Source: Dehalococcoidia bacterium (GTDB taxonomy: Bacteria > Chloroflexota > Dehalococcoidia > JAUQQI01). From it: a stretch of 64,000 nt of DNA. The stretch is from contig DAOTYJ010000115.1 of assembly GCA_034434875.1 (NCBI GenBank), positions 3,213-67,212 on the forward strand, written 5' to 3'. Position 1 is the stretch's first letter. The number at the start of each line of letters is the position of its first letter. The position numbers were made by a program, and so were the translations under genes. The notes under the pieces were generated by a model. That model worked only from the letters and a program-made list of their open reading frames with translations. It had not been told where the DNA came from and made no database searches. Positions 1 to 64,000 of the stretch are shown in pieces.

Positions 1-9
1 TAGACCCCC

Positions 10-1020
10 ATGGCCGGCCGCATCCTCCTGGCCGTTCTGGTTATTTGCCTGCTGGCTGCGCCCCTCTTTGTGAACCAGTTTGCCAACTTCGTCCTGAGCC
101 GGATGGCCGTCTACGCGGTGGTGGCCCTGGGCCTTAACCTGCTTACCGGCTACTCGGGGCAGATCTCCCTGGGCCACGGAGCCTTCTTCGCCATCGGGGC
201 CTACGGGGCGGCCATCGTCGCCAACCGGCTGGGTCTGCCGTGGCCCCTCTGCATCCTGGCCGGGGGGCTGGCGGCGGGGCTGGCCGGCTACCTGCTGGGC
301 TGGCCGTCCCTGCGGCTGACGGGCCCGTACCTGGCGATTGCGACCCTGGCCCTGGCCGTGGCCGTGCCCCAGGCCCTCCTCAAGTTCGAAGGCGTTACGG
401 GCGGGGTCCAGGGCCTCAAGCTATCCCAGCCCCGGTCCCCGGCCGGGCTGGGCCTGGCCCAGGACCAGTGGCTGGCGTACATCTGCCTGGTGACGGCCAT
501 GGCGATGGTCTGGCTCACCGTGAACCTGGTCCGGAGCCGCATCGGCCGGGCCTTCATCGCCCTGCGGGACAGCGAGATTGCGGCCCAGGCGGTGGGGGTC
601 AGCCTGTCCCGGTTTAAGACCCTGGCCTTCGCCATCAGCGCCTTCTACACCGGCCTGGCCGGAGGCCTTCTGGCCTACCTGCTCGGCTACATCGCCCCCG
701 ACGCCTTCACCCTGGTGGTCTCCATTGAGTTTCTGACCATGGTGGTCATCGGGGGGCTGGCCTCGGTGGCCGGGTCCGTTATCGGGGCGGCCATCATCGT
801 GGTCCTGCCCCTGCTCGGTTCGAACCTGACCGACTACCTGGCCGGACTCCTCAACCTGGTGGGCCTTTCGGCCGTCGGGGCCACCACCAAGGGCCTCATC
901 TGGGCCGTCTACGGGGTAATCCTGATCCTGGTAATGGTCTTTTTGCCCGGCGGACTGGTTAGCCTGTATTATAAGGCGAAGGACTTCTGGGCCGGGGCCT
1001 GGCCCAGGGAAAGGGGGTGA
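10..1020 (+). CDS. livM: branched-chain amino acid ABC transporter permease (LivM-like)
   Basis: 336-aa polytopic membrane protein; N-terminus MAGRILLAVLV...YAVVALGLNLLTGYSGQISLGHGAFFAIGAY is typical of LivM/HAAT permeases; preceded by a stop (tag at 1-3) of an upstream gene, consistent with an ABC operon. Confidence 0.8.
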   Translation: MAGRILLAVLVICLLAAPLFVNQFANFVLSRMAVYAVVALGLNLLTGYSGQISLGHGAFFAIGAYGAAIVANRLGLPWPLCILAGGLAAGLAGYLLGWPSLRLTGPYLAIATLALAVAVPQALLKFEGVTGGVQGLKLSQPRSPAGLGLAQDQWLAYICLVTAMAMVWLTVNLVRSRIGRAFIALRDSEIAAQAVGVSLSRFKTLAFAISAFYTGLAGGLLAYLLGYIAPDAFTLVVSIEFLTMVVIGGLASVAGSVIGAAIIVVLPLLGSNLTDYLAGLLNLVGLSAVGATTKGLIWAVYGVILILVMVFLPGGLVSLYYKAKDFWAGAWPRERG

Positions 1021-1086
1021 GACCCGGCGGGGTGTAAAAGCCTGTCATTTAACCGGCGGCAGATTCGGTGAAAGGAGGTCGGCTTC

Positions 1087-2306
1087 ATGACTCAGGGCAT
1101 CTGGAAGGCCGTGGTGTTTCTCGTTACCCTCGGGCTGGTTCTTCTGGCCTGCCGGGAGGCGCCCACCGGGGCCCCGGCCCCGGCTGGGCAGCAGGCCCCC
1201 AGGGTTACCGAGGTGGGGGTGACCGACGACAGCATCCTGCTGGGAACCCACCAGCCTATGAGCGGCCCGGCGGCCAGCTACTCGGTTATCCCCGGGCCTC
1301 CGAGATGTACTTTAAGTACATAAACGACCAGGGCGGGGTGAACGGGCGGAAGATTAGCTACAAGATCGAGGATGACGGCTACCAGCCGCCCCGAACCGTT
1401 GAGGTGGTAAAGAAGCTGGTGGAGCAGGACAAGGTCTTCGCCATCTTCAACGGCCTGGGCACCCCAACCCACAGCCAGGTCTTCGAGTGGCTGAACGAGA
1501 ACAAGGTCCCCGACATGTACATCGCCTCGGGGGCCACCAAGTGGACGGAGCCGGTTCGGCGCTACGTCTTCGCCTTTCAGCCCGACTACCGGGTTGAAGG
1601 GACCCTGCTGGCCCGGTACGCCATCCAGAACCTGCCCGGCAAAAAGGCCGGAATTTTCTACCAGAACGACGACTTCGGCAAGGACGGGGCCCGCTGGTTC
1701 GAAGAGACCCTCAAAAAGGCCAACTACCCGGTGGTGGCCCGGGAAAGCTTCGAGGTTGCGGCCACCGATATGTCGTCGCAGATCATCAAGCTTCGGGACG
1801 CCGGGGCCGAAGTGGTGCTCCTCTTCTGCGTGCCCAGGCCGTGCGCCCTGTTCTTAAAGCAGGCCGAACAGCTCGGCTATAAGGCCACGTTCCTTATGAG
1901 CGCCGTCTCCAACGACCCCGAGATGTTCAACACGGCCGGCCCGTCGGCCATGGAAGGGGTGATCACCCTGGGCTGGCTGCCCCTCTTCGACGACACCAGC
2001 AACCCCCGCATTCGCCAGCACCACGAGCTGTTGCAAAAATACGCCCCGGGCCTCCAGCCCCAGAACTTCACCGTCTACGGCCAGGCGGCGGCCGAGATCA
2101 TGGTCGAAACCCTGCGCCGGGCCGGTCGGGAACTGACCCGGGAGAAGCTCATCGACGCCGCCGAAGGCATCAAGGACTGGAAGGACAACATCGCCGGCAT
2201 CGCCGTCACCATGGGTCCCAACGACCACCGGCCCTTCAAGGCGATGCGCTACATGAAGTTCACCGGCGGCCGGATCATCTTCATCTCAGACTTCCAGTAC
2301 GAGTAA
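1087..2306 (+). pseudogene. branched-chain amino acid ABC transporter substrate-binding lipoprotein (LivK-like), interrupted by a frameshift at ~1290-1296
   Basis: Frame 1 (1087-1323) encodes a signal peptide + lipobox (LVLLAC) and a conserved ...THQPMSGPAASYSVIP segment; the rest of the family signature (ASEMYFKYINDQGGVNGRKISYKIEDDGYQP...) continues in another frame (ORF 1068-2306). The switch falls in a cccc/ggg homopolymer (1291-1296); one extra C would give SYSVIPRASEMYFKY in one frame. Confidence 0.7.
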
Positions 2307-2356
2307 AAACCCAAGTTTCCGGCCGGAGCGGCCGCCATTGGCCGCCCCGGCCGGCC

Positions 2357-3115
2357 TTAATCTTCCTCGGGGACCGAAAGGGGGGCGGCCCGGTACTCCT
2401 GGAGGCGCTTGCGGACGAACAGGATAACCAGCACCAGCAGGCCGGCAATAATGGGAATGTCCAGGGGCCGCATCACGGCCCGGATGGACTCCCAGTGCTC
2501 CCCGAGGAGGTACCCGGCGTAGGCCAGGCCCACCGACCAGGGGAACGACCCGATAAAGGTGAGGCCGAGGAACAGTGGAAAGTTCATCCGGGCGATGCCG
2601 GCCGGAAAGCTTATAAAAGTCCGGACCACCGGCAGCAGCCGGGAGAAGAAGACGGCCCAGGCCCCGTATTTGGCAAACCAGCCCTCGGCGACCGCCAGGT
2701 CGTGGCGGCTGATTAAAACCCAGCGGCCGTAGCGCTCTAAAAAGGGCCGGCCGCCGACGGCCCCGACCCAGTAGGCCACCGCCGACCCGACGGCGTTGCC
2801 GGCCGCCCCGGCCAGCCCGGCCAGCAGCAGATACTCCGGGCCCAGGCCGGGCCGCTGGATGAGCATCCAGCCGGCCAGGGGCATGATAAGCTCGGAGGGC
2901 AGGGGAATGCAGGCGCTCTCGACGGCCATCAGGACGGCCACGCCGTACCAGCCGATGGCCTGGTAGACCTGCGCAATCCAGGCCAGGATGAGGGCCTCGA
3001 TTTCGGCAACCACCAGCCCACAATATACCAGGAACCGACCCCTTCCTGCCAGCGGAACGGCCTTGCTGGTCGGCTTTCCGGTTGGAGCCAGCCCTTGGTC
3101 GGGGCGCCCTGACAA
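2357..3115 (-). CDS. DedA/SNARE-associated family membrane protein (start codon uncertain, probably internal near 3060)
   Basis: Conserved DedA core ...VLMAVESACIPLPSELIMPLAGWM...YGAWAVFFSRLLPVVRTFISFPAGIARMNF...; the N-terminal 20-30 aa of the ORF look like read-through extension. Confidence 0.7.
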   Translation of the reverse strand: MSGRPDQGLAPTGKPTSKAVPLAGRGRFLVYCGLVVAEIEALILAWIAQVYQAIGWYGVAVLMAVESACIPLPSELIMPLAGWMLIQRPGLGPEYLLLAGLAGAAGNAVGSAVAYWVGAVGGRPFLERYGRWVLISRHDLAVAEGWFAKYGAWAVFFSRLLPVVRTFISFPAGIARMNFPLFLGLTFIGSFPWSVGLAYAGYLLGEHWESIRAVMRPLDIPIIAGLLVLVILFVRKRLQEYRAAPLSVPEED

Positions 3116-3192
3116 GAGGGGTTGGGCCCGGTCCTGGCGGTGGGTTCTTGCGGGAACGCCGGCTAAAAGCTCAGGGGGGACGTCCCACCAGG

Positions 3193-3804
3193 ATGGGCAT
3201 AGGTTTACAACCCGTCGGCCCGGCCATCGGGTTCTTTTACACCTGGTGGCGGGGCGACCCTTTAGTTCTGCTGCCGCCCTTAAGCGGCCTGATGGTCGGG
3301 CCGGCTTCCGACCCCCGGGTCCTCGGGGCCCTTGCGGGCCTTCCGCCGGCCGAGGTTGAAAGGCGGTTTGCGTCCGGCCACCGGGCCTACGTGGGGTGGA
3401 TTGACGGGCGACCGGTGGCCTACGGCTGGGTGGCCACGGCCGGGGCGGAAATCGGGGAGCTGGGGCTGGCCTTTAAATTGCCCCCGGCCAACCGCTACCT
3501 TTGGGATTTCTTCACCCTACCCCCCTGGCGGGGCCTCGGCATCTACCCCCGCCTTCTCCAGATGATTCTTCAGCGGGAAGAAGACGCCGAAAGGTTCTGG
3601 GTCGGCCACGACGCCCCCAACCTCCCCTCCCGCCGGGGCATCTTAAAGGCCGGCTTCCAGGAGGTGGGCCGGGTCCACCGGACCGCCGCCGGCGACCTGG
3701 TGCTGGTGCCCACCGCCCACCCGGAGCGGGCGCTGGCGGCCGCCCGGCTGCTCGGAATCCGGCTCCTGGCCGGGCCGATGGCGGGCTTAACTGGCGGCCC
3801 CTAG
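3193..3804 (+). CDS. GNAT-family N-acetyltransferase-like protein
   Basis: ORF 3082-3804 trimmed to the ATG at 3193 (AGGGGGGA upstream); motif region GWVATAGAEIGELGLAFKLPPANRYLWDFFTLPPWRGLGIYPRLL resembles the acetyl-CoA binding fold of GNAT/FemAB-like acyltransferases. Confidence 0.55.
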   Translation: MGIGLQPVGPAIGFFYTWWRGDPLVLLPPLSGLMVGPASDPRVLGALAGLPPAEVERRFASGHRAYVGWIDGRPVAYGWVATAGAEIGELGLAFKLPPANRYLWDFFTLPPWRGLGIYPRLLQMILQREEDAERFWVGHDAPNLPSRRGILKAGFQEVGRVHRTAAGDLVLVPTAHPERALAAARLLGIRLLAGPMAGLTGGP

Positions 3805-4248
3805 GCGGGCCTCCAGTTCGGCCAGCCGGGCTCGGAGGGCCCTTTCTTCCCCCCACCGCCGGGTCACGTCCCGGATGATGGCGGCCACCCCGACCATCCG
3901 GCCGGCCCCATCCCTGACCGGAACGATGGTGAACTCGATGGAGGCCCGGCTTCCGTCCTTGCGCAGGGCCGGCACTTTGAGCAGGTCCCGGCCGTACTTG
4001 GTAACCCCCGTCGCCATCACCCGGTGATACCCTTCCCAGTGGCGGGCCCGGTGTTTCTCGGGGATGATGAGGTCCAGGCTCTGACCGAGGGCCTCTGCGG
4101 CCGTGTACCCGAAGGTCTCTTCGGCCCCAGTATTCCAGAGGCGGATCCTGCCTTCCCGGTCGGCAAAGATGATGGCGTCGTGGGCCTCTTCGACGATGCG
4201 GCGGCAGAGCCACTCGGGGGATATGCTGTCCGACATCACCGGCGTCAC
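3787..4248 (-). CDS. standalone PAS-domain sensor protein
   Basis: 153 aa; AIIFADREGRIRLWNTGAEETFGYTAAEALGQSLDLIIPEKHRARHWEGY...ASIEFTIVPVRDGAGRMVGVAAIIRDVT is a canonical PAS fold with no output domain; its 3' end overlaps the convergent GNAT gene by 18 nt. Confidence 0.7.
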   Translation of the reverse strand: MTPVMSDSISPEWLCRRIVEEAHDAIIFADREGRIRLWNTGAEETFGYTAAEALGQSLDLIIPEKHRARHWEGYHRVMATGVTKYGRDLLKVPALRKDGSRASIEFTIVPVRDGAGRMVGVAAIIRDVTRRWGEERALRARLAELEARLGAAS

Positions 4249-4420
4249 CTCAAAAGGCAGTCTTTTTATTTTAACGCCGGCCGGGGCTTTTTAATCAGTC
4301 GCCGGGCCGTCTTCACAGGGGCCAGAGCCCCCATCGGGTGGGCGGGTAAAAGGGCCGGGTTTTCGGTTATCATCTATCGGTCAGCCTAAACCAAAGCCCC
4401 AGACCCAAGGAGGGTAACCG

Positions 4421-6790
4421 ATGGTTCAGGTTTCCGGAAGGCTGGTCGGCTCCCCCGTAAGGCGCACCGAGGACCTCCGACTGGTCACCGGACGGGGAAC
4501 CTACGTGGATAACGTCAAGATTCCGGGCCTGCTTTTCCTGGCGGTTCTCCGGAGCCCCTACCCCCACGCCCGCATCACCCGCCTGGACGTTGCCCGGGCG
4601 ACCCGGGCCCCGGGGGTCCTGGCCGTCCTGACCGGGCCGGACCTGCTGGCCGCCGGCCTCAAGCCGATGCCCTGCGGCTGGCAGCTGCCCGAATCGGTGG
4701 TCCCCCCGCGGTATGCCCTGGCCGTGGACCGGGTCCGGTACGTGGGGGAGCCGGTGGCGGCGGTGGTGGCCGAAGGCCGCTACCGGGCCCGGGACCTGCT
4801 GGAGCTCATCGACGTAGAATACGAGCCTTTGCCGGCCGTGGTCGACCAGGAGGAGGCCGTCCGGCCCGGGGCGCCCCAGCTTCACCCGGAGGCCCCCGGA
4901 AACATCTGCTTTCGGCGGGCCGTGTCGGGGGGCGATTGGGAGCAGGCGGTGCGGGAGGCCGATGGGGTTATTCGCCAGCGGGTCGTGGTCCAGCGGCTGG
5001 TGCCCAGCCCCATGGAGCCCCGGGCGACCACGGCCTGGTATCAGCCGGAGACCGACCAGCTTACCCTCTGGGCCTCGACCCAGGCCCCCCACCTGGTCCG
5101 CCAGTGGCTCTGCGAGGTGATGCCCCACCCCGAGCACAGGGTCCGGGTGATTTCAGGGGACGTGGGGGGCGGCTTCGGGGCCAAGATCTTTCTTTACCCC
5201 GAAGATGTGCTGGTGGCCTTTGCCAGCCGGAAGCTGGGCCGGCCGGTTCGCTGGGTGGAAACCCGGAGCGAAAACTTCCTGGGAATGACCCACGGCCGGG
5301 ACCACGTCACTTACCTGGAAGTGGCCTACCGCCGGGACGGGACCATCCTAGGCCTCAAGCTGACAACCTACGCCAACATTGGGGCCTACGTTTCCCCCTT
5401 CGCCATGGTGGTCCCCGGCATCCGGTTCATCTCGATGCTGAGCGGCACTTACGCCATCCCCCACATCTTCGGGGAGGTCTACGGGGTCTTTACCAACACG
5501 GTGCCGGTGGACGCCTACCGGGGGGCCGGACGGCCCGAAGCCGCCTACTACATCGAGCGGGCGGTGGACCTGGTGGCCGCCGAGCTCGGCCTCGACCCCG
5601 CCGACGTAAGGCGTAAGAACTTCATCCCACCTTTTGATAACTATTACCGGACCGCCATCGGCACCGTTTACGACAGCGGCGACTACCCGGGGGCCTTAGA
5701 AAAGCTTTTACAGCTGGCCGAATACCAAAAGTTGCGGGCCGAGCAGGAGCGGTTCCGGCGGGAGGGGCGGCTGGTGGGAATCGGCCTCTCGACCTACGTT
5801 GAGGTCACGGCCGGCGGCCCCAGCGTCGGTTCCGTCCAGGCGGGGAAACGGGCCGGGAACTTCGAGTCGGCCCTGGTCAGGGTTCACCCCTCGGGCAAAG
5901 TTACGGTTTACACCGGGGCCCACGCCACCGGCCAGGGCCACGAGACCACCTTCGCCCAGCTGGTCGCCGACCGGCTGGGGATTCCCTTCGAGGATGTGGA
6001 GGTGGTCCACGGGGACACGGCCGCCCTGCCCTACGGCCTGGGCAGTTACGGCAGCCGGACGGTTCAGGTGGCGGGCTCGGCCATATACCTGGCCTGCGAG
6101 CGGGTGCTGGAAAAGGCCCGCAAAATCGCGGCTTACCTGCTCGAGGCCGACGAGGCCGACGTCGTCTTTGAGAACGGCCGGTTCTTCGTCCGGGGCGCCC
6201 CCGGCCGGGCCGTGACCTTCCAGGAGGTCGCCCAGGAGGCGTATATTCCCAGCCGGCTGCCCCCCGGCTTTGAGCCGGGCCTGGAGGCGGTGGCCTTCTT
6301 CGACCCCAGCTCCCCCACCTACCCCTTTGGGGCCCACCTGGCCCTGGTGGAGGTGGACCCGGAGACCGGGGTCGTAAAGCTTCTCCGCTACGTGGCCGTG
6401 GACGACTGCGGCAAAATCATCAACCCGATGCTCACCGAGGGCCTCATCCACGGCGGGGTCGCCCAGGGGGTGGGTCAGGCCCTCTGGGAGCGGGCGGTCT
6501 ACGACGAAAACGGCTACCTGCTTACGGGCAGTTTTCTCGACTATGCCGTGCCCATCGCCGAGTACCTGCCCTCCTTCGAGACGGAGGCCATCGAGGTTCC
6601 CTCCCCGGCCAACCCGCTGGGGGCGAAGGGCATCGGCGAATCGGGCACCATCGGGGCCCCGGCGGCCGTGGCCAACGCCGTGCTGGATGCCCTCAAGCCC
6701 CTGGGCATCCGGCACATCGATACCCCCCTTACCCCCGAAAGGGTCTGGCGGGCCCTCCAGGAGGCCCGGGCGGGCCGGTCCCAGGGGTGA
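4421..6790 (+). CDS. xanthine dehydrogenase-family molybdopterin-binding large subunit (form II CoxL-like, AYRGAGR motif)
   Basis: 789 aa; N-terminal GSPVRRTEDLRLVTGRGTYVDN, active-site loop VPVDAYRGAGRPEAAY, C-terminal GESGTIGAPAAVANAV; RBS AAGGAGGG 6 nt upstream of ATG. Confidence 0.85.
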   Translation: MVQVSGRLVGSPVRRTEDLRLVTGRGTYVDNVKIPGLLFLAVLRSPYPHARITRLDVARATRAPGVLAVLTGPDLLAAGLKPMPCGWQLPESVVPPRYALAVDRVRYVGEPVAAVVAEGRYRARDLLELIDVEYEPLPAVVDQEEAVRPGAPQLHPEAPGNICFRRAVSGGDWEQAVREADGVIRQRVVVQRLVPSPMEPRATTAWYQPETDQLTLWASTQAPHLVRQWLCEVMPHPEHRVRVISGDVGGGFGAKIFLYPEDVLVAFASRKLGRPVRWVETRSENFLGMTHGRDHVTYLEVAYRRDGTILGLKLTTYANIGAYVSPFAMVVPGIRFISMLSGTYAIPHIFGEVYGVFTNTVPVDAYRGAGRPEAAYYIERAVDLVAAELGLDPADVRRKNFIPPFDNYYRTAIGTVYDSGDYPGALEKLLQLAEYQKLRAEQERFRREGRLVGIGLSTYVEVTAGGPSVGSVQAGKRAGNFESALVRVHPSGKVTVYTGAHATGQGHETTFAQLVADRLGIPFEDVEVVHGDTAALPYGLGSYGSRTVQVAGSAIYLACERVLEKARKIAAYLLEADEADVVFENGRFFVRGAPGRAVTFQEVAQEAYIPSRLPPGFEPGLEAVAFFDPSSPTYPFGAHLALVEVDPETGVVKLLRYVAVDDCGKIINPMLTEGLIHGGVAQGVGQALWERAVYDENGYLLTGSFLDYAVPIAEYLPSFETEAIEVPSPANPLGAKGIGESGTIGAPAAVANAVLDALKPLGIRHIDTPLTPERVWRALQEARAGRSQG

Positions 6791-7977
6791 TGCTTCCCCT
6801 CGAGGGGATCCGGGTCCTGGACCTTTCCCGCCAGCTTCCGGGGCCCTTCTGCACCTGGCTTCTGGCCGACCTGGGGGCGGACGTGGTCCGCATTGAGGAC
6901 CCGGCGGCCGTCGCCCGGGCCCGGGGCTCGGCGGGCGGGTCCGCCCCGGCCGAGGCCGGCTACGACCCCCGCCGGCAGGTCCTTAACCGCAACAAGCGGA
7001 GCCTGATTTTAAACTTAAAGGTCCCGGCCGGGCGGGAGGTCTTCTACCGGCTGGCCGAAAAGGCCGACGTGGTGGTTGAGGGCTTCCGGCCGGGCGTGAC
7101 CCGGCGGCTGGGCATCGACTATGAGACTCTGGCCGGGAAAAACCCCCGGCTGGTTTACTGCTCCCTTTCGGGCTGGGGTCAGACCGGCCCTTACCGGGAG
7201 GTGGCCGGCCACGACGTTAATTACCTGGCGGTGGCCGGGGTCCTGGACCTTACCGGCCCGGCCGACGGGCCGCCGGTGATTCCCGGGGTCCAGGTGGCGG
7301 ACATCGGGGGCGGGGCCCTGATGGCGGCCTTCGGCATCATGGTGGCCCTCTTCCACCGGGAGCGGACGGGCCGGGGCCAGTATATCGACGTGTCGATGTT
7401 GGACGGGGCCGTGGCCTGGCTGGCCCACATCGTCGGCCGGTTTTTAAGCGGGGAGGGCTGGGGGCGGGGCCGGGGCCTGCTGAACGGCGGGGTCCCCTGC
7501 TACAACATCTACCCGACGGCCGACGGCAGGTACCTGGCCGTGGGGGCCCTGGAGCCCTGGTTCTGGGCCAACCTCTGCCGACGGCTCGGCCGGGAAGACC
7601 TGATCCCGAAGCAGTTCGCCGCCGGCCCCGAGGGGGAGGCGGTCCGGGCCGAGCTGGCGGCCATCTTTAAGACCCGGACCCGGGACGAGTGGGCGGCGGA
7701 GCTTATGGGGGCCGACACCTGCGTGGCCCCGGTTAAGGAGCTCTCCGAGGCCCTGGCCGACCCGCAGGTGCAGGCCCGGCAGATGCTCTTGGAGTTCGAA
7801 GACCCCCGCTACGGCCGCGTCCGGCAGGTGGGCTTTCCCATCAAGTTCTCGGCAACCCCGGCCCGGGTCCGGCACCTGGGCGGGCCCCTGGGGGCCGATA
7901 CCGACCCCATTCTGGGGGAGCTGGGCTATTCCGCGGCCGAAATCGAGGGCCTCCGGCGGGCCGGGGCCGTTCAGTAG
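6787..7977 (+). CDS. CaiB/BaiF family class-III CoA-transferase
   Basis: 396 aa; LEGIRVLDLSRQLPGPFCTWLLADLGADVVRIE...VVVEGFRPGV...GHDVNYLA are family hallmarks; GTGA start/stop overlap with the upstream CoxL-like gene. Confidence 0.85.
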   Translation: MMLPLEGIRVLDLSRQLPGPFCTWLLADLGADVVRIEDPAAVARARGSAGGSAPAEAGYDPRRQVLNRNKRSLILNLKVPAGREVFYRLAEKADVVVEGFRPGVTRRLGIDYETLAGKNPRLVYCSLSGWGQTGPYREVAGHDVNYLAVAGVLDLTGPADGPPVIPGVQVADIGGGALMAAFGIMVALFHRERTGRGQYIDVSMLDGAVAWLAHIVGRFLSGEGWGRGRGLLNGGVPCYNIYPTADGRYLAVGALEPWFWANLCRRLGREDLIPKQFAAGPEGEAVRAELAAIFKTRTRDEWAAELMGADTCVAPVKELSEALADPQVQARQMLLEFEDPRYGRVRQVGFPIKFSATPARVRHLGGPLGADTDPILGELGYSAAEIEGLRRAGAVQ

Positions 7978-9368
7978 GCCCCCCGACCCGTGATGACGGC
8001 CGGGACCGTCTGGAGCAGAATCTTTATATCCAGCCAGATGGACCAGTTCTCGATGTAGTAAAGGTCCAGAAGGACCATCTCGTCGAAGGGCAGGTCGCTG
8101 CGGCCCTTCACCTGCCAGAGGCCGGTGAGGCCCGGGGAGACCTCGAGCCGCCGCCGGTGCCAGGGCTCATACAGCTCCCACTCCTCCGGCACCGGGGGGC
8201 GGGGTCCCACCAGGCTCATCTCCCCCCGCAGCACGTTGATGAGCTGGGGGATCTCGTCCAGGCTGAGCCGGCGCAGGATGCGGCCCACCCGGGTTCGGCG
8301 GGGGTCGTTGCGGATTTTAAAGAGGGGCCCGGTGGCCTCGTTAAGGTCTTTAAGCTTTTCTTTCTCCTGCTCGGCCCCCACGTGCATCGACCGGAACTTG
8401 TAGAGGACAAAGGGCCGCCCGTTTTTCCCCACCCGAACCTGCCGGATGAGGGCGGGGCCGGGCGAATCGAGCCGGATCAGGAGGGCGATGAAAAGCCAGA
8501 GGGGCAAAAGGCCCAGAAGGACCAGGCCGGCCACGGCGATGTCGATGGCCCGCTTAACCAGCAGGCTGGTGGGGCTCAGGTTCTGGGGGCTTAAGCTTAC
8601 CAGGGGTATCCCGTCCAGGTCGTCCACGTTCACCCGGCGCAGGCTTATCTCGTAAAGGTCCGGGACGACCCGGAAGTCGAGGCCGGCCCGGCGGCAGCCC
8701 CGAACCAGCTCCATCAGCCGCCCGTGGGAGACGTTGGGCTGGGCGATGATGAACTCGTCGACCTTAAGCTCCCGGGCGACCTTCTCGGCGGCGCTTAGGG
8801 GCCCCAGCCAGCGGAAACGGCCGATGTCGTCGGTCACCTGGTCGTCGAGGAAGCCCAGGAGCCGGTAGCCCCGCCCGCTTCCGGTGGTTAAGGTGTGCAT
8901 CACCAGCTGGGCCAGGGGGCCCGCCCCGATCACCACCGTCTGCCGGACGCCGATTCCCCGCCGCCGGAGAAGGGCCAGAACCCCCCGGCCGCCCAGCCGG
9001 AAGGCGAGGGTGAAGGCGGCCCCGGCCGCCCAGGCGAATACAAAGAGCAGGCGGGAATAGGGGTAGCCGTAGTAAAGAAAGGCGGCCGCCAGCAAGAGCA
9101 TCGACCCCACGCTGGTGGAGGCCACCAGCCTCCCCGCCTCGTCCAGAAGGGAGTCCCGGAAGGGCCGGGCGTAGACCCCGGCGATGCCGTAACCGGCCGT
9201 AAGCAGGGCGGCGAAGGCCAGCTGCAGGGGCACCAGGTCGGCGTAGGGGACAAAGCTGGCCTCCGGCACCTCCCGGCCCAGCTCCAGAACATACCGGCCG
9301 TAGTAGGCCAGGGCGAAGGCCCCGTTAAGCAGGACAAAATCAACCAGGGCGACCCCGAGCCTGAGCAT
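7971..9368 (-). CDS. polyprenyl-phosphate sugar phosphotransferase (WbaP/bacterial sugar transferase family), initiating glycosyltransferase
   Basis: 465 aa; N-terminal TM helices then C-terminal catalytic domain KRAIDIAVAGLVLLGLLPLWLFIALLIRLDSPGPALIRQVRVGKNGRPFVLYKFRSM...DEIPQLINVLRGEMSLVGPRP...LEVSPGLTGLWQV. Confidence 0.85.
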   Translation of the reverse strand: MLRLGVALVDFVLLNGAFALAYYGRYVLELGREVPEASFVPYADLVPLQLAFAALLTAGYGIAGVYARPFRDSLLDEAGRLVASTSVGSMLLLAAAFLYYGYPYSRLLFVFAWAAGAAFTLAFRLGGRGVLALLRRRGIGVRQTVVIGAGPLAQLVMHTLTTGSGRGYRLLGFLDDQVTDDIGRFRWLGPLSAAEKVARELKVDEFIIAQPNVSHGRLMELVRGCRRAGLDFRVVPDLYEISLRRVNVDDLDGIPLVSLSPQNLSPTSLLVKRAIDIAVAGLVLLGLLPLWLFIALLIRLDSPGPALIRQVRVGKNGRPFVLYKFRSMHVGAEQEKEKLKDLNEATGPLFKIRNDPRRTRVGRILRRLSLDEIPQLINVLRGEMSLVGPRPPVPEEWELYEPWHRRRLEVSPGLTGLWQVKGRSDLPFDEMVLLDLYYIENWSIWLDIKILLQTVPAVITGRGAY

Positions 9369-9376
9369 GGTTCCCC

Positions 9377-10387
9377 TCAGGCCGGCAGGATTCCGCCGGC
9401 TTCGCCGAGCTCTTTAAGGGCCCCGACCAGCTCTTCGACCCCCACCGGCACCGCCCCCACCTTCCCCACCACCAGGCCGGCGGCCACCGCCGCGACCCAG
9501 GCCGCCTGGGTCAGGCCGGCCCCGGCCGCCAGGCTCAGGGTGAGGGCGGCGATGGCGGTATCCCCGGCCCCGGTCACGTCCCGGACCTCCCGCCGGCCCA
9601 CGGCCGGGACCACCTCGGGGGCCGCCCCCGGCCGGAAGAGCATCATCCCCTTCTCGCCCATGGTCACCACCAGGTTGGCGCATTTGAGCCGCTCCAGGAG
9701 GGCCTGACCGGCCGCGGCCACCTCCTCGTACCCGGCCAGGCGCCGGCCCAGGACCGCCTCGGCCTCCCGCAGGTTGGGTTTGACCAGCTCGACGCCCTCG
9801 TATTCGAAAAACCGCTCCAGCTTCGGGTCCACCGTCCGGAGCAGGCCCCGCCGGCCGGCCCGGGCCTTCACCTCGGCGATCACCCTGGGGGTGAGCGCCC
9901 CCTTGTTGTAGTCCTCGAAGAGCACCGCGTCGGCCCCGGCCAGGAATGCCTCCAGCCGGCCGAGAAGCGCGTCTTCGACGGCCGGGGGGATGGGGCCGGT
10001 GAACTCCCGGTCGGCCCGGACCACCTGCTGGTTGTGGGCGATGATCCGGGTTTTCAGGGTGGTGGGGCGGTCGGGGTCGGCGACGAGGCCGGCGTCGTCG
10101 ATGCCCTGGCCGGCCAGGGCCTCCCGGAGGAGCCGGGCGGCGTGGTCGCCCCCCACAACCCCCACCAGGAGGGGCTCGGCCCCCAGGGCCTTGATGTTGG
10201 CGGCCACGTTGGCCGCCCCGCCGGGCCGGACCGTCTGGCTCTTTATTTCAACGACCGGGACCGGCGCCTCCGGGGAGATGCGGGTCACCGTCCCCCAGAG
10301 GTACTCGTCGAGCATGACGTCGCCCACCACGACGACCCGCTTGGCCTGCCAGTTTCGGACGATGGCTATGAGCTCGGTTTCGCCCAT
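9377..10387 (-). CDS. hldA: D-glycero-beta-D-manno-heptose-7-phosphate kinase (RfaE domain I, PfkB family)
   Basis: 336 aa; RVVVVGDVMLDEYLWGTVTRISPEAPVPVV...GGAANVAANIKALG...DVTGAGDTAIAALTLSLAAG matches the ribokinase-like heptose kinase domain. Confidence 0.8.
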   Translation of the reverse strand: MGETELIAIVRNWQAKRVVVVGDVMLDEYLWGTVTRISPEAPVPVVEIKSQTVRPGGAANVAANIKALGAEPLLVGVVGGDHAARLLREALAGQGIDDAGLVADPDRPTTLKTRIIAHNQQVVRADREFTGPIPPAVEDALLGRLEAFLAGADAVLFEDYNKGALTPRVIAEVKARAGRRGLLRTVDPKLERFFEYEGVELVKPNLREAEAVLGRRLAGYEEVAAAGQALLERLKCANLVVTMGEKGMMLFRPGAAPEVVPAVGRREVRDVTGAGDTAIAALTLSLAAGAGLTQAAWVAAVAAGLVVGKVGAVPVGVEELVGALKELGEAGGILPA

Positions 10388-10410
10388 AACGGTGACCTTC
10401 TCCCGGAAGT

Positions 10411-11365
10411 TTACCCGAGGCCCTCGACCAGGGCCTGGGCCAGCAGGGGGACCATGAGCTCGTGGTGGCCGGTGAGGTGGATCCCCCGGCCCCCCTGGAG
10501 GGTGGGCCGCCGCAGGACGTTCTCCGACGGCCGGTAATGCCGCAGCATGTCTAAATTTACCGTGGTAAAATTCTCCACCCGGTGTCCCAGGTTGCGGGCC
10601 AGGTTGAGGGCCTTAAGAAAGACCTCGGGCAGAACGACGGCCGAGCCGACGTTGAGATAAACGCCCCCTTCCAGCCGGGCCACCAGGCCCGCAAACCGGA
10701 GAAAATCCTCGAAGCTGGCGGCCCCCAGGGCGTCGCCCCGGGCCGCCGGGTGCATGTGGATGATGTCGGCCCCGATGGTGACGTGGAGGGTGGCGGGGAT
10801 GCCCCGCCGGTAAGCCTGGGCCAGCAGGCTTATATCCGCGTTGGGCAGGTTTGACTCCAGAATCCGCCGGCCCACCACCTCCCCCCAGCCGGCCCCGGTG
10901 GCCATCGCCTCGACGGCGCACTCGTTGAGAAAGCGGCCCGTCTCCTCGGCCATCCCGAAGGTGCCGTCGGCCAGGCCCGCGGCCACATCCTCGGAGGTCT
11001 GGCCGACGAGGGCCAGCTCGAAGTCGTGGATGGCCCCGGCCCCGTTCAGGGCCAGCCCGCCCACGTAGCCGGCGTCCATCAGGCCGATGATGACCGGGTT
11101 CAGACCGACCTTAACCACGTGGGCGCCCAGGCCCCAGAGGACCGGCCGGCCCGCCGCCCGGGCCGCCCGGATGGCCCCCACCACCGCCCGCAGGTCCTCG
11201 GCCGCCAGAATCCGGGGCAGGCGGCCGAAAAACTCCCGGAAGGAGCTTCCCGGCTGCGGCGGCCCGGCCAGGGCCTCCCGGGCCACCTTGCTGGGCCGGG
11301 CCTGGAGGGGAACGGTCCGGGCCCGGCGGTGGTCCAGGCGGGGAAATTCAGGCTTCTCCGTCGGC
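10411..11365 (-). CDS. conserved hypothetical protein, tentatively deoxyhypusine-synthase-like (DHS-like NAD-binding fold); start uncertain
   Basis: Only the C-terminal ~315 aa of ORF 10411-11640 look proteinaceous ([71 protein letters not shown]...[13 protein letters not shown]...); family assignment from memory is weak; sits between hldA and gmhA. Confidence 0.4.
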
Positions 11366-11935
11366 AAGCTCCGCCTCCACCAGGTCGCAGAGGATGTGGC
11401 CCAGGGTGATGTGGCACTCCTGGATGCGGGCCGTGTCCTCCGAAGGGACCACCAGGGCCAGGTCGACCAGACCGGCCAGCCGGCCCCCGTCCCGGCCGGC
11501 CAGCCCGACGGTCTTGAGGCCCAGGGCCCGGGCGGCCTCCACCGCCCGGAGGACATTGGGGCTTCGGCCGCTGGTGCTGATGGCGACGAGGACATCCCCC
11601 GGCCGGCCGAGGGCCTCCACCTGCCGGCTGAAAACCTCATCGAAGCCGAAGTCGTTGCCGATGGCGGTAAGGGCCGAGGTATCGGCCGTCAGGGCGAGGG
11701 CAGCCAGCCCCGGCCGGTTCCGCCGGTAGCGGCCGACCAGCTCCGCCGCCAGGTGCTGGCTGTCGGCGGCGCTGCCGCCGTTGCCGCAGAACAGCACCTT
11801 GTTTCCCCCCTTAAGGGCCTCGGCCACCAGCCGGGCGGCGGCCGCCAGCCTTTCGGCAAGGTTTTCGGCCAGCCAGAGCTTGAGCCGGGCCGATTCGGCC
11901 AGCTGGGCCCGGACGGCGGCCGCCGGGTCGGTCAC
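11348..11935 (-). CDS. gmhA: D-sedoheptulose-7-phosphate isomerase (SIS domain)
   Basis: C-terminal 195 aa of ORF 11348-12673: [49 protein letters not shown]...[38 protein letters not shown]...[15 protein letters not shown]; probable GTG start at 11935 after GGGAGGGG; the rest of the 441-aa ORF is GC-driven extension. Confidence 0.85.
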
Positions 11936-13161
11936 GTCCCCCTCCCGGACCCCACCCCGGCCGGCCGGCCCAGAAGCTCCGCCGCCGCCTCCACCACCCG
12001 CCGGACGGGGATCAGGGTTAGGCAGTAGTTTTCGATGTGCCGGCAGTGGACGTGGTCGCACGGCCGGCAGGGCAGGTCGATTTCTAAAAGCCGGTATTCG
12101 GTGCCGTAAGGGTGGTACTTGGCCGGCTCCGAGGGCCCGAAGAAGGTCACCACCGGGACCCCGGCCGCGGCCGCAAAGTGCATCGGGGCGCTGTCGTTGC
12201 CGATGAAAAGGTCCACCTCCCGGAGCAGGGCGGCCGTCTGGCGCAGGCTCAGCCGGCCCACAAAGTTGGCCACCGGCCCGTCGTAATCCCGGGTGAACCG
12301 GGCGGCCAGGTTTGCCTCCTCGGGGCCGCCCACCAGGTAAACGACCATCCCCGGGTAGAGGCGGCGGAGGGCCCGGACCGCGGCCGCCAACTTGCCCACC
12401 GGCAGGCACTTGGTGGCGAAGCCGGCCCCCAGGTGGACGGCCACCCGGGGGTTCCCGCCGGCCTCGGCCGCAAGCTTCTGGCCGAACCCGACCTCTTCGG
12501 GCCGGAGGGGGAGCTGGGGCCCCCCTTCCGCCGGCCGGACCCCGAGCTGGCCCACCACCGCCTGCCCGAAGTCCACCCGGTGGACGGGCCGGTCGGGGCC
12601 GAGGCTTACGTGGAGCCAGGAGCCGCCGCCCCGGGCGTCGCTGCCGACCCGAAGCTTGGGCCCCAAAAGCCACGTAAAAAAGATATCCCGGGGGTCCCCC
12701 CGGAGCTCCACGGCGGCGTCGAAGGCCTCCCGCCGCAGGCGGCGGACGGCCCCCAAAAGTTCAAGGGCGGCATTCGCCCAGCTCAGCCGCTCCCCCCGCC
12801 AGGCCCGGTGCCAGGGGACCTTCACGGCCCAGATGCGGTCGACGGCCGGGTGGCCTTCCAGGAGGGCCGCCCCGGCCGGGTCGGTCACCAGGTGGATTTC
12901 GGCGGCGGGGAAGCGGCGGCGAAGGGCCCGGATGGCCGGCTCCGAAAGGAGGACGTCCCCGATGGAGTCCAGCCGGACGACGGCGATTTTGAGCCCCCGG
13001 CCGTCCCCGGTGGCGAGCCGGGTAAAGACCTCCTTCCAGGCCCGGTCCCGGCCGGTCCACCGGTCGTGGAGGCCGATGAGCCGGGCGATGGGGCCTTCCA
13101 GGCGGCCGATGACCCGGCTTTTGACCTTTCGGTCGAGGCCCATCATCCCCTGATTATACAC
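11932..13161 (-). CDS. glycosyltransferase family 9 (ADP-heptose:acceptor heptosyltransferase-like)
   Basis: 409 aa; [35 protein letters not shown]...[41 protein letters not shown]...[28 protein letters not shown] is the RfaF/WaaC GT9 signature. Confidence 0.8.
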
Positions 13162-13182
13162 CGGGCGCCGGGACCCCCGGCC

Positions 13183-14301
13183 TTAAGGCCGGCGGGCGAG
13201 GATGAGCCGCCGGTAGAACTCCCGGGTCTGGTCGGCCACGGCCCGGTGGGAAAAACGGCCCACGGCCTGCCGGCGGCCCAGCTCCCCGAGGATGCGCCGG
13301 AGGGTCGGGTCCAGCATCAGCCGCCGAATCGCCCCCCGCAGGCCCAGCACATCCCCCTCCGCCACCACAATCCCCCCGTCGCCCAGGGTCCGGGGGACCT
13401 CCCCCGAGTCGCTGCCCACCACCGGAACCCCGCAGGCCTGGGCCTCGACGATGACCCGCCCGAACTGCTCCTTCCACCGCCGGCCCGTCAGGGAAGGCAC
13501 CACCAGGACGTCGACGGACCGGTAAAACTCGGGCATCTCCGTCGAGGCGAAGGGTCCCAGGAGCCGCCACCGGCCGCCCAGCCCCCGGAGCCTGGCCTCC
13601 ACCTGCCGGCGGACGGCCGGGTCGGACCCGAAGCCCCCGACGATGAGGAGCTCCCAGTCGCCTTCCAGGCCGGCCACCGCATCCAGCAGCCAGTGGGCCC
13701 CCTTCTCGGGCACCAGCCGGCCGACAAAGCCGATGCGGAACGGCCCGGTCCGGGGGCGGGGTTCCGGCCGGAAGAGCTCCGGGTCCACCCCGAACTGGGG
13801 GACCACCGCCACTGGCCCGGTAAACCCCCGCCGGCGCAGGAGCAGCTCGGCCTCCCGGTTGCCGGCGATGGCCCCGGCGGCCCCGGCGAAGACGGCCCGC
13901 TGGAACCAGGAGAAGGGGGGCGGGATGGGGTTCGGCATGTTCTGCCAGGTGAAGAAAAGACCGAGGGCCCCGGCCCGGCGGGCCAGCCGCAGGCCGTGAA
14001 AGGTCACCAGGTCGTAAGGCTCCTCGTCCAGGTGGACCAGGTCCGGCTTAAATTCGGCCAGAACCCGGCCCAGGCCCGGGTAGTAATGAAGGTGGACCCG
14101 GCCGTTAAAGCGGGGGGGCAGGATATACACCCGGTAGCCCTCGTCGTTTCCGGGCTCGAAGGGGGCGACCTCCTTGCCGAACCGCCAGAACGGGGGGACC
14201 ACCAGGCCGAGCTCGATATCCCCGCCGGCCGCCAGGGCCCGCAGCTTCTTCCGGTATTCGGCCACGTAGCAGGCCTTGGAAACCATCAGGACCCGGATCA
14301 T
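13183..14301 (-). CDS. glycosyltransferase family 4
   Basis: ORF 13183-14448 trimmed to ATG at 14301 (MIRVLMVSKACYVAEYRKKL...); C-terminal GT4 motif region FVGRLVPEKGAHWLLDAV...VVPSLTGRRWKEQFGRVIVEAQACGVPVVGSDSGEVP. Confidence 0.8.
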   Translation of the reverse strand: MIRVLMVSKACYVAEYRKKLRALAAGGDIELGLVVPPFWRFGKEVAPFEPGNDEGYRVYILPPRFNGRVHLHYYPGLGRVLAEFKPDLVHLDEEPYDLVTFHGLRLARRAGALGLFFTWQNMPNPIPPPFSWFQRAVFAGAAGAIAGNREAELLLRRRGFTGPVAVVPQFGVDPELFRPEPRPRTGPFRIGFVGRLVPEKGAHWLLDAVAGLEGDWELLIVGGFGSDPAVRRQVEARLRGLGGRWRLLGPFASTEMPEFYRSVDVLVVPSLTGRRWKEQFGRVIVEAQACGVPVVGSDSGEVPRTLGDGGIVVAEGDVLGLRGAIRRLMLDPTLRRILGELGRRQAVGRFSHRAVADQTREFYRRLILARRP

Positions 14302-15071
14302 GGGCCTTTCGGACGCTCGGCCGAAACGTGCATTACCACCGCCGCCAGGGGCACCCGGCCCAGGAGGGTCGACTCCAGGTGGGCCAGAACCCAGAGGACC
14401 CGGACGAAAAACCGAAAAAGAAGGTTGCGCCGGAGCCGCCCGGCCCACCCTTCCCGCTCCACATAAAACAAAAAGTCTTTAAGCTGGCCCACCGGGTGCA
14501 TGCTGTAGCGCACATCCTGGACCCGAAAGCCGGCCCCGGCCAAAAGCCTTAAGATGTCGGCGTGGGTGAACCGCTGGATGTGCCCCCCGTGGCGCTCCTT
14601 CAGGTCGGCCCCGACCCCCAGCTTGGCGGCCAGCCAGTAGAGGGTGAGGGGCTGGCCCTCGCAGGGCACCAGCAGGTGGAACCGGCCCCCCGGCCGCAGA
14701 ACCCGGTAGGCCTCGGCCAGGGCCGCCTCCGGCCGGGGCAGGTGCTCCAAAACGTCCACCATCAGCACGAAGTCGAAGCCGGCGTCCCGGTAGGGGAGCC
14801 GGTGGGCGTCGGCCAGGACGTATTCGGCCGCCTCCGGGAAGGCCCTTCCGGCCTTAAGGCTGACCAGGGAGAGGTCGCAGCCGAAAAGCTCCCAGCCGGG
14901 CCTTCGGCGGCCGATGGTCCGCAGGAACCGTCCGGCCCCGCAGCCCACCTCCAGCATCCGGCCCGGTCCCGGGGGCACCCAGGCCAGGGCCCGCCGGAGG
15001 GCGATGTTTAAGGGGTGGACATAACCGCCGCCCCAGACCTGGTCGAGCCGAGTGCGCGTAAATAGACCCAA
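14298..15071 (-). CDS. class I SAM-dependent methyltransferase (Methyltransf_11-like)
   Basis: 257 aa; SAM-binding motif RMLEVGCGAGRFL and motif II DFVLMVDVLEHLP; ATGA overlap with the downstream GT4 gene; 5' end overlaps the upstream GT4 gene by ~60 nt, so the true start may lie further in. Confidence 0.75.
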   Translation of the reverse strand: MGLFTRTRLDQVWGGGYVHPLNIALRRALAWVPPGPGRMLEVGCGAGRFLRTIGRRRPGWELFGCDLSLVSLKAGRAFPEAAEYVLADAHRLPYRDAGFDFVLMVDVLEHLPRPEAALAEAYRVLRPGGRFHLLVPCEGQPLTLYWLAAKLGVGADLKERHGGHIQRFTHADILRLLAGAGFRVQDVRYSMHPVGQLKDFLFYVEREGWAGRLRRNLLFRFFVRVLWVLAHLESTLLGRVPLAAVVMHVSAERPKGP

Positions 15072-16123
15072 CAGGTCGCCTCCGCCGTCCGTCGCCAGGT
15101 GAGCTTCCGGGCCCGCTCCAGGCCCCGGGCCCGAAGCTCGGCCCGAAGGTCGGCATCCTTTAAAAGTTTTAATATGCCCCCCAGCAGGCTTGCGTCGTCT
15201 TCGGGGTCCACCAGCAGGGCCGCCTCCCCCACCACCTCCGGCAGGGAGGTCCGGCCGGCGCAGACCACCGGCGTCCCGCAGGCCATCGCCTCCAGGGGCG
15301 GCAGGCCGAAGCCCTCGTAGACGGAGGGGTAGACGAAGAGGTCGGCCCCGGCGTAGAGGGCCGGCCGGTCCTCTTCGGGAATCGGCCCCAAAAACCTGAC
15401 CCGGCCCTCCACCCCGGCCGCCCGGACCACCCCCAAAATATCGGGGAATATGGGGCCGGGTCGGGGCGGTTGGCCGCCCACGGCCAGGACCCAGGGCTCG
15501 GGGACCTCCCGAAAGAGCCTTATCAGCCGGTCCAGCTGTTTGCGCCGGTCGAAGCCGCCCAGGTAGAAGATATACGGCCCCTCAAGGCCGTAGCGGCGGC
15601 GCACCGCTTCGGTCCTTTCGGGCGTAAGGCCCGCCCCGAAGTCCGGGTCGACCCCCAGGGGGACCACGTCGACCCGGTCGGCCGGGACGGCCGTAAACCT
15701 CAGGATGTCCTTTCGGGTCCATTCCGAGTCGGCGACGACCCGGTCGGCCCGGGCCAGGGCCCGCCGGGCGGCCCAGATGTAGAGCCTGAAGGCCAGGGAG
15801 CCCCGGTAGCCGGGAAGGGCCAGCATCAGCAGGTCGTGGACCGTCACCACCAGGGGCCGAAGCTTAAACCACGGCGGCCCGAAGTAGGGGACGTGGACCA
15901 GGTCCACCCCGGCCCTCCGGGCAAACTGCCAGACGCCGACCTGCTCAAACCAGACCTTCCCCAGGTCGCCCTTGAGGCGGGGCCTTTCCGGGGGCCCGAG
16001 CCGGATAAGGGCAAGGCCGAACCCGGGGGCCAGCTCCCCCAGGGCTTTAAAGAGCCGGCGGCTGTACTCGCCGGTTCCCGTCTCGGGGAACTGCCAGAAG
16101 TAGCCGCTAAAACCTACCCGCAT
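15008..16123 (-). CDS. glycosyltransferase family 4
   Basis: 371 aa; MRVGFSGYFWQFPETGTGEYSRRLFKAL... N-terminal GT-B domain and C-terminal EX7E-type region PSVYEGFGLPPLEAMACGTPVVCAGRTSLPEVVGEAALLVDPED. Confidence 0.8.
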   Translation of the reverse strand: MRVGFSGYFWQFPETGTGEYSRRLFKALGELAPGFGLALIRLGPPERPRLKGDLGKVWFEQVGVWQFARRAGVDLVHVPYFGPPWFKLRPLVVTVHDLLMLALPGYRGSLAFRLYIWAARRALARADRVVADSEWTRKDILRFTAVPADRVDVVPLGVDPDFGAGLTPERTEAVRRRYGLEGPYIFYLGGFDRRKQLDRLIRLFREVPEPWVLAVGGQPPRPGPIFPDILGVVRAAGVEGRVRFLGPIPEEDRPALYAGADLFVYPSVYEGFGLPPLEAMACGTPVVCAGRTSLPEVVGEAALLVDPEDDASLLGGILKLLKDADLRAELRARGLERARKLTWRRTAEATCWVYLRALGSTRSGAAVMSTP

Positions 16124-17262
16124 CGGCCTCCCAGCGCCTCCCGGTAGACCCCGAGGAGGGTTTCGGCGGCCGCCTCCCAGCTGAATTTTGCCGCCCGCTC
16201 CCGCCCGGCCGCCGTCGCCCGGGCCCGGGCGGCCTGGTCGGTCAGGGCCTCATAAACCGCATCGGCGAGGGCCGCCGGGTCTTCGGGGTCCACCAGCCAG
16301 GCGGCATCCCCGGCCACCTCCGGGAGGGAGGCCCGGTTTGAGGCGACCACCGGGACGCCGGCGGCCATGGCCTCCAGGACGGGCAGGCCGAACCCCTCGT
16401 AAAAGGACGGGTAGACCAGGACCCCGGCCCGGCCGAGGAGGGCCGCCACCTGGGCGTCGGAAAGGCCCCGGAGCCAGCGGATATCGGCCCGGAAGGGCGA
16501 GGCCCCCAGGGCGGCCAGAAAGTCGTCGTAAAGCCAGCCCGGCGCCCCGACGATGACCAGGGGCCGGGCAAGGGCCGGATATTTTCGCCGGAGGAGATTG
16601 TAGGCCGCAATGAGCCCCGGCAGGTTCTTGCGGGGCTCGACCCGGCCGATAAACAGGATATACCCGGGCGCCAGGCCGAAGGCGTCAAGCAGGCCCTCGG
16701 CCACCGAGTCCCGGGTCTCCGGGGGGTCAACCCCCCCGTAGACCACCCGGACCCGGCCCGGGTCGATTTTCAAAAACCGGACGATGTCGGCGGCGGTGGC
16801 CCGGGAGTCGGCCACCACCAGCCGGGCCCGGCGGACCGAGGCCGGCACCGCCCGGCGCAGAAACCGCCCCAGCCGGCCGGACACCCACCGGGGGTCGACC
16901 AGGAAGTTAAGGTCGTGGACGGTCACCAGTCCCACCGCCCGGGAAAGGGGCGGCAGGACGAAGTTGAGGCCGTGGAAAAGGTCAAAGCCCGGGACCAGCC
17001 GGTCGAGGGGCACGGGAAGCCCCAGCCAGAACCAGGCGGCCAGAAAGGTCCGCTCCTTGAAGGGGAGCCGGGCCTCCCGGAATCGGGGGCCGTAGGCCGC
17101 CGGGTTAAAGGGGGGACAGTCCCGGGTGGTCACCAGCAGGAACGAAAACGCCGAGGGGACCCGGCTCAGGCCCCCCGCCAGGCCCCGGACGAACCGGCCG
17201 ATGCCGGCCGACTGCTTTAAGGCCGGGGTGAAATCAAGGGCTATTACCGGCATCGGCCGCAA
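16114..17262 (-). CDS. glycosyltransferase family 4
   Basis: 382 aa; VYPSFYEGFGLPVLEAMAAGVPVVASNRASLPEVAGDAAWLVDPEDPAALADAV is the GT4 signature; 10-nt overlap with the downstream gene. Confidence 0.8.
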   Translation of the reverse strand: MRPMPVIALDFTPALKQSAGIGRFVRGLAGGLSRVPSAFSFLLVTTRDCPPFNPAAYGPRFREARLPFKERTFLAAWFWLGLPVPLDRLVPGFDLFHGLNFVLPPLSRAVGLVTVHDLNFLVDPRWVSGRLGRFLRRAVPASVRRARLVVADSRATAADIVRFLKIDPGRVRVVYGGVDPPETRDSVAEGLLDAFGLAPGYILFIGRVEPRKNLPGLIAAYNLLRRKYPALARPLVIVGAPGWLYDDFLAALGASPFRADIRWLRGLSDAQVAALLGRAGVLVYPSFYEGFGLPVLEAMAAGVPVVASNRASLPEVAGDAAWLVDPEDPAALADAVYEALTDQAARARATAAGRERAAKFSWEAAAETLLGVYREALGGRCG

Positions 17263-18247
17263 CCTCCCGGGTCGTCTCGAGCCGCCCCGAAAGGATGTAT
17301 GCCGGCAGGCCCGAGAGGATAAGGCTCCAGTAGCTGATGAGCCGGTCGGCCAGGGCCGCGGTGACGGCCAGGTCCAGGGGCACGGCCAGGCTGAGCAGGC
17401 CGGCTACCCCCAGCTCCACCAGACCCAGGCCCCCCGGGGTGAAGGGGACGGTGGTGAGGACCGAGTTGGCCAGGGCGGCAAAGACCACCATGGGCGGGGC
17501 GATTTTCAGGCCCAGGGCCTGGGTTACCAGGGCAAGGCGGCCCACCTCGCAGGCCCAGACGGCCGCCGTGAGGGCCAGGGTGAGGGGCAGCCGCCTGAAC
17601 CCGGCCCGGGTTCCGGACTCCAGCCGGAGGTAGACGTCGGCGAATCTGGCCGGCAGACGTCGCCGGACCCTGGGCCCGAGCCGGTAAAATAGGCCGACGC
17701 CGGCCAGGGCCACGAGCAAAAGAAGGACGCCCAGCCCCCCGACCTCGGCCAGGGTCCGGCGGGAGACCGAACCGATGAGAAAGACCGCCGAGGCGGCCAG
17801 GGCCGAGACCACGACGGTGAGGTCCAGGAGGCGCTCGACGAGGACGGTGCCCGCCGCCTCCGAGAAGCCCGAGGCGCCGTTGCGCTTCAGGTGGTAGGCC
17901 CGGTAAAGGTCCCCCAGCTTGGCGGGGAGCAGGCAGTTGGCGAACCAGCTGGCCAGAATAACCACCGCCAGGTGCCAGGGGCCGGGGGGCGGTTTAAGGT
18001 CGGGACCGGCCAGGTTGCCGAGGATGATCCGCCAGCGCAGGCCCCGCAGGGGGAAGGTGGCGTAGTAAACGGCCACGGCCAGCAGAAAGAGGCCCAGGTT
18101 GGCCCCGCCCAGGGCCTTGAGGGCCTCGGTGGGGCTGATGCCGGCCCCCCGAAAGAGGGCCAGAAGCAACCCGAAGCCGACGGCCAGGGACAGGTAGGTC
18201 CGCCAGGATTTTAAGATTTTGGGCAGGTCGGGAAACGAACCGTTCAT
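17234..18247 (-). CDS. UPF0104 / lysylphosphatidylglycerol-synthase TM-region (flippase-like) membrane protein
   Basis: 337 aa, ~8 TM segments; LPAKLGDLYRAYHLKRNGASGF...LGLVELGVAGLL pattern typical of the LPG_synthase_TM / flippase-like domain. Confidence 0.6.
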   Translation of the reverse strand: MNGSFPDLPKILKSWRTYLSLAVGFGLLLALFRGAGISPTEALKALGGANLGLFLLAVAVYYATFPLRGLRWRIILGNLAGPDLKPPPGPWHLAVVILASWFANCLLPAKLGDLYRAYHLKRNGASGFSEAAGTVLVERLLDLTVVVSALAASAVFLIGSVSRRTLAEVGGLGVLLLLVALAGVGLFYRLGPRVRRRLPARFADVYLRLESGTRAGFRRLPLTLALTAAVWACEVGRLALVTQALGLKIAPPMVVFAALANSVLTTVPFTPGGLGLVELGVAGLLSLAVPLDLAVTAALADRLISYWSLILSGLPAYILSGRLETTREVAADAGNSP

Positions 18248-19656
18248 GCCGAACCCTTGGGGTGAGGCCTTACGGCCGCCGCCAGCCCGGCGGTAAGGCC
18301 GAGCTGGACCGGGAAGCCGGCCACAAACATGTTGTCAAAGACGTTGTGGGTGGCGACGGCCGCCACCCACCCGGCCGCCACCCAGCCCAGGGGGTCCTCG
18401 GGGTCCCGGCGGATGGCGGCCGCGGCCGTGGCCAGCAGCCCGGCCAGCAGGCCCAGGTGGGCCAGAAGGCCCCCAACCCCGGTCTCCGCCAGCAGATGAA
18501 GGTAGTAGTTGTGGGCGTGGGTGGCCAGGGCCGGGAGGGTCTCCCAGCCCCGGACGGCAAAGACCTCGTAGGCGACCCCGAAGTTCCCCGGCCCCACCCC
18601 CCGCAGGGGGTTTTCGGCGAACATAAACCAGGCCGCGTACCAGTAGGCCATCCGCTCCAGGATGGCGTAGCTTTCCGGCCGGAGGGGCTCATAGCGGGGG
18701 TCGGGCAGGGTGAAATAGGCCGAGAGGGGGGCCAGCCGCCCGGTCACCTCGGCCGGAACCAGGCCGTAGGCCAGGGCCGGCAGGCCGACCACGATGGCCA
18801 CCCCCAGAAGGGCGAGCAGGCCCACCGTCGTCCGCCTTCCGCCCAGGCTGGCCACCCCGAGGCCGGCGGCCAGGCCGAGCCAGGCGGCCCGGGAAAGGCT
18901 GAGGAGTTCCCCCAGGCCGGCGGCCCCGAGGGTAATGAGGCTCAGGCCGACGTCCCCGGCGGATCCCTGGCGCAGGCCGTGCCGGAGCCAGACGTAGGCG
19001 GCCACCATCCCCATGGTCAGGTAGCCGGCGTAGGGGTTCGGCTGGCCGAAGGTGCCGTAGGCCCGGAGGGTCTCCCCAAAGATAAAGCCCAGGGGCCCCA
19101 GGCGCAGGGCCGACTGCATCAGCCCGAGGCCCCCTTCGATAAGGGCCAGGCCGAGCAGGACCCGCAGGTACCACCTCCGCTGGGGTCGGGTCAGGTCGGC
19201 CGAGGCCCCGACCAGGAGGGCCAGGGCAAAGAGGCCCCACTTGGCCAGCTCCTTAAGGGCCAGGGGCACCGATTCGGCCGCCGGCAGGGCCCAGAAGAGG
19301 GCGCCCAGAAAGATAAGGGCCGGCCAGAAAGCCCCCGGCACCCGCAGAAAAGCCCGGCCCGTCCCCAGCCGGAAAAGCCAGGCCAGGGCGTAAAGGGGCA
19401 GGACGACCTCGGCCGGGCCGAGGGCGACCTCCCCCAGACTCAGGCCGAACGGGGTCGAAAGGGGTATGCTCAACAGCACGGCCAGCAGGCCGGCAAAGGG
19501 CCAGCGGAGGCAGACGACCAGAAGGCCCAAGCCCCCGACCAGGGCCACGGCCAGGCCCAGGGGCAGGAAGGCCGCGGCGGCCAGCAGGCCGGCCACGGCC
19601 CCAAAGATGAGCGGCCGACCGGGCCGGAGCTCGACGGTGGGGGCCGGGAAGGTCAT
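18244..19656 (-). CDS. O-antigen ligase/polymerase-like (Wzy_C domain) membrane protein
   Basis: 470 aa polytopic; periplasmic loop YGTFGQPNPYAGYLTMG and ATHAHNYYLHLLAETGVGGLL (H-N-x-Y-L...E-G signature of WaaL/Wzy_C/PglL/WsaB). Confidence 0.75.
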   Translation of the reverse strand: MTFPAPTVELRPGRPLIFGAVAGLLAAAAFLPLGLAVALVGGLGLLVVCLRWPFAGLLAVLLSIPLSTPFGLSLGEVALGPAEVVLPLYALAWLFRLGTGRAFLRVPGAFWPALIFLGALFWALPAAESVPLALKELAKWGLFALALLVGASADLTRPQRRWYLRVLLGLALIEGGLGLMQSALRLGPLGFIFGETLRAYGTFGQPNPYAGYLTMGMVAAYVWLRHGLRQGSAGDVGLSLITLGAAGLGELLSLSRAAWLGLAAGLGVASLGGRRTTVGLLALLGVAIVVGLPALAYGLVPAEVTGRLAPLSAYFTLPDPRYEPLRPESYAILERMAYWYAAWFMFAENPLRGVGPGNFGVAYEVFAVRGWETLPALATHAHNYYLHLLAETGVGGLLAHLGLLAGLLATAAAAIRRDPEDPLGWVAAGWVAAVATHNVFDNMFVAGFPVQLGLTAGLAAAVRPHPKGSA

Positions 19657-19661
19657 GGGTT

Positions 19662-20621
19662 TCAGGTGACGAGGCGGCCGGCCGTCAGCTCTTCCCGGTA
19701 CCAGGCGACGGTGCGGCGCAGGCCCTCCTCCAGGCCGACGGTGGGCGACCAGCCGAGAACCTGCCGGGCCTTGGTGAGGTCGGGCCGGCGGCGGGCGATC
19801 TCCTCCGGGCGGGGGGGAAGGAAGACGATAGGGGCCGGGGTTCCGGTCAGGGCCTTGACCAGCCGGGCCACCTCGATGACGGGCCGCTCGTCGTCGTTGC
19901 CCAGGTTGAAAACCTCCCCGGCCAGGCCGGTCCCAAACCCGACCCGGAGCAGGCCCGCCACCAGGTCCGAAACGTAGCAGAAACTGCGGGTCTGGGAGCC
20001 GTCGCCGTAGACGGTGAGGGGCTCGTTCCGGAGGGCCTGCCGAATGAAGTTGGGAATAACCCGGCCGTCGTCCACCCGGTTCCGGGGTCCGTAGGTGTTG
20101 AAGATCCGGACGATGCGGACGTCCAGGCCGTATTTTCGAAAATAGGTTACCGTCAGGGCTTCGGCGAACCGCTTGCCCTCGTCGTAGGCGGCCCGGGGCC
20201 CCACCGGGTTCACGTGGCCCCAGTAGGTTTCGGGCTGGGGGTGGACTTCCGGGTCGCCGTAAACCTCGGAGGTGGAGGCTAAAATAAACCGGGCCCCGGC
20301 GGCCCGGGCCAGCTCCAGCAGGTTGTAAGTTCCGGCGCTGTTGACCAGCAGCGTTTCGACCGGGTACCGGCCGTAATCCTCGGGGCTGGCCGGACTCGCC
20401 AGGTGAAAGATAAGCTCCGGGTCCTCCCCGTTAAGGTTTAAAGGCTTAACAATATCCTGCTCCAGGAGCCGGCAGCGGCCCTGCCGGAGCAGGTGGCCGA
20501 TATTTTCGGGCCGGCCCGTAAGGAAGTTGTCCACAACCGTTACCCGGTGGCCGGCTTCGACGAGGCTTTCGACCAGGTGGGAGCCGATAAAACCGGCCCC
20601 GCCGCTCACCAGTATTTTCAT
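19662..20621 (-). CDS. uxs: UDP-glucuronate decarboxylase (UDP-xylose synthase), SDR family
   Basis: 319 aa; near-collinear with UXS/ArnA-decarboxylase: KILVSGGAGFIGSHL...IFHLASPASPEDY...ASTSEVYGDPEVHPQPETYWGHVNPVGPRAAYDEGKRFAE...RIFNTYGPR...DGRVIPNFI...PLTVYGDGSQTRSFCYVSDLV. Confidence 0.85.
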   Translation of the reverse strand: MKILVSGGAGFIGSHLVESLVEAGHRVTVVDNFLTGRPENIGHLLRQGRCRLLEQDIVKPLNLNGEDPELIFHLASPASPEDYGRYPVETLLVNSAGTYNLLELARAAGARFILASTSEVYGDPEVHPQPETYWGHVNPVGPRAAYDEGKRFAEALTVTYFRKYGLDVRIVRIFNTYGPRNRVDDGRVIPNFIRQALRNEPLTVYGDGSQTRSFCYVSDLVAGLLRVGFGTGLAGEVFNLGNDDERPVIEVARLVKALTGTPAPIVFLPPRPEEIARRRPDLTKARQVLGWSPTVGLEEGLRRTVAWYREELTAGRLVT

Positions 20622-21988
20622 CGTTTCATCCCGGCAACTTTTACGCTGGCAAACATAAACCAGAAGAGATAGGCCAGGTCGATGAGAAAGTACGAGTTGT
20701 CGAAGAGGCCGTGGACCAGCAGGTCCGCCATGGCCGCCCCGCAGACGGCCCCGATAAGCCGAAGTTCCGGCCCCCCGGAACGGGCAAGGGTAAGGACACG
20801 TCGCCAGAAATCAAACTGCAACAGGACCAGGGCCAAAAGGCCCCCGATTCCGAGTCGCACCCAAAAGTCTAACACAATGTTGTGGGGGTGGGAAATATCC
20901 GGCTCCGGCCAGGCCTCCGGGGGTATATAACGTTCCCGATAAAAGTAAAGAAAGTTGTCGAGGCCCACCCCGGTTAAGGGTCGGTCCCGAATCATCCGGA
21001 CAGCGGCCTCCCAGATGTAGAGGCGGCGGAGGGCGGTTTCGTCGGCCCCGAAGCGACCGGGGGCCAGGGTAAACCCCAGGGCCCCGGCCAGGGCCAGGGC
21101 GGCCAGGAGCACCAGCCCGGCGGTTACGGCCCGCCGGCGGGCCAGGAGGGCAAAGCCGGCGGCCAGGCCGGCGGCCAGGCCCAGCCACGCCCCCCGGGAG
21201 TAGGTGAGCCAGAGGGCCCAGAGGCCGGCCGCGGCCGTGAGGCCGGTCGCCAGGCGCCCCCGGCCGCCCCACCCCGCCCCCAGGATTACGGCCGGGGGGA
21301 TGAGCTTTCCCAGGTAGAGGGCCAGGGCATTGGGCGAATGGTAAATGGCCAGGGCCCGGTTTACCCCGCCCGTGGCCTCGGTGACGCCCACAAAGTAGTA
21401 GTGATAAAGGGTGTAAAGGCCCACCGCCGCCCCGGCCGCCGTAAAGCCCCCGAAGACCCAGCCCGGAAGCTCCCTGGGCCGCACCGTCTGGAGGGCCAGA
21501 AAGTAAAAAATTATGGGCTCAACCACCACCCGCCGGTACTCCCGCAGGGCCACGTGGCGGTACTCGGCCCAGAGCAGGGACAGGGTTGCCACCCCCAGAA
21601 AGACCAGGGGGGCCGCCGGCAAAAAGGCCCGGCGCAGGTCCCGGATAAGCTCCCCTGGGCTCAGGCGGCCGGCTGCCAGCCAAAGGGCCTGGCGGCCGGC
21701 CCAGGCGGCGGCCGCCGCCAGGATAAGGACCTCCGAGACGACGAATTCGGGTCCCCCGAACTGCTTCGGGAAGCGGTAAAAGGGGCTCAGCCAGAGGACC
21801 CACCACAGGGCGGCCGGAAGGTCCCGGGCGGCCGCGGCCGTGAATATTCCCAGGCCCAGGGCGATGAGGGCCGGGTGCTGGCCGAAGTAAAAGAGGGCGA
21901 TCCCCCCGCCCTGGACGGCCACCCAGAGGGGCCTACTCGAGGCTGTAAACCAGGTGAACCGGCTTGCCATCCCGCTGATGGGTAGCAA
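20618..21988 (-). CDS. second O-antigen ligase/polymerase-like (Wzy_C) membrane protein
   Basis: 456 aa polytopic; LWLTYSRGAWLGLAAGLAAG and DISHPHNIVLDFWVRLGIGGLL motifs of the Wzy_C family; ATGA overlap with uxs. Confidence 0.65.
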   Translation of the reverse strand: MLPISGMASRFTWFTASSRPLWVAVQGGGIALFYFGQHPALIALGLGIFTAAAARDLPAALWWVLWLSPFYRFPKQFGGPEFVVSEVLILAAAAAWAGRQALWLAAGRLSPGELIRDLRRAFLPAAPLVFLGVATLSLLWAEYRHVALREYRRVVVEPIIFYFLALQTVRPRELPGWVFGGFTAAGAAVGLYTLYHYYFVGVTEATGGVNRALAIYHSPNALALYLGKLIPPAVILGAGWGGRGRLATGLTAAAGLWALWLTYSRGAWLGLAAGLAAGFALLARRRAVTAGLVLLAALALAGALGFTLAPGRFGADETALRRLYIWEAAVRMIRDRPLTGVGLDNFLYFYRERYIPPEAWPEPDISHPHNIVLDFWVRLGIGGLLALVLLQFDFWRRVLTLARSGGPELRLIGAVCGAAMADLLVHGLFDNSYFLIDLAYLFWFMFASVKVAGMKR

Positions 21989-23528
21989 ATTCCAGCACCG
22001 GCCGCCGGCCGAGGGCCGCGGCCGCCCGCCCCAATTCGGCCCGCCGGTCGTAAACGGTTGCCTCGGGGGCGTGGAGAAGATACCTGGCGTTGGGAAAACG
22101 GGCGGCGTAGCCGTAAAGCATATCCACCAGCTCGGGGGGAGCCTGGGGCTGGTAAAAGAAAAGCTCCAGGGGCGTCACCCGGCCGCCGGTAAGGACCACC
22201 ACCGGGGCGGCGATCCCCCAGTCGAGGGCCAGGACCGGCCGGTCGGGGTCGGCCGCCAGGTAATCGGCCAGCCGGTAGATGGCGTCCGACATCCGCAGCC
22301 ACCCGCCCGTCTCGGCCAGCGCCCGGTGGTAGTTTAAGTCGGCGGCGACGTCGCCCAGGCCGAGGCCCAGCCCGGCCAGCAGGACCAGACCCACCCGCAG
22401 GGCCCGCCCGCCCAAAAGGTCCCCGAGGCGAAAGATAACCCCGACGGTCAGCAGTTGAGGAAGGGGCATCAGCAGGTAAAGGTGGGTGGGCCAGAGGCCG
22501 GAGACGGTGAAGGCGCTCTGGGCGGTCACCAGCAGGATGACCCCGGCCAGCCCGCCCAGCAGCCGCCAGCACCGGTCCCTTCGGCCCAGGATGAAGCCCC
22601 CGGCCAGGGCCGCCCCCAGGGCCCCCATCAGGACGGGGGGATAGGCCGGGTTGCCGAAGCGGCCGCCCAGGAACCAGAAATGGTCCCCCCGCACCAGGGC
22701 GAGCAGGTGGTCGAAGGCGGTGGCCAGGTTGTCAAGGACCCGCCAATTTTCAACCCCGTAGCTGGTCCGCCAGAGGTTGGCGGCCACCACCTCCAGGGTC
22801 CCCCCGGACCGCAGGTTGTAATAGAGGGGCATCCAGGCCCCGGCCAGGACCCCCAGGGCGGCTAGGACCAGCCGGCCGGGTCTTAACAGCTCGGCCAGGG
22901 CCTGGCCGGCCTTGGGCCCGGCCTGAACCCAGAGGTAAAGGCCCAGGACCGGCCCCCACCAGAGAAAGAGCAGCTTTACGCTCAGGCCGAGGCCGAAAAG
23001 CAAGGCCGCCAGGTAGGCCCAGCGAAGCCGCCCGGTCTTGAGCCAGTTATCCAGGCTGAGAAGGGTTGCCACGGCCAGCAGGCCGAGCAGGGAGCTTACG
23101 TGGACCCCCTGCCGGGTCCAGAAGACAAAGGAGGGGTGGACCGCCCCGAGCAGGACCCCGAGCCCGGCCGGGACGGGCCCGAGCCAGCGCCGGCCCAGAA
23201 CCCCGGCCAGGGCCAGGGCCACCATCCCCCCGGCGATGGGTAAAAGCCGGAGCTGAAGGACGCCCACCCCAAAAAGGCCGAACCAGGGGATGTATAAATA
23301 CGTGCTTACGGCCCCCACGTAATCCATCACCATCACGGGCAGGCGCAGGCCGAAAAGGTCAAGACTTACGTTTCGGGCCGGCTCGACGGGTTTGCCGGTC
23401 AGGAGCCGGACGGCCGGGGCGGCGTCGGCAGCCTCGTCGTAGTAAAGGCCCGGCAGGCCCGGCTGGGCCAGGGCCAGGCCCCAGAAGGCGATGAGGCCAG
23501 TGAGGGCCAAGACGCGCCCGAAGCTCAT
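21933..23528 (-). CDS. GT-C fold membrane glycosyltransferase (ArnT/PMT-like, GT39/GT83)
   Basis: 531 aa; N-terminal TM then periplasmic loop with LYYDEAADAAPA (DE-x-x-Y-type motif of ArnT/PMT) followed by >10 TM helices and a C-terminal soluble domain. Confidence 0.65.
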   Translation of the reverse strand: MSFGRVLALTGLIAFWGLALAQPGLPGLYYDEAADAAPAVRLLTGKPVEPARNVSLDLFGLRLPVMVMDYVGAVSTYLYIPWFGLFGVGVLQLRLLPIAGGMVALALAGVLGRRWLGPVPAGLGVLLGAVHPSFVFWTRQGVHVSSLLGLLAVATLLSLDNWLKTGRLRWAYLAALLFGLGLSVKLLFLWWGPVLGLYLWVQAGPKAGQALAELLRPGRLVLAALGVLAGAWMPLYYNLRSGGTLEVVAANLWRTSYGVENWRVLDNLATAFDHLLALVRGDHFWFLGGRFGNPAYPPVLMGALGAALAGGFILGRRDRCWRLLGGLAGVILLVTAQSAFTVSGLWPTHLYLLMPLPQLLTVGVIFRLGDLLGGRALRVGLVLLAGLGLGLGDVAADLNYHRALAETGGWLRMSDAIYRLADYLAADPDRPVLALDWGIAAPVVVLTGGRVTPLELFFYQPQAPPELVDMLYGYAARFPNARYLLHAPEATVYDRRAELGRAAAALGRRPVLEFATHQRDGKPVHLVYSLE

Positions 23529-25168
23529 GGGTTTCGGCGGGGCAGGAAGGTGACCCCCAGGCCCAAAAAGCTGAGGGCGGCCAGGCCGGCCCCGAGCAGG
23601 GCCGGCCGGTAGTCGGGCTCCTCCAGGAGAACGACAAAGGCGTCGATGGTCACCCTTTCGTCGGGCCGGAGCTGGGGCACCGTCAGGGTGAGGCGGTGCT
23701 GGCCGTAGGGCAGGCCCCGGGCCACCGGGACGGGCCGGCCGGAGAGGTCCACCCAGGTCTGGCCGGTGGGGTCGGCCGGCAGGCCCGGGACCGGGTGGCC
23801 GTCCAGCTGAAGATAGACCCGGCCGTTCCGGGGCCCGGGCACCAGCTCAACCCCGGTTCCCCGGAAGGTAAAAACTAACCGGGCCCCGGGGGCCGAAGAT
23901 TCCACGTAGCCCCGGGCGGAGGCCTCGTCGGAGCGCAGGTAGGCCCAGCGGCCCTCGGTCTGAACGGCCGGGGAGGTCTCCTGGTGTTCGCCCGGCAGGG
24001 CGACCTTAAACTCCTCGGAGAGCTGCTGGACGGCAAAGTAAAGGGGGCGGGGGGTGAAATCGGGGTCCACGACCCGGAAGTAATACTCGGCGCTGTCAAG
24101 GGGGGAGATGTCCCCCACCTGCCGGAAGTACCAGAGGTTGATCACCCCCAGCCACTCCCACTGGCGGGCCAGGCGGACGGCCCGGACGGTGTAGGCGGCC
24201 TGCTCCTCCTCGGTCACCCGCCCCCAGTAAAGGCGGAAAGGGGGAAAAGTTGGGGGGGCGGCATTCCAGCCGAACTCGTTAAGCCAGATGGGCTTGGCCC
24301 CGTCGCCGTTGCGAACCATCACCTCCCGCAGAAGTTTAAGCCGCTGGAAGTTCAAAACCCTCGGGTCGGGGGGGTCTTCCGGGGGCCGGTCGAAGCCGTA
24401 GGCGTTGGCCATCAGGATGTCGAAATAGGGGGCGGCCCCGGCGGCGTACATGCCCTGAAGGAACTCCAGCTCGTTTATCGCCTGGGGCGACCGCTCCAGG
24501 GTCTGGGCCAGGGGGGCGCTTAAGATAACCGCGTTGGGGTCCACGGCCTTGGCCCGCTGGTAGGCGACCTTTAAAAGCTCGGTGTAGGCCACGGGGTCGG
24601 GGGGGCGGCCGCCCCATTCCCGGGCCAGGTTCGGCTCGTTCCAGACCTGGTAATACTGGACCCGGCCCCGGTAGCGGGCGACCACCCGGGCCACGTAGTC
24701 GCCGAACTCGTTAAGGTCCCGGACCGGGTAGCGGGCATTCTCAGCCCGGCTGCGGGCCCATTCCGGGGGCTGGTCGAGCCTGACGATGAGGCGCAGGCCA
24801 TACTGCTCCACCAGGTCGACGATTTCGTCGAACTTGTCCCAGGTGCTCCGCCGGATGCGGTCGTCCCAGAAGAGGCCCTGCTGGGGCTCGATCTGGTCCC
24901 AGGGGAACATCTGCTTGACCCAGCCCAGCCCGGCCGCCCGGGCCATCCGGAGGGTCTCCCGCTTCTTCCAGGTCTCCACCTCCCGGTCCAGGAAAAAGTT
25001 TGCCCCGAGGGGGTTCACGTCGGTGAAGGGCAGGGGCCGGGCCTGGGCCTGGATCGGGGGGACCGGGTTTAAAATTGGGTTCGGAAGCCACCAGGTGAGG
25101 CCCAGCCCCACCACCAGGCCGAGGAGAAAGAGCACCCGGGCGGTTCGGCGTCCCATGGCCGACCCCAA
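23525..25168 (-). CDS. membrane-anchored clan GH-A glycoside hydrolase (GH5/GH39-like)
   Basis: 547 aa; signal/TM at N-terminus, catalytic motifs YYQVWNEPN (acid/base) and IWLNEFGW (nucleophile), C-terminal TM anchor LLGAGLAALSFLGLGVTFL. Confidence 0.65.
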   Translation of the reverse strand: MGSAMGRRTARVLFLLGLVVGLGLTWWLPNPILNPVPPIQAQARPLPFTDVNPLGANFFLDREVETWKKRETLRMARAAGLGWVKQMFPWDQIEPQQGLFWDDRIRRSTWDKFDEIVDLVEQYGLRLIVRLDQPPEWARSRAENARYPVRDLNEFGDYVARVVARYRGRVQYYQVWNEPNLAREWGGRPPDPVAYTELLKVAYQRAKAVDPNAVILSAPLAQTLERSPQAINELEFLQGMYAAGAAPYFDILMANAYGFDRPPEDPPDPRVLNFQRLKLLREVMVRNGDGAKPIWLNEFGWNAAPPTFPPFRLYWGRVTEEEQAAYTVRAVRLARQWEWLGVINLWYFRQVGDISPLDSAEYYFRVVDPDFTPRPLYFAVQQLSEEFKVALPGEHQETSPAVQTEGRWAYLRSDEASARGYVESSAPGARLVFTFRGTGVELVPGPRNGRVYLQLDGHPVPGLPADPTGQTWVDLSGRPVPVARGLPYGQHRLTLTVPQLRPDERVTIDAFVVLLEEPDYRPALLGAGLAALSFLGLGVTFLPRRNP

Positions 25169-25172
25169 TATA

Positions 25173-25934
25173 TCAGGGCGGGGCGGATTCCTTCAAACGG
25201 ACGGCCGGCCTCTTAAAAGGAATTCCCGGCCGGCGGGGAAAGGCCTCCGGGGTCGGGGCCCTTTTCTCCAGGACGATAAAGACCCGCTCCAGGCCGTACT
25301 CCCGGCCGAAGGGGCCGAAGGTGCCGGCCGGCTCGGCCCCCAGCCGCCGGATGAAGGGGAGGGTCGGGGGAAGGTCGGGCAGATCCGGGGGGCCTTTCCA
25401 GTAGACGGCCCGGCCGCCCGGGGCCACCAGGGGCAGGGTCACTTCCACCAGGGTGGGGAGGCGGGCCAGGGCCCGGGCCGCCACCAGGGTCGCCCCCTCC
25501 CGGTAGGCCCGGTCCCGGCCCACATCCTCGGCCCGCCTCGGGATCAGCCTTACCCGGTCCAGGCCCAGCCGGCCCACCAGCTCGTTTAAAAACCTTACCC
25601 GCTTAAGGCTCGACTCGATGAGCCACAGCTCGACTTCGGGGAAGACCAGGCGGATGGGCACCCCGGGGAAGCCGGCGCCCGTGCCCACGTCGGCCAGGAC
25701 GGTCCCGGCCCGGAGCATCCCTTTAAGGCCCGGGATCTCAAGGCAGAGGAGGGAATCGATGAAGTGGCGGGTTTCCACTCCGGCCGGGTCGGTGACGGCC
25801 GTCAGGTTTACCCGGCGGTTCCAGTCAAGAAGAAGTCGGCGGTACTCCTCGAAAGCCGCAAGCAGGTCGTCCGTCGGCCCCAGGCCGTGGTCGGCAAGAA
25901 ACCGGCGTAGCCGGTCCAGGCCCCATTCAGCCAA
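25173..25934 (-). CDS. rsmG: RsmG/GidB-family SAM-dependent methyltransferase (16S rRNA m7G527 methyltransferase-like) embedded in the glycan operon
   Basis: 253 aa; LLLDWNRRVNLTAVTDPAGVETRHFIDSL...LADVGTGAGFPGVPIRLVFPEVELWLIESSLKRVRFLNELVGRLGL...VAARALARLPTLVEVTLPLVAPGG follows the RsmG fold closely. Confidence 0.8.
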   Translation of the reverse strand: MAEWGLDRLRRFLADHGLGPTDDLLAAFEEYRRLLLDWNRRVNLTAVTDPAGVETRHFIDSLLCLEIPGLKGMLRAGTVLADVGTGAGFPGVPIRLVFPEVELWLIESSLKRVRFLNELVGRLGLDRVRLIPRRAEDVGRDRAYREGATLVAARALARLPTLVEVTLPLVAPGGRAVYWKGPPDLPDLPPTLPFIRRLGAEPAGTFGPFGREYGLERVFIVLEKRAPTPEAFPRRPGIPFKRPAVRLKESAPP

Positions 25935-27273
25935 GGTCCTGCTGGATCAGCCGGCTCGCCTGGTAGCCCAGCCGGACGCTGTAGTTCTGGCCCCGGTCTT
26001 CGGGGTAGATCTGGGTGGTGTTGGCCAGGTAGAGGCGGCGGATGGGGGTTCTCAGGGGCGGCATCCGTCCCCGGTAGTTGGCCGTGATGACCGGCTGGGC
26101 GGCATCCTCCCGGTGGTGGTGGAGCTCCTCGACCCAGGCCGGGTCGAATCGGGGGTTTATCCGGCGCAGGTGGGGCAGGTAAACCCGGAAAAGCTCCGGG
26201 CCCGAAAGCCTTAAAAGGGGGTGGTCCCGGGCCAGGTAATTGGCGATATAAACGATATGCTTGCCCCCGTATTCCTCCGGGGGGAGCAGGTTCGTCTGCT
26301 CGATGACCCCGACGAAGGGCACCGAACGGTCGGCGATATTGAGCCAGTAGACCGGGCTCAGCCGCTCCTTGAGGACCAGCACCAGGCAGACGGCCGCCTG
26401 GTAGCGGATGGCCCGGATGAGGTCGGCGTAGGGGGCGGGCAGTTCGGGCACAAGGCGGAGAAAGACCCAACCGGGGACGGTGGCCAAGACGGCGTCGAAG
26501 GCCCATTCGGTGGGGATCTCCACCGCCCTGCCCCCCCACTCGACGGCCCGGCCGTGGGCCAGGCGGACCCCCCGGGCCTCCCCGTCGGCGGTGAGGACCC
26601 CCTCCACCTGGGCGCCGACGAAGACCCGGCCGCCCCGGGCGGTGATGGCGTCCCCGAGGGCCCGGTAAACCCGGCCGAAGCTTCCCCGCAGGTAGCCCAA
26701 AAGCTCCTTCTGCATGCCCCGGTCCCGGGAGGCGAAGCGCAGGTGGATTTTGCCCCAGAGCCAGGCCATCCCCACCTCCTCGGCCAAGTCGCCAAATTTG
26801 CCCCGCAGGAGGGGTCCCCAGACGGTCTCGTAGTTGCGCCGGCCGGCCCACTTGATAAGCCAGTCCCGGGCGGTTAGCTTTTCGAACCTGGCCCAGTTGG
26901 ACTCGTAGCGTAAATAGAGGCTGGTAAGGCCCAGGCGGATGCGGTCGACGACGCTTACGGGCTTAAAGCGGAGCAGGTCTAGGGGGGTTACGAAGTTGTA
27001 AACCTGGCCTTCCCAGAAGAAACCGACGGTGGACGGCAGCCAGAGCAGGTCCTTTCCCAGACCCAGCTCGCCGATAAGGTCGATGAAATAAACGTCCCCC
27101 CGGAAAAGGTGATGATAAAACCTTTCGACCTCGGTGCCGCCGACGGTGAAGGTGCTCACCTGGCCCCCGAGCCAGGGGGCCCGCTCGAAGACGACAACCC
27201 CGTGGCCGGCCTTAACCAGGTCCCAGGCGGCGGCCAGCCCCGCCGCCCCGCCCCCGATGATTCCGACCCGCAT
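25927..27273 (-). CDS. FAD/NAD(P)-binding oxidoreductase (amine-oxidase / phytoene-desaturase superfamily)
   Basis: 448 aa; N-terminal dinucleotide-binding MRVGIIGGGAAGLAAAWDLVKAGHGVVVFERAPWLGGQ and C-terminal FAD motif YLANTTQIYPEDRGQNYSV. Confidence 0.7.
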   Translation of the reverse strand: MRVGIIGGGAAGLAAAWDLVKAGHGVVVFERAPWLGGQVSTFTVGGTEVERFYHHLFRGDVYFIDLIGELGLGKDLLWLPSTVGFFWEGQVYNFVTPLDLLRFKPVSVVDRIRLGLTSLYLRYESNWARFEKLTARDWLIKWAGRRNYETVWGPLLRGKFGDLAEEVGMAWLWGKIHLRFASRDRGMQKELLGYLRGSFGRVYRALGDAITARGGRVFVGAQVEGVLTADGEARGVRLAHGRAVEWGGRAVEIPTEWAFDAVLATVPGWVFLRLVPELPAPYADLIRAIRYQAAVCLVLVLKERLSPVYWLNIADRSVPFVGVIEQTNLLPPEEYGGKHIVYIANYLARDHPLLRLSGPELFRVYLPHLRRINPRFDPAWVEELHHHREDAAQPVITANYRGRMPPLRTPIRRLYLANTTQIYPEDRGQNYSVRLGYQASRLIQQDLG

Positions 27274-28275
27274 TTAATCCGTCCCCCTATCCGCCGGCCC
27301 GGACGGGCCGGCCTCCGGGAGGAGCAGCGCCCCGTACCATCCTAACCAGATTATGCCCGCCACCGTCACCGGAAGCCAGAGCACCAGGTGGACCAGCAGG
27401 CCGAAGGCGGCGGCTTCGGGACCGGCCCCCAGGGCGGCGGCCGCCTCCCGGACCGCCAGGTCGAAGCTCCCGGCCCCGCCGGGGGCCAGGGGAAGGGCCC
27501 AGGCCAGGTTGCCCACCGAGGCCACCACCAGGTATTCCGAGGGGCCCAGGCCGAGGCCCAGGGCCCGACCGACGCAGAAAAACACTCCCGCCTCGACGGC
27601 CCAGCTGGCCAGGGTAAGCAGCCCCGAGGCCCCCAGAACGTCGGGCCGGCCCAGCCCCATAAGGCCCCGCCGGACCTGCCCGATAACCCGCCGGAGGCCC
27701 CGGGGCCCTTCGGGGGCGAATTTCAAAGTTGCCCAGGCCAAAATCAGGGTCCCCAGGAAGACCCCCGCCCCCACCAGGCCGGCCAGAAATCCCCAACCCG
27801 GGAACCGGGTCAGGCCGAGGCCCAAAAAGAGCAGGCCCACCAGGCTCAGGCCGTCCAGTACCCGCTCGGCCAGGGCCGTAGCCCCGACGGTGGGCCAGGG
27901 GAGGCGGTGGCGGAGGCTTAAAAGGGTGATGCGGGCCAGGTCCCCGGCCCGCCCGGGAATCAGGTTGTTGAGGGCGTAGCCGGCCAGGGTGAGGCCGAAG
28001 AGCTCCGGACGGCCCGGTCGGGCGACCTGCCCGAGCAGCAACTGCCAGCGCCAGGCCCGGAGCCAGGGGGCGACAAAATAGAGGCCGGCCCCGGCCGCCA
28101 CCCACCTGGGGTCCCCTTCCCGCCAGACGGCCCAGACCGACGCCGGGTCGGACCGGGCCACCACCAGGCCCAGGAGGCCGAGGCCCAGGACGGTGCCGGC
28201 CCAGTTCCACCAGGCGGTCCGCCGCCGGGCAACCTTAAGGACGGCCCTCACCCGGCCGACCGGGGCCATCCCCAC
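27274..28275 (-). CDS. UPF0104 / LPG-synthase-TM (flippase-like) membrane protein, first gene of the glycan operon
   Basis: 333 aa polytopic; LIPGRAGDLARITLLS...APGGAGSFDLAV pattern of the flippase-like domain; immediately abuts the downstream FAD oxidoreductase gene (0-nt spacer). Confidence 0.6.
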   Translation of the reverse strand: MGMAPVGRVRAVLKVARRRTAWWNWAGTVLGLGLLGLVVARSDPASVWAVWREGDPRWVAAGAGLYFVAPWLRAWRWQLLLGQVARPGRPELFGLTLAGYALNNLIPGRAGDLARITLLSLRHRLPWPTVGATALAERVLDGLSLVGLLFLGLGLTRFPGWGFLAGLVGAGVFLGTLILAWATLKFAPEGPRGLRRVIGQVRRGLMGLGRPDVLGASGLLTLASWAVEAGVFFCVGRALGLGLGPSEYLVVASVGNLAWALPLAPGGAGSFDLAVREAAAALGAGPEAAAFGLLVHLVLWLPVTVAGIIWLGWYGALLLPEAGPSGPADRGTD

Positions 28276-28330
28276 CCCCCCAGTTCCCCGGCCGGGACTT
28301 TGCGAAAAGGGTTTATCAAATGATGGTGGC

Positions 28331-28384
28331 TTGCAAATCGGCCCACGTCGTTGCCATTATACCCATAGGGAAGGGCCGTGTCCA
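28331..28384. promoter_or_regulatory. overlapping divergent sigma-A-like promoters sharing one AT-rich hexamer
   Basis: Minus strand: TGGACA (28379-28384 rc) - 17 nt - TATAAT (28356-28361 rc), ~75 nt upstream of the glycan operon start. Plus strand: TTGCAA (28331-28336) - 18/19 nt - CATTAT/ATTATA (28355-28361), upstream of the 28378 GTG. This is the only AT-rich patch in an otherwise ~70% GC region. Confidence 0.4.
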
Positions 28385-28740
28385 GGTACGTCCGAACGTC
28401 CGTAGACCCGAGGCTTTTTGACCGGCTGGTCCGGCGGGCCATCCGGCGGCTGCCCCCCGAGTTTCGGGCGGCGCTGGAAAACGTGGCCGTCATCGTCGAG
28501 GAGGAGCCCGCGGGTTCGGAGGAGCTTTTCGGTCAGTATTTCGGGCACCCGCTGCCGGCCCGGGCCGGGGCGGAGCCCCTCCTGCCCGACCGCATCGTCC
28601 TTTACCGGGGCCCCCTGGTTCGGGCCTGCGGGGGCGACCGGGGGCTGTTGGCCTTGGAGGTCGAGCGGACCATCCTCCACGAGGTCGGCCACCTGCTGGG
28701 CCTGGACGAGGACCGGCTGGCGGAGTTGGGGCTCCGGTGA
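28378..28740 (+). CDS. small zincin-like metallopeptidase-family protein (HExxH)
   Basis: 120 aa; C-terminal LEVERTILHEVGHLLGLDED is a zinc-binding HExxH helix as in the Zincin_1/DUF1025 'metallopeptidase family protein'. Confidence 0.55.
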   Translation: MSRYVRTSVDPRLFDRLVRRAIRRLPPEFRAALENVAVIVEEEPAGSEELFGQYFGHPLPARAGAEPLLPDRIVLYRGPLVRACGGDRGLLALEVERTILHEVGHLLGLDEDRLAELGLR

Positions 28741-29528
28741 GGCGGCAGGCCGCCCCCGTAACCTTCCGGCCCTGGCGTCGGGCAAGGCGGCTCAGCCTCG
28801 GCCGCCTCATGGGCCTTACGGCCCTGGCCGTGGGCGGGCTGGGGGCCCTGACGGCGGTGCCGGCCGAATACTTCTGGCCGGCGGCCGCCGGGCTGGTCGG
28901 GGCGGCTTCGCTGGGGTCGATCCGGTTTAACCCCTTCGGCCGGGGGCTTACGCCGGTGGGAATTCTGCCCGGCCTTACGGTCCTCATCCTGGCGGTGGGG
29001 CTGTTCATCCTCCGGGGAAGCCCCTGGGCCTGGGGGGTGGTCGGGGCGGGGCTGGGGCTTTTTCCCCTGGGGCTGGTGCTGGAGGGCCGGGCCCATTTCG
29101 AGCCGGCCGTATCCCCCTTCCGCCTCGGGTACGGACTGCTGGTTTACCTGCTGGGCCTCGCCCTTTTTACCGCCATCTTCGGCACCCGGGAGCGCAGCCT
29201 GTTTACGGCCACGGGAGTCGGGGCGGTAAGCACCCTGCTCTGGGCGGCCCTGCGGGCGGGCCACCAGCCGGCGGGCCGAAGCGGCTGGGTTTACTACCTG
29301 TTGGTCTTTCTGGTCATGGGGGAGCTTACCTGGGCCCTGAATTACTGGCCCATCGGGACCGTGGCCGGGGGCGGAACCCTCATGCTCGCCTTCTTTGCCG
29401 TAACCCAGCTGGCCGGCGCCCACCTGACCCATACCCTCGACCGGCGGCAGGGGCTGGAGCTGGCCCTGGTGGTCGGGGTTCTGCTGGTTATGCTCTGGAC
29501 GGCCGGTGTAAGCCTGGGCGGTGGGTAA
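28737..29528 (+). CDS. polytopic membrane protein, unknown function
   Basis: 263 aa, 7-8 predicted TM helices; GTGA overlap with the upstream zincin-like gene and 8-nt overlap with downstream hldC, so translationally coupled. Confidence 0.5.
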
Positions 29529-30030
29529 GGTCCTTTCCCGACGGGAGCTGGGCCCGGTGGTCGAAGGCCTCCGGGCGGCCGGCAAGAGGCTGGTCTTTAC
29601 CAACGGGGTGTTCGACCTCCTTCACCCCGGCCACGTCCGCTACCTGGCCGCCGCCCGGGCCCTGGGGGATGTGCTCATCGTCGGCCTCAACTCCGACGCC
29701 TCGGTCCGGCGGCTGAAGGGGCCGGACCGGCCCATTCAGGACCAGGCGGCCCGGGCCGAGGTGCTGGCGGCCCTGGCGGCGGTGGACTTTGTGGTCATCT
29801 TCGACGAGGATACGGCCGCCGAACTGGTCGGCCTTATCCGTCCGGACGTCTACGTCAAGGGGGGCGACTACGCCGGGGTGGGGGCCGACCGCTGGCCGGA
29901 GGCCGAGGTGGTCCGGGCCTACGGGGGGGAGGTCCGGACGGTGGGGTTTGCGCCCGGCCATTCGACGTCGGAAATCATCCGCAAAATCGCCGAACGGTAC
30001 GGCCGATGCGCATCGCCACCGCCAGCCTGA
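29521..30030 (+). CDS. hldC: D-glycero-beta-D-manno-heptose-1-phosphate adenylyltransferase (RfaE domain II, cytidylyltransferase fold)
   Basis: 169 aa; [45 protein letters not shown]...[21 protein letters not shown]...VKGGDY is the nucleotidyltransferase signature (HxGH). Confidence 0.8.
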
Positions 30031-31556
30031 TCCTGATGGCCGGGTCTTTGGGCTCCCGGGTCCTGGGCCTGGTCCGGGAGCAGCTCATCGCCGCCCTCTA
30101 CGGCCGCACCCGGGAGACCGACCTTTTCACCGCCGCCGCCCGGGTCCCCACCACCCTCCACGACCTGCTGGTCGGGGGGGTGGTGACGGCCGCCCTGGTC
30201 CCCGTCATAACCAACTACCTGGCCGAGAACCCGAAGGAGGCCGGGCGGCTCATCGGAACCCTCCTTATCCTGGTGACGGCCCTTCTCGCCCTGGTGACGG
30301 CCCTCCTCTGGCTGCTGGCCATGCCCCTGGCCGAACTTATCCTGCCCGGTTACGGCCCCGGGGACCGGCGGCTGGCCGGTGACCTGCTGCGGCTGATGGC
30401 CCCGGTGCTGCCCTGCCTTTCCCTGGGGGGCGTTCTGGCCGGGGTGAGCCTGGCCCGGCGGCGGTTTCTCTTTCCGGGTTTTGGGGCGGCCGTCCTCAAC
30501 CTGGTCTTCGGGCTGAGCGCGGCCTTTTTTCGCCCCCTCGGGGTGGGGGCCCTGGCCCTGAGCTTTACGGCCGGGGCCCTGGCCCACCTCCTCTGGCAGG
30601 CCGGGGGCCTCAAGGGCCTCCGGGTAGGGCTGGAGTTCGACCCGGCCCATCCCGGGCTGCGGCAGGTGGGCCGCCTCTACGTCCCCGTTTTCCTGGGCCT
30701 TTTGGTTTCGACGGCCGGGGTCGCCTTCGACACCTACCTGGCCTCCTTTACGGGCCCGGGGGACCTGACGGCGATGCGGTTTGCCACCAACATCATCCAG
30801 TTCGCCATCGGCCTCGTCGGGGGTTCCATCGGCCTGGCCGCCCTGCCCACCCTCACCCGTCAGGCCGCCGACGCCACCCGGTCCGGGTACGAGGCGACCC
30901 TCACGGCCATGGTCCGGTGGGTCTGGCTGCTCACCTGGGGGCTGGCCGTGGTGATGCTGGTTTTGCGCCGGCCCCTGGTGAGCCTGCTCTTTGAGCGGGG
31001 CCAGTTCGGTCCGGGGGACACCGACCGGACGGCCCTGGCCCTGCTGGCCTACCTGCCGGGCCTGCCGGCGGCGGCCCTGGACCAGCAGCTCATCTACGCC
31101 TTTTACGCCCGGCAGAACACCCTGACCCCGGTGGCGGTGGGGGTTTTTGCGGTCCTCTTATATGCCGTAACGGCGGTGGCCCTGCTCGGTCCCCTGGGCA
31201 TGCCCGGCCTAGCCCTGGCCAACGCGGTGCAGTGGGTATCCCACGCCGTGGTGATGGTTTGGGTCGGCCGGTCCCTGCTGGGCCGGAGCCTGCGGCCCCT
31301 GGGGGATGCGGCGGGGCGGGGGCTGGTGGCGGGGGCGGCGGCCGCCGCCGCGGCCGCCGTCGGCGCCGGGGCGGTCCCCCCCGGACTGCCCCGGGGACTG
31401 GCCGTAAACCTGTGGCAGGTGGCGGTCGGGGGCGGGGCCGGACTGGCCGCCTACTGGGGTGTGCTTTACCTGCTCCGGACTCCCGAGGCCGGCCTTCTCA
31501 TGGGCCGGGTTTTGGGTCTGCTTAAGGGAATCCGCGTGGTAAAATCTACCGAGTAA
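30006..31556 (+). CDS. murJ: MurJ/MviN family lipid-linked oligosaccharide flippase
   Basis: 516 aa, 14 TM; N-terminal [61 protein letters not shown] is the conserved MurJ start. Confidence 0.85.
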
Positions 31557-31579
31557 GCCGGAGGGCCGGGCTTCCAGCC

Positions 31580-32287
31580 GTGATTGAGCTGATTCCAAGC
31601 ATCCTGGGAATCGTGGTCATCGACCTTGCCCTGGCGGGGGATAATGCCGTCGTCATCGGGATGGCGGCCTACCGGCTGCCCCGGCACCGGCGCAACATCG
31701 CCGTGGCCCTGGGGGCCTTCGGGGCCATGGCCCTGCGCATCACCCTGACGGCGGTGGCGGCCCTCATTTTGGGCCTGCCCCTGCTTCAGTTTATCGGGGG
31801 CCTTATCCTCGTCTGGATCGCCTTCAAACTGCTCAGGCCCGTTGAGGTCGCCCACGGGGACGGAACCCCCGTGGCCGAAGCCGCCGCCGGCCTCTGGGAT
31901 GCGGTTCAGACGATAGTCATCGCCGACATCGTGATGAGCCTGGACAACGTGCTGGCCGTCGCCGGCGCCTCCAAGGGCAACATCCCGGTGCTGGTTTTCG
32001 GCCTGATGCTGAGCATCGCCATCCTGATGGCGGGGGGGCGGCTGGTGGCCAGCATTCTCGACCGGTTTCCCGCCTTTGTCTACCTGGGGTCGGGCATCCT
32101 GGCCTGGGTTGCCGGGGGGATGCTGGTCCACGACAGCTTTGCCCACCAGTACTGGGTCCGGTTTCTGCCCTGGGCCGAATGGGTGGCTCCGGCGGCGGTC
32201 ACGGCGGGGGTGGTTGTGGGCGGGCTTTTGCTTTTGCGGCCCCGGGATCTAAAGTGGGTGCGCTCCCGCTTTCGCCGCTCGCCTTAA
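31580..32287 (+). CDS. TerC/YjbE family membrane protein
   Basis: 235 aa; IVVIDLALAGDNAVVIGMAA ... IVIADIVMSLDNVLAVAGAS duplicated DN-containing motifs typical of TerC. Confidence 0.8.
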   Translation: MIELIPSILGIVVIDLALAGDNAVVIGMAAYRLPRHRRNIAVALGAFGAMALRITLTAVAALILGLPLLQFIGGLILVWIAFKLLRPVEVAHGDGTPVAEAAAGLWDAVQTIVIADIVMSLDNVLAVAGASKGNIPVLVFGLMLSIAILMAGGRLVASILDRFPAFVYLGSGILAWVAGGMLVHDSFAHQYWVRFLPWAEWVAPAAVTAGVVVGGLLLLRPRDLKWVRSRFRRSP

Positions 32288-32290
32288 AAC

Positions 32291-33553
32291 ATGGCCGGTT
32301 TTCCGACCGTTAGGGGCGGCCGGGGGATGGGACGGCGCCGGTTTTTAAGTTCGGTGCTGGTGGGGGGCCTCTTTCTGGCTGGCCTCCGCCTGGGCGAATA
32401 CGACCGTCTGCTGGACCCCCTCCTGGGCCGGCCGCGGCTTCCGGACCGGCGGCCCCAGCGGGCCCGGTTTTTCACCACCATCGTCCTTTCCCGGCTTATC
32501 GACTACCACCGCCGGGCCACTGGCCGCCGACCCCGCCCCGAAGCCGTTCTGGGCCGGCTGCTGGACCTTCCCTTCAAAGGCTACCGTTTTGGGGTGCCCA
32601 TTGCGGCCGCCGAAGAGGCCGACGGCTTCCGCCAGCCGGATGCCGTCGTCAACGCGGCCTTAAGCCGCGGCAAAGAGGTTTACCTTTCGGTGGGCCTTAA
32701 GCTTCCCGGCTACCCCGAGTTTTACCCGCCCCGGGGGCTGGAGCTTCCCAGGTTCGGCCCCTTCCGGCCGGGCCCCGGGGAGACGGAGCGGGTCCTCAGG
32801 GCGGTGGAGGCCATCTTAAGGCGCTACGGCAAGGTGGGAAGCTGGGTCTTCGTCGAGAACGAGGCCCTGGACCCGGTGATGTACGACGGCCTCTTTCGCT
32901 ACCTGCACCCCGATTACCTGGTGGAGGTCTCTAACCACGTCCGCGGCCTCCTGGGCCCGGACCAGCTTCTGGTTTTGACGACCTTTGTGCCCAGCGCCTG
33001 GTTTTTGCGCCTGCTGGACCAGCTCAGGGAGACGGTTCCCTGGCGGTTCCTGGCCCGGTGGGCGGTGGGGCCGTGGTGGATGTTCCCGTCCCGCCGGACC
33101 CTCTTCGAGGCGGCGGACCTTCTGGGCCTGCACCTTTACAAGAAGGTCGTTCAGCCCACCCTCTGGGGCGAGTTCCCCGTAAACGCCGCCCACCCCCGGG
33201 ACTACAACACCCTGGATATCCTGCGGTTGGAGATGCAGCGGCGGGGCAAGGGGGTCATCATCTCGGAGCTGCAGGGTTCGCCCTGGGAGCCGGAGGTGTG
33301 GGCGAAGTTCCACGCCGGCCACAAGTTTTCTTTTACGCCCGAGGATATCGGCGACCTGGTCCAGGTGGTCTTAAGCCACGGCATCACCCAGATAGGGATG
33401 TGGGACGTGGACTTCTGGCTGGCGGCCGAGGCCGCCGGCGACCCCTCCTGGCTTCGGGCCGGCCTTGAGGTTATCGCGGGCTACGCCGAGCCCCCGCCCT
33501 CCGCCGCCCGGCCCGACCGTCAGCCCGGGACCACGGACGCCACATCGATCTGA
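32291..33553 (+). CDS. Tat-exported protein, putative TIM-barrel glycoside hydrolase-like
   Basis: 420 aa; twin-arginine signal GRRRFLSSVLVGGLFLAG; candidate clan GH-A-like acid/base (WVFVENEALD) and nucleophile (VIISELQGSPWE) segments; family not recognised with certainty. Confidence 0.4.
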   Translation: MAGFPTVRGGRGMGRRRFLSSVLVGGLFLAGLRLGEYDRLLDPLLGRPRLPDRRPQRARFFTTIVLSRLIDYHRRATGRRPRPEAVLGRLLDLPFKGYRFGVPIAAAEEADGFRQPDAVVNAALSRGKEVYLSVGLKLPGYPEFYPPRGLELPRFGPFRPGPGETERVLRAVEAILRRYGKVGSWVFVENEALDPVMYDGLFRYLHPDYLVEVSNHVRGLLGPDQLLVLTTFVPSAWFLRLLDQLRETVPWRFLARWAVGPWWMFPSRRTLFEAADLLGLHLYKKVVQPTLWGEFPVNAAHPRDYNTLDILRLEMQRRGKGVIISELQGSPWEPEVWAKFHAGHKFSFTPEDIGDLVQVVLSHGITQIGMWDVDFWLAAEAAGDPSWLRAGLEVIAGYAEPPPSAARPDRQPGTTDATSI

Positions 33554-35019
33554 GCCCGCTGGAGCCGGCCCGAGTAGTCGATGTAAACCGTCTTCCACTC
33601 GCTGAAGACGTCCAGAACCTGCTCCCCGCCCTCCCGGTGGCCGTTGCCGGTGGCCTTGGTGCCCCCGAAGGGGGTGTGGACCTCGGCCCCGATGGTCCCG
33701 GCGTTCACGTAAACGATGCCGGTGTAGCTTTCTTCGATGAACTTAAAGGCTTTGTCGACGTCCCGGGTGTAGATGGAGGCCACCAGGCCGTAGGGGACGT
33801 CGTTGTTCACCCGGGCGGCCTCCTCAAGGCTGTCGACGACGATGACCGAAGTCACCGGGCCGAAGATCTCCTCCTGGCAGACCCGCATCTCCGGCCGGCA
33901 GTTGCCCAGAACCGTCGGCTTGAAGAAAAAGCCTCTGGCCAGCTCGCCCTCCCGGGCAATCTCGCCCCCGCAGGGGATCTCCGCCCCCTCCTGGCGGGCG
34001 ACCTCCATGTAGCCGGCGATGCGCCGGAGCTGCTGCTCGTTGATGACCGGGCCCACGTCGGTCTCCGGGTCGAGGCCGTTGCCCAGCCTGAGGCGTCGGG
34101 CCCGCTCCACCAGCCGGGCGGTGAGCTCCTCGGCAACCCTCCGCTGGACGATGACCCGGCTGGCCGCCGTGCACCGCTGGCCGGAGGTGCCGAAGGCGCT
34201 CCAGACGATGCCGTCGAGGGCCAGGTTAAGGTCGGCATCGTCTAAGACGACGATGGCGTTTTTGCCCCCCATCTCCAGCGAGACCCGCTTGCCCAGCCGG
34301 GCGCACTTTTCGGCCACCTCGGTGCCCACCTCGGTGGAGCCCGTAAAGGAGATGAGCCGGACGCCGGGGGCCTCGACCAGGGCCGCCCCGGCCTCCTCCC
34401 CAAAGCCCACCACCATGTTGAGCACCCCCGGGGGCAGGCCCGCCTCCACCAGGGTCTTGACGAAGTTGTAGGCCGAAAGGGGCGTATCCTCGGCGGGCTT
34501 AAAGACCACGGTGTTGCCGCAGACCAGGGCCGGGACGACCTTCCAGGAGGGTATCGCCATGGGGAAGTTCCAGGGGGTTATGCAGCCCACCACCCCGATG
34601 GCCATCCGGACGCACATGGCGAACTTGTCGGGAAGCTCCGCAGGGGTGGTGTAGCCGTGGAGGCGGCGGCCCTCCCCGGCGATAAAGTAGGTCATGTCGA
34701 TGGCCTCCTGGACGTCCCCCCGGGCCTCGGTGAGGACCTTGCCCATCTCCATGGTCATCTGCCGGGCGAACTCTTCCTTGCGCCTTACCAGAAGCTCCGC
34801 CGCCCGGAAGAGGATTTCGGCCCGCCGCGGGGCCGGCACCTTTCGCCAGGAGTCGAAGGCCCGCTGGGCCGCCTCCACCGCCAGGCGCACATCCTCGGGG
34901 CCGGAGCGGGGAAAGTAGCCCAGAACCTCGCCGGTGGCCGGGTTGATGTTGGGGTAAGTCCGCTCGGTGACCGAATCCACCCACCGCCCGCCAATGTAGT
35001 TTTTATAGACCTGGGCCAT
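33520..35019 (-). CDS. NAD(P)-dependent aldehyde dehydrogenase
   Basis: 499 aa; [15 protein letters not shown], catalytic [10 protein letters not shown] and GQRCTAASR (Cys) motifs. Confidence 0.85.
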
Positions 35020-35070
35020 CGCCGACCTCCTCCCGCTTAAATCCCGACCAATTTTACCACCGGCCCGGGC

Positions 35071-36669
35071 TCAGGGCACAGGCCGGCCGGCCAGCACCCC
35101 CGTCGGGCGGCCCCCGGCCAGGGCCACCCGGCCGTTAACCAGCACCCATTCGACCCCGACGGCCAGACTCCGGGGATTCTCGTAGGTGGCCGTATCCGTG
35201 ATGGCCTCCGGGTCGAAGACGGCGATATCCGCAAACTTCCCGGGGGCCAACACCCCCCGGTCCCGCAGGCCGAAGCGGGCGGCGGGCACGGCCGTCATCC
35301 GGTTGATGAGCAGTTCCAGGGGAACCCCATACCGGCGGCGGAGGGGGCCGAGGACCCGGGCGAAGCAGCCGTAGGCCCGGGGGTGGGGCCGCTGACCCAC
35401 CCAGATGGCGTCGCTCCCCACCATGTAGTCGGGCCGGGCAAGCAGGGTCATCACGTCCCGGTCAATCTGCTCCCAGACGGCCGGCTCGGGGGGCAGGCCC
35501 CAGAAGCCCACCCGGAACTCCTCCTCCAGCAGGAGGTCGCATAGAAGCTCCGGGACCTCCTTGCCCCGCCGGGCGGCGGCCTCCACGAAGGTGAGGCCCA
35601 CCAGGTCGGAGTTCTTGGGCAGGTAGCTGAAGACGATTTCGTGCCAGCCCCGGGTGCCCCGGGCCGAGCCCATGTAGGCGTAATCGATTTCCCGGACCAG
35701 CCGGCGGCGGGCCTCCGGGTCCCTGAGCCGGGCCAGGAGGGCATCGGGGCCGCCGTCGTGGGCCCAGGGGGGCAGGAACATCACCCCCTGGCTGCTGCCG
35801 GTGGGGTAGGGGTAGGTTTCCAGGGTGCAGTCGACCCCTTCGGCCTTGGCCCGGTCGATGGGGGCCACAATCCGCCCCACCTGCCCGGCCGTTAAGGGGC
35901 CGGTCCGGAAGTGGGAAAAGTGGACCTTTACCCCCGACCGGCGGCCCACCTCCAGGGCCTCCTCGACGGGGTCGAAAGGCTCGCCCCGGAAGACCGTCCG
36001 AAGGTGCACCACGTAGGGCCGGTCGTACCGGGCGGCCACCCGGCAGAGCTCCACCAGCTCGTCGGTGTCGGCCCAGGCGCAAGGGTAGTAGCTTAAACCC
36101 GTTGAAAAGCCCACGGCCCCCTCCTCCAGGCCCTGGGCCAGGAGCCGTCGGGCCCGCCCCAGGGCCTCCCCCACCAGAGGAACATCCCGGAAGCCCACCG
36201 CCTCCAGGCGGACCGCCCCGTGGGGGACCAGGTAGGCGGTGTTCACGGCCACCGTCCGGTCGAAGCAGGCCCGGAATTCGGCCACGGTGGACCAGGTGTA
36301 GGGCAGGTCGGGGTTGCCGTTCAGGCCGGCCAGGTAGCGCCGGTAGGCCCGGAGGTTTTCGGCCGAGAGGGGGGCGTAAGAGAGGCCGTCCTGGCCGAGG
36401 ATTTCGGTGGTCACCCCCTGCCGGAGGGCGGCCTCGTGGGCCGGGTCGGCCAGGAGCATCAGGTCTGAATGGACGTGGGTGTCGATGAAGCCCGGGCAGA
36501 CCACCTTACCGGCGGCGTCGACGACGGTGGCGGCCGTCACATCGGGGCCGCCCAGGTCGCCCACCGCCGCGATGCGGTCGCCCACCACCCCGACGTCGGC
36601 CCGGAACCCGGGCCGGCCGGTGCCGTCGATAACGGTGCCGTTTTTAATAAGGACGTCGAAGGCGGCCAC
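35071..36669 (-). CDS. N-acyl-D-amino-acid deacylase (D-aminoacylase), amidohydrolase superfamily
   Basis: 532 aa; FDVLIKNGTVIDGTGRPGFRADVGVVGDRIAAVGDLG and metal-binding FIDTHVHSD at N-terminus, characteristic D-aminoacylase architecture. Confidence 0.8.
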   Translation of the reverse strand: MAAFDVLIKNGTVIDGTGRPGFRADVGVVGDRIAAVGDLGGPDVTAATVVDAAGKVVCPGFIDTHVHSDLMLLADPAHEAALRQGVTTEILGQDGLSYAPLSAENLRAYRRYLAGLNGNPDLPYTWSTVAEFRACFDRTVAVNTAYLVPHGAVRLEAVGFRDVPLVGEALGRARRLLAQGLEEGAVGFSTGLSYYPCAWADTDELVELCRVAARYDRPYVVHLRTVFRGEPFDPVEEALEVGRRSGVKVHFSHFRTGPLTAGQVGRIVAPIDRAKAEGVDCTLETYPYPTGSSQGVMFLPPWAHDGGPDALLARLRDPEARRRLVREIDYAYMGSARGTRGWHEIVFSYLPKNSDLVGLTFVEAAARRGKEVPELLCDLLLEEEFRVGFWGLPPEPAVWEQIDRDVMTLLARPDYMVGSDAIWVGQRPHPRAYGCFARVLGPLRRRYGVPLELLINRMTAVPAARFGLRDRGVLAPGKFADIAVFDPEAITDTATYENPRSLAVGVEWVLVNGRVALAGGRPTGVLAGRPVP

Positions 36670-36671
36670 GG

Positions 36672-37760
36672 CTATTTCTCCTCGTATTCCCGGAGGGCGT
36701 CCTCGTTGGGCTCGAAGCCCAGGCCCGGCCGGTCGGGAAGCTCCACCCAGCCCGCCTCGGGCCGGAAGGTGTCTTTAAAAAGGGCCTCCCCCGCATACCA
36801 CATGGGGACGTGGAACTCCACCCGCCAGCCGTTGGCCACCGCCGCGTAGAGGTGGGCGTTATGGTGGGGCCAGCCGCCCCCGTTGGCGATTTTTAAGTTA
36901 AAGCTGTCGGCCAGGTCGGCGACCTTGCGGCCCTCGGTGTACCCGCCCACATAGCAGACGTTGGGCTGGGCGATATCCACCGCTCCCCCGGCGATGAGGT
37001 CCCGGTGGCGCCAGCGGTGCTCCTGCTGCCCGGCGGCGATGGGGATGGTGGTGTGGGCCCGGAGCCGGCGGAGCAGGTTCACGTCGTTGGTGTAAAGGGG
37101 CTCTTCAAACCAGCGGATGTTGTAGGGCTCCAGCCGGCGGCAGAGCTCCAGGGCCGAGACGTAGTCGTAAAGGTGGTTGGCGTCGACCATCAGCTCAACC
37201 CCATCCCCCACGGCTTCCCGGACGAGCCGGACCCGCTCGGCGTCCTCGGCCACGTTCTCGGCCCCGTCGATGGCCACCACCATCTTGAGGCGGGTGTGCC
37301 CCCGGGCTACCCAGTAGCGGGCGGCCTCGACCAGCTGTTCCCGGTCGTATTCCAGGAGGCCGAAGGTGATGTAAGCGGGGACCCGCCTCGAGTGGCCCCC
37401 GAGGAGGCGCCAGACCGGCTGATTTAAATACTTGCCCTTGATGTCCCAGAGGGCGATGTCCACGGCGCTCTGGCCGAAGATAACCACCCCGGAGTTGCCC
37501 CGGGGGTTAAAGGTGCGGTGGATGAGGGCCGAGAGCCCCTCGGTATCCAGGGGGTCCCGTCCGACCAGAAGGGGGGCCAGCTCCCGGTTTATAAATTCCC
37601 GGGTCCCGAACCGGAGCACCCCGCCCGTCATCCCCGTGCCCACGATGCCGGCGTCGGTCTCAACCCGGGCCAGGACCACCTCCCGGTAGATGAGCTGGTC
37701 GGTGATGGGGGCCCGGGTGGGGACGCGGTAAGTGGCGGCCGTGACGCGGGTGATGCGCAT
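36672..37760 (-). CDS. enolase-superfamily enzyme (mandelate racemase/muconate lactonizing enzyme family)
   Basis: 362 aa; capping domain plus TIM barrel with KxK-like and metal ligands ...LKMVVAIDG...LMVDANHLYD...IRWFEEP...VDIAQPN; RBS AGGAGGA before ATG. Confidence 0.8.
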   Translation of the reverse strand: MRITRVTAATYRVPTRAPITDQLIYREVVLARVETDAGIVGTGMTGGVLRFGTREFINRELAPLLVGRDPLDTEGLSALIHRTFNPRGNSGVVIFGQSAVDIALWDIKGKYLNQPVWRLLGGHSRRVPAYITFGLLEYDREQLVEAARYWVARGHTRLKMVVAIDGAENVAEDAERVRLVREAVGDGVELMVDANHLYDYVSALELCRRLEPYNIRWFEEPLYTNDVNLLRRLRAHTTIPIAAGQQEHRWRHRDLIAGGAVDIAQPNVCYVGGYTEGRKVADLADSFNLKIANGGGWPHHNAHLYAAVANGWRVEFHVPMWYAGEALFKDTFRPEAGWVELPDRPGLGFEPNEDALREYEEK

Positions 37761-37823
37761 CTGCTCCTCCTGGTGCAGGGTTTGGTCAGCCGGACCGGAT
37801 AATTATAAACAGACCCGGCGGGC

Positions 37824-38945
37824 TTAGAACCGTAGCAGGGCGGCGATGCCGCCGACGGCGTCGAGCTTTTCGCCCCCCTTCCCCCGCACCAGCTCCACCC
37901 GGGCCTGCTGCCGGAGCATCGCCCGGATGAGGCTTTCGATCAGGTCGTTTACGTGGAGAAGGGGCTCCCCGCACAGGGGACAGGCGCCCCCGTCGGGCCG
38001 GGTGCCGATGAACCCGCAGTTGGGGCACTCATACCCCTCGGGCCGGAAGGTCTCGGTTATGAGCAGGCGCATTATCCGGTTCTCCAGGGCCGCCCGGACC
38101 GTATCGTCCAGGCCCACCGTGGCCGGCCCGCCCTTGGCGGCCAGCTCGAGGGTCTGGTCCACCAGGCCGAGCTCTTCTTCCCTTTCGAGGGCCTGCTCCA
38201 GCTCGAGGGTCTTGTAAAGAATCTCCTCGGGCGGGGCGATGGTCTGGGCGGTGAAGGTGCCCACCAGCTTCGACTCAAGTTCCTTGGGCAGAAGGTCCAC
38301 AAAGGTGCTTAAGGCCTCCGTCGGGCCGGCCACCACCAGCCGGTCGAAGGGATGGCGGGCCTCGAAATCCCGAAGCTCCTCCAGGGTGTGCTTTACGTGC
38401 CAGACGACGTGGGTCTCGTGGTGGCGCTGGAAGTCGGCCGAGGACCAGCCCCCCTGCTTGTGCTTTTTGACGACCAGGTCGGCGAACTCATCCAGCTCGA
38501 CGATTTTTGCCAGCTCGACGAAGAAGAGCCTGGCCCGGGCCTTGTCCAGCAAAAGCACCGCGTACCGGTCGTATTCGTCGAGCAGGTCCACCAGCGGCCG
38601 GATGTACGGGACCGTGTCGTAGTGGGCCTGGTCCCGGGGCCGGGTGTGGAGGAAGACGACCTCCCAGAAATCCTCGGGAATGCACGAGTAAACCGCCACC
38701 CCGAGGCCGTGGGGGGTAAAGTGGCGCTCAAAGTAATCGTCAATTTTTTCGATTTCGGCCTCCAAAAGCCGGCGCTTCTCTTCGGGAACCCGGCGCCGCA
38801 GCTCGTCCAAGAGGCTTTTGCGAACCACGTGGTAAGTTCGGTTCTGACTCTCCGGCGGGGAGATGTCGAGGACCAGGCTGAGCACATCGGCCCGCCTGGG
38901 CTTAAAGGCGGCGATTCGGTAAACCTGGTCCCGCCCTAGTTCCAT
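37824..38945 (-). CDS. bacterial eRF1/Pelota-like protein (baeRF1 / 'host attachment' family) with C-terminal zinc ribbon
   Basis: 373 aa; central loop VVKKHKQGGWSSADFQRHHE (Gln/Gly-rich, reminiscent of release-factor catalytic loops) and C-terminal CPNCG-x13-CPLCG zinc ribbon; no classical bacterial family signature; 31 nt downstream of clpB on the same strand. Confidence 0.5.
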   Translation of the reverse strand: MELGRDQVYRIAAFKPRRADVLSLVLDISPPESQNRTYHVVRKSLLDELRRRVPEEKRRLLEAEIEKIDDYFERHFTPHGLGVAVYSCIPEDFWEVVFLHTRPRDQAHYDTVPYIRPLVDLLDEYDRYAVLLLDKARARLFFVELAKIVELDEFADLVVKKHKQGGWSSADFQRHHETHVVWHVKHTLEELRDFEARHPFDRLVVAGPTEALSTFVDLLPKELESKLVGTFTAQTIAPPEEILYKTLELEQALEREEELGLVDQTLELAAKGGPATVGLDDTVRAALENRIMRLLITETFRPEGYECPNCGFIGTRPDGGACPLCGEPLLHVNDLIESLIRAMLRQQARVELVRGKGGEKLDAVGGIAALLRF

Positions 38946-38975
38946 CTGCCTCCTCCGGCTGTTTTTTCGGTTTCC

Positions 38976-41579
<2,604 letters not shown>

Positions 41580-41630
41580 ATCACCTCAACCCCCATCCTT
41601 TGGACTTCGGTTAAACTATACCACCCGGTT

Positions 41631-41649
41631 TCTTAGCAACCCGCTAAGA
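41631..41649. promoter_or_regulatory. inverted repeat TCTTAGC-N5-GCTAAGA at the clpB promoter (truncated-CIRCE-like) with TATAGT -10 at 41615-41620 (minus strand)
   Basis: Perfect 7-bp arms; arms equal the outer half-sites of CIRCE (TTAGCACTC-N9-GAGTGCTAA) but with a 5-nt spacer; IR sits at the -35 position relative to TATAGT, 35 nt upstream of the clpB ATG (GAGGTG RBS). Confidence 0.35.
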
Positions 41650-41666
41650 GGTGTCTAAGAATCGTC

Positions 41667-42866
41667 TTAACGGGCGAGGCCAACGACCCCCTCGGCCGCA
41701 AGCCTTTCGACTTCGGCGGGGGCGAGGCCGGCCAGGCCGGTGAGGACTTCCAGGGTGTGCTCCCCAAGGAGGGGGGCCGGCCGTTCCACCCGGGCGGGCG
41801 TCCGGGAGAACCTGGGGGGTGGGGCCGGGACCTTAAGGGAGCCTTCCCGGCCGCCGGGCAGGGGCAGCTCCAGGATCGAGCCCCGGGCCTGAACGTGGGA
41901 GTCGGCCAGAATCCGGTCGATGGTGTTGACCGGCGCAACGAAGGCGACCTCCTCTTCCAGCTCCGAAAGCCATTCGGCCGTGGTCTTCTGCCGGAATACC
42001 TCCTCGAGGATGGGCTCGAGTTCGGCGTGGTGTTCGGTGCGGGACTCGTTGGTCTGGAACCGCTCGTCGAACATCAGGTCCGGCCGGCCGAGCTTGGCGC
42101 AGAAGAGCTGCCAGTCCCGGACCCCGGCTACGACGACGTAGCCGTCCTTGGTGGGAAAAGCCTGGAACGGGGTGATGAGGGGGTGGCGGCTGCCCAGGGG
42201 GCCCGGCACCTCCCCCGTGGCGGCGTAGCGGACGATGGGGTTTTCTAAAAGGGCCAGCACCGCGTCCAGCATCCCCACGTCCACGTGCTGGCCCCGGCCG
42301 GTGCGGTGGCGGGCCTCCAGGGCGGCCAGGATGCCGACGGCCGCAAAGATTCCCCCGGCCAGGTCGGCCAGGGAAATCCCAACCCGAACCGGCCGTCCTC
42401 CCGGCTCGCCGGTGATGCTCATCAGGCCCGAGAGCCCCTGGATGATGACGTCGACGGCGTGCCGGTCCCGGTACGGCCCCGTCTGGCCGAAGCCGGAGAG
42501 GGAGGCGTAAATCAGGCGGGGATTTAAGGGCTCAAGGTCGGCGTAGCCGAGGCCCAGCCGGTCCATGGTGCCCGGGGTGAAGTTTTCGGCCAGGATATCC
42601 ACCTTGGGCACCAGCCGTCGGACGATATCGGCCCCGGCGGGGTGTTTTAAGTTAAGGGTTAAGCTCTTTTTGCCCCGGTTGATGCTGAAAAAATAGGTGC
42701 TTATGCCCTGAATGTAGGGGCCGGCCCCCCGCTCCTCCTCGGTAATGCCCACCGGCTCGACCTTGATGACTTCGGCCCCCAGGTCAGCCAAAATCATGGT
42801 GCAGAAGGGGCCGGCCAGCTTCCAGGTAAAATCGAGGACCCGCAGACCTTCCAGGGGACCCGGCAT
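41667..42866 (-). CDS. CaiB/BaiF family class-III CoA-transferase (second copy)
   Basis: 399 aa; LEGLRVLDFTWKLAGPFCTMILADLGAEVIKVE..., ILAENFTPG, RHAVDVIIQGLSGLMSITG family motifs. Confidence 0.85.
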   Translation of the reverse strand: MPGPLEGLRVLDFTWKLAGPFCTMILADLGAEVIKVEPVGITEEERGAGPYIQGISTYFFSINRGKKSLTLNLKHPAGADIVRRLVPKVDILAENFTPGTMDRLGLGYADLEPLNPRLIYASLSGFGQTGPYRDRHAVDVIIQGLSGLMSITGEPGGRPVRVGISLADLAGGIFAAVGILAALEARHRTGRGQHVDVGMLDAVLALLENPIVRYAATGEVPGPLGSRHPLITPFQAFPTKDGYVVVAGVRDWQLFCAKLGRPDLMFDERFQTNESRTEHHAELEPILEEVFRQKTTAEWLSELEEEVAFVAPVNTIDRILADSHVQARGSILELPLPGGREGSLKVPAPPPRFSRTPARVERPAPLLGEHTLEVLTGLAGLAPAEVERLAAEGVVGLAR

Positions 42867-42956
42867 AAACAGACCCTCCCGTTGTTATGATGCCAGAGTC
42901 CGGGCCCACCGGCCAAGGCCGGTGGCCGGGTTTATAATTTAACAATTGAAGCGCCG

Positions 42957-45050
42957 TTGACAATGGACGAGGAACGGAGTCGGCAAGAGCCGGTCAAGAT
43001 ACCCTCCCCCGACCTGGAGCAGCGGGAGCTGGTGACGGGCCGACGGCCGGGCACCCGCTACGTGCGGATCGTCCGCCCCTTCGCCCACGAGTTCCGCCGA
43101 CGGGCCCCGGGCGAGCTGGTGGCCACCGAGCGGGTTTTGGCCCCCAGGTCGACCCTGGGCAAGGTCTTCGAGGCGGTCCGGCGGGTCCTCCTCGGGCGGC
43201 GGCTGGCCACCGAGATGGAGCTTTCGGAGCGGGTAGGCAAGCTAAAAGGGCTCGCCATTCTGGCTTCGGACAACGTTTCGTCCTCGGCCTACGCCACCGA
43301 GGAGATCATGCGGGTGCTGGTCACCGCCGGGGTCGCCGCCCTGGCCCTGACGGTGCCCATCTCGGCCGCCATTGCGGCCCTGGTGGTCATCGTCGTCCTG
43401 AGCTACCTTCAGGTCATCCGGGCCTACCCGGCCGGTGGGGGAAGCTACCACGTGGCCTACGAGAACCTGGGGACTCTGGCCGGCCTCACCGCCGCGGCGG
43501 CCCTCCTGATGGACTATATTCTGACGGTGGCGGTTTCGACCGCCGCCGGGGTTGCGGCCATAACCTCGGCTTTCCCCGAGCTTTTTAGATACCGGGTCGG
43601 GCTGACCGTATTTTTAATCGGCTTTATTACGGTCATAAATCTGCGGGGCGTTCGGGAGTCCGGCTCCATCTTTGCGGCCCCCACGTATCTTTATGTCCTG
43701 GGCCTTTTCGGCCTCTTCGGCGTCGGCCTCTGGCGGCTGGCGACGGGGGACGTCCCGGTTTACACGCCCCCGCCCGAGTGGCTCGAAGCCTACCACCCGG
43801 AGCCCCTCACCCTTCTGCTGGTCCTACGGGCCTTCTCCTCCGGGGCGGTTGCCCTGACCGGCATCGAGGCGGTGTCCAACAGTGTGCAGATTTTTAAGCC
43901 GCCCGAGGTTCGCAACGCCCAACTGGTCCTTATCAGTATGGGCAGCCTCTTTATAACCATTTTCCTGGGCATAAGCCTCTTTTCGGCCTACCTGGGGGTG
44001 ATCCCGGACCCCCACGAGGTCCAGACGGTGCTCAGCCAGATCGCCCGGAGCCTGGTTGGGGAAAGCCCCTTTTACTACTACCTGCAGTTTGCCACCGCGG
44101 TCATCTTAATCCTGGCGGCAAACACCGCCTTTAACGGCTTCCCCAGGCTGGCCAGCATCCTGGCCCGGGACCGGTTCTTGCCGACCCAGTTCCAGTATCG
44201 GGGCGACCGGCTGGCCTACAGCACCGGGGTCGTCGTCCTGGCCGTCGTCTCCAGTCTGCTGGTGGCCGCCTACCAGGCCAGCGTCACCGGCCTGATACCC
44301 CTCTACACGGTGGGGGTCTTCCTGGCCTTTACCCTGAGTCAGCTGGGGCTGGTCCGCCGCTGGTACCGGCTCCGGGACGAGGAGCCGGGCTGGGGCTGGC
44401 GGGCGGCCCTTAACGCCCTCGGGGCCCTGGCCACCGGCACGGTCCTGGTGGTGGTCGGGGTTTCGAAGTTTGCCCTGGGCGCCTGGATGGTAATCGTCCT
44501 GATTCCGATTCTTATCGGCCTGATGTGGTCCATCCACCGCCACTACCGGTTCGTGGAGGACCTGCTCACCCTGGACCGGCTGGATGTGAGGCTCAGGCCG
44601 GAGCGGCCGCCCCTGGTGGTGGTCCCCATCGCCCGCCTGGACCGGCAGGCCCTGCGGGCCCTTGCCTTTGCCCGGTCGATTTCCCCCGAGGTGGTGGCGG
44701 TCCACGTCACCGACGACGTCCGGGAAGCCGAAGGGCTCCGCCGCCGCTGGGAGCAGCTGGGCCTGGGCATTCCCCTGGAGGTCGTCCATTCACCCTACCG
44801 GGCCCTCATCGAGCCCCTGCTGGCCTACATCGACGCCCTGGACAAGCTGGACCCCGGCCGGCCGATAACGGTGGTCCTCTCCGAGTACGTGCCCAAGCAC
44901 TTCTGGGAGCTCTTCCTGCACAACCAGACGGCCCTGCGGCTCAGGCTCCGCCTCTTCTTCCGGCCCAACACCATCGTCATCGATGTGCCGTATCACCTGG
45001 AATACAGCCTTGAGGAGCTTGGGGCCGAGGGGAAAGGGTCCGCCCGATGA
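42957..45050 (+). CDS. APC-superfamily amino acid permease fused to a C-terminal USP-like cytoplasmic domain
   Basis: 697 aa; 12-TM APC core (GLAILASDNVSSSAYATEEI..., GGGSYHVAYENLG) followed by ~200-aa soluble domain (LVVVPIARLDRQALRALAFARSISPEVVAVHVTDD...ITVVLSEYVP) resembling a universal-stress-protein fold. Confidence 0.75.
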   Translation: MTMDEERSRQEPVKIPSPDLEQRELVTGRRPGTRYVRIVRPFAHEFRRRAPGELVATERVLAPRSTLGKVFEAVRRVLLGRRLATEMELSERVGKLKGLAILASDNVSSSAYATEEIMRVLVTAGVAALALTVPISAAIAALVVIVVLSYLQVIRAYPAGGGSYHVAYENLGTLAGLTAAAALLMDYILTVAVSTAAGVAAITSAFPELFRYRVGLTVFLIGFITVINLRGVRESGSIFAAPTYLYVLGLFGLFGVGLWRLATGDVPVYTPPPEWLEAYHPEPLTLLLVLRAFSSGAVALTGIEAVSNSVQIFKPPEVRNAQLVLISMGSLFITIFLGISLFSAYLGVIPDPHEVQTVLSQIARSLVGESPFYYYLQFATAVILILAANTAFNGFPRLASILARDRFLPTQFQYRGDRLAYSTGVVVLAVVSSLLVAAYQASVTGLIPLYTVGVFLAFTLSQLGLVRRWYRLRDEEPGWGWRAALNALGALATGTVLVVVGVSKFALGAWMVIVLIPILIGLMWSIHRHYRFVEDLLTLDRLDVRLRPERPPLVVVPIARLDRQALRALAFARSISPEVVAVHVTDDVREAEGLRRRWEQLGLGIPLEVVHSPYRALIEPLLAYIDALDKLDPGRPITVVLSEYVPKHFWELFLHNQTALRLRLRLFFRPNTIVIDVPYHLEYSLEELGAEGKGSAR

Positions 45051-45448
45051 GGCGGCTTAAAGTTAACACCACCCGCCGGCGGGAAGTCCTGGACCTCACC
45101 GACCGGGTGAACGCCCTGCTGGCAGAGGCCGGTTTTAAAGCCGGCCTCTGCCACCTGCTACTACTTCACACCACCGCGGCCCTCACCCTGGCCGACCTGG
45201 ACCCCGGCACCGACCTGGATATGCTGGATGCCTTCACCGAGATGGTGCCTAAGCTCCGGTACCGCCACCCCCACAACCCCGCCCACGTGCCCAACCACAT
45301 CCTCTCGGCCCTCATCGGCACCTCCCTGGCCCTGCCCGTATCCGACGGCCGCCTGGTCCTGGGTACCTGGCAGCGGGTGGTGCTGGTGGAGTTTGAGGGG
45401 CCCCGGCCGCGGGAGGTGGCGGTGACCCTCCTGCCGGCGGCATTGTAG
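45047..45448 (+). CDS. yjbQ: YjbQ/UPF0047 family protein (secondary thiamine-phosphate synthase-like)
   Basis: 133 aa; TTRRREVLDLTDRVNALLAEAGFKAGLCHLLLLHTTAALTLADLDPGTDLD...LVLGTWQRVVLVEF is the YjbQ signature; ATGA overlap with the permease gene. Confidence 0.75.
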   Translation: MRRLKVNTTRRREVLDLTDRVNALLAEAGFKAGLCHLLLLHTTAALTLADLDPGTDLDMLDAFTEMVPKLRYRHPHNPAHVPNHILSALIGTSLALPVSDGRLVLGTWQRVVLVEFEGPRPREVAVTLLPAAL

Positions 45449-45499
45449 GGGGGCGGCCGGTTGTGGTAAACTGCTCTCTGGACAGTGCCTGAATCGGCC

Positions 45500-46909
45500 A
45501 TGGAAACCCTGACCCCGAAAGAGATCGTCCGGCAGCTTGATAAATACATAATCGGTCAGGAGGCGGCCAAAAGGGCGGTTGCCATCGCCCTGCGCAACCG
45601 GTACCGGCGCCGGATGCTCCCCCCCGAGCTTGCCCGGGACATTCTGCCCAAAAACATCCTGATGATCGGCCCCACCGGCGTCGGCAAGACGGAGATTGCG
45701 CGGCGGGTGGCCCAGCTTATCGGGGCCCCCTTTGTTAAGGTCGAGGCGACCCGCTTTACCGAGGTCGGCTACGTCGGCCGGGACGTGGAATCCATCATCC
45801 ACGAGCTAGTCGACGCGAGCGTGGGGATGGTCTACGAGGAGCGGCTGCGGGAGGTGCAGTCGAAGGCCGAATCTCTGGCCAACGAACGGCTGGTAAATTA
45901 CATCTACCAGCAGCTCATTGCCGGCCCGAAGCGGGCCCGGGCCAAGGGGCGGCTCCGGAGCCCGCTCCTGTCCCTGGAGCTTTTGGACGACCCCGACCTG
46001 GTCAAGTCCGATAAGGCCCGGATGCGGGCGGTGCGCAAGCGGGTGGCCGACCTGGTGAAGGCCCGGGCCCTGGACGACCACATCATCGAGATCGAGGTCG
46101 GCGACTACGACCGCTACAACCTGGAGTTCGGCCCCGGGGTCTCGGTGGACGAACTTCGGGAGTCCTTCGCCGACTTCATCGAGCAGTATGAAGATTACAG
46201 CCGGCGGCGCCGGGCCCGCCGGGTCTCCGTCCGGGAGGCCCGTCGGATCCTGACCCGGGAGGAGGCCTCCAAGCTCATCAACGTCGACGAGGTTATCGAG
46301 GAGGGCGTGCGCCGGGCGGAGGAGCTGGGGGTTGTCTTTATCGACGAGATCGACAAGATCGCCGGCCCCGAGGTGGAGGTGGGGCCGGACGTCTCCGGCG
46401 AAGGGGTTCAGCGGGACCTGCTGCCCATTGTGGAGGGCTGCACCGTCCTCACCCGCTACGGCCCGGTCCGCACCGACCACATCCTGTTCATTGCCGCCGG
46501 GGCCTTCTACGACCGGCGGCCGTCGGACCTGATCCCGGAGCTTCAGGGCCGCTTCCCCCTGCGGGTGGAGCTTCACCCCCTGGGCGAAGAGGAGTTCCGG
46601 CGGATCCTGGTCGAGCCGGAAAACTCCCTGGTCAAACAGTACCAGGCCCTGCTGGCCACCGAGGGGGTGGAGCTGGAGTTCACCGAGGACGCCATCGCCG
46701 AGCTGGCCCGGACGGCCGCCCGTCTGAACGAGCGGTATGAGAACATCGGCGCCCGCCGCCTTTACACGGTGATGGAGGCCGTTCTGGAGGAGATAAGCTT
46801 CAGCGCCCCCGAGCGGCGGGGCGAGCGGGTGCTCATCGACGCCGAGTACGTGCGCAGCCGGCTCGCCGGTCTGCTGGCGAACGAAGACCTAAGCCGCTAT
46901 ATTCTCTAA
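45500..46909 (+). CDS. hslU: ATP-dependent protease ATPase subunit HslU
   Basis: METLTPKEIVRQLDKYIIGQEAAKRAVAIALRNRYRR...[47 protein letters not shown]...GVVFIDEIDKI; the ORF track's GTG at 45485 adds 5 aa; no hslV upstream. Confidence 0.9.
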   Translation: METLTPKEIVRQLDKYIIGQEAAKRAVAIALRNRYRRRMLPPELARDILPKNILMIGPTGVGKTEIARRVAQLIGAPFVKVEATRFTEVGYVGRDVESIIHELVDASVGMVYEERLREVQSKAESLANERLVNYIYQQLIAGPKRARAKGRLRSPLLSLELLDDPDLVKSDKARMRAVRKRVADLVKARALDDHIIEIEVGDYDRYNLEFGPGVSVDELRESFADFIEQYEDYSRRRRARRVSVREARRILTREEASKLINVDEVIEEGVRRAEELGVVFIDEIDKIAGPEVEVGPDVSGEGVQRDLLPIVEGCTVLTRYGPVRTDHILFIAAGAFYDRRPSDLIPELQGRFPLRVELHPLGEEEFRRILVEPENSLVKQYQALLATEGVELEFTEDAIAELARTAARLNERYENIGARRLYTVMEAVLEEISFSAPERRGERVLIDAEYVRSRLAGLLANEDLSRYIL

Positions 46910-47028
46910 AAGGGCGAAAGCCCCGTTCGGCAAAACGCACGCCCCCCGACTGCCCCGGCCGTGCCCGCCGAGGGGTCCCGGGGCAGGAAGACGGGGGCGG
47001 AGGACTAACGGAAGGAGGTTCGTAAAAA

Positions 47029-47825
47029 ATGACAGCCCAGACTGCCCAGCAACTCGTTCCGATGAAGGCGCTGCTGGAGGCCGGGGTCCACTTCGGCCAT
47101 CAGACCCGCCGGTGGAACCCCAAGATGCGCCCGTATATCTTCACCGAGCGCAACGGCATCCACATCATCGACCTCCAGCAGACCCTCATTAAACTCGAGG
47201 AGGCTTACAACTTCGTCCGGGACCTGGTGGCCCGGGGCGGCACCATCCTCTTCGTGGGGACGAAAAAGCAGGCCCAGGATACCATCGAACAGGAGGCCAA
47301 GCGGTGCGGGATGTTCTACATCAACCACCGCTGGCCCGGGGGGATGCTCACCAACTGGGCCACCATCCAGAGGCGGATCGACTACCTGGCCCGCCTTGAG
47401 GACCGGAAGGCCAAGGGCGAGTTCCACTATCTGCCCACCAAGGAGCGGCAGAAGCTGGAAAAGGAGCTCTTTAAGCTCAACCGGATGTTCGGCGGGGTCC
47501 GGGAGATGCGGGAGCTGCCGGACGCCCTCTTCATCGTCGACCCGACCCGGGAGCATATCGCCGTCCGGGAGGCCCGAAGGCTCGGGATCCCCATCGTGGC
47601 CATCTGCGACACCAACTGCGACCCGGACCTTATCGACTACCCGATTCCGGCCAACGACGACGCCATCCGGTCCATCCGGCTGATAACCCAGAAGGTCGCC
47701 GACGCTGTCATCGAAGGCCGCCGGCTCTACGAGGCCCGGGTCGCCTCCGAGGAGGCCGAGTTCGAAACCGCCTTCGACCAGCCCATGACCTACACCGCCG
47801 AGCCGACCGAAGAAGGGGAAGAATA

Positions 47826-47826
<1 letters not shown>
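47029..47826 (+). CDS. rpsB: 30S ribosomal protein S2
   Basis: [35 protein letters not shown]...; RBS GGAAGGAGG 9 nt upstream. Confidence 0.95.
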
Positions 47827-49101
<1,275 letters not shown>

Positions 49102-49117
49102 CTGGGGGTGTTCGGCG

Positions 49118-49675
49118 TTGGTCGAGGATGTCTTAAAAGAGGCCGAGGCCAAGATGCAGAAGGCCGTCGAGGCTGCCCGCCGGGAGCTGGTGGGCATCCG
49201 CACCGGCCGGGCATCGCCCGCCCTGGTGGAACGCCTGCCCGTGGACTACTACGGACAGCCCACCCCCCTCATGCAGCTTTCGACCATTACGGCCCCGGAA
49301 CCCCGCCTGCTGGTGATCCAGCCCTTCGACCCCAACGCCATCCCCATGATCGAGAAGGCCATAATGAAGTCGGAGCTGGGCCTTAATCCGAGCAACGACG
49401 GCCGGGTGATCCGGGTCGTGCTGCCCCAGCTGACGGAGGAGCGGCGGCGGGAGCTGGTCAGGCTGGTCCACCGCAAGGTGGAGGAGTTCCGGGTGGCCAT
49501 CCGAAACGTCCGGCGGGAGGCCCTCGAGGACCTGCGGGAGCTGGAAAAAGAAAAGCTCATCTCCCAGGACGACCACCGGCGGGCCCAGGAGCGCCTTCAG
49601 AAGCTTACGGACAAATACATCGGCCTCCTCGACGCCCTCGAAAAGGAAAAAGAGAAAGAGATCCTCGAAGAATGA
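49118..49675 (+). CDS. frr: ribosome recycling factor
   Basis: 185 aa; ...[49 protein letters not shown]... Confidence 0.9.
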
Positions 49676-50415
49676 TCGGGCGGCAGGTGCGAACCCAGGC
49701 CCTGGAGCGGCCGGCACCGGCCCGCATCCCGGCCCACGTGGCCATCATCATGGACGGCAACGGCCGGTGGGCCCTGCGCCGGGGCCTGCCCCGGCTGGCG
49801 GGGCACCGGGCCGGGACCGAAAACATCCGTCGGGTCATCGAGTGCTTCGCCCGCCACGGGGTTAAATATCTTACCCTTTACGCCTTTTCAACGGAGAACT
49901 GGTCCCGGCCGGAGGAAGAGGTTCAGGGCCTGATGGAAATCTTAAAAGAGGTGCTGGACCGGGAGGTCGAAAACCTCCACCGGCAGGGGGCCCGGCTCCT
50001 GCACATCGGCAACTTGGAGGTCTTAGACCCGGACCTTCAGGCGGCCGTCCGCCGGGCCATCCACCTGACCAGGGCTAACGACCGGATCACCGTGGCGGTG
50101 GCCTTTAATTACGGCGGCCGGGCCGAGATTTTAGAGGCCGTCCGCCGGATCATCGCCGCCGGGGTGAGGCCCGAAGAGGTGACCGAGGAGCTTTTTGCCC
50201 GCTACCTTCACACCGCCGGCCTGCCCGACCCCGACCTGATCATCCGGACGGCCGGGGAACAGCGGCTGAGCAATTTTCTCATCTGGCAGGCCGCCTACGC
50301 CGAGTATTATTTCACCCCCGTCCTCTGGCCCGACTTCGACGAGGCCGAGGTTGCCCGGGCCCTGGAAGCCTACGCCCGCCGGGAGCGGCGCTTCGGCGGC
50401 CTCGCCCCCCGCTGA
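49672..50415 (+). CDS. uppS: isoprenyl transferase (undecaprenyl diphosphate synthase)
   Basis: [27 protein letters not shown]...[19 protein letters not shown]...[17 protein letters not shown]. Confidence 0.9.
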
Positions 50416-50417
50416 GG

Positions 50418-51554
50418 CTAGCCGGGGACCCGGCCCAGCCGGCTCAGGCCGAAAAACCCGACGTCGTGGCGGCTCCGGCCTTCGGTAACCAGGTCGGCGG
50501 CAACCTCCCCGATGACCGGCCCGAACTTGAACCCGTGGCCCGAGCAGGGGCTCAGGATGAGCACCTGGGGGTAGCCCGGGTAAAAGTCGATTAAAAAGTG
50601 GCGGTCGGGGGCGTTGGTGTAGAGGCAGACGGCCGCCAGCTGAAGGGGACCGTCGGCGTCGGGCAGGTAGCGCCGAAGCAGTTCCCGGACGGCCTCGACC
50701 TCGGGCTCGCTGACCTCCCGGTCGACGGAGTCGGGGTCGACGGTTTCGCCCCCGTGGTGGCGGGCGCTTTTTACCCCCTCGCCCAGGTCGGGAATGCCGT
50801 AAAAATGGGCCCCGGGGGCATATTCGACGATGAAGACGGGCAGCCGCCCCGGCCGGAACAGTTCCGGGTTTGCCCGGGGCCAAAACCAGAGCATCACCTG
50901 GCGCTCGACCTGGAGGGGCAGGCCAGGCAGGAGCTTGGGGGCCCAGGGCCCAGCGGCAACCACCAGCCGCCCGGCCCGGTACTCGGCCCCGGCCGACCGG
51001 ACCCGCACCCCGGAGCCGTCGGCCGCCCAGGAAAGGACCCTTTCGCCGAACTTGAAGCGGGCCCCGTGCCGCCGGGCGAGGCCGAGCAGGGTGTCGACGG
51101 CGGCCTCCGGGAAGAGCACCCCGGCCCGGGGCTCCCAGACCCCCACCATATCGGGGTCGGGACGCAGGGCCGGGAAGCGGGCCCGGACCTCCTCGGCCGA
51201 AAGGGTTTCGTGGGTCAGGCCGTGGGTGCGGGCGCTTAAGAGACTGCCCGAAACCAGCTCCCCGTCGGGCGGGCCGAGGTTAAGGCCGCCCGTCTGCAAA
51301 AAGAGCCGGCGGCCCGATTCGGCCTCCAGTTCGGCCCAGAGCTCGTAGGCCCGGCGGACCAGGGGCACGTAAACCGGGTGCTCGTAGTAGGCCTCCCGGA
51401 TGATGCGGGAGCGGCCGTGGGAGGAGCCCGCCCAGTGGGGCGGCCTGAGCAGGTCGAGGCCCAGCACCCTTACGCCCCGCCGGCCCAGGTGGTAGGCCGT
51501 GGCGCTCCCCATAATCCCCAGCCCAACGACGATCACGTCAAAGCTCCCGTTCAT
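50418..51554 (-). CDS. FAD-dependent oxidoreductase of the sarcosine oxidase / D-amino-acid oxidase family (MSOX/SolA-like)
   Basis: 378 aa; FDVIVVGLGIMGSATAYHLGRRGVRVLGLD dinucleotide fold; C-terminal CLYTNAPDRHFLID...GHGFKFGPVIGEVAADLV; convergent with uppS with only 2 nt between stop codons. Confidence 0.75.
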   Translation of the reverse strand: MNGSFDVIVVGLGIMGSATAYHLGRRGVRVLGLDLLRPPHWAGSSHGRSRIIREAYYEHPVYVPLVRRAYELWAELEAESGRRLFLQTGGLNLGPPDGELVSGSLLSARTHGLTHETLSAEEVRARFPALRPDPDMVGVWEPRAGVLFPEAAVDTLLGLARRHGARFKFGERVLSWAADGSGVRVRSAGAEYRAGRLVVAAGPWAPKLLPGLPLQVERQVMLWFWPRANPELFRPGRLPVFIVEYAPGAHFYGIPDLGEGVKSARHHGGETVDPDSVDREVSEPEVEAVRELLRRYLPDADGPLQLAAVCLYTNAPDRHFLIDFYPGYPQVLILSPCSGHGFKFGPVIGEVAADLVTEGRSRHDVGFFGLSRLGRVPG

Positions 51555-51570
51555 CGGAGGACCCTCCCCC

Positions 51571-52464
51571 TCAATAGGCCAGGCCGAGGCGTCCCACCAG
51601 CCGGTCCAGTTCGGCCCACGTTTCGGGGTCGGGGAGCTGGGCCGGCCGGCGGAGGCGGGCCGACCTTATCGCCCCCCGCCGCCGGAGGATCTCTTTGCGG
51701 ATGGCCAGGCCGATGCCGGGCTGGGCCTCAAACTTGATCAGCGGAAGGTATTTATAAAACGCAGCTTCGGCCCCATCCCGGTCCCCCTCCTGGAAGCGGC
51801 GGTAAATTTCGACCAGGATTTCCGGAAACCCGAAGCCGGTCATTATCCCCCGGGCGCCCCGGCACAGCTCCTCGTAAAAATAGAGGCCCCCAAGGCCCCC
51901 GAAAAGGCCGAGCCGGTCGGCCGAGAGCTTCCGGATGGCGGTGAACTTGGGCGGGGTCGGCTGGGCCTCCACCTTGGCGTAGGCCACGCCGGGGATTTCG
52001 GCCAGCCGGGCGATGAGGGCGGCGGGCATGTTCACCCCGGTCGTCGCGGGCTCATCCTGGACCACGATGGGGATGTTTACCGCCTCGGCAATGGTTTTGT
52101 AATACTCGTAGATTCCGTCGGGGTCGGGCCGGATGACGTACGGGGGCATGACCAGCAGGGCATCGGCCCCGGCGGCCTCGGCCGCCCGGCTCAATTCCAC
52201 CGCCACCTCAAACCCCGAATGGCCCGTCCCAACCACCACCGGCACCCGCCCCCGGGCCTGGTCGACGACCACCTCCACCACCCGCTGCCGCTCCGCATCC
52301 GAGAGCTTGTGGACCTCCCCGGCGATCCCCAGGACCGTCAGGCCGTGGCACCCCCGCTCGATAAAGAATTCGACCAGGCTCCGGAGACTGCCCTCGTCGA
52401 GGCGGCCGTCGTCGTCAAAAGGTGTGGCCAGGATGGGAAGCACCCCGGCCAGGCCGTTACCCAT
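51571..52464 (-). CDS. dihydrodipicolinate synthase / N-acetylneuraminate lyase family protein (DapA-like)
   Basis: ORF 51571-52563 trimmed to the ATG at 52464 (GGAGGT 8 nt upstream); VLPILATPFDDDGRLDEGSLRSLVEFFIERGCHGLTVLGIAGEV...AYAKVE (Schiff-base Lys region). Confidence 0.8.
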   Translation of the reverse strand: MGNGLAGVLPILATPFDDDGRLDEGSLRSLVEFFIERGCHGLTVLGIAGEVHKLSDAERQRVVEVVVDQARGRVPVVVGTGHSGFEVAVELSRAAEAAGADALLVMPPYVIRPDPDGIYEYYKTIAEAVNIPIVVQDEPATTGVNMPAALIARLAEIPGVAYAKVEAQPTPPKFTAIRKLSADRLGLFGGLGGLYFYEELCRGARGIMTGFGFPEILVEIYRRFQEGDRDGAEAAFYKYLPLIKFEAQPGIGLAIRKEILRRRGAIRSARLRRPAQLPDPETWAELDRLVGRLGLAY

Positions 52465-52671
52465 GTTCACCCTGTGACCTCCTGCCGGAAGTCCGGGCCC
52501 CGCCCATAAGGTGGAGCCAGGCGTAAAGCAGGCCTTCCCTGGCGAGTAATTCCTCCAGGGCAAGCAAGGTTGCCCGGCGCCGCCGGCGGGCCAGGACCAG
52601 CCGCTTAAGCTCGCCCAGGGCGACGGTGCCGTCCGGGCGACGAACCGCCTTAAGGAGCCTTTCGGCCTCGG

Positions 52672-54114
52672 TCACGGCCCGTCCCACCAGGGATAAGACG
52701 GGGGCGAAAGGCCGTCGGCCGTCCGGCCGGCCCAATCGTAATCCTTCATCCGGGGCCACATTCGCTCCCCCGCCGCCTGAAGCCTTGCGGTCAGGGTCCG
52801 CTCATCGGGGGCCCGCAGAACCCGCCGGTTCGCCATCACAATTTCCCCGTCGATGATAACCGTTTCGACGTCGTGGGCTTCGGCATTGTAAACGATGTTT
52901 TTAATCGGGTCCCGAACCGGGGCCATCGTGATGGTGCCGGCGTCCCAGATGACCAGGTCGGCCCGGGCCCCCGGCGCAATCCGGCCCAGGTCGGCCCGGC
53001 CCAGCGCCCTGGCCCCGCCCAGGGTCGCCGCGTCGAAGACCTCGGCCGCCGTCGCCACGTTGGCGTTTCGCTCGACAAGCTTGCCGACGCAGGCCGCCCA
53101 GCGCATCGCGTTAATCATAGACTGGGGGCAGGTGTCCGTTCCCAGGGAGATGTTGATGCCGGCCTTAAGATAGCGGGTAAAGGACTCCAGGGCGATGCCC
53201 CGCCGGTAAAAGACCCAGGGGGAGTGGGCAACGGACACGCCGGTTTCGGCCATAATCCCGATATCCCCCGGCGGGTAGTTGGCCCAGGAGCTTCCCCCGA
53301 TAATAATGGCGTGGCCGAGGATGACCTCCGGCCCGAGAAAGCCGAGGTCCCGAAGCCAGGCGATGGGCGTTTTGCCGTGGCGCCGGAGGACCACCTGAAA
53401 CTCGACGACCGACTGGGCCACGTGAATGGTCACCGGCAGCCGGCGCTCGACGGCCACCCGGCGGGTTTCCCGCAGCAGCGCCTCGGAGCAGGTATCTGCC
53501 TGGCCCGGGGAAAGGAGCCCCCGGATGCGGCCGTTCGCCCGGCCATCCCAGCGGTCGATGACCTCCAGGGCCCGGCGCAGGCCGGCCAACCCGCCCCCTT
53601 CATCCCACTGGTAGAGAACCTGCCTGCCGTCGGGGGTGTACCAGCGGCCAGAGCGGTAGAAGGGGCCGATGTAAACCCGGAGGCCGACCCGCTCAGCCTG
53701 CTCGGCGACGTACTCGGTATGGGCGCCGAGTTCGCAAACGGTGGTGCAGCCGGTCCGGATGAGCTCCACCAGGGAGAAGTCGACACAGGCCCGGCTGGCC
53801 TCCTCGTCCTGGGCGGCCTCCCGGACCGGCAGGTACTCGTAGAGGCCCGACATGTAAAACTGGGGGGAGCCCCGGTCCTCGATAAAGGACTTATCCAGGG
53901 GCGACCCGGCCAGGTGGGCGTGGGTGGAGATGAGGCCGGGGGTGACGATTTTCCCGGCGGCGTCCATGACCCGGTCGACCCGGCCGTCGAAGCGGCGGCC
54001 GACGTGGATAATCGTATCGCCCTCGTAGACGACCACCCCGTCCCGGAGGAGCCGGTGCCGGCGGCCGTCGAAGGCCACCACCCAGGAAGCCTTTATAAGG
54101 GTTCGGTCAGCCAT
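52672..54114 (-). CDS. amidohydrolase-family metal-dependent hydrolase (chlorohydrolase/SsnA-like aminohydrolase)
   Basis: 480 aa; GLISTHAHLAGS (HxH metal site), ...VTIHVAQS..., GINISLGTDT, ...RADLVIWD C-terminal Asp; typical of the ATZ/TRZ-guanine deaminase clade. Confidence 0.8.
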   Translation of the reverse strand: MADRTLIKASWVVAFDGRRHRLLRDGVVVYEGDTIIHVGRRFDGRVDRVMDAAGKIVTPGLISTHAHLAGSPLDKSFIEDRGSPQFYMSGLYEYLPVREAAQDEEASRACVDFSLVELIRTGCTTVCELGAHTEYVAEQAERVGLRVYIGPFYRSGRWYTPDGRQVLYQWDEGGGLAGLRRALEVIDRWDGRANGRIRGLLSPGQADTCSEALLRETRRVAVERRLPVTIHVAQSVVEFQVVLRRHGKTPIAWLRDLGFLGPEVILGHAIIIGGSSWANYPPGDIGIMAETGVSVAHSPWVFYRRGIALESFTRYLKAGINISLGTDTCPQSMINAMRWAACVGKLVERNANVATAAEVFDAATLGGARALGRADLGRIAPGARADLVIWDAGTITMAPVRDPIKNIVYNAEAHDVETVIIDGEIVMANRRVLRAPDERTLTARLQAAGERMWPRMKDYDWAGRTADGLSPPSYPWWDGP

Positions 54115-54280
54115 CCGGTTAAAATCGGGCGGAAACCCTGGTGCCTGTGCCGGCCGCCCGGCCCGGCCGATATAAAATACCGGAGAAGGAGGCGGCCGTG
54201 CCCGTGGACCCGAGCATCCTGGTAGCCGTCGGCCTGCTCATTGCCCTCTTCTGCTTTTCGGCGGGCAGGCCCAGGTCCCG

Positions 54281-54970
54281 TTAAACCAGCCGGAGGCGGC
54301 GGAACGCCTCGGCGTAGGGCATGCCCGCCAGCTTGCCCACCTCCTCGGCCCAGCGGGTGACGAATTCGTGGACCGGCCGCTCCCCGATCTGACTCCGGTG
54401 GGCCCGAAGGGCCCGAATCTTGAGCTCGAGGGTTTCGGAGACGTCGACGAAAAAGTTCGGCTCCCGGGGGCCCGAAAGGTAGACCTCTTCAACGGTGTGG
54501 ACGTCGAGGCCCTGCTTTAAAAGCTCGGGAAAGCTGGGACGGTTGCGGGCGGCGGGGAAGACCGCCGCCAGAACCGCCTCCCCGGCGGCGATGTGGTCGG
54601 GGTGGTTGATGTACCGGTCGGCCAGGTAGCGGGCGGTGGGGTCGGGGCAGACCACCCACTGGGGCCGGTAAAGGCGGATGATTTTAACCAGCTCCCGCCG
54701 GAGCTCGATGGTGGGCTGAAGAACCCCGTCTTCATAGCCCAGAAAAAGCACCTCTTTGACCCCGAGGATGCGGGCCGCCTCCCGCTGCTCCTCGACCCGG
54801 AGGCGGGCAAGCCTTTCGCCCGCCAGCTCCAGGTCCTCGGTGCCCTTGCTGCCGTCGGTGATGATTACGTACATCACCTCCCGGCCTTCCCGGGCCCACC
54901 GGGCAAAGGTCCCGCCGGCCCCAAATTCGGGGTCGTCGGGGTGGGCGAAGATTCCCATAACGTCGACCAT
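54281..54970 (-). CDS. PIG-L/LmbE-family N-acetylglucosaminyl deacetylase
   Basis: ORF 54281-55159 trimmed to the ATG at 54970 (MVDVMGIFAHPDDPEFGAGGTFARWAREGREVMYVIITDG...HPDH); zinc-binding HPDDPE and HxDH motifs. Confidence 0.75.
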   Translation of the reverse strand: MVDVMGIFAHPDDPEFGAGGTFARWAREGREVMYVIITDGSKGTEDLELAGERLARLRVEEQREAARILGVKEVLFLGYEDGVLQPTIELRRELVKIIRLYRPQWVVCPDPTARYLADRYINHPDHIAAGEAVLAAVFPAARNRPSFPELLKQGLDVHTVEEVYLSGPREPNFFVDVSETLELKIRALRAHRSQIGERPVHEFVTRWAEEVGKLAGMPYAEAFRRLRLV

Positions 54971-55031
54971 GCAACCCCTCGCGTTCGGACTTTCGCCCCC
55001 CATTATAACCCATCGGACCCGGGCGGTGACC

Positions 55032-55670
55032 CTAAGTTCGCCAGGCAGCCAGCACCCCGTCCCGGACCGGGATAATGCTGGCCACAAAGTCGGGGTCGGC
55101 AAAGACCAGGCGGGTAAGCTCCCGGACGCCCCGGGTTGCGGGGTCGTCGGCCTGCTCATCCCAGACCCGGCCCGACCAGAAGATGTTGTCCACCAGCATC
55201 AGGCCGCCCCGCCGGAGGTGCCTTTTGATGACGGGCAGCGCCTGGGGGTAGGCCGGCTTGTCGATGTCGTTAAAAACCAGGTCGAACTCGCCGGGGGTGC
55301 GCTCAAGCTCGGCCACGGCCTCGGCAACCCGGAACCGGACCAGGTCGATGAGGCCCAGCCGGCCGAGGTAGTCCCGGGCCTGGCGGGAAAGCTCCTCATC
55401 CCAGACCACGTGGTAGACCTCCCCACCCCCGTTGTCCCGGACGGCCAGGGCCAGCCAGGCGGTGGAGTAGCCGTAGCCGGAGCCCAGCTCGAACACCCGC
55501 CGGGCGCCGCTCAGGCGGCCGAGCAGGTAAAAGAGCCGGCCGACCACCGGGCCGATGATGGGGAATCCGGTCCGGCGGGCCCGCTCCTCCATCTCCTGTA
55601 GGACCGGGTGGCGGGGCGGGACCAGGGCCTCCAGGTAGGCCACAAGCCGGGGGTTATATAGCTCTTCCAT
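55032..55670 (-). CDS. class I SAM-dependent O-methyltransferase (caffeoyl-CoA OMT / YrrM-like)
   Basis: 212 aa; [46 protein letters not shown]. Confidence 0.8.
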
Positions 55671-55730
55671 CGGTGTCCTCCGCCGATAATCGTCGAAGGC
55701 TATTATATACTCAAAGGGGGCGGCGTCCCC

Positions 55731-55755
55731 CGGCGATAGAATCCGGCTATCGCCG
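55731..55755. promoter_or_regulatory. perfect inverted repeat CGGCGATAG-N7-CTATCGCCG in the divergent O-MT / hemB promoter region
   Basis: 9-bp arms, 7-nt spacer, ~75 nt upstream of the hemB ATG (55829); flanked by the AT-rich TATTATATAC (55701-55710, = TATAAT on the minus strand) and a plus-strand TATCAT at 55805-55810. Confidence 0.3.
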
Positions 55756-55828
55756 CCATAAGAAATTACGGGCCGACGGCGGGGGTTTTCCCCGGGTCGC
55801 GTGCTATCATAGTCGGGAGGACGGGCCG

Positions 55829-56830
55829 ATGCTTGAGACGAGAAGTCTCCGCGGCTATCCGGCGGTCCGTCTCCGCCGCCTGCGGCGAACCCCGGCGCTG
55901 CGGGAGCTGGTTCAGGAGACCCGCCTTTCGGTCAAAGACTTTATATACCCCCTCTTTATCATCGAAGGCCACGGCATTCGCCAGGAAATCGAAAGCATGC
56001 CCGGTCAGTACCGCTGGTCCCTGGACCTTCTGCCCGCCGAGGTGGAGGCCATCGCCCGGCTCGGCATCCGGGCGGTCTTGCTTTTTGGGATCCCGGAGCG
56101 CAAGGATGAGGTGGGGTCGGGGGCGTGGGCCGAGGACGGCATCATCCAGCGGGCCGTAAGGGTAATTAAGGGCCTGGTGCCCGACCTTACGGTCATCTGC
56201 GACGTCTGCCTCTGCGAGTACACCAGCCACGGCCACTGCGGGGTTGTCCGGGACGGCTACGTGCAGAACGACGAAACTTTAGAACTGCTGGCCCGGACGG
56301 CCGTCTCCCAGGCCGCGGCCGGGGCCGACATCGTCGCCCCCTCGGATATGATGGACGGCCGGGTTGGGGCCATCCGCCGGGCCCTCGACGAGGCGGGCTT
56401 CGGGCAGGTGGCCATCATGGCCTACAGCGCCAAGTACGCCTCGGCCTTTTACGGCCCCTTCCGGGAGGCGGCCGGCTCGGCCCCCCAGTTTGGGGACCGC
56501 CGGGCCTACCAGATGGACCCGCCCAACGTCCGGGAGGCGTTGCGGGAGGTGGAGCTGGATATCGGGGAGGGGGCCGACATCGTAATGGTCAAACCGGCCC
56601 TGGCCTACCTGGACGTTATCCGGGCCGTCCGGCAGCGCTTCGACCACCCCCTGGCGGCCTATAACGTGAGCGGGGAGTACGCCATGGTCAAGGCGGCCGC
56701 CCGCAACGGCTGGCTTGACGAGCGGCGGGTAACCCTGGAGGTCCTTTACGGCATCAAGCGGGCCGGGGCCGACCTGATAATCACCTACCACGCCAAGGAC
56801 GCGGCCCGGTGGCTGAAGGAAGAAGGCTGA
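55829..56830 (+). CDS. hemB: porphobilinogen synthase (delta-aminolevulinic acid dehydratase)
   Basis: ORF 55673-56830 trimmed to ATG 55829 (GGGAGG 9 nt upstream); [35 protein letters not shown]...[18 protein letters not shown]...[18 protein letters not shown]...VKPALAYLD (active-site Lys). Confidence 0.9.
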
Positions 56831-56896
56831 AACGGATGGGGCAGGCCAGGTTTGGTCCTTCCCCGGCGGACCAAAGCCCATAAAAAGGAGGACCTG

Positions 56897-58042
56897 ATGC
56901 CGACTAAAAATACCGGCCTTAAAGGTGTGGTGCTCGCCGAAACCCAGTCCAGTTATATCGACGGGGAGAAGGGGATACTCCTTTACCGGGGCTACCGGAT
57001 TGAGGACCTCGCCACAAAGTCCACCTTCGAAGAGGTGGCATATCTTTTGCTTTACGGCCGGCTGCCCACCCGGGCCGAGCTGGACGAGTTCGGCGCAACC
57101 CTGCGGGCAAGCCGGCCGATTCCGGACGAGGTGGTCCAGGTTATCCGGCTCATCAAGCACGCCCACCCGATGGACGTGCTCCGGACGGGGGTTTCGGCCC
57201 TGGCCGCCTTCGACCCGGAGGTAAACGACGTCTCCGAGCCGGCGACCCTGCGCAAGGGCATCCGGCTTACGGCCCAGGTTCCCACCATCGTCGCCTACCA
57301 CCACCGGATCCGGCAGGGGCTTGAGCCGGTGCCCCCCAACCCCAACCTGGGCCACGCCGCCAACTTCCTCTGGATGCTCTTCGGCCAGGAGCCCCACCCG
57401 GAGGACGCCCGGACCCTGGACGTCGACTTCATCCTGCACGCCGAGCACGGGGCCAATGCCTCGGCCTTTACCGCCCGGGTGATCGTGAGCACCATGTCCG
57501 ACCTGCACTCGGCCATCGTCGGGGCCATCGGGGCCCTCAAGGGCCCCTGGCACGGGGGAGCGGCCGAGGCGGTGATGCGCATGGCCGAAGAGATCGGCTC
57601 GCCCGACCGGGCCGAGGCCTACGTTCGGGAGCGCCTCGCCCGGGGCGAGCGGGTGATGGGCTTCGGCCACCGGGTTTACAAGGTGGAAGACCCCCGGGCC
57701 AAGCTTCTGCGGCCCCTGGCCAAGGAGGTGGCCGAGCGGCGGAACCAGCCCCACTGGTTCCAGATCCTGCAGAAGGTCGAAGAAGCGATGCGGCCCTACC
57801 AGGAGCGGGGGATCTACGTTAACGTCGACTTCTACGCCGGGGTCGTCTACTACCTCCTTGGCATCCCCGAAGACCTGTTCGTGCCCATCTTCGCCATCGG
57901 CCGGGTCCCGGGCTGGGTTCTGCAGTGCATCGAGCAGTACCGGGATGCCGTCCTCATCCGGCCGCTCCTGGAGTATGTGGGCCCGATGGACCTCGAGTAT
58001 ACCCCCATCGACCAGCGGGGTCCGGCCCCGGCCCGCACCTGA
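56897..58042 (+). CDS. citrate synthase (type II / 2-methylcitrate synthase family)
   Basis: ORF 56852-58042 trimmed to the ATG at 56897 (AAAGGAGG upstream); GLKGVVLAETQSSYIDGEKGILLYRGYRIEDLA...HAEHGANASAFTARVIVSTMSDLHSAI...GFGHRVYK...DPRA. Confidence 0.9.
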   Translation: MPTKNTGLKGVVLAETQSSYIDGEKGILLYRGYRIEDLATKSTFEEVAYLLLYGRLPTRAELDEFGATLRASRPIPDEVVQVIRLIKHAHPMDVLRTGVSALAAFDPEVNDVSEPATLRKGIRLTAQVPTIVAYHHRIRQGLEPVPPNPNLGHAANFLWMLFGQEPHPEDARTLDVDFILHAEHGANASAFTARVIVSTMSDLHSAIVGAIGALKGPWHGGAAEAVMRMAEEIGSPDRAEAYVRERLARGERVMGFGHRVYKVEDPRAKLLRPLAKEVAERRNQPHWFQILQKVEEAMRPYQERGIYVNVDFYAGVVYYLLGIPEDLFVPIFAIGRVPGWVLQCIEQYRDAVLIRPLLEYVGPMDLEYTPIDQRGPAPART

Positions 58043-58064
58043 AGCCGGACCTTAAGGGCCGAAG

Positions 58065-58406
58065 GTGACCGTGGACTACCGGCGCACCGGGGTCTGGCTG
58101 GCGGCCATCGTGGCCACCGGCCTGACGGCCTGGGTTCTGGTCCAGTTCGTCACCTGGGCCGTCATCCTGGTCCATTCGGCCGCCCACTTCCTGCCCTGGA
58201 AGGTAGGGGTGGCCGTCCGCTACCTGGCCTTCTACGGGCTGGGCCTCGTCGCCCCGGCCGCCGTGATGCGGGCAAGCTGGGACTGGCTCTACCGGAACGG
58301 CGACCGGCAGGGCTTTGTGGTGGGCTTTCTGGTTCACCTGCTCTTGCTGGCCGTCTTCATCCCGGTGCTGCTGGCCTATAACATCGCCGACCTGCTCGGC
58401 AGGTAG
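58065..58406 (+). CDS. small hypothetical membrane protein (GTG start)
   Basis: 113 aa, 3 predicted TM helices, no recognisable family; sits between citrate synthase and rph on the same strand. Confidence 0.4.
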
Positions 58407-58417
58407 AGGGGCCGCCG

Positions 58418-59155
58418 ATGGCTGAGTTTTCCGGCCGGCCGGGCGGTCGGGCGCCGGACCAGCTCCGGCCGGTCCGAATCATTCCGGACCCGCTGGAGTT
58501 TCCCGAAGGCTCGGCCCTCATCGAGCAGGGCCGAACCCGGGTGCTCTGCGCCGTCACGGTGGAGGAGCGGGTGCCCCCCTTCCTGGCCGGGACCGGCCGG
58601 GGCTGGATAACCGCCGAGTACGGGATGCTCCCCCGGGCAACCCCGACCCGCTCGCCCCGGGAGGCGGTCCAGGGCCGCCTTTCCGGCCGAACCCAGGAGA
58701 TTCAGCGCCTCATCGGCCGGGCCCTCCGGGCCGTGGTCGACCTGGAGAAGCTGGGCGAGCGCACCCTCATCGTCGACTGCGACGTGCTTCAGGCCGACGG
58801 CGGAACCCGAACGGCGGCCATTACCGGGGCCTGGGTCGCCCTGGCCCGGGCGGTGGGCCGGCTGAGGGCCCAGGGGGTGCTGGCGGCTGACCCCATCAGG
58901 CAGGCGGTGGCCGCCGTGAGCGTGGGCATCGTCGACGGGGTGCCCTTGCTGGACCTGGAATACGCCGAGGATTCCCGGGCCGAGGTGGACCTCAACGTGG
59001 TGATGGCCACCGACGGCCGGCTGGTGGAGATTCAGGGCACCGCCGAAACGGAACCCTTCGGCCGGGAAGACCTAAATCGGCTGCTTGACCTGGCCGAGGC
59101 GGGCATCCGCCAGCTCCTTCGGGCCCAGCAGGCGGCCCTGGCCGGGGCGCTTTAG
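58418..59155 (+). CDS. rph: ribonuclease PH
   Basis: [12 protein letters not shown]...[21 protein letters not shown]...[14 protein letters not shown]...[27 protein letters not shown]. Confidence 0.9.
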
Positions 59156-59655
59156 CGGACGGCCGTCGGGGTCGAGTGGGGGGTGGCCGGAGCGGTGGGC
59201 GGCGGGGTGGGGGTCCGGGTCGGGACGGGCGTGGGGGTGGGAAAGGGCGGCCGGGTCGGGGGCGGGGAAGGCGACGGGGTCGGACTCCGGCGGGGCTGGG
59301 GTGTGGGCGGCCGGGTCGGGGCCTGGGTGGGAGTCGGCGGCGGGGCGGGCGGGCCGGCCGAAACGGCCGTGGGCAACGGCAGGGGGGTGGGCGCCGCCTC
59401 CTCCGGCGGCCCGGATGGGGGGCTTACGGCCGGAAGCTCCCGGCCTTCGGCGGCAGGACCGGCCGGGGCCGCCGGCAGGGGTATGAGCACCAGGCTGGCC
59501 ACCCCCAGGCAGTAGCAGAGGGCCCCGACCAGGTAGATCAGGGCCAAGGTGGCGTAGAGCCGCCGGCCCCAGACCGTCTGCCTTCTCCACCAGGCATTCA
59601 GGCCCTGCCAGCGGGCGATGAGGTTAACCAGGAGCTCACGCCCCGCCCGGCCCAA
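59152..59655 (-). CDS. membrane-anchored proline/threonine-rich low-complexity protein
   Basis: 167 aa; one N-terminal TM helix ([29 protein letters not shown]) followed by ~110 aa of PT/PA-rich repeats ([32 protein letters not shown]); the opposite-strand ORFs here are Gly/Arg-rich nonsense; 9 nt downstream of tatC. Confidence 0.5.
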
Positions 59656-59664
59656 GGGCGTCGG

Positions 59665-60381
59665 CTAGCGGTAGGCGAGCCTGGCCAGGAGGATGCCCAC
59701 TTCGTAAAGGAGGATGAGGGGCACCGCCACCAGGGTCTGGTTGACCGGGTCGAAGGTCGGGGTTATGACCGCCCCGAGGGCAAAGGCCCCAACGATGGCG
59801 TATTTTCTAAGGCCGGCCAGCCGCTGGGGACTCACGACCCGGACCTTGGCCAGGAAATAGATAATAAGGGGCGTCTCGAAGACCACCCCCACCCAGAAGA
59901 GAAAACGGGTTACGAAGTCGATATAACTGGAGAGCCTGATCTGGGGCCGGGCGATATCCTCCCCCGGCCAGCCCAGCAGGAACGTAAGGGCCGGGGGCAT
60001 CAGGACGGCGTAGGCAAAGACCACCCCGACGACAAAACTTAAGGTCGCCCCGGGCAGTAGCCAGAAAAGGTACCGCTTCTCCGTGGGCGTAAGGCCCGGC
60101 ACCACGAAGATGACGGCCTGGTAGACGATGGCCGGCATCGCCAGGATGACGCCCGCCAGCAGCGCCACCCGGAAATACGACCCCATCCCCTCGGTGGGGT
60201 CGATGAAGATGAGGTCGATGGACTGGGCCGGGGCCTTTAAAATCTCGAAGATCGGCCGGGTAAAGAGCAGGGAAAAGAGGGTTGCCACACCCAGGGCCAC
60301 GAAGCTGCGGATGAGCCGCATCCGCAGCTCGGCCAGGTGCTCGAAGATGGTCATCCGTTTCTCATCGGCGACCTGGGCCAC
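59665..60381 (-). CDS. tatC: twin-arginine translocase subunit TatC
   Basis: 238 aa, 6 TM; MTIFEHLAELRMRLIRSFVALGVATLFSLLF...PGLTPTEKRY. Confidence 0.9.
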   Translation of the reverse strand: MAQVADEKRMTIFEHLAELRMRLIRSFVALGVATLFSLLFTRPIFEILKAPAQSIDLIFIDPTEGMGSYFRVALLAGVILAMPAIVYQAVIFVVPGLTPTEKRYLFWLLPGATLSFVVGVVFAYAVLMPPALTFLLGWPGEDIARPQIRLSSYIDFVTRFLFWVGVVFETPLIIYFLAKVRVVSPQRLAGLRKYAIVGAFALGAVITPTFDPVNQTLVAVPLILLYEVGILLARLAYR

Positions 60382-60383
60382 CT

Positions 60384-60650
60384 TTACTCCTCATCGTCTT
60401 CGACGCCGTGCTCTTTAATAAATTCTACCGCATCCCGCACCGTGCGGATCCGCTCGGCCTCCTCGTCGGAGATGGTGATCTGGCGGCCTTCCTTGCTGAA
60501 CTCCTCCTCAAGGCGCATGATGAGCTCGACCAGGTCCAGGGAGTCGGCGTTCAGGTCCTCGATAAACGAGGCGTCCGGCGTGACCTGGTCCTCGTCCACC
60601 CCGAGCTCCTCCACGATTATGCGCTTTACCCGTTCGTAGACCGTGGCCAT
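60384..60650 (-). CDS. acpP: acyl carrier protein
   Basis: 88 aa; [46 protein letters not shown] with the phosphopantetheine Ser in DSLD; small insertion ([10 protein letters not shown]) and acidic C-tail; only 2 nt from tatC. Confidence 0.85.
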
Positions 60651-60726
60651 AGATTCACCCCCCTTGGGGATTTTTGGGTTGCTTCGGGCCGGGGTCGGCC
60701 GACCCCGGGGCCCGTTGTTGCCAGGG

Positions 60727-61185
60727 CTACCGGTTGTTCACCCCGCCCGGGGCCCCGGGCACCCGCCCGTAGGCCCGGACGACGGCCCCCAGGACGCCGT
60801 TGACAAATTTCGGCGAGGCGTCGGTGCCGAAGAGCTTGGCCAGCTCGACGGCCTCGTTGATGGCCGCCTTCACCGGCACCTGATTCTCGAACAGCACCTC
60901 GTAAAGGGCCAGCCTGAGTATGTTTTTGTCCACCGCATTCATCTGTTCCAGGGGCCAGGCCGGGGCGAACCGCCCGATTATCTCATCAAGCTCGGCCCGG
61001 TGGGCCAGGGTCCCGTAAACCAGGTTCCGGGCGAACTCGGCCGCATCGGCAGGCAGCGGCTCCTCGGCCAGGTAGTATTCCAGCGCCTTGGCCGGGTTGT
61101 GACCGGTCAGGTCGTGCTCAAAAAGCACCCGGAACGCCAGGATCCGGGCCTGACGGCGCCAGCCGGGCTTCTTTTCGGCGGCCAT
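60727..61185 (-). CDS. nusB: transcription antitermination factor NusB
   Basis: 152 aa; [16 protein letters not shown]...[49 protein letters not shown] aligns with the E. coli NusB C-terminus ([31 protein letters not shown]). Confidence 0.85.
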
Positions 61186-61199
61186 TCTATGTTTAAAAA

Positions 61200-61955
61200 T
61201 TAGCCGAGACTCATGCCGCCGTCAATAAGCAGGACCTGGCCGGTGATGTACCCGGCCGCCTCCGACGCCAGGAAGGCCACCAGCTCGGCCACCTCTTCGG
61301 GCGTCCCAAAGCGGCCCAGGTGAATCCGCTTAAAAAGCTCCGCTTTTACCCGCTCGTTGAGCTTCGTGGTTATGTCGGTCTCGATGAAGCCGGGGGCGAC
61401 GACGTTGGCGGTTATGTTCCGGGAGGCCACCTCCTTGGCCAGGCTCTTGGTAAAACCGATAACCCCGGCCTTGGCCGCCGAGTAGTTGGCCTGCCCCACG
61501 TTGCCGTGCACCCCGACGATGCTGCTCATGTTGATTATCCGGCCCCAGCGCTGCCGGACCATGGGCCGAACCGCCGCCCGGCAGCAGTAGAAGGTACCCC
61601 GCAGGTTTACGTCCATCACCAGGTCCCAGTCGTCGTCGGACATCCGCAAAAGCAGGGTATCCCGAATAAGGCCGGCATTGTTTACCAGGATGTCCAGCCG
61701 GCCGAAACGGTCCAGGGCCTGCTGAATCAGGGCCTCGGCCTCCTCCCGCCGGCTCACGTCGGCCTTAAAGGCGACCGCCTCGCTCCCGCACTTGCAGATG
61801 AGGGATACCACCTCCTCGGCCTCGGCCTGGCTCGTCCGGTAGTTTACCACAACCCTCGCCCCCCGCTCGGCGAGCTTTAAGGCGATGGCCCGGCCGATGC
61901 CCCGGGAGGACCCGGTGACCACCGCAACCTTCCCGTCGAGACGCAACCGCTCCAC
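61200..61955 (-). CDS. fabG: 3-oxoacyl-ACP reductase
   Basis: GKVAVVTGSSRGIGRAIALKLAERGARVVVNY...NNAGL...YSAAKAGVIGFTKSLAKE (SDR Tyr-x3-Lys). Confidence 0.9.
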   Translation of the reverse strand: MERLRLDGKVAVVTGSSRGIGRAIALKLAERGARVVVNYRTSQAEAEEVVSLICKCGSEAVAFKADVSRREEAEALIQQALDRFGRLDILVNNAGLIRDTLLLRMSDDDWDLVMDVNLRGTFYCCRAAVRPMVRQRWGRIINMSSIVGVHGNVGQANYSAAKAGVIGFTKSLAKEVASRNITANVVAPGFIETDITTKLNERVKAELFKRIHLGRFGTPEEVAELVAFLASEAAGYITGQVLLIDGGMSLG

Positions 61956-61963
61956 GGCCCTTT

Positions 61964-62887
61964 TTAGCTTACCCGCTGGCCCAGGGCGGCCAGGCCGTCG
62001 ATGGCCACGGCCTCGACCCCCTCGTCGATCCGGCGGAGAAGCCCGGTGAGGACTTTGCCCGGTCCCAGCTCGATGAAGCGTCGAACACCCTGCCTGATAA
62101 TATATTCCATCGATTGCTGCCAGCGCACGGGCCGCAGGATCTGCTCCCGCAGTTCGGCCCGAATTTCGTCGGGACTCACCATGGGCCGGGCGGTGATGTT
62201 GGCCACCACGGGCACCTGGGCCGGCCGCAAAGGGGCCGCGTCGATGAGGGGCCGCAGCCCCTCGGCCGCCGGGGCCATCACCCGGGAATGGAAGGCTCCG
62301 CTGACGTTGAGAAAAACCACCCGGCGGGCCCCCAGCCTTCGGGCCAGGTCGGCGGCCCGGCCGAGGGCCTCTTTGGGGCCGCTGATAACGACCTGGCCGG
62401 GGGCATTGTAGTTGGCCACCTCAACCCCGGCCTCGGCGCAAACTTGCAAAACCGCCTCCTCGGCCAGGCCCAGAACGGCGGCCATGCCGCTGGGGGTGGC
62501 CTCCGAGGCCGCCTGCATAAGCCGGCCCCGCTCCCGAACCAGCTTAAGGCCGGCTTCGAAATCCAGGGCCCCGGCCGCCACCAGGGCGGTGTATTCCCCG
62601 AGGCTGTGGCCGGCCACAAAACCCACCTGGTCCGGCAGGCGAACAACCCCGGCTTCCCGGGCGGCGGCCAGGCAGGCCAGGCTGGTGACGAAGATGGCCG
62701 GCTGGGCGTTCTCCGTCCGGGTGAGGGCCTCTTCGGGCCCCGCAAAGCAGAGGCGGCTCAGCCCGAAGCCTAAGAGCCGGTCGGCCCGGGAAAAGAGCTC
62801 CCGGGCGGCCGGCGAAGCCGCGTAAAGGTCCCGGCCCATCCCCACCGCCTGGGAACCCTGGCCCGGGAAGAGGAGGGCGACCCTCAC
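61964..62887 (-). CDS. fabD: malonyl CoA-ACP transacylase
   Basis: ALLFPGQGSQAVGM...TENAQPAIFVTSLA...VAGHSLGEYTALVAAGAL (GHSLG active site). Confidence 0.9.
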   Translation of the reverse strand: MRVALLFPGQGSQAVGMGRDLYAASPAARELFSRADRLLGFGLSRLCFAGPEEALTRTENAQPAIFVTSLACLAAAREAGVVRLPDQVGFVAGHSLGEYTALVAAGALDFEAGLKLVRERGRLMQAASEATPSGMAAVLGLAEEAVLQVCAEAGVEVANYNAPGQVVISGPKEALGRAADLARRLGARRVVFLNVSGAFHSRVMAPAAEGLRPLIDAAPLRPAQVPVVANITARPMVSPDEIRAELREQILRPVRWQQSMEYIIRQGVRRFIELGPGKVLTGLLRRIDEGVEAVAIDGLAALGQRVS

Positions 62888-62894
62888 CGCGGCC

Positions 62895-63077
62895 TCAGCC
62901 CTCGACTTCCAGGACCTGCCGGCCGCGGTAGTAGCCGCAGTGGGGGCAGACCTGGTGGGACGGCCGGAGGCGGTGGCAGCGGGGGCACGGGACCAGGTGG
63001 CGCGGGTCCACCTTAAAATGGGCCCGGCGGTTTGCCGTTCGGCGCTTGCTGGGTTTCTTCTTCGGTACGGCTCCCAC
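62895..63077 (-). CDS. rpmF: 50S ribosomal protein L32
   Basis: 60 aa; AVPKKKPSKRRTANRRAH...CPRCHRLRPSHQVCPHCGYY (zinc-ribbon L32). Confidence 0.9.
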   Translation of the reverse strand: MGAVPKKKPSKRRTANRRAHFKVDPRHLVPCPRCHRLRPSHQVCPHCGYYRGRQVLEVEG

Positions 63078-63097
63078 TTTGCCGACTCCTTTCGGGT

Positions 63098-63625
63098 TCA
63101 GGCGCTGTTAGACAGGCCGTTGAGCAGTTTGGCCAGGGCCGCCAGGCGGGGGTCAACCGCTTCCCGGGGGCAGTCGCACCCGCCCAGGTTCAGGTTTTGG
63201 CCGCAGGTCGGGCAGAGGCCGGCGCAGTCCGGCCGGCAGAGAACCCGGATGGGGGTGTTTATCACCGTGTACTGGCGGATGGCCTCCTTAAAGTCCAGGA
63301 TGTGGTTTTCGTCGATGAGGAACGCCGAATCGTCCTCGGGCAGGGGCAGAAGCGCCCCGGTGACGATATCCCGGGTCGGCAGGTATTCCTCTTCGAAGGC
63401 GAACTCCAGCTCGGTGTCAAACTCCTCCAGGCAGCGGCTGCACTGGCAGTGGACTTCTACCCGGGCGGTCCCCTGGACGAGAATCCCCCGGTTGGTGCGG
63501 GTCAGGAGCACCCTGGCCACGGCCCGCCGGGGAAGCCCATCCACCGGCTCCAGCCGCTCGTCGAACTGGTAGCTTCGGGTCGAACCGACGGCCTGTTTTA
63601 ATAGCTGGGCAACGTTATACTGCAT
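63098..63625 (-). CDS. yceD: YceD/DUF177 family protein (23S rRNA accumulation protein), upstream partner of rpmF
   Basis: ORF 63098-63700 trimmed to the ATG at 63625; C-terminal CRPDCAGLCPTCGQNLNLGGCDC cysteine cluster typical of YceD. Confidence 0.75.
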   Translation of the reverse strand: MQYNVAQLLKQAVGSTRSYQFDERLEPVDGLPRRAVARVLLTRTNRGILVQGTARVEVHCQCSRCLEEFDTELEFAFEEEYLPTRDIVTGALLPLPEDDSAFLIDENHILDFKEAIRQYTVINTPIRVLCRPDCAGLCPTCGQNLNLGGCDCPREAVDPRLAALAKLLNGLSNSA

Positions 63626-64000
63626 TCCGACCAACCCTCCTTCCCGCGACCTGGGAGCGCTCCGCCGCCCCGAGACCCTTTTTGACCGCCGCCAGGGCAT
63701 TGGTGAGCCGGCCCTCCAGGTCGGTCAGGACCTCCCGGACGTAGCGGTCGGCCTCGGCCTCCCGCCGGGCCGCCTCCTCCTCGGCCCGGGCCACCAGCTC
63801 GGCGGCCCGCCGGCGGGCCTCTTCGACGAGCCGCTCGGCTTCCCGCTCGGCCGCCTGCCGGAGCTCGGCCGCCTGCCGCTGGGCGATGAGGACGACCTCG
63901 CTCTGGCTGGCCTTGGCCTCGGCGTACCGCCGGGCTTCGGCCAGCATCTGCTCGGCCTCGGCCCGGGCCTGCTCCAGGATGCGCTCCCGCTCCTGCAGGA
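63615..64000 (-). CDS. Ala/Glu/Arg-rich coiled-coil protein, F-ATPase b-subunit-like or DivIVA-like; partial, reading frame continues past the window end
   Basis: ...ILEQARAEAEQMLAEARRYAEAKASQSEVVLIAQRQAAELRQAAEREAERLVEEARRRAAELVARAEEEAARREAEADRYVREVL; no stop before position 64000 in this frame. Confidence 0.4.
   Translation of the reverse strand, partial: LQERERILEQARAEAEQMLAEARRYAEAKASQSEVVLIAQRQAAELRQAAEREAERLVEEARRRAAELVARAEEEAARREAEADRYVREVLTDLEGRLTNALAAVKKGLGAAERSQVAGRRVGRNAV

Follow-up and report, generated by a model that had tools for sequence, protein, structure and literature searches.

Organization of the locus

The window, a 64-kb stretch of DNA, carries an unbroken run of 18 minus-strand genes at 7971-28275, each with a clear coding signature (third-position GC 0.82-0.93), and a divergent plus-strand set that starts at 28378 and holds four genes up to 31556, or six up to 33553. 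An earlier note on this DNA had counted 19 co-directional genes, which our recount lowers to 18, and its opposing operon of four to six genes matches the plus-strand set. Its statement that intergenic gaps do not exceed 25 nt holds for the longest open reading frames only, as the public-contig gene calls leave two gaps of 39 and 50 nt. Our analysis bore out the families it had named (a WbaP-like PGT, HldA, GmhA, GT9, three GT4, a methyltransferase, UXS, two Wzy_C, an ArnT-like GT-C, a membrane-anchored clan-A hydrolase and two LPG_synthase_TM/UPF0104 proteins, with HldC and MurJ on the opposite strand), and with them its picture of a glycan-assembly locus with ADP-heptose supply and a GT9 enzyme, though it had overlooked three genes of the array, encoding RsmG, a PRK07233 FAD oxidoreductase and a GSU2086-family protein. 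The features discussed below are as follows.

7971..9368, minus: WbaP/WcaJ-like large PGT, putative initiating polyprenyl-phosphate hexose-1-phosphate transferase (Bac_transf 225 bits, plus CoA_binding_3)
9377..10387, minus: HldA (TIGR02198, 354 versus cutoff 345; PfkB domain)
10411..11367, minus: GSU2086-family protein, associated with heptose modules (NF052581, 417 versus cutoff 250)
11348..11935, minus: GmhA, sedoheptulose-7-phosphate isomerase (TIGR00441, 229 versus cutoff 209; SIS_2 domain)
11932..13161, minus: GT9 heptosyltransferase-family glycosyltransferase (PF01075, 95 bits)
13183..14448, minus: GT4 glycosyltransferase c (Glycos_transf_1, Glyco_trans_1_4; probable start 14301, 372 aa, from the public-contig gene call)
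14298..15071, minus: SAM-dependent class I methyltransferase (Methyltransf_11, _23, _25; probable start 14957, 219 aa)
15008..16123, minus: GT4 glycosyltransferase b (Glycos_transf_1 and Glyco_transf_4)
16114..17262, minus: GT4 glycosyltransferase a (Glycos_transf_1 and Glyco_transf_4)
17234..18247, minus: UPF0104/PplT flippase-like membrane protein b (PF03706, 154 bits; TIGR00374, 117 versus cutoff 43)
18244..19656, minus: Wzy_C paralogue 2, ligase- or polymerase-like (PF04932, 58.6 bits)
19662..20621, minus: UXS, UDP-glucuronate decarboxylase (UDP-xylose synthase)
20618..21988, minus: Wzy_C paralogue 1, ligase- or polymerase-like (PF04932, 86.8 bits)
21933..23528, minus: ArnT-like GT-C fold glycosyltransferase, GT39/PMT_2 (PMT_2, 30.9 versus cutoff 26.1)
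23525..25168, minus: membrane-anchored clan GH-A glycoside hydrolase-like protein (weak GH10, GH5 and GH42 Pfam matches; probable start ATG 25156)
25167..25196, minus: sigma-70-like promoter match (TTGAAG-18-TATATT with TG extension)
25173-25934, minus: RsmG, rRNA methyltransferase (TIGR00138, 129 versus cutoff 99.5)
25927-27273, minus: PRK07233 FAD oxidoreductase
29521..30030, plus: HldC (TIGR02199, 201 versus cutoff 181.5)

Predicted functions of the encoded proteins

The PGT has five hydrophobic segments and exceeds the TIGR03025 cutoff (446 bits versus 296), with the WcaJ and WbaP equivalogs under cutoff; UppS is encoded in the same window. Of the heptose genes, gmhA lay concealed within a longer off-frame open reading frame and was recovered via its GC3 profile, with a GTG start after a GGGAGG site, and neither GmhB nor HldD was found in the window. 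The GSU2086-family protein has no Pfam match, a deoxyhypusine-synthase/LOR-SDH-like fold and at least 8000 homologues at 55-62% identity across phyla; its gene adjoins GmhA or HldA in Geobacter and in four of the compared loci (L082, L084, L170, L171). The GT9 protein falls under the cutoffs of all three LPS heptosyltransferase equivalogs (I, II and III), with heptosyltransferase III as its best NCBIfam match and 3tov, WaaF and WaaC as its best PDB matches. Its gene is linked here with that of a polyprenyl-phosphate PGT rather than with genes of an LPS core.

UXS is assigned by 368 bits to human UXS1 (4gll, 2b69), versus 174 for the next SDR class, and UDP-glucose dehydrogenase, for the supply of UDP-glucuronate, is absent from the window. 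The two Wzy_C paralogues flanking it share 32% identity over 206 residues, and both carry ligase-type motifs: TYSRGAW, GVGLDNF and SHPHN-x9-G are invariant among orthologues of paralogue 1 (39-44% identity), and SxSR, GVGxGNF and HAHN-x9-G among those of paralogue 2 (36-37% identity). Neither matches a solved structure by sequence. UPF0104 protein b has eight hydrophobic segments and belongs to a family described in the literature as a lipid-flippase domain often fused with glycosyltransferases and O-antigen ligases. Because the block is without a Wzx protein (the Polysacc_synt family is missing among the scanned open reading frames of the window), this conserved protein is perhaps the best flippase candidate for a lipid-linked glycan, with the housekeeping MurJ as fallback. 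The MurJ of the opposing set passes the housekeeping MurJ equivalog, which speaks against its being a dedicated glycan flippase; it would more simply be the lipid II flippase.

An AF2 model of the GT-C protein (pLDDT 94) has its best fold match in ArnT (5ezm/5f15, TM 0.61), ahead of PglB, STT3 and AglB, and D31-E32 in the first loop is invariant. All of its homologues with a named source are Chloroflexota, and no GT2 polyprenyl-phosphate sugar synthase accompanies it. The neighbouring hydrolase is bitopic, with a single hydrophobic segment at each terminus. It has weak PDB matches (5jvk, GH39, GH10) and retains both clan GH-A catalytic glutamates, in the invariant motifs WNEPN and LNEFGWN (LNEFG). 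Directly upstream of its gene, about 10 nt ahead of ATG 25156 and overlapping the rsmG stop codon, lies the promoter match, the sole hit in 7500-27400 (chance expectation 0.6).

Conserved unit and source lineage

Comparative synteny places the putative functional unit at 7971-25168, 15 genes, and the promoter match, as weak evidence, coincides with the block boundary drawn from synteny. The whole 23-kb array had been described as a single glycan unit, which does not stand: conservation with the block was not found for RsmG, the FAD oxidoreductase or the first UPF0104 gene (UPF0104a) in the compared Chloroflexota loci. The two Wzy_C, the GT-C and the methyltransferase form a conserved set, whose order other Chloroflexota retain at 35-61% identity. 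Close relatives (L002-L005 and L085-L087) have identical gene order. Further away, L089 and L092 (GC 60% and 68%) keep Wzy_C, UXS, Wzy_C, UPF0104, GT4, GT4, methyltransferase, GT4 and GT9 at 35-61% identity, with UXS orthologues of 60-61% identity between both Wzy_C genes; L089 also has the PGT, L092 has GT-C upstream, and heptose genes do not adjoin the block in either. L166 runs hydrolase, GT-C, Wzy_C, UXS slot, Wzy_C, UPF0104, GT4, GT4, methyltransferase, GT4, with an unscored Epimerase/GDP_Man_Dehyd-family gene in the UXS position. The order of GT4 a and b is conserved, and UPF0104 b, GT4 c and the methyltransferase between the GT4 genes keep their positions in all three of these loci.

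Parts of the array also recur as smaller modules. The MAG that carries L166 (GCA_016183425.1) has a second locus, L082, with GT9, GmhA, GSU2086, HldA and PGT, and this core of GT9, heptose genes and PGT recurs in L170 and L171; outside the clade of the window, three more lineages have the heptose-plus-PGT core, and the PGT adjoins GT9 or heptose genes in L082, L089, L170 and L171. Since GT9 sits on the Wzy_C/GT4 block in some loci (L089, L092) and on the heptose/PGT core in others (L082, L170, L171), it links both halves. The hydrolase gene overlaps or abuts the GT-C gene without a gap in L164, L165, L166 and L168, and in all of these except L166 the pair stands alone; sub-modules can therefore function separately. 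The neighbourhood holds no acceptor gene (S-layer protein, LCP or sortase substrate).

Close relatives of the block are restricted to Chloroflexota. GT9 orthologues reach 44-47% identity in other Chloroflexota and at most 32% elsewhere; identities of 83-91% occur only with Chloroflexota/Dehalococcoidia MAGs (next matches at most 32%), and for ClpB the matches in uncultured Chloroflexota stand at 92-95% identity (next 71%). From these sequence relationships the source organism is an uncultured Chloroflexota (Dehalococcoidia) lineage, replacing the earlier 'Firmicute-like' attribution.

Alternative explanations

GT9, GmhA, HldA and HldC make up the classical inner-core set, and the GT9 matches to heptosyltransferase III, WaaF and WaaC together with the WaaL-like Wzy_C motifs would fit a diderm LPS core/O-antigen (waa/rfb) cluster in which GT9 heptosylates lipid A-Kdo and one Wzy_C is WaaL. 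We consider this very improbable: every LPS heptosyltransferase equivalog is under cutoff, the PGT is repeatedly next to GT9, multi-GT9 arrays typical of core loci appear only in relatives of about 30% identity, and no lpx, kds, waaA, lpt or msbA gene lies within the 64 kb, in line with the earlier note, which had found the window free of LPS-core genes. Moreover, the relatives belong to Chloroflexota, for which absence of LPS and a monoderm pattern of outer-membrane genes have been reported (PMC8871954). Chance juxtaposition of independent modules (heptose genes, GT9 and PGT; the GT4/Wzy_C/UXS block; the hydrolase and GT-C pair) is somewhat less far-fetched, if still improbable. The modules do occupy separate loci in GCA_016183425.1, the hydrolase and GT-C pair can stand alone, one GT-C homologue is located within an ATP synthase operon and RsmG is embedded in the array, but GT9 occurs on both halves, one MAG holds both halves, and the GT4/Wzy_C block is without an initiating transferase of its own.

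Two further readings concern the fate of the glycan. The pairing of a PGT with an anchored hydrolase recalls PslA and PslG, and the WbaP-like PGT and membrane-anchored clan-A hydrolase, with weak matches to GH39/GH10 xylosidases and xylanases, could serve a Psl-like secreted or loosely attached exopolysaccharide without a dedicated acceptor, chain release being controlled by a PslG-like hydrolase. Such an arrangement appears unlikely, as a Pfam profile scan of the window's open reading frames found no Wzz/PCP, Wza or tyrosine kinase gene, Psl lacks the paired ligase-like Wzy_C and the GT-C that the block has, and a gene order that survives deep divergence points to a fixed part of the envelope rather than a variable exopolysaccharide. 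The reading favoured by the earlier note, S-layer protein O-glycosylation with one Wzy_C as a PglL/WsaB-type O-oligosaccharyltransferase and the other as polymerase, is a special case of our best explanation and a tentative possibility. S-layers are present in cultured Dehalococcoidia, the combination of PGT and Wzy_C is reminiscent of slg and pgl clusters, and Wzy_C paralogue 2 weakly matches both an exosortase-associated O-glycosylation ligase family and PglL_A. The latter match is under threshold, however (21.7 bits, cutoff 25), the same ligase-type motifs occur on both paralogues, neither of which matches any solved structure, and S-layer, SLH and target genes are missing from the window as well as from L166, L089 and L092.

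Proposed pathway and implications

Our best model of the product is an undecaprenyl-diphosphate-linked glycan with heptose and probably xylose; the GT9 donor and acceptor, UDP-xylose use, flippase identity and Wzy_C roles are what we infer from sequence. The WbaP-like PGT would transfer hexose-1-phosphate onto undecaprenyl phosphate, and GT9 would add heptose to this lipid-linked primer rather than to lipid A-Kdo. The three GT4 enzymes may then extend the chain, one of them possibly using the UDP-xylose that UXS is predicted to make, with sugar O-methylation by the methyltransferase, before UPF0104/PplT or, as fallback, MurJ flips the lipid-linked oligosaccharide. Outside the membrane, the Wzy_C pair would be non-redundant, one probably polymerising and the other probably ligating the glycan to an acceptor (candidate kinds are protein, cell wall or lipid), while the ArnT-like GT-C may add a sugar from a polyprenyl-monophosphate donor and the membrane-anchored GH-A hydrolase may trim or release the polymer.

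We think it reasonably probable that the conserved genes at 7971-25168, together with hldC at 29521-30030, are the assembly line for an envelope glycan in this uncultured Chloroflexota (Dehalococcoidia) lineage. The individual parts are familiar, in a combination that has not been characterised before.

Gene content of the array

The window has a GC content of ~69% over its 64 kb, and the third-position GC of its coding frames (0.82-0.93) makes those frames easily recognised. All real genes from 28275 down to 7971 lie on the minus strand, and they number 18, not the 19 co-directional genes claimed in an earlier note. One of them, gmhA, is nested in a longer off-frame ORF, and its frame was recovered from the frame-specific GC3 profile. 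Intergenic gaps were compared between longest ORFs and the gene calls of an identical public metagenome contig (ENA ERZ27245891 k141_9400): the proposal that gaps do not exceed 25 nt is right for the longest ORFs, which either overlap or are separated by no more than about 25 nt, but not for the public gene calls, in which two of the array's gaps measure 39 and 50 nt. The divergent genes on the plus strand, described previously as four to six, number four up to the end of murJ and six up to 33553. The principal features are as follows.

Features of the array and its surroundings (profile scores with cutoffs)
7971-25168, minus strand: the conserved block, from the PGT (WbaP-like polyprenyl-phosphate hexose-1-phosphate transferase) gene to the hydrolase gene
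10411-11367, minus strand: GSU2086-family protein (NF052581, 417 against a cutoff of 250; no Pfam match)
11348-11935, minus strand: gmhA, sedoheptulose-7-phosphate isomerase (TIGR00441, 229 against 209), GTG start preceded by a GGGAGG site
Within the block, minus strand: HldA, heptose-7-phosphate kinase (TIGR02198, 354 against 345)
Within the block, minus strand: three GT4 genes (Glycos_transf_1 family matches)
Within the block, minus strand: class I SAM-dependent methyltransferase
17234-18247, minus strand: UPF0104b, which like UPF0104a outside the block matches LPG_synthase_TM
18244-19656, minus strand: Wzy_C paralogue 2
20618-21988, minus strand: Wzy_C paralogue 1
25173-25934, minus strand: RsmG, housekeeping 16S rRNA methyltransferase (TIGR00138, 129 against 99.5)
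25927-28275, minus strand: PRK07233-type FAD oxidoreductase (486 bits against 252), abutting UPF0104a without a gap
28378-29528, plus strand: genes for a small Zincin_1 metallopeptidase-like protein and a DUF5656 membrane protein, ahead of hldC and murJ
29521-30030, plus strand, opposite to the array: HldC, heptose-1-phosphate adenylyltransferase (TIGR02199, 201 against 181.5)
Ending at 31556, plus strand: MurJ (TIGR01695, 280 against 236), followed by TerC
Ending at 33553, plus strand: 420-aa protein, no family matches

The analysis bore out the families named in the earlier note, namely the WbaP-like PGT, HldA, GmhA, HldC, GT9, three GT4 proteins, the methyltransferase, UXS (UDP-glucuronate decarboxylase, or UDP-xylose synthase), two Wzy_C proteins, GT-C, two UPF0104 proteins, MurJ and a membrane-anchored clan GH-A hydrolase-like protein. 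Its list lacked three genes of the array: RsmG, which is embedded among the co-directional genes, the FAD oxidoreductase, for which we found no informative PDB relative, and the GSU2086-family protein. Among the ORFs scanned across the 64 kb, we found no GmhB, HldD, UDP-glucose dehydrogenase, Wzx, Wzz, LCP or S-layer gene, and none of the LPS genes lpx, kds and waaA, in agreement with the previously claimed absence of LPS core genes.

Elsewhere in the window, an rpsB-tsf-pyrH-frr-uppS cluster, a gene order common across bacteria, lies at 47029-50415 (plus strand); its UppS would supply the undecaprenyl carrier needed by a glycan pathway. A release-factor-like gene of baeRF family 10 (acVLRF1; 37824-38945, minus strand) lies directly downstream of clpB (38976-41579).

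The gene order had also been called Firmicute-like. GT9 is 83-91% identical to proteins from four Chloroflexota/Dehalococcoidia MAGs among GTDB species representatives, with the next best match at 32%. For ClpB, identity is 92-95% within a small clade of uncultured Chloroflexota and drops to 71% for other Chloroflexota. A Firmicute origin is therefore ruled out and the attribution was wrong. The lineage has no cultured close relative.

ADP-heptose supply and the GT9 protein

GmhA, HldA and HldC together account for three steps of ADP-heptose synthesis. A HAD-family gene that might encode GmhB (heptose-1,7-bisphosphate 7-phosphatase) was not found in the scanned ORFs of the window; given the HAD genes or fusions in two related loci (L170 and L171), gmhB is presumably located elsewhere in the genome. 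Against the HldD cutoff of 275 (TIGR02197), the sole SDR protein of the block reaches 81 bits; its alignment to human UXS1, over residues 2-312, gives 368 bits, compared with 174 bits for the best epimerase. It is therefore a UXS, ruling it out as HldD or a dTDP-glucose dehydratase, and the expected product is the D,D-heptose form, unless an epimerase is encoded elsewhere.

The GT9 domain itself is clear (PF01075, 95 bits against a cutoff of 22), and the protein scores below the equivalogs for LPS heptosyltransferases I, II and III (88 against 185, 70 against 135 and 123 against 170). The only structures matched at E <=0.01 were the LPS-type GT9 proteins 3tov, WaaF and WaaC, leaving a TibC-type autotransporter heptosyltransferase unsupported. 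A C-terminal cysteine cluster (CxxC...C...C) was considered as a special feature and set aside, being general among GT9 relatives.

The GSU2086 family, to which the protein encoded beside gmhA belongs, has at least 8000 members that are 55-62% identical across phyla, and its fold resembles deoxyhypusine synthase or a LOR/SDH domain. Its genes adjoin gmhA, hldA or hldE in modules from Chloroflexi, Thermodesulfobacteriota and Geobacter (L082, L084, L170 and L171 among the loci compared). In Geobacter, transposon insertions in the GSU2086 gene gave a log2 fitness of -3.2 during growth on electrodes, similar to those in the flanking gmhA (-3.7) and hldE (-3.1) (PMC5585712). A role as a GmhB substitute was ruled out by the co-occurring HAD phosphatase genes of L170 and L171 and by the deoxyhypusine-synthase-like fold, and we suggest that the protein may have an as yet unrecognised enzymatic role in heptose metabolism.

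Predicted initiation, export and completion of the glycan

The initiating PGT matches TIGR03025 well above its cutoff (446 against 296). The two Wzy_C proteins (PF04932, 87 and 59 bits) are 32% identical to one another over 206 residues and form separate conserved orthologue groups. In alignments both groups keep the motifs SR(G/A)AW, GVGxxNF and H-x-HN-x9-G, which we take to be those of WaaL/PglL-type ligases; as both paralogues are ligase-type by this measure, the motifs do not set a polymerase apart from a ligase. PDB sequence searches with each paralogue returned no solved structure, and PglL_A was matched by paralogue 2 only, at 21.7, below the cutoff of 25.

No Polysacc_synt (Wzx) match was found in the cluster, where UPF0104 is conserved instead, and no chain-length regulator of the Wzz/PCP type was found in the scanned window ORFs. 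The only MOP protein, MurJ, falls within its housekeeping equivalog, which together with the lack of Wzx makes UPF0104b, as we infer, the best candidate for flipping the lipid-linked glycan. UPF0104 is the flippase domain of MprF and has been reported as fusions to GT-A and GT-B enzymes (Chloroflexi included), O-antigen ligases and the archaeal S-layer glycosylation enzyme AglD.

The GT-C protein belongs to the PMT_2 family, and its AF2 model (pLDDT 94) most resembles ArnT (TM 0.61, E = 3e-8), ahead of PglB, STT3 and AglB. The first extracytoplasmic loop carries an acidic pair, D31-E32, that is invariant in 42 homologues, and of ~65 homologue clusters all those with a named source are from Chloroflexota. 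We found no GT2 polyprenyl-phosphate sugar synthase that could partner GT-C in the block or in the related loci L166, L089 and L092. One homologue, 40% identical, interrupts the ATP synthase genes of another Chloroflexota MAG (GCA_040961035.1, L167:10001-11623), sitting between those for the gamma and beta subunits; genes for a UPF0104 protein and a class A PBP follow just downstream.

The hydrolase-like protein (547 aa) carries one hydrophobic segment at either terminus. Its matches to GH10, GH5, GH39 and GH42 are weak and allow no specific GH-family assignment; four orthologues at 52-54% identity all keep the clan GH-A glutamates in WNEPN (E178) and LNEFGW (E298), which correspond to the NEP-motif acid/base and the strand 7 nucleophile of a retaining enzyme of that clan.

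Conservation and limits of the unit

In close relatives (loci L002-L005 and L085-L087), gene order is the same as in the window, including the flanking CoA-transferase and molybdo-hydroxylase. At 35-61% identity, L089 (60% GC) and L092 (68% GC) share the order Wzy_C, UXS, Wzy_C, UPF0104, GT4, GT4, methyltransferase, GT4, GT9; PGT directly follows GT9 in L089, the C-terminal part of GT-C lies upstream of the block in L092, and the heptose genes are adjacent to the block in neither. MAG GCA_016183425.1 divides the system between two loci: L166 holds the hydrolase, GT-C, Wzy_C, UXS, Wzy_C, UPF0104, two GT4 genes, the methyltransferase and a third GT4 gene, and L082 holds GT9, a 67-aa ORF, GmhA, GSU2086, HldA and PGT, adjoined by a CoA-transferase as in the window. 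In this minimal core module of a distant Chloroflexi MAG, the ORF that separates GT9 from gmhA is conserved (L082:9199-9402; L083:1284-1487), and it is absent from the window. Two more Chloroflexi MAGs (L170 and L171) carry GT9, GSU2086, a HAD gene or HAD-PfkB fusion, HldA and PGT, followed in L170 by further glycosyltransferases, and in L164, L165 and L168 an overlapping or abutting pair of hydrolase and GT-C genes occurs on its own. The best GT9 relative outside Chloroflexota, at 32% identity, is from a Halanaerobiales MAG (L006:10001-13330) and is followed by GT4 and UPF0104 genes; this arrangement thus occurs beyond Chloroflexota as well.

RsmG, the FAD oxidoreductase and UPF0104a are not conserved with the block, from which we place the functional unit at 7971-25168, with hldC encoded separately, rather than across the whole ~23-kb array originally read as one glycan locus. 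The only sigma-70-like promoter match within 7500-27400 (25196-25167, minus strand) overlaps the rsmG stop codon ~10 nt before an ATG of the hydrolase gene. With 0.6 matches expected by chance this is weak evidence, and its position fits the boundary drawn from synteny; a transcript from it would be near-leaderless. Matches from a terminator scan were disregarded, as they were located within coding sequence.

A proposed pathway and its alternatives

The enzyme families and their linkage are observations, and the chemistry of the following model is inferred from them. ADP-D,D-heptose and UDP-xylose would be made in the cytoplasm, where PGT would prime undecaprenyl phosphate with hexose-1-phosphate, GT9 and the three GT4 proteins would extend the chain and the methyltransferase would modify it. 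The extended lipid-linked product would then be flipped. Once outside the membrane, the glycan would be polymerised and ligated by the two Wzy_C paralogues, decorated by the ArnT-like GT-C and trimmed by the anchored GH-A hydrolase. The acceptor could be protein, cell wall or lipid.

An LPS core or O-antigen locus is unlikely. Like LPS inner-core heptosylation (GmhA, HldE or HldA/HldC, GmhB, HldD, WaaC/WaaF/WaaQ), the window combines GmhA, HldA and HldC, all scoring above their cutoffs, with a GT9 protein, but that GT9 falls short of all three LPS equivalogs and is tied to PGT, GmhB and HldD are missing from the window as are lpx, kds and waaA, and the module includes a GSU2086-family protein. 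Comparative genomics has, moreover, described Chloroflexi as devoid of lipopolysaccharide and as sharing with monoderm Terrabacteria their pattern of outer-membrane genes (PMC8871954). The Wzy-dependent O-antigen clusters (Salmonella rfb, with WbaP) and S-layer clusters (Geobacillus slg, with WsaP and WsaB) resemble the block in starting on undecaprenyl phosphate with a large WbaP-type PGT, in cytoplasmic GT-B extension, in a sugar-nucleotide supply gene within the cluster and in Wzy_C proteins acting outside the membrane. In contrast to them, the block belongs to a Chloroflexota host, lacks Wzx (Polysacc_synt) and Wzz, has a conserved UPF0104/PplT protein and two Wzy_C paralogues both with ligase-type motifs, and includes an ArnT-like GT-C and a clan-A hydrolase.

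S-layer O-glycosylation may be a sub-case of our model; neither the window nor the related loci yielded an S-layer or SLH gene. Aneurinibacillus thermoaerophilus makes an S-layer heptoglycan, a heptose surface glycan in a bacterium without LPS, though the window locus differs from it in encoding an ADP-beta-heptose route and GT9. A Psl-like secreted polysaccharide may be another sub-case: the Pseudomonas Psl operon likewise combines a WbaP-like PGT (PslA) with a membrane-anchored clan-A, GH39-like hydrolase (PslG), whereas the block adds GT9, heptose genes, Wzy_C paralogues, GT-C and UPF0104. ArnT/Gtr three-component periplasmic glycosylation is matched by the ArnT-like GT-C model and a flippase-like protein in the same block, but the block has no GT2 synthase and its GT-C gene overlaps or abuts a clan-A hydrolase gene. 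Chance juxtaposition of independent modules is argued against by GT9, whose attachment alternates between the heptose/PGT core and the GT4/Wzy_C block, linking the two halves as one pathway.

Implications for Chloroflexota envelopes

The glycan system is real, conserved and uncharacterised, assembled from known families, and unusual on three points: the phylum, the GT9-PGT linkage and a UPF0104 protein where Wzx is expected. Our fuller proposal is tentative, and we consider it possible though rather doubtful: that a subset of LPS-free Chloroflexota makes a conserved heptose glycan in which GT9 acts on an Und-PP-linked primer and not on lipid A-Kdo, UPF0104/PplT replaces Wzx as the flippase, two ligase-like Wzy_C proteins and the GT-C/hydrolase pair finish and attach the product, and GSU2086 is an unrecognised nucleotide-heptose enzyme across many phyla. 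All functions are assigned from families and synteny in an uncultured organism.

The envelope architecture of Chloroflexota is still under debate, and to our knowledge almost nothing has been established about the surface polymers of the phylum; we found no paper connecting it with ADP-heptose or heptosyltransferases. ADP-heptose is an innate-immune agonist, so its occurrence in LPS-free environmental phyla is of interest. If true, our proposal would give GT9 and ADP-heptose chemistry a place outside LPS. The block offers a natural test case for whether UPF0104/PplT proteins flip polyprenyl-linked glycans, and its conserved heptose-based assembly line provides a concrete target for the envelope chemistry of Chloroflexota.
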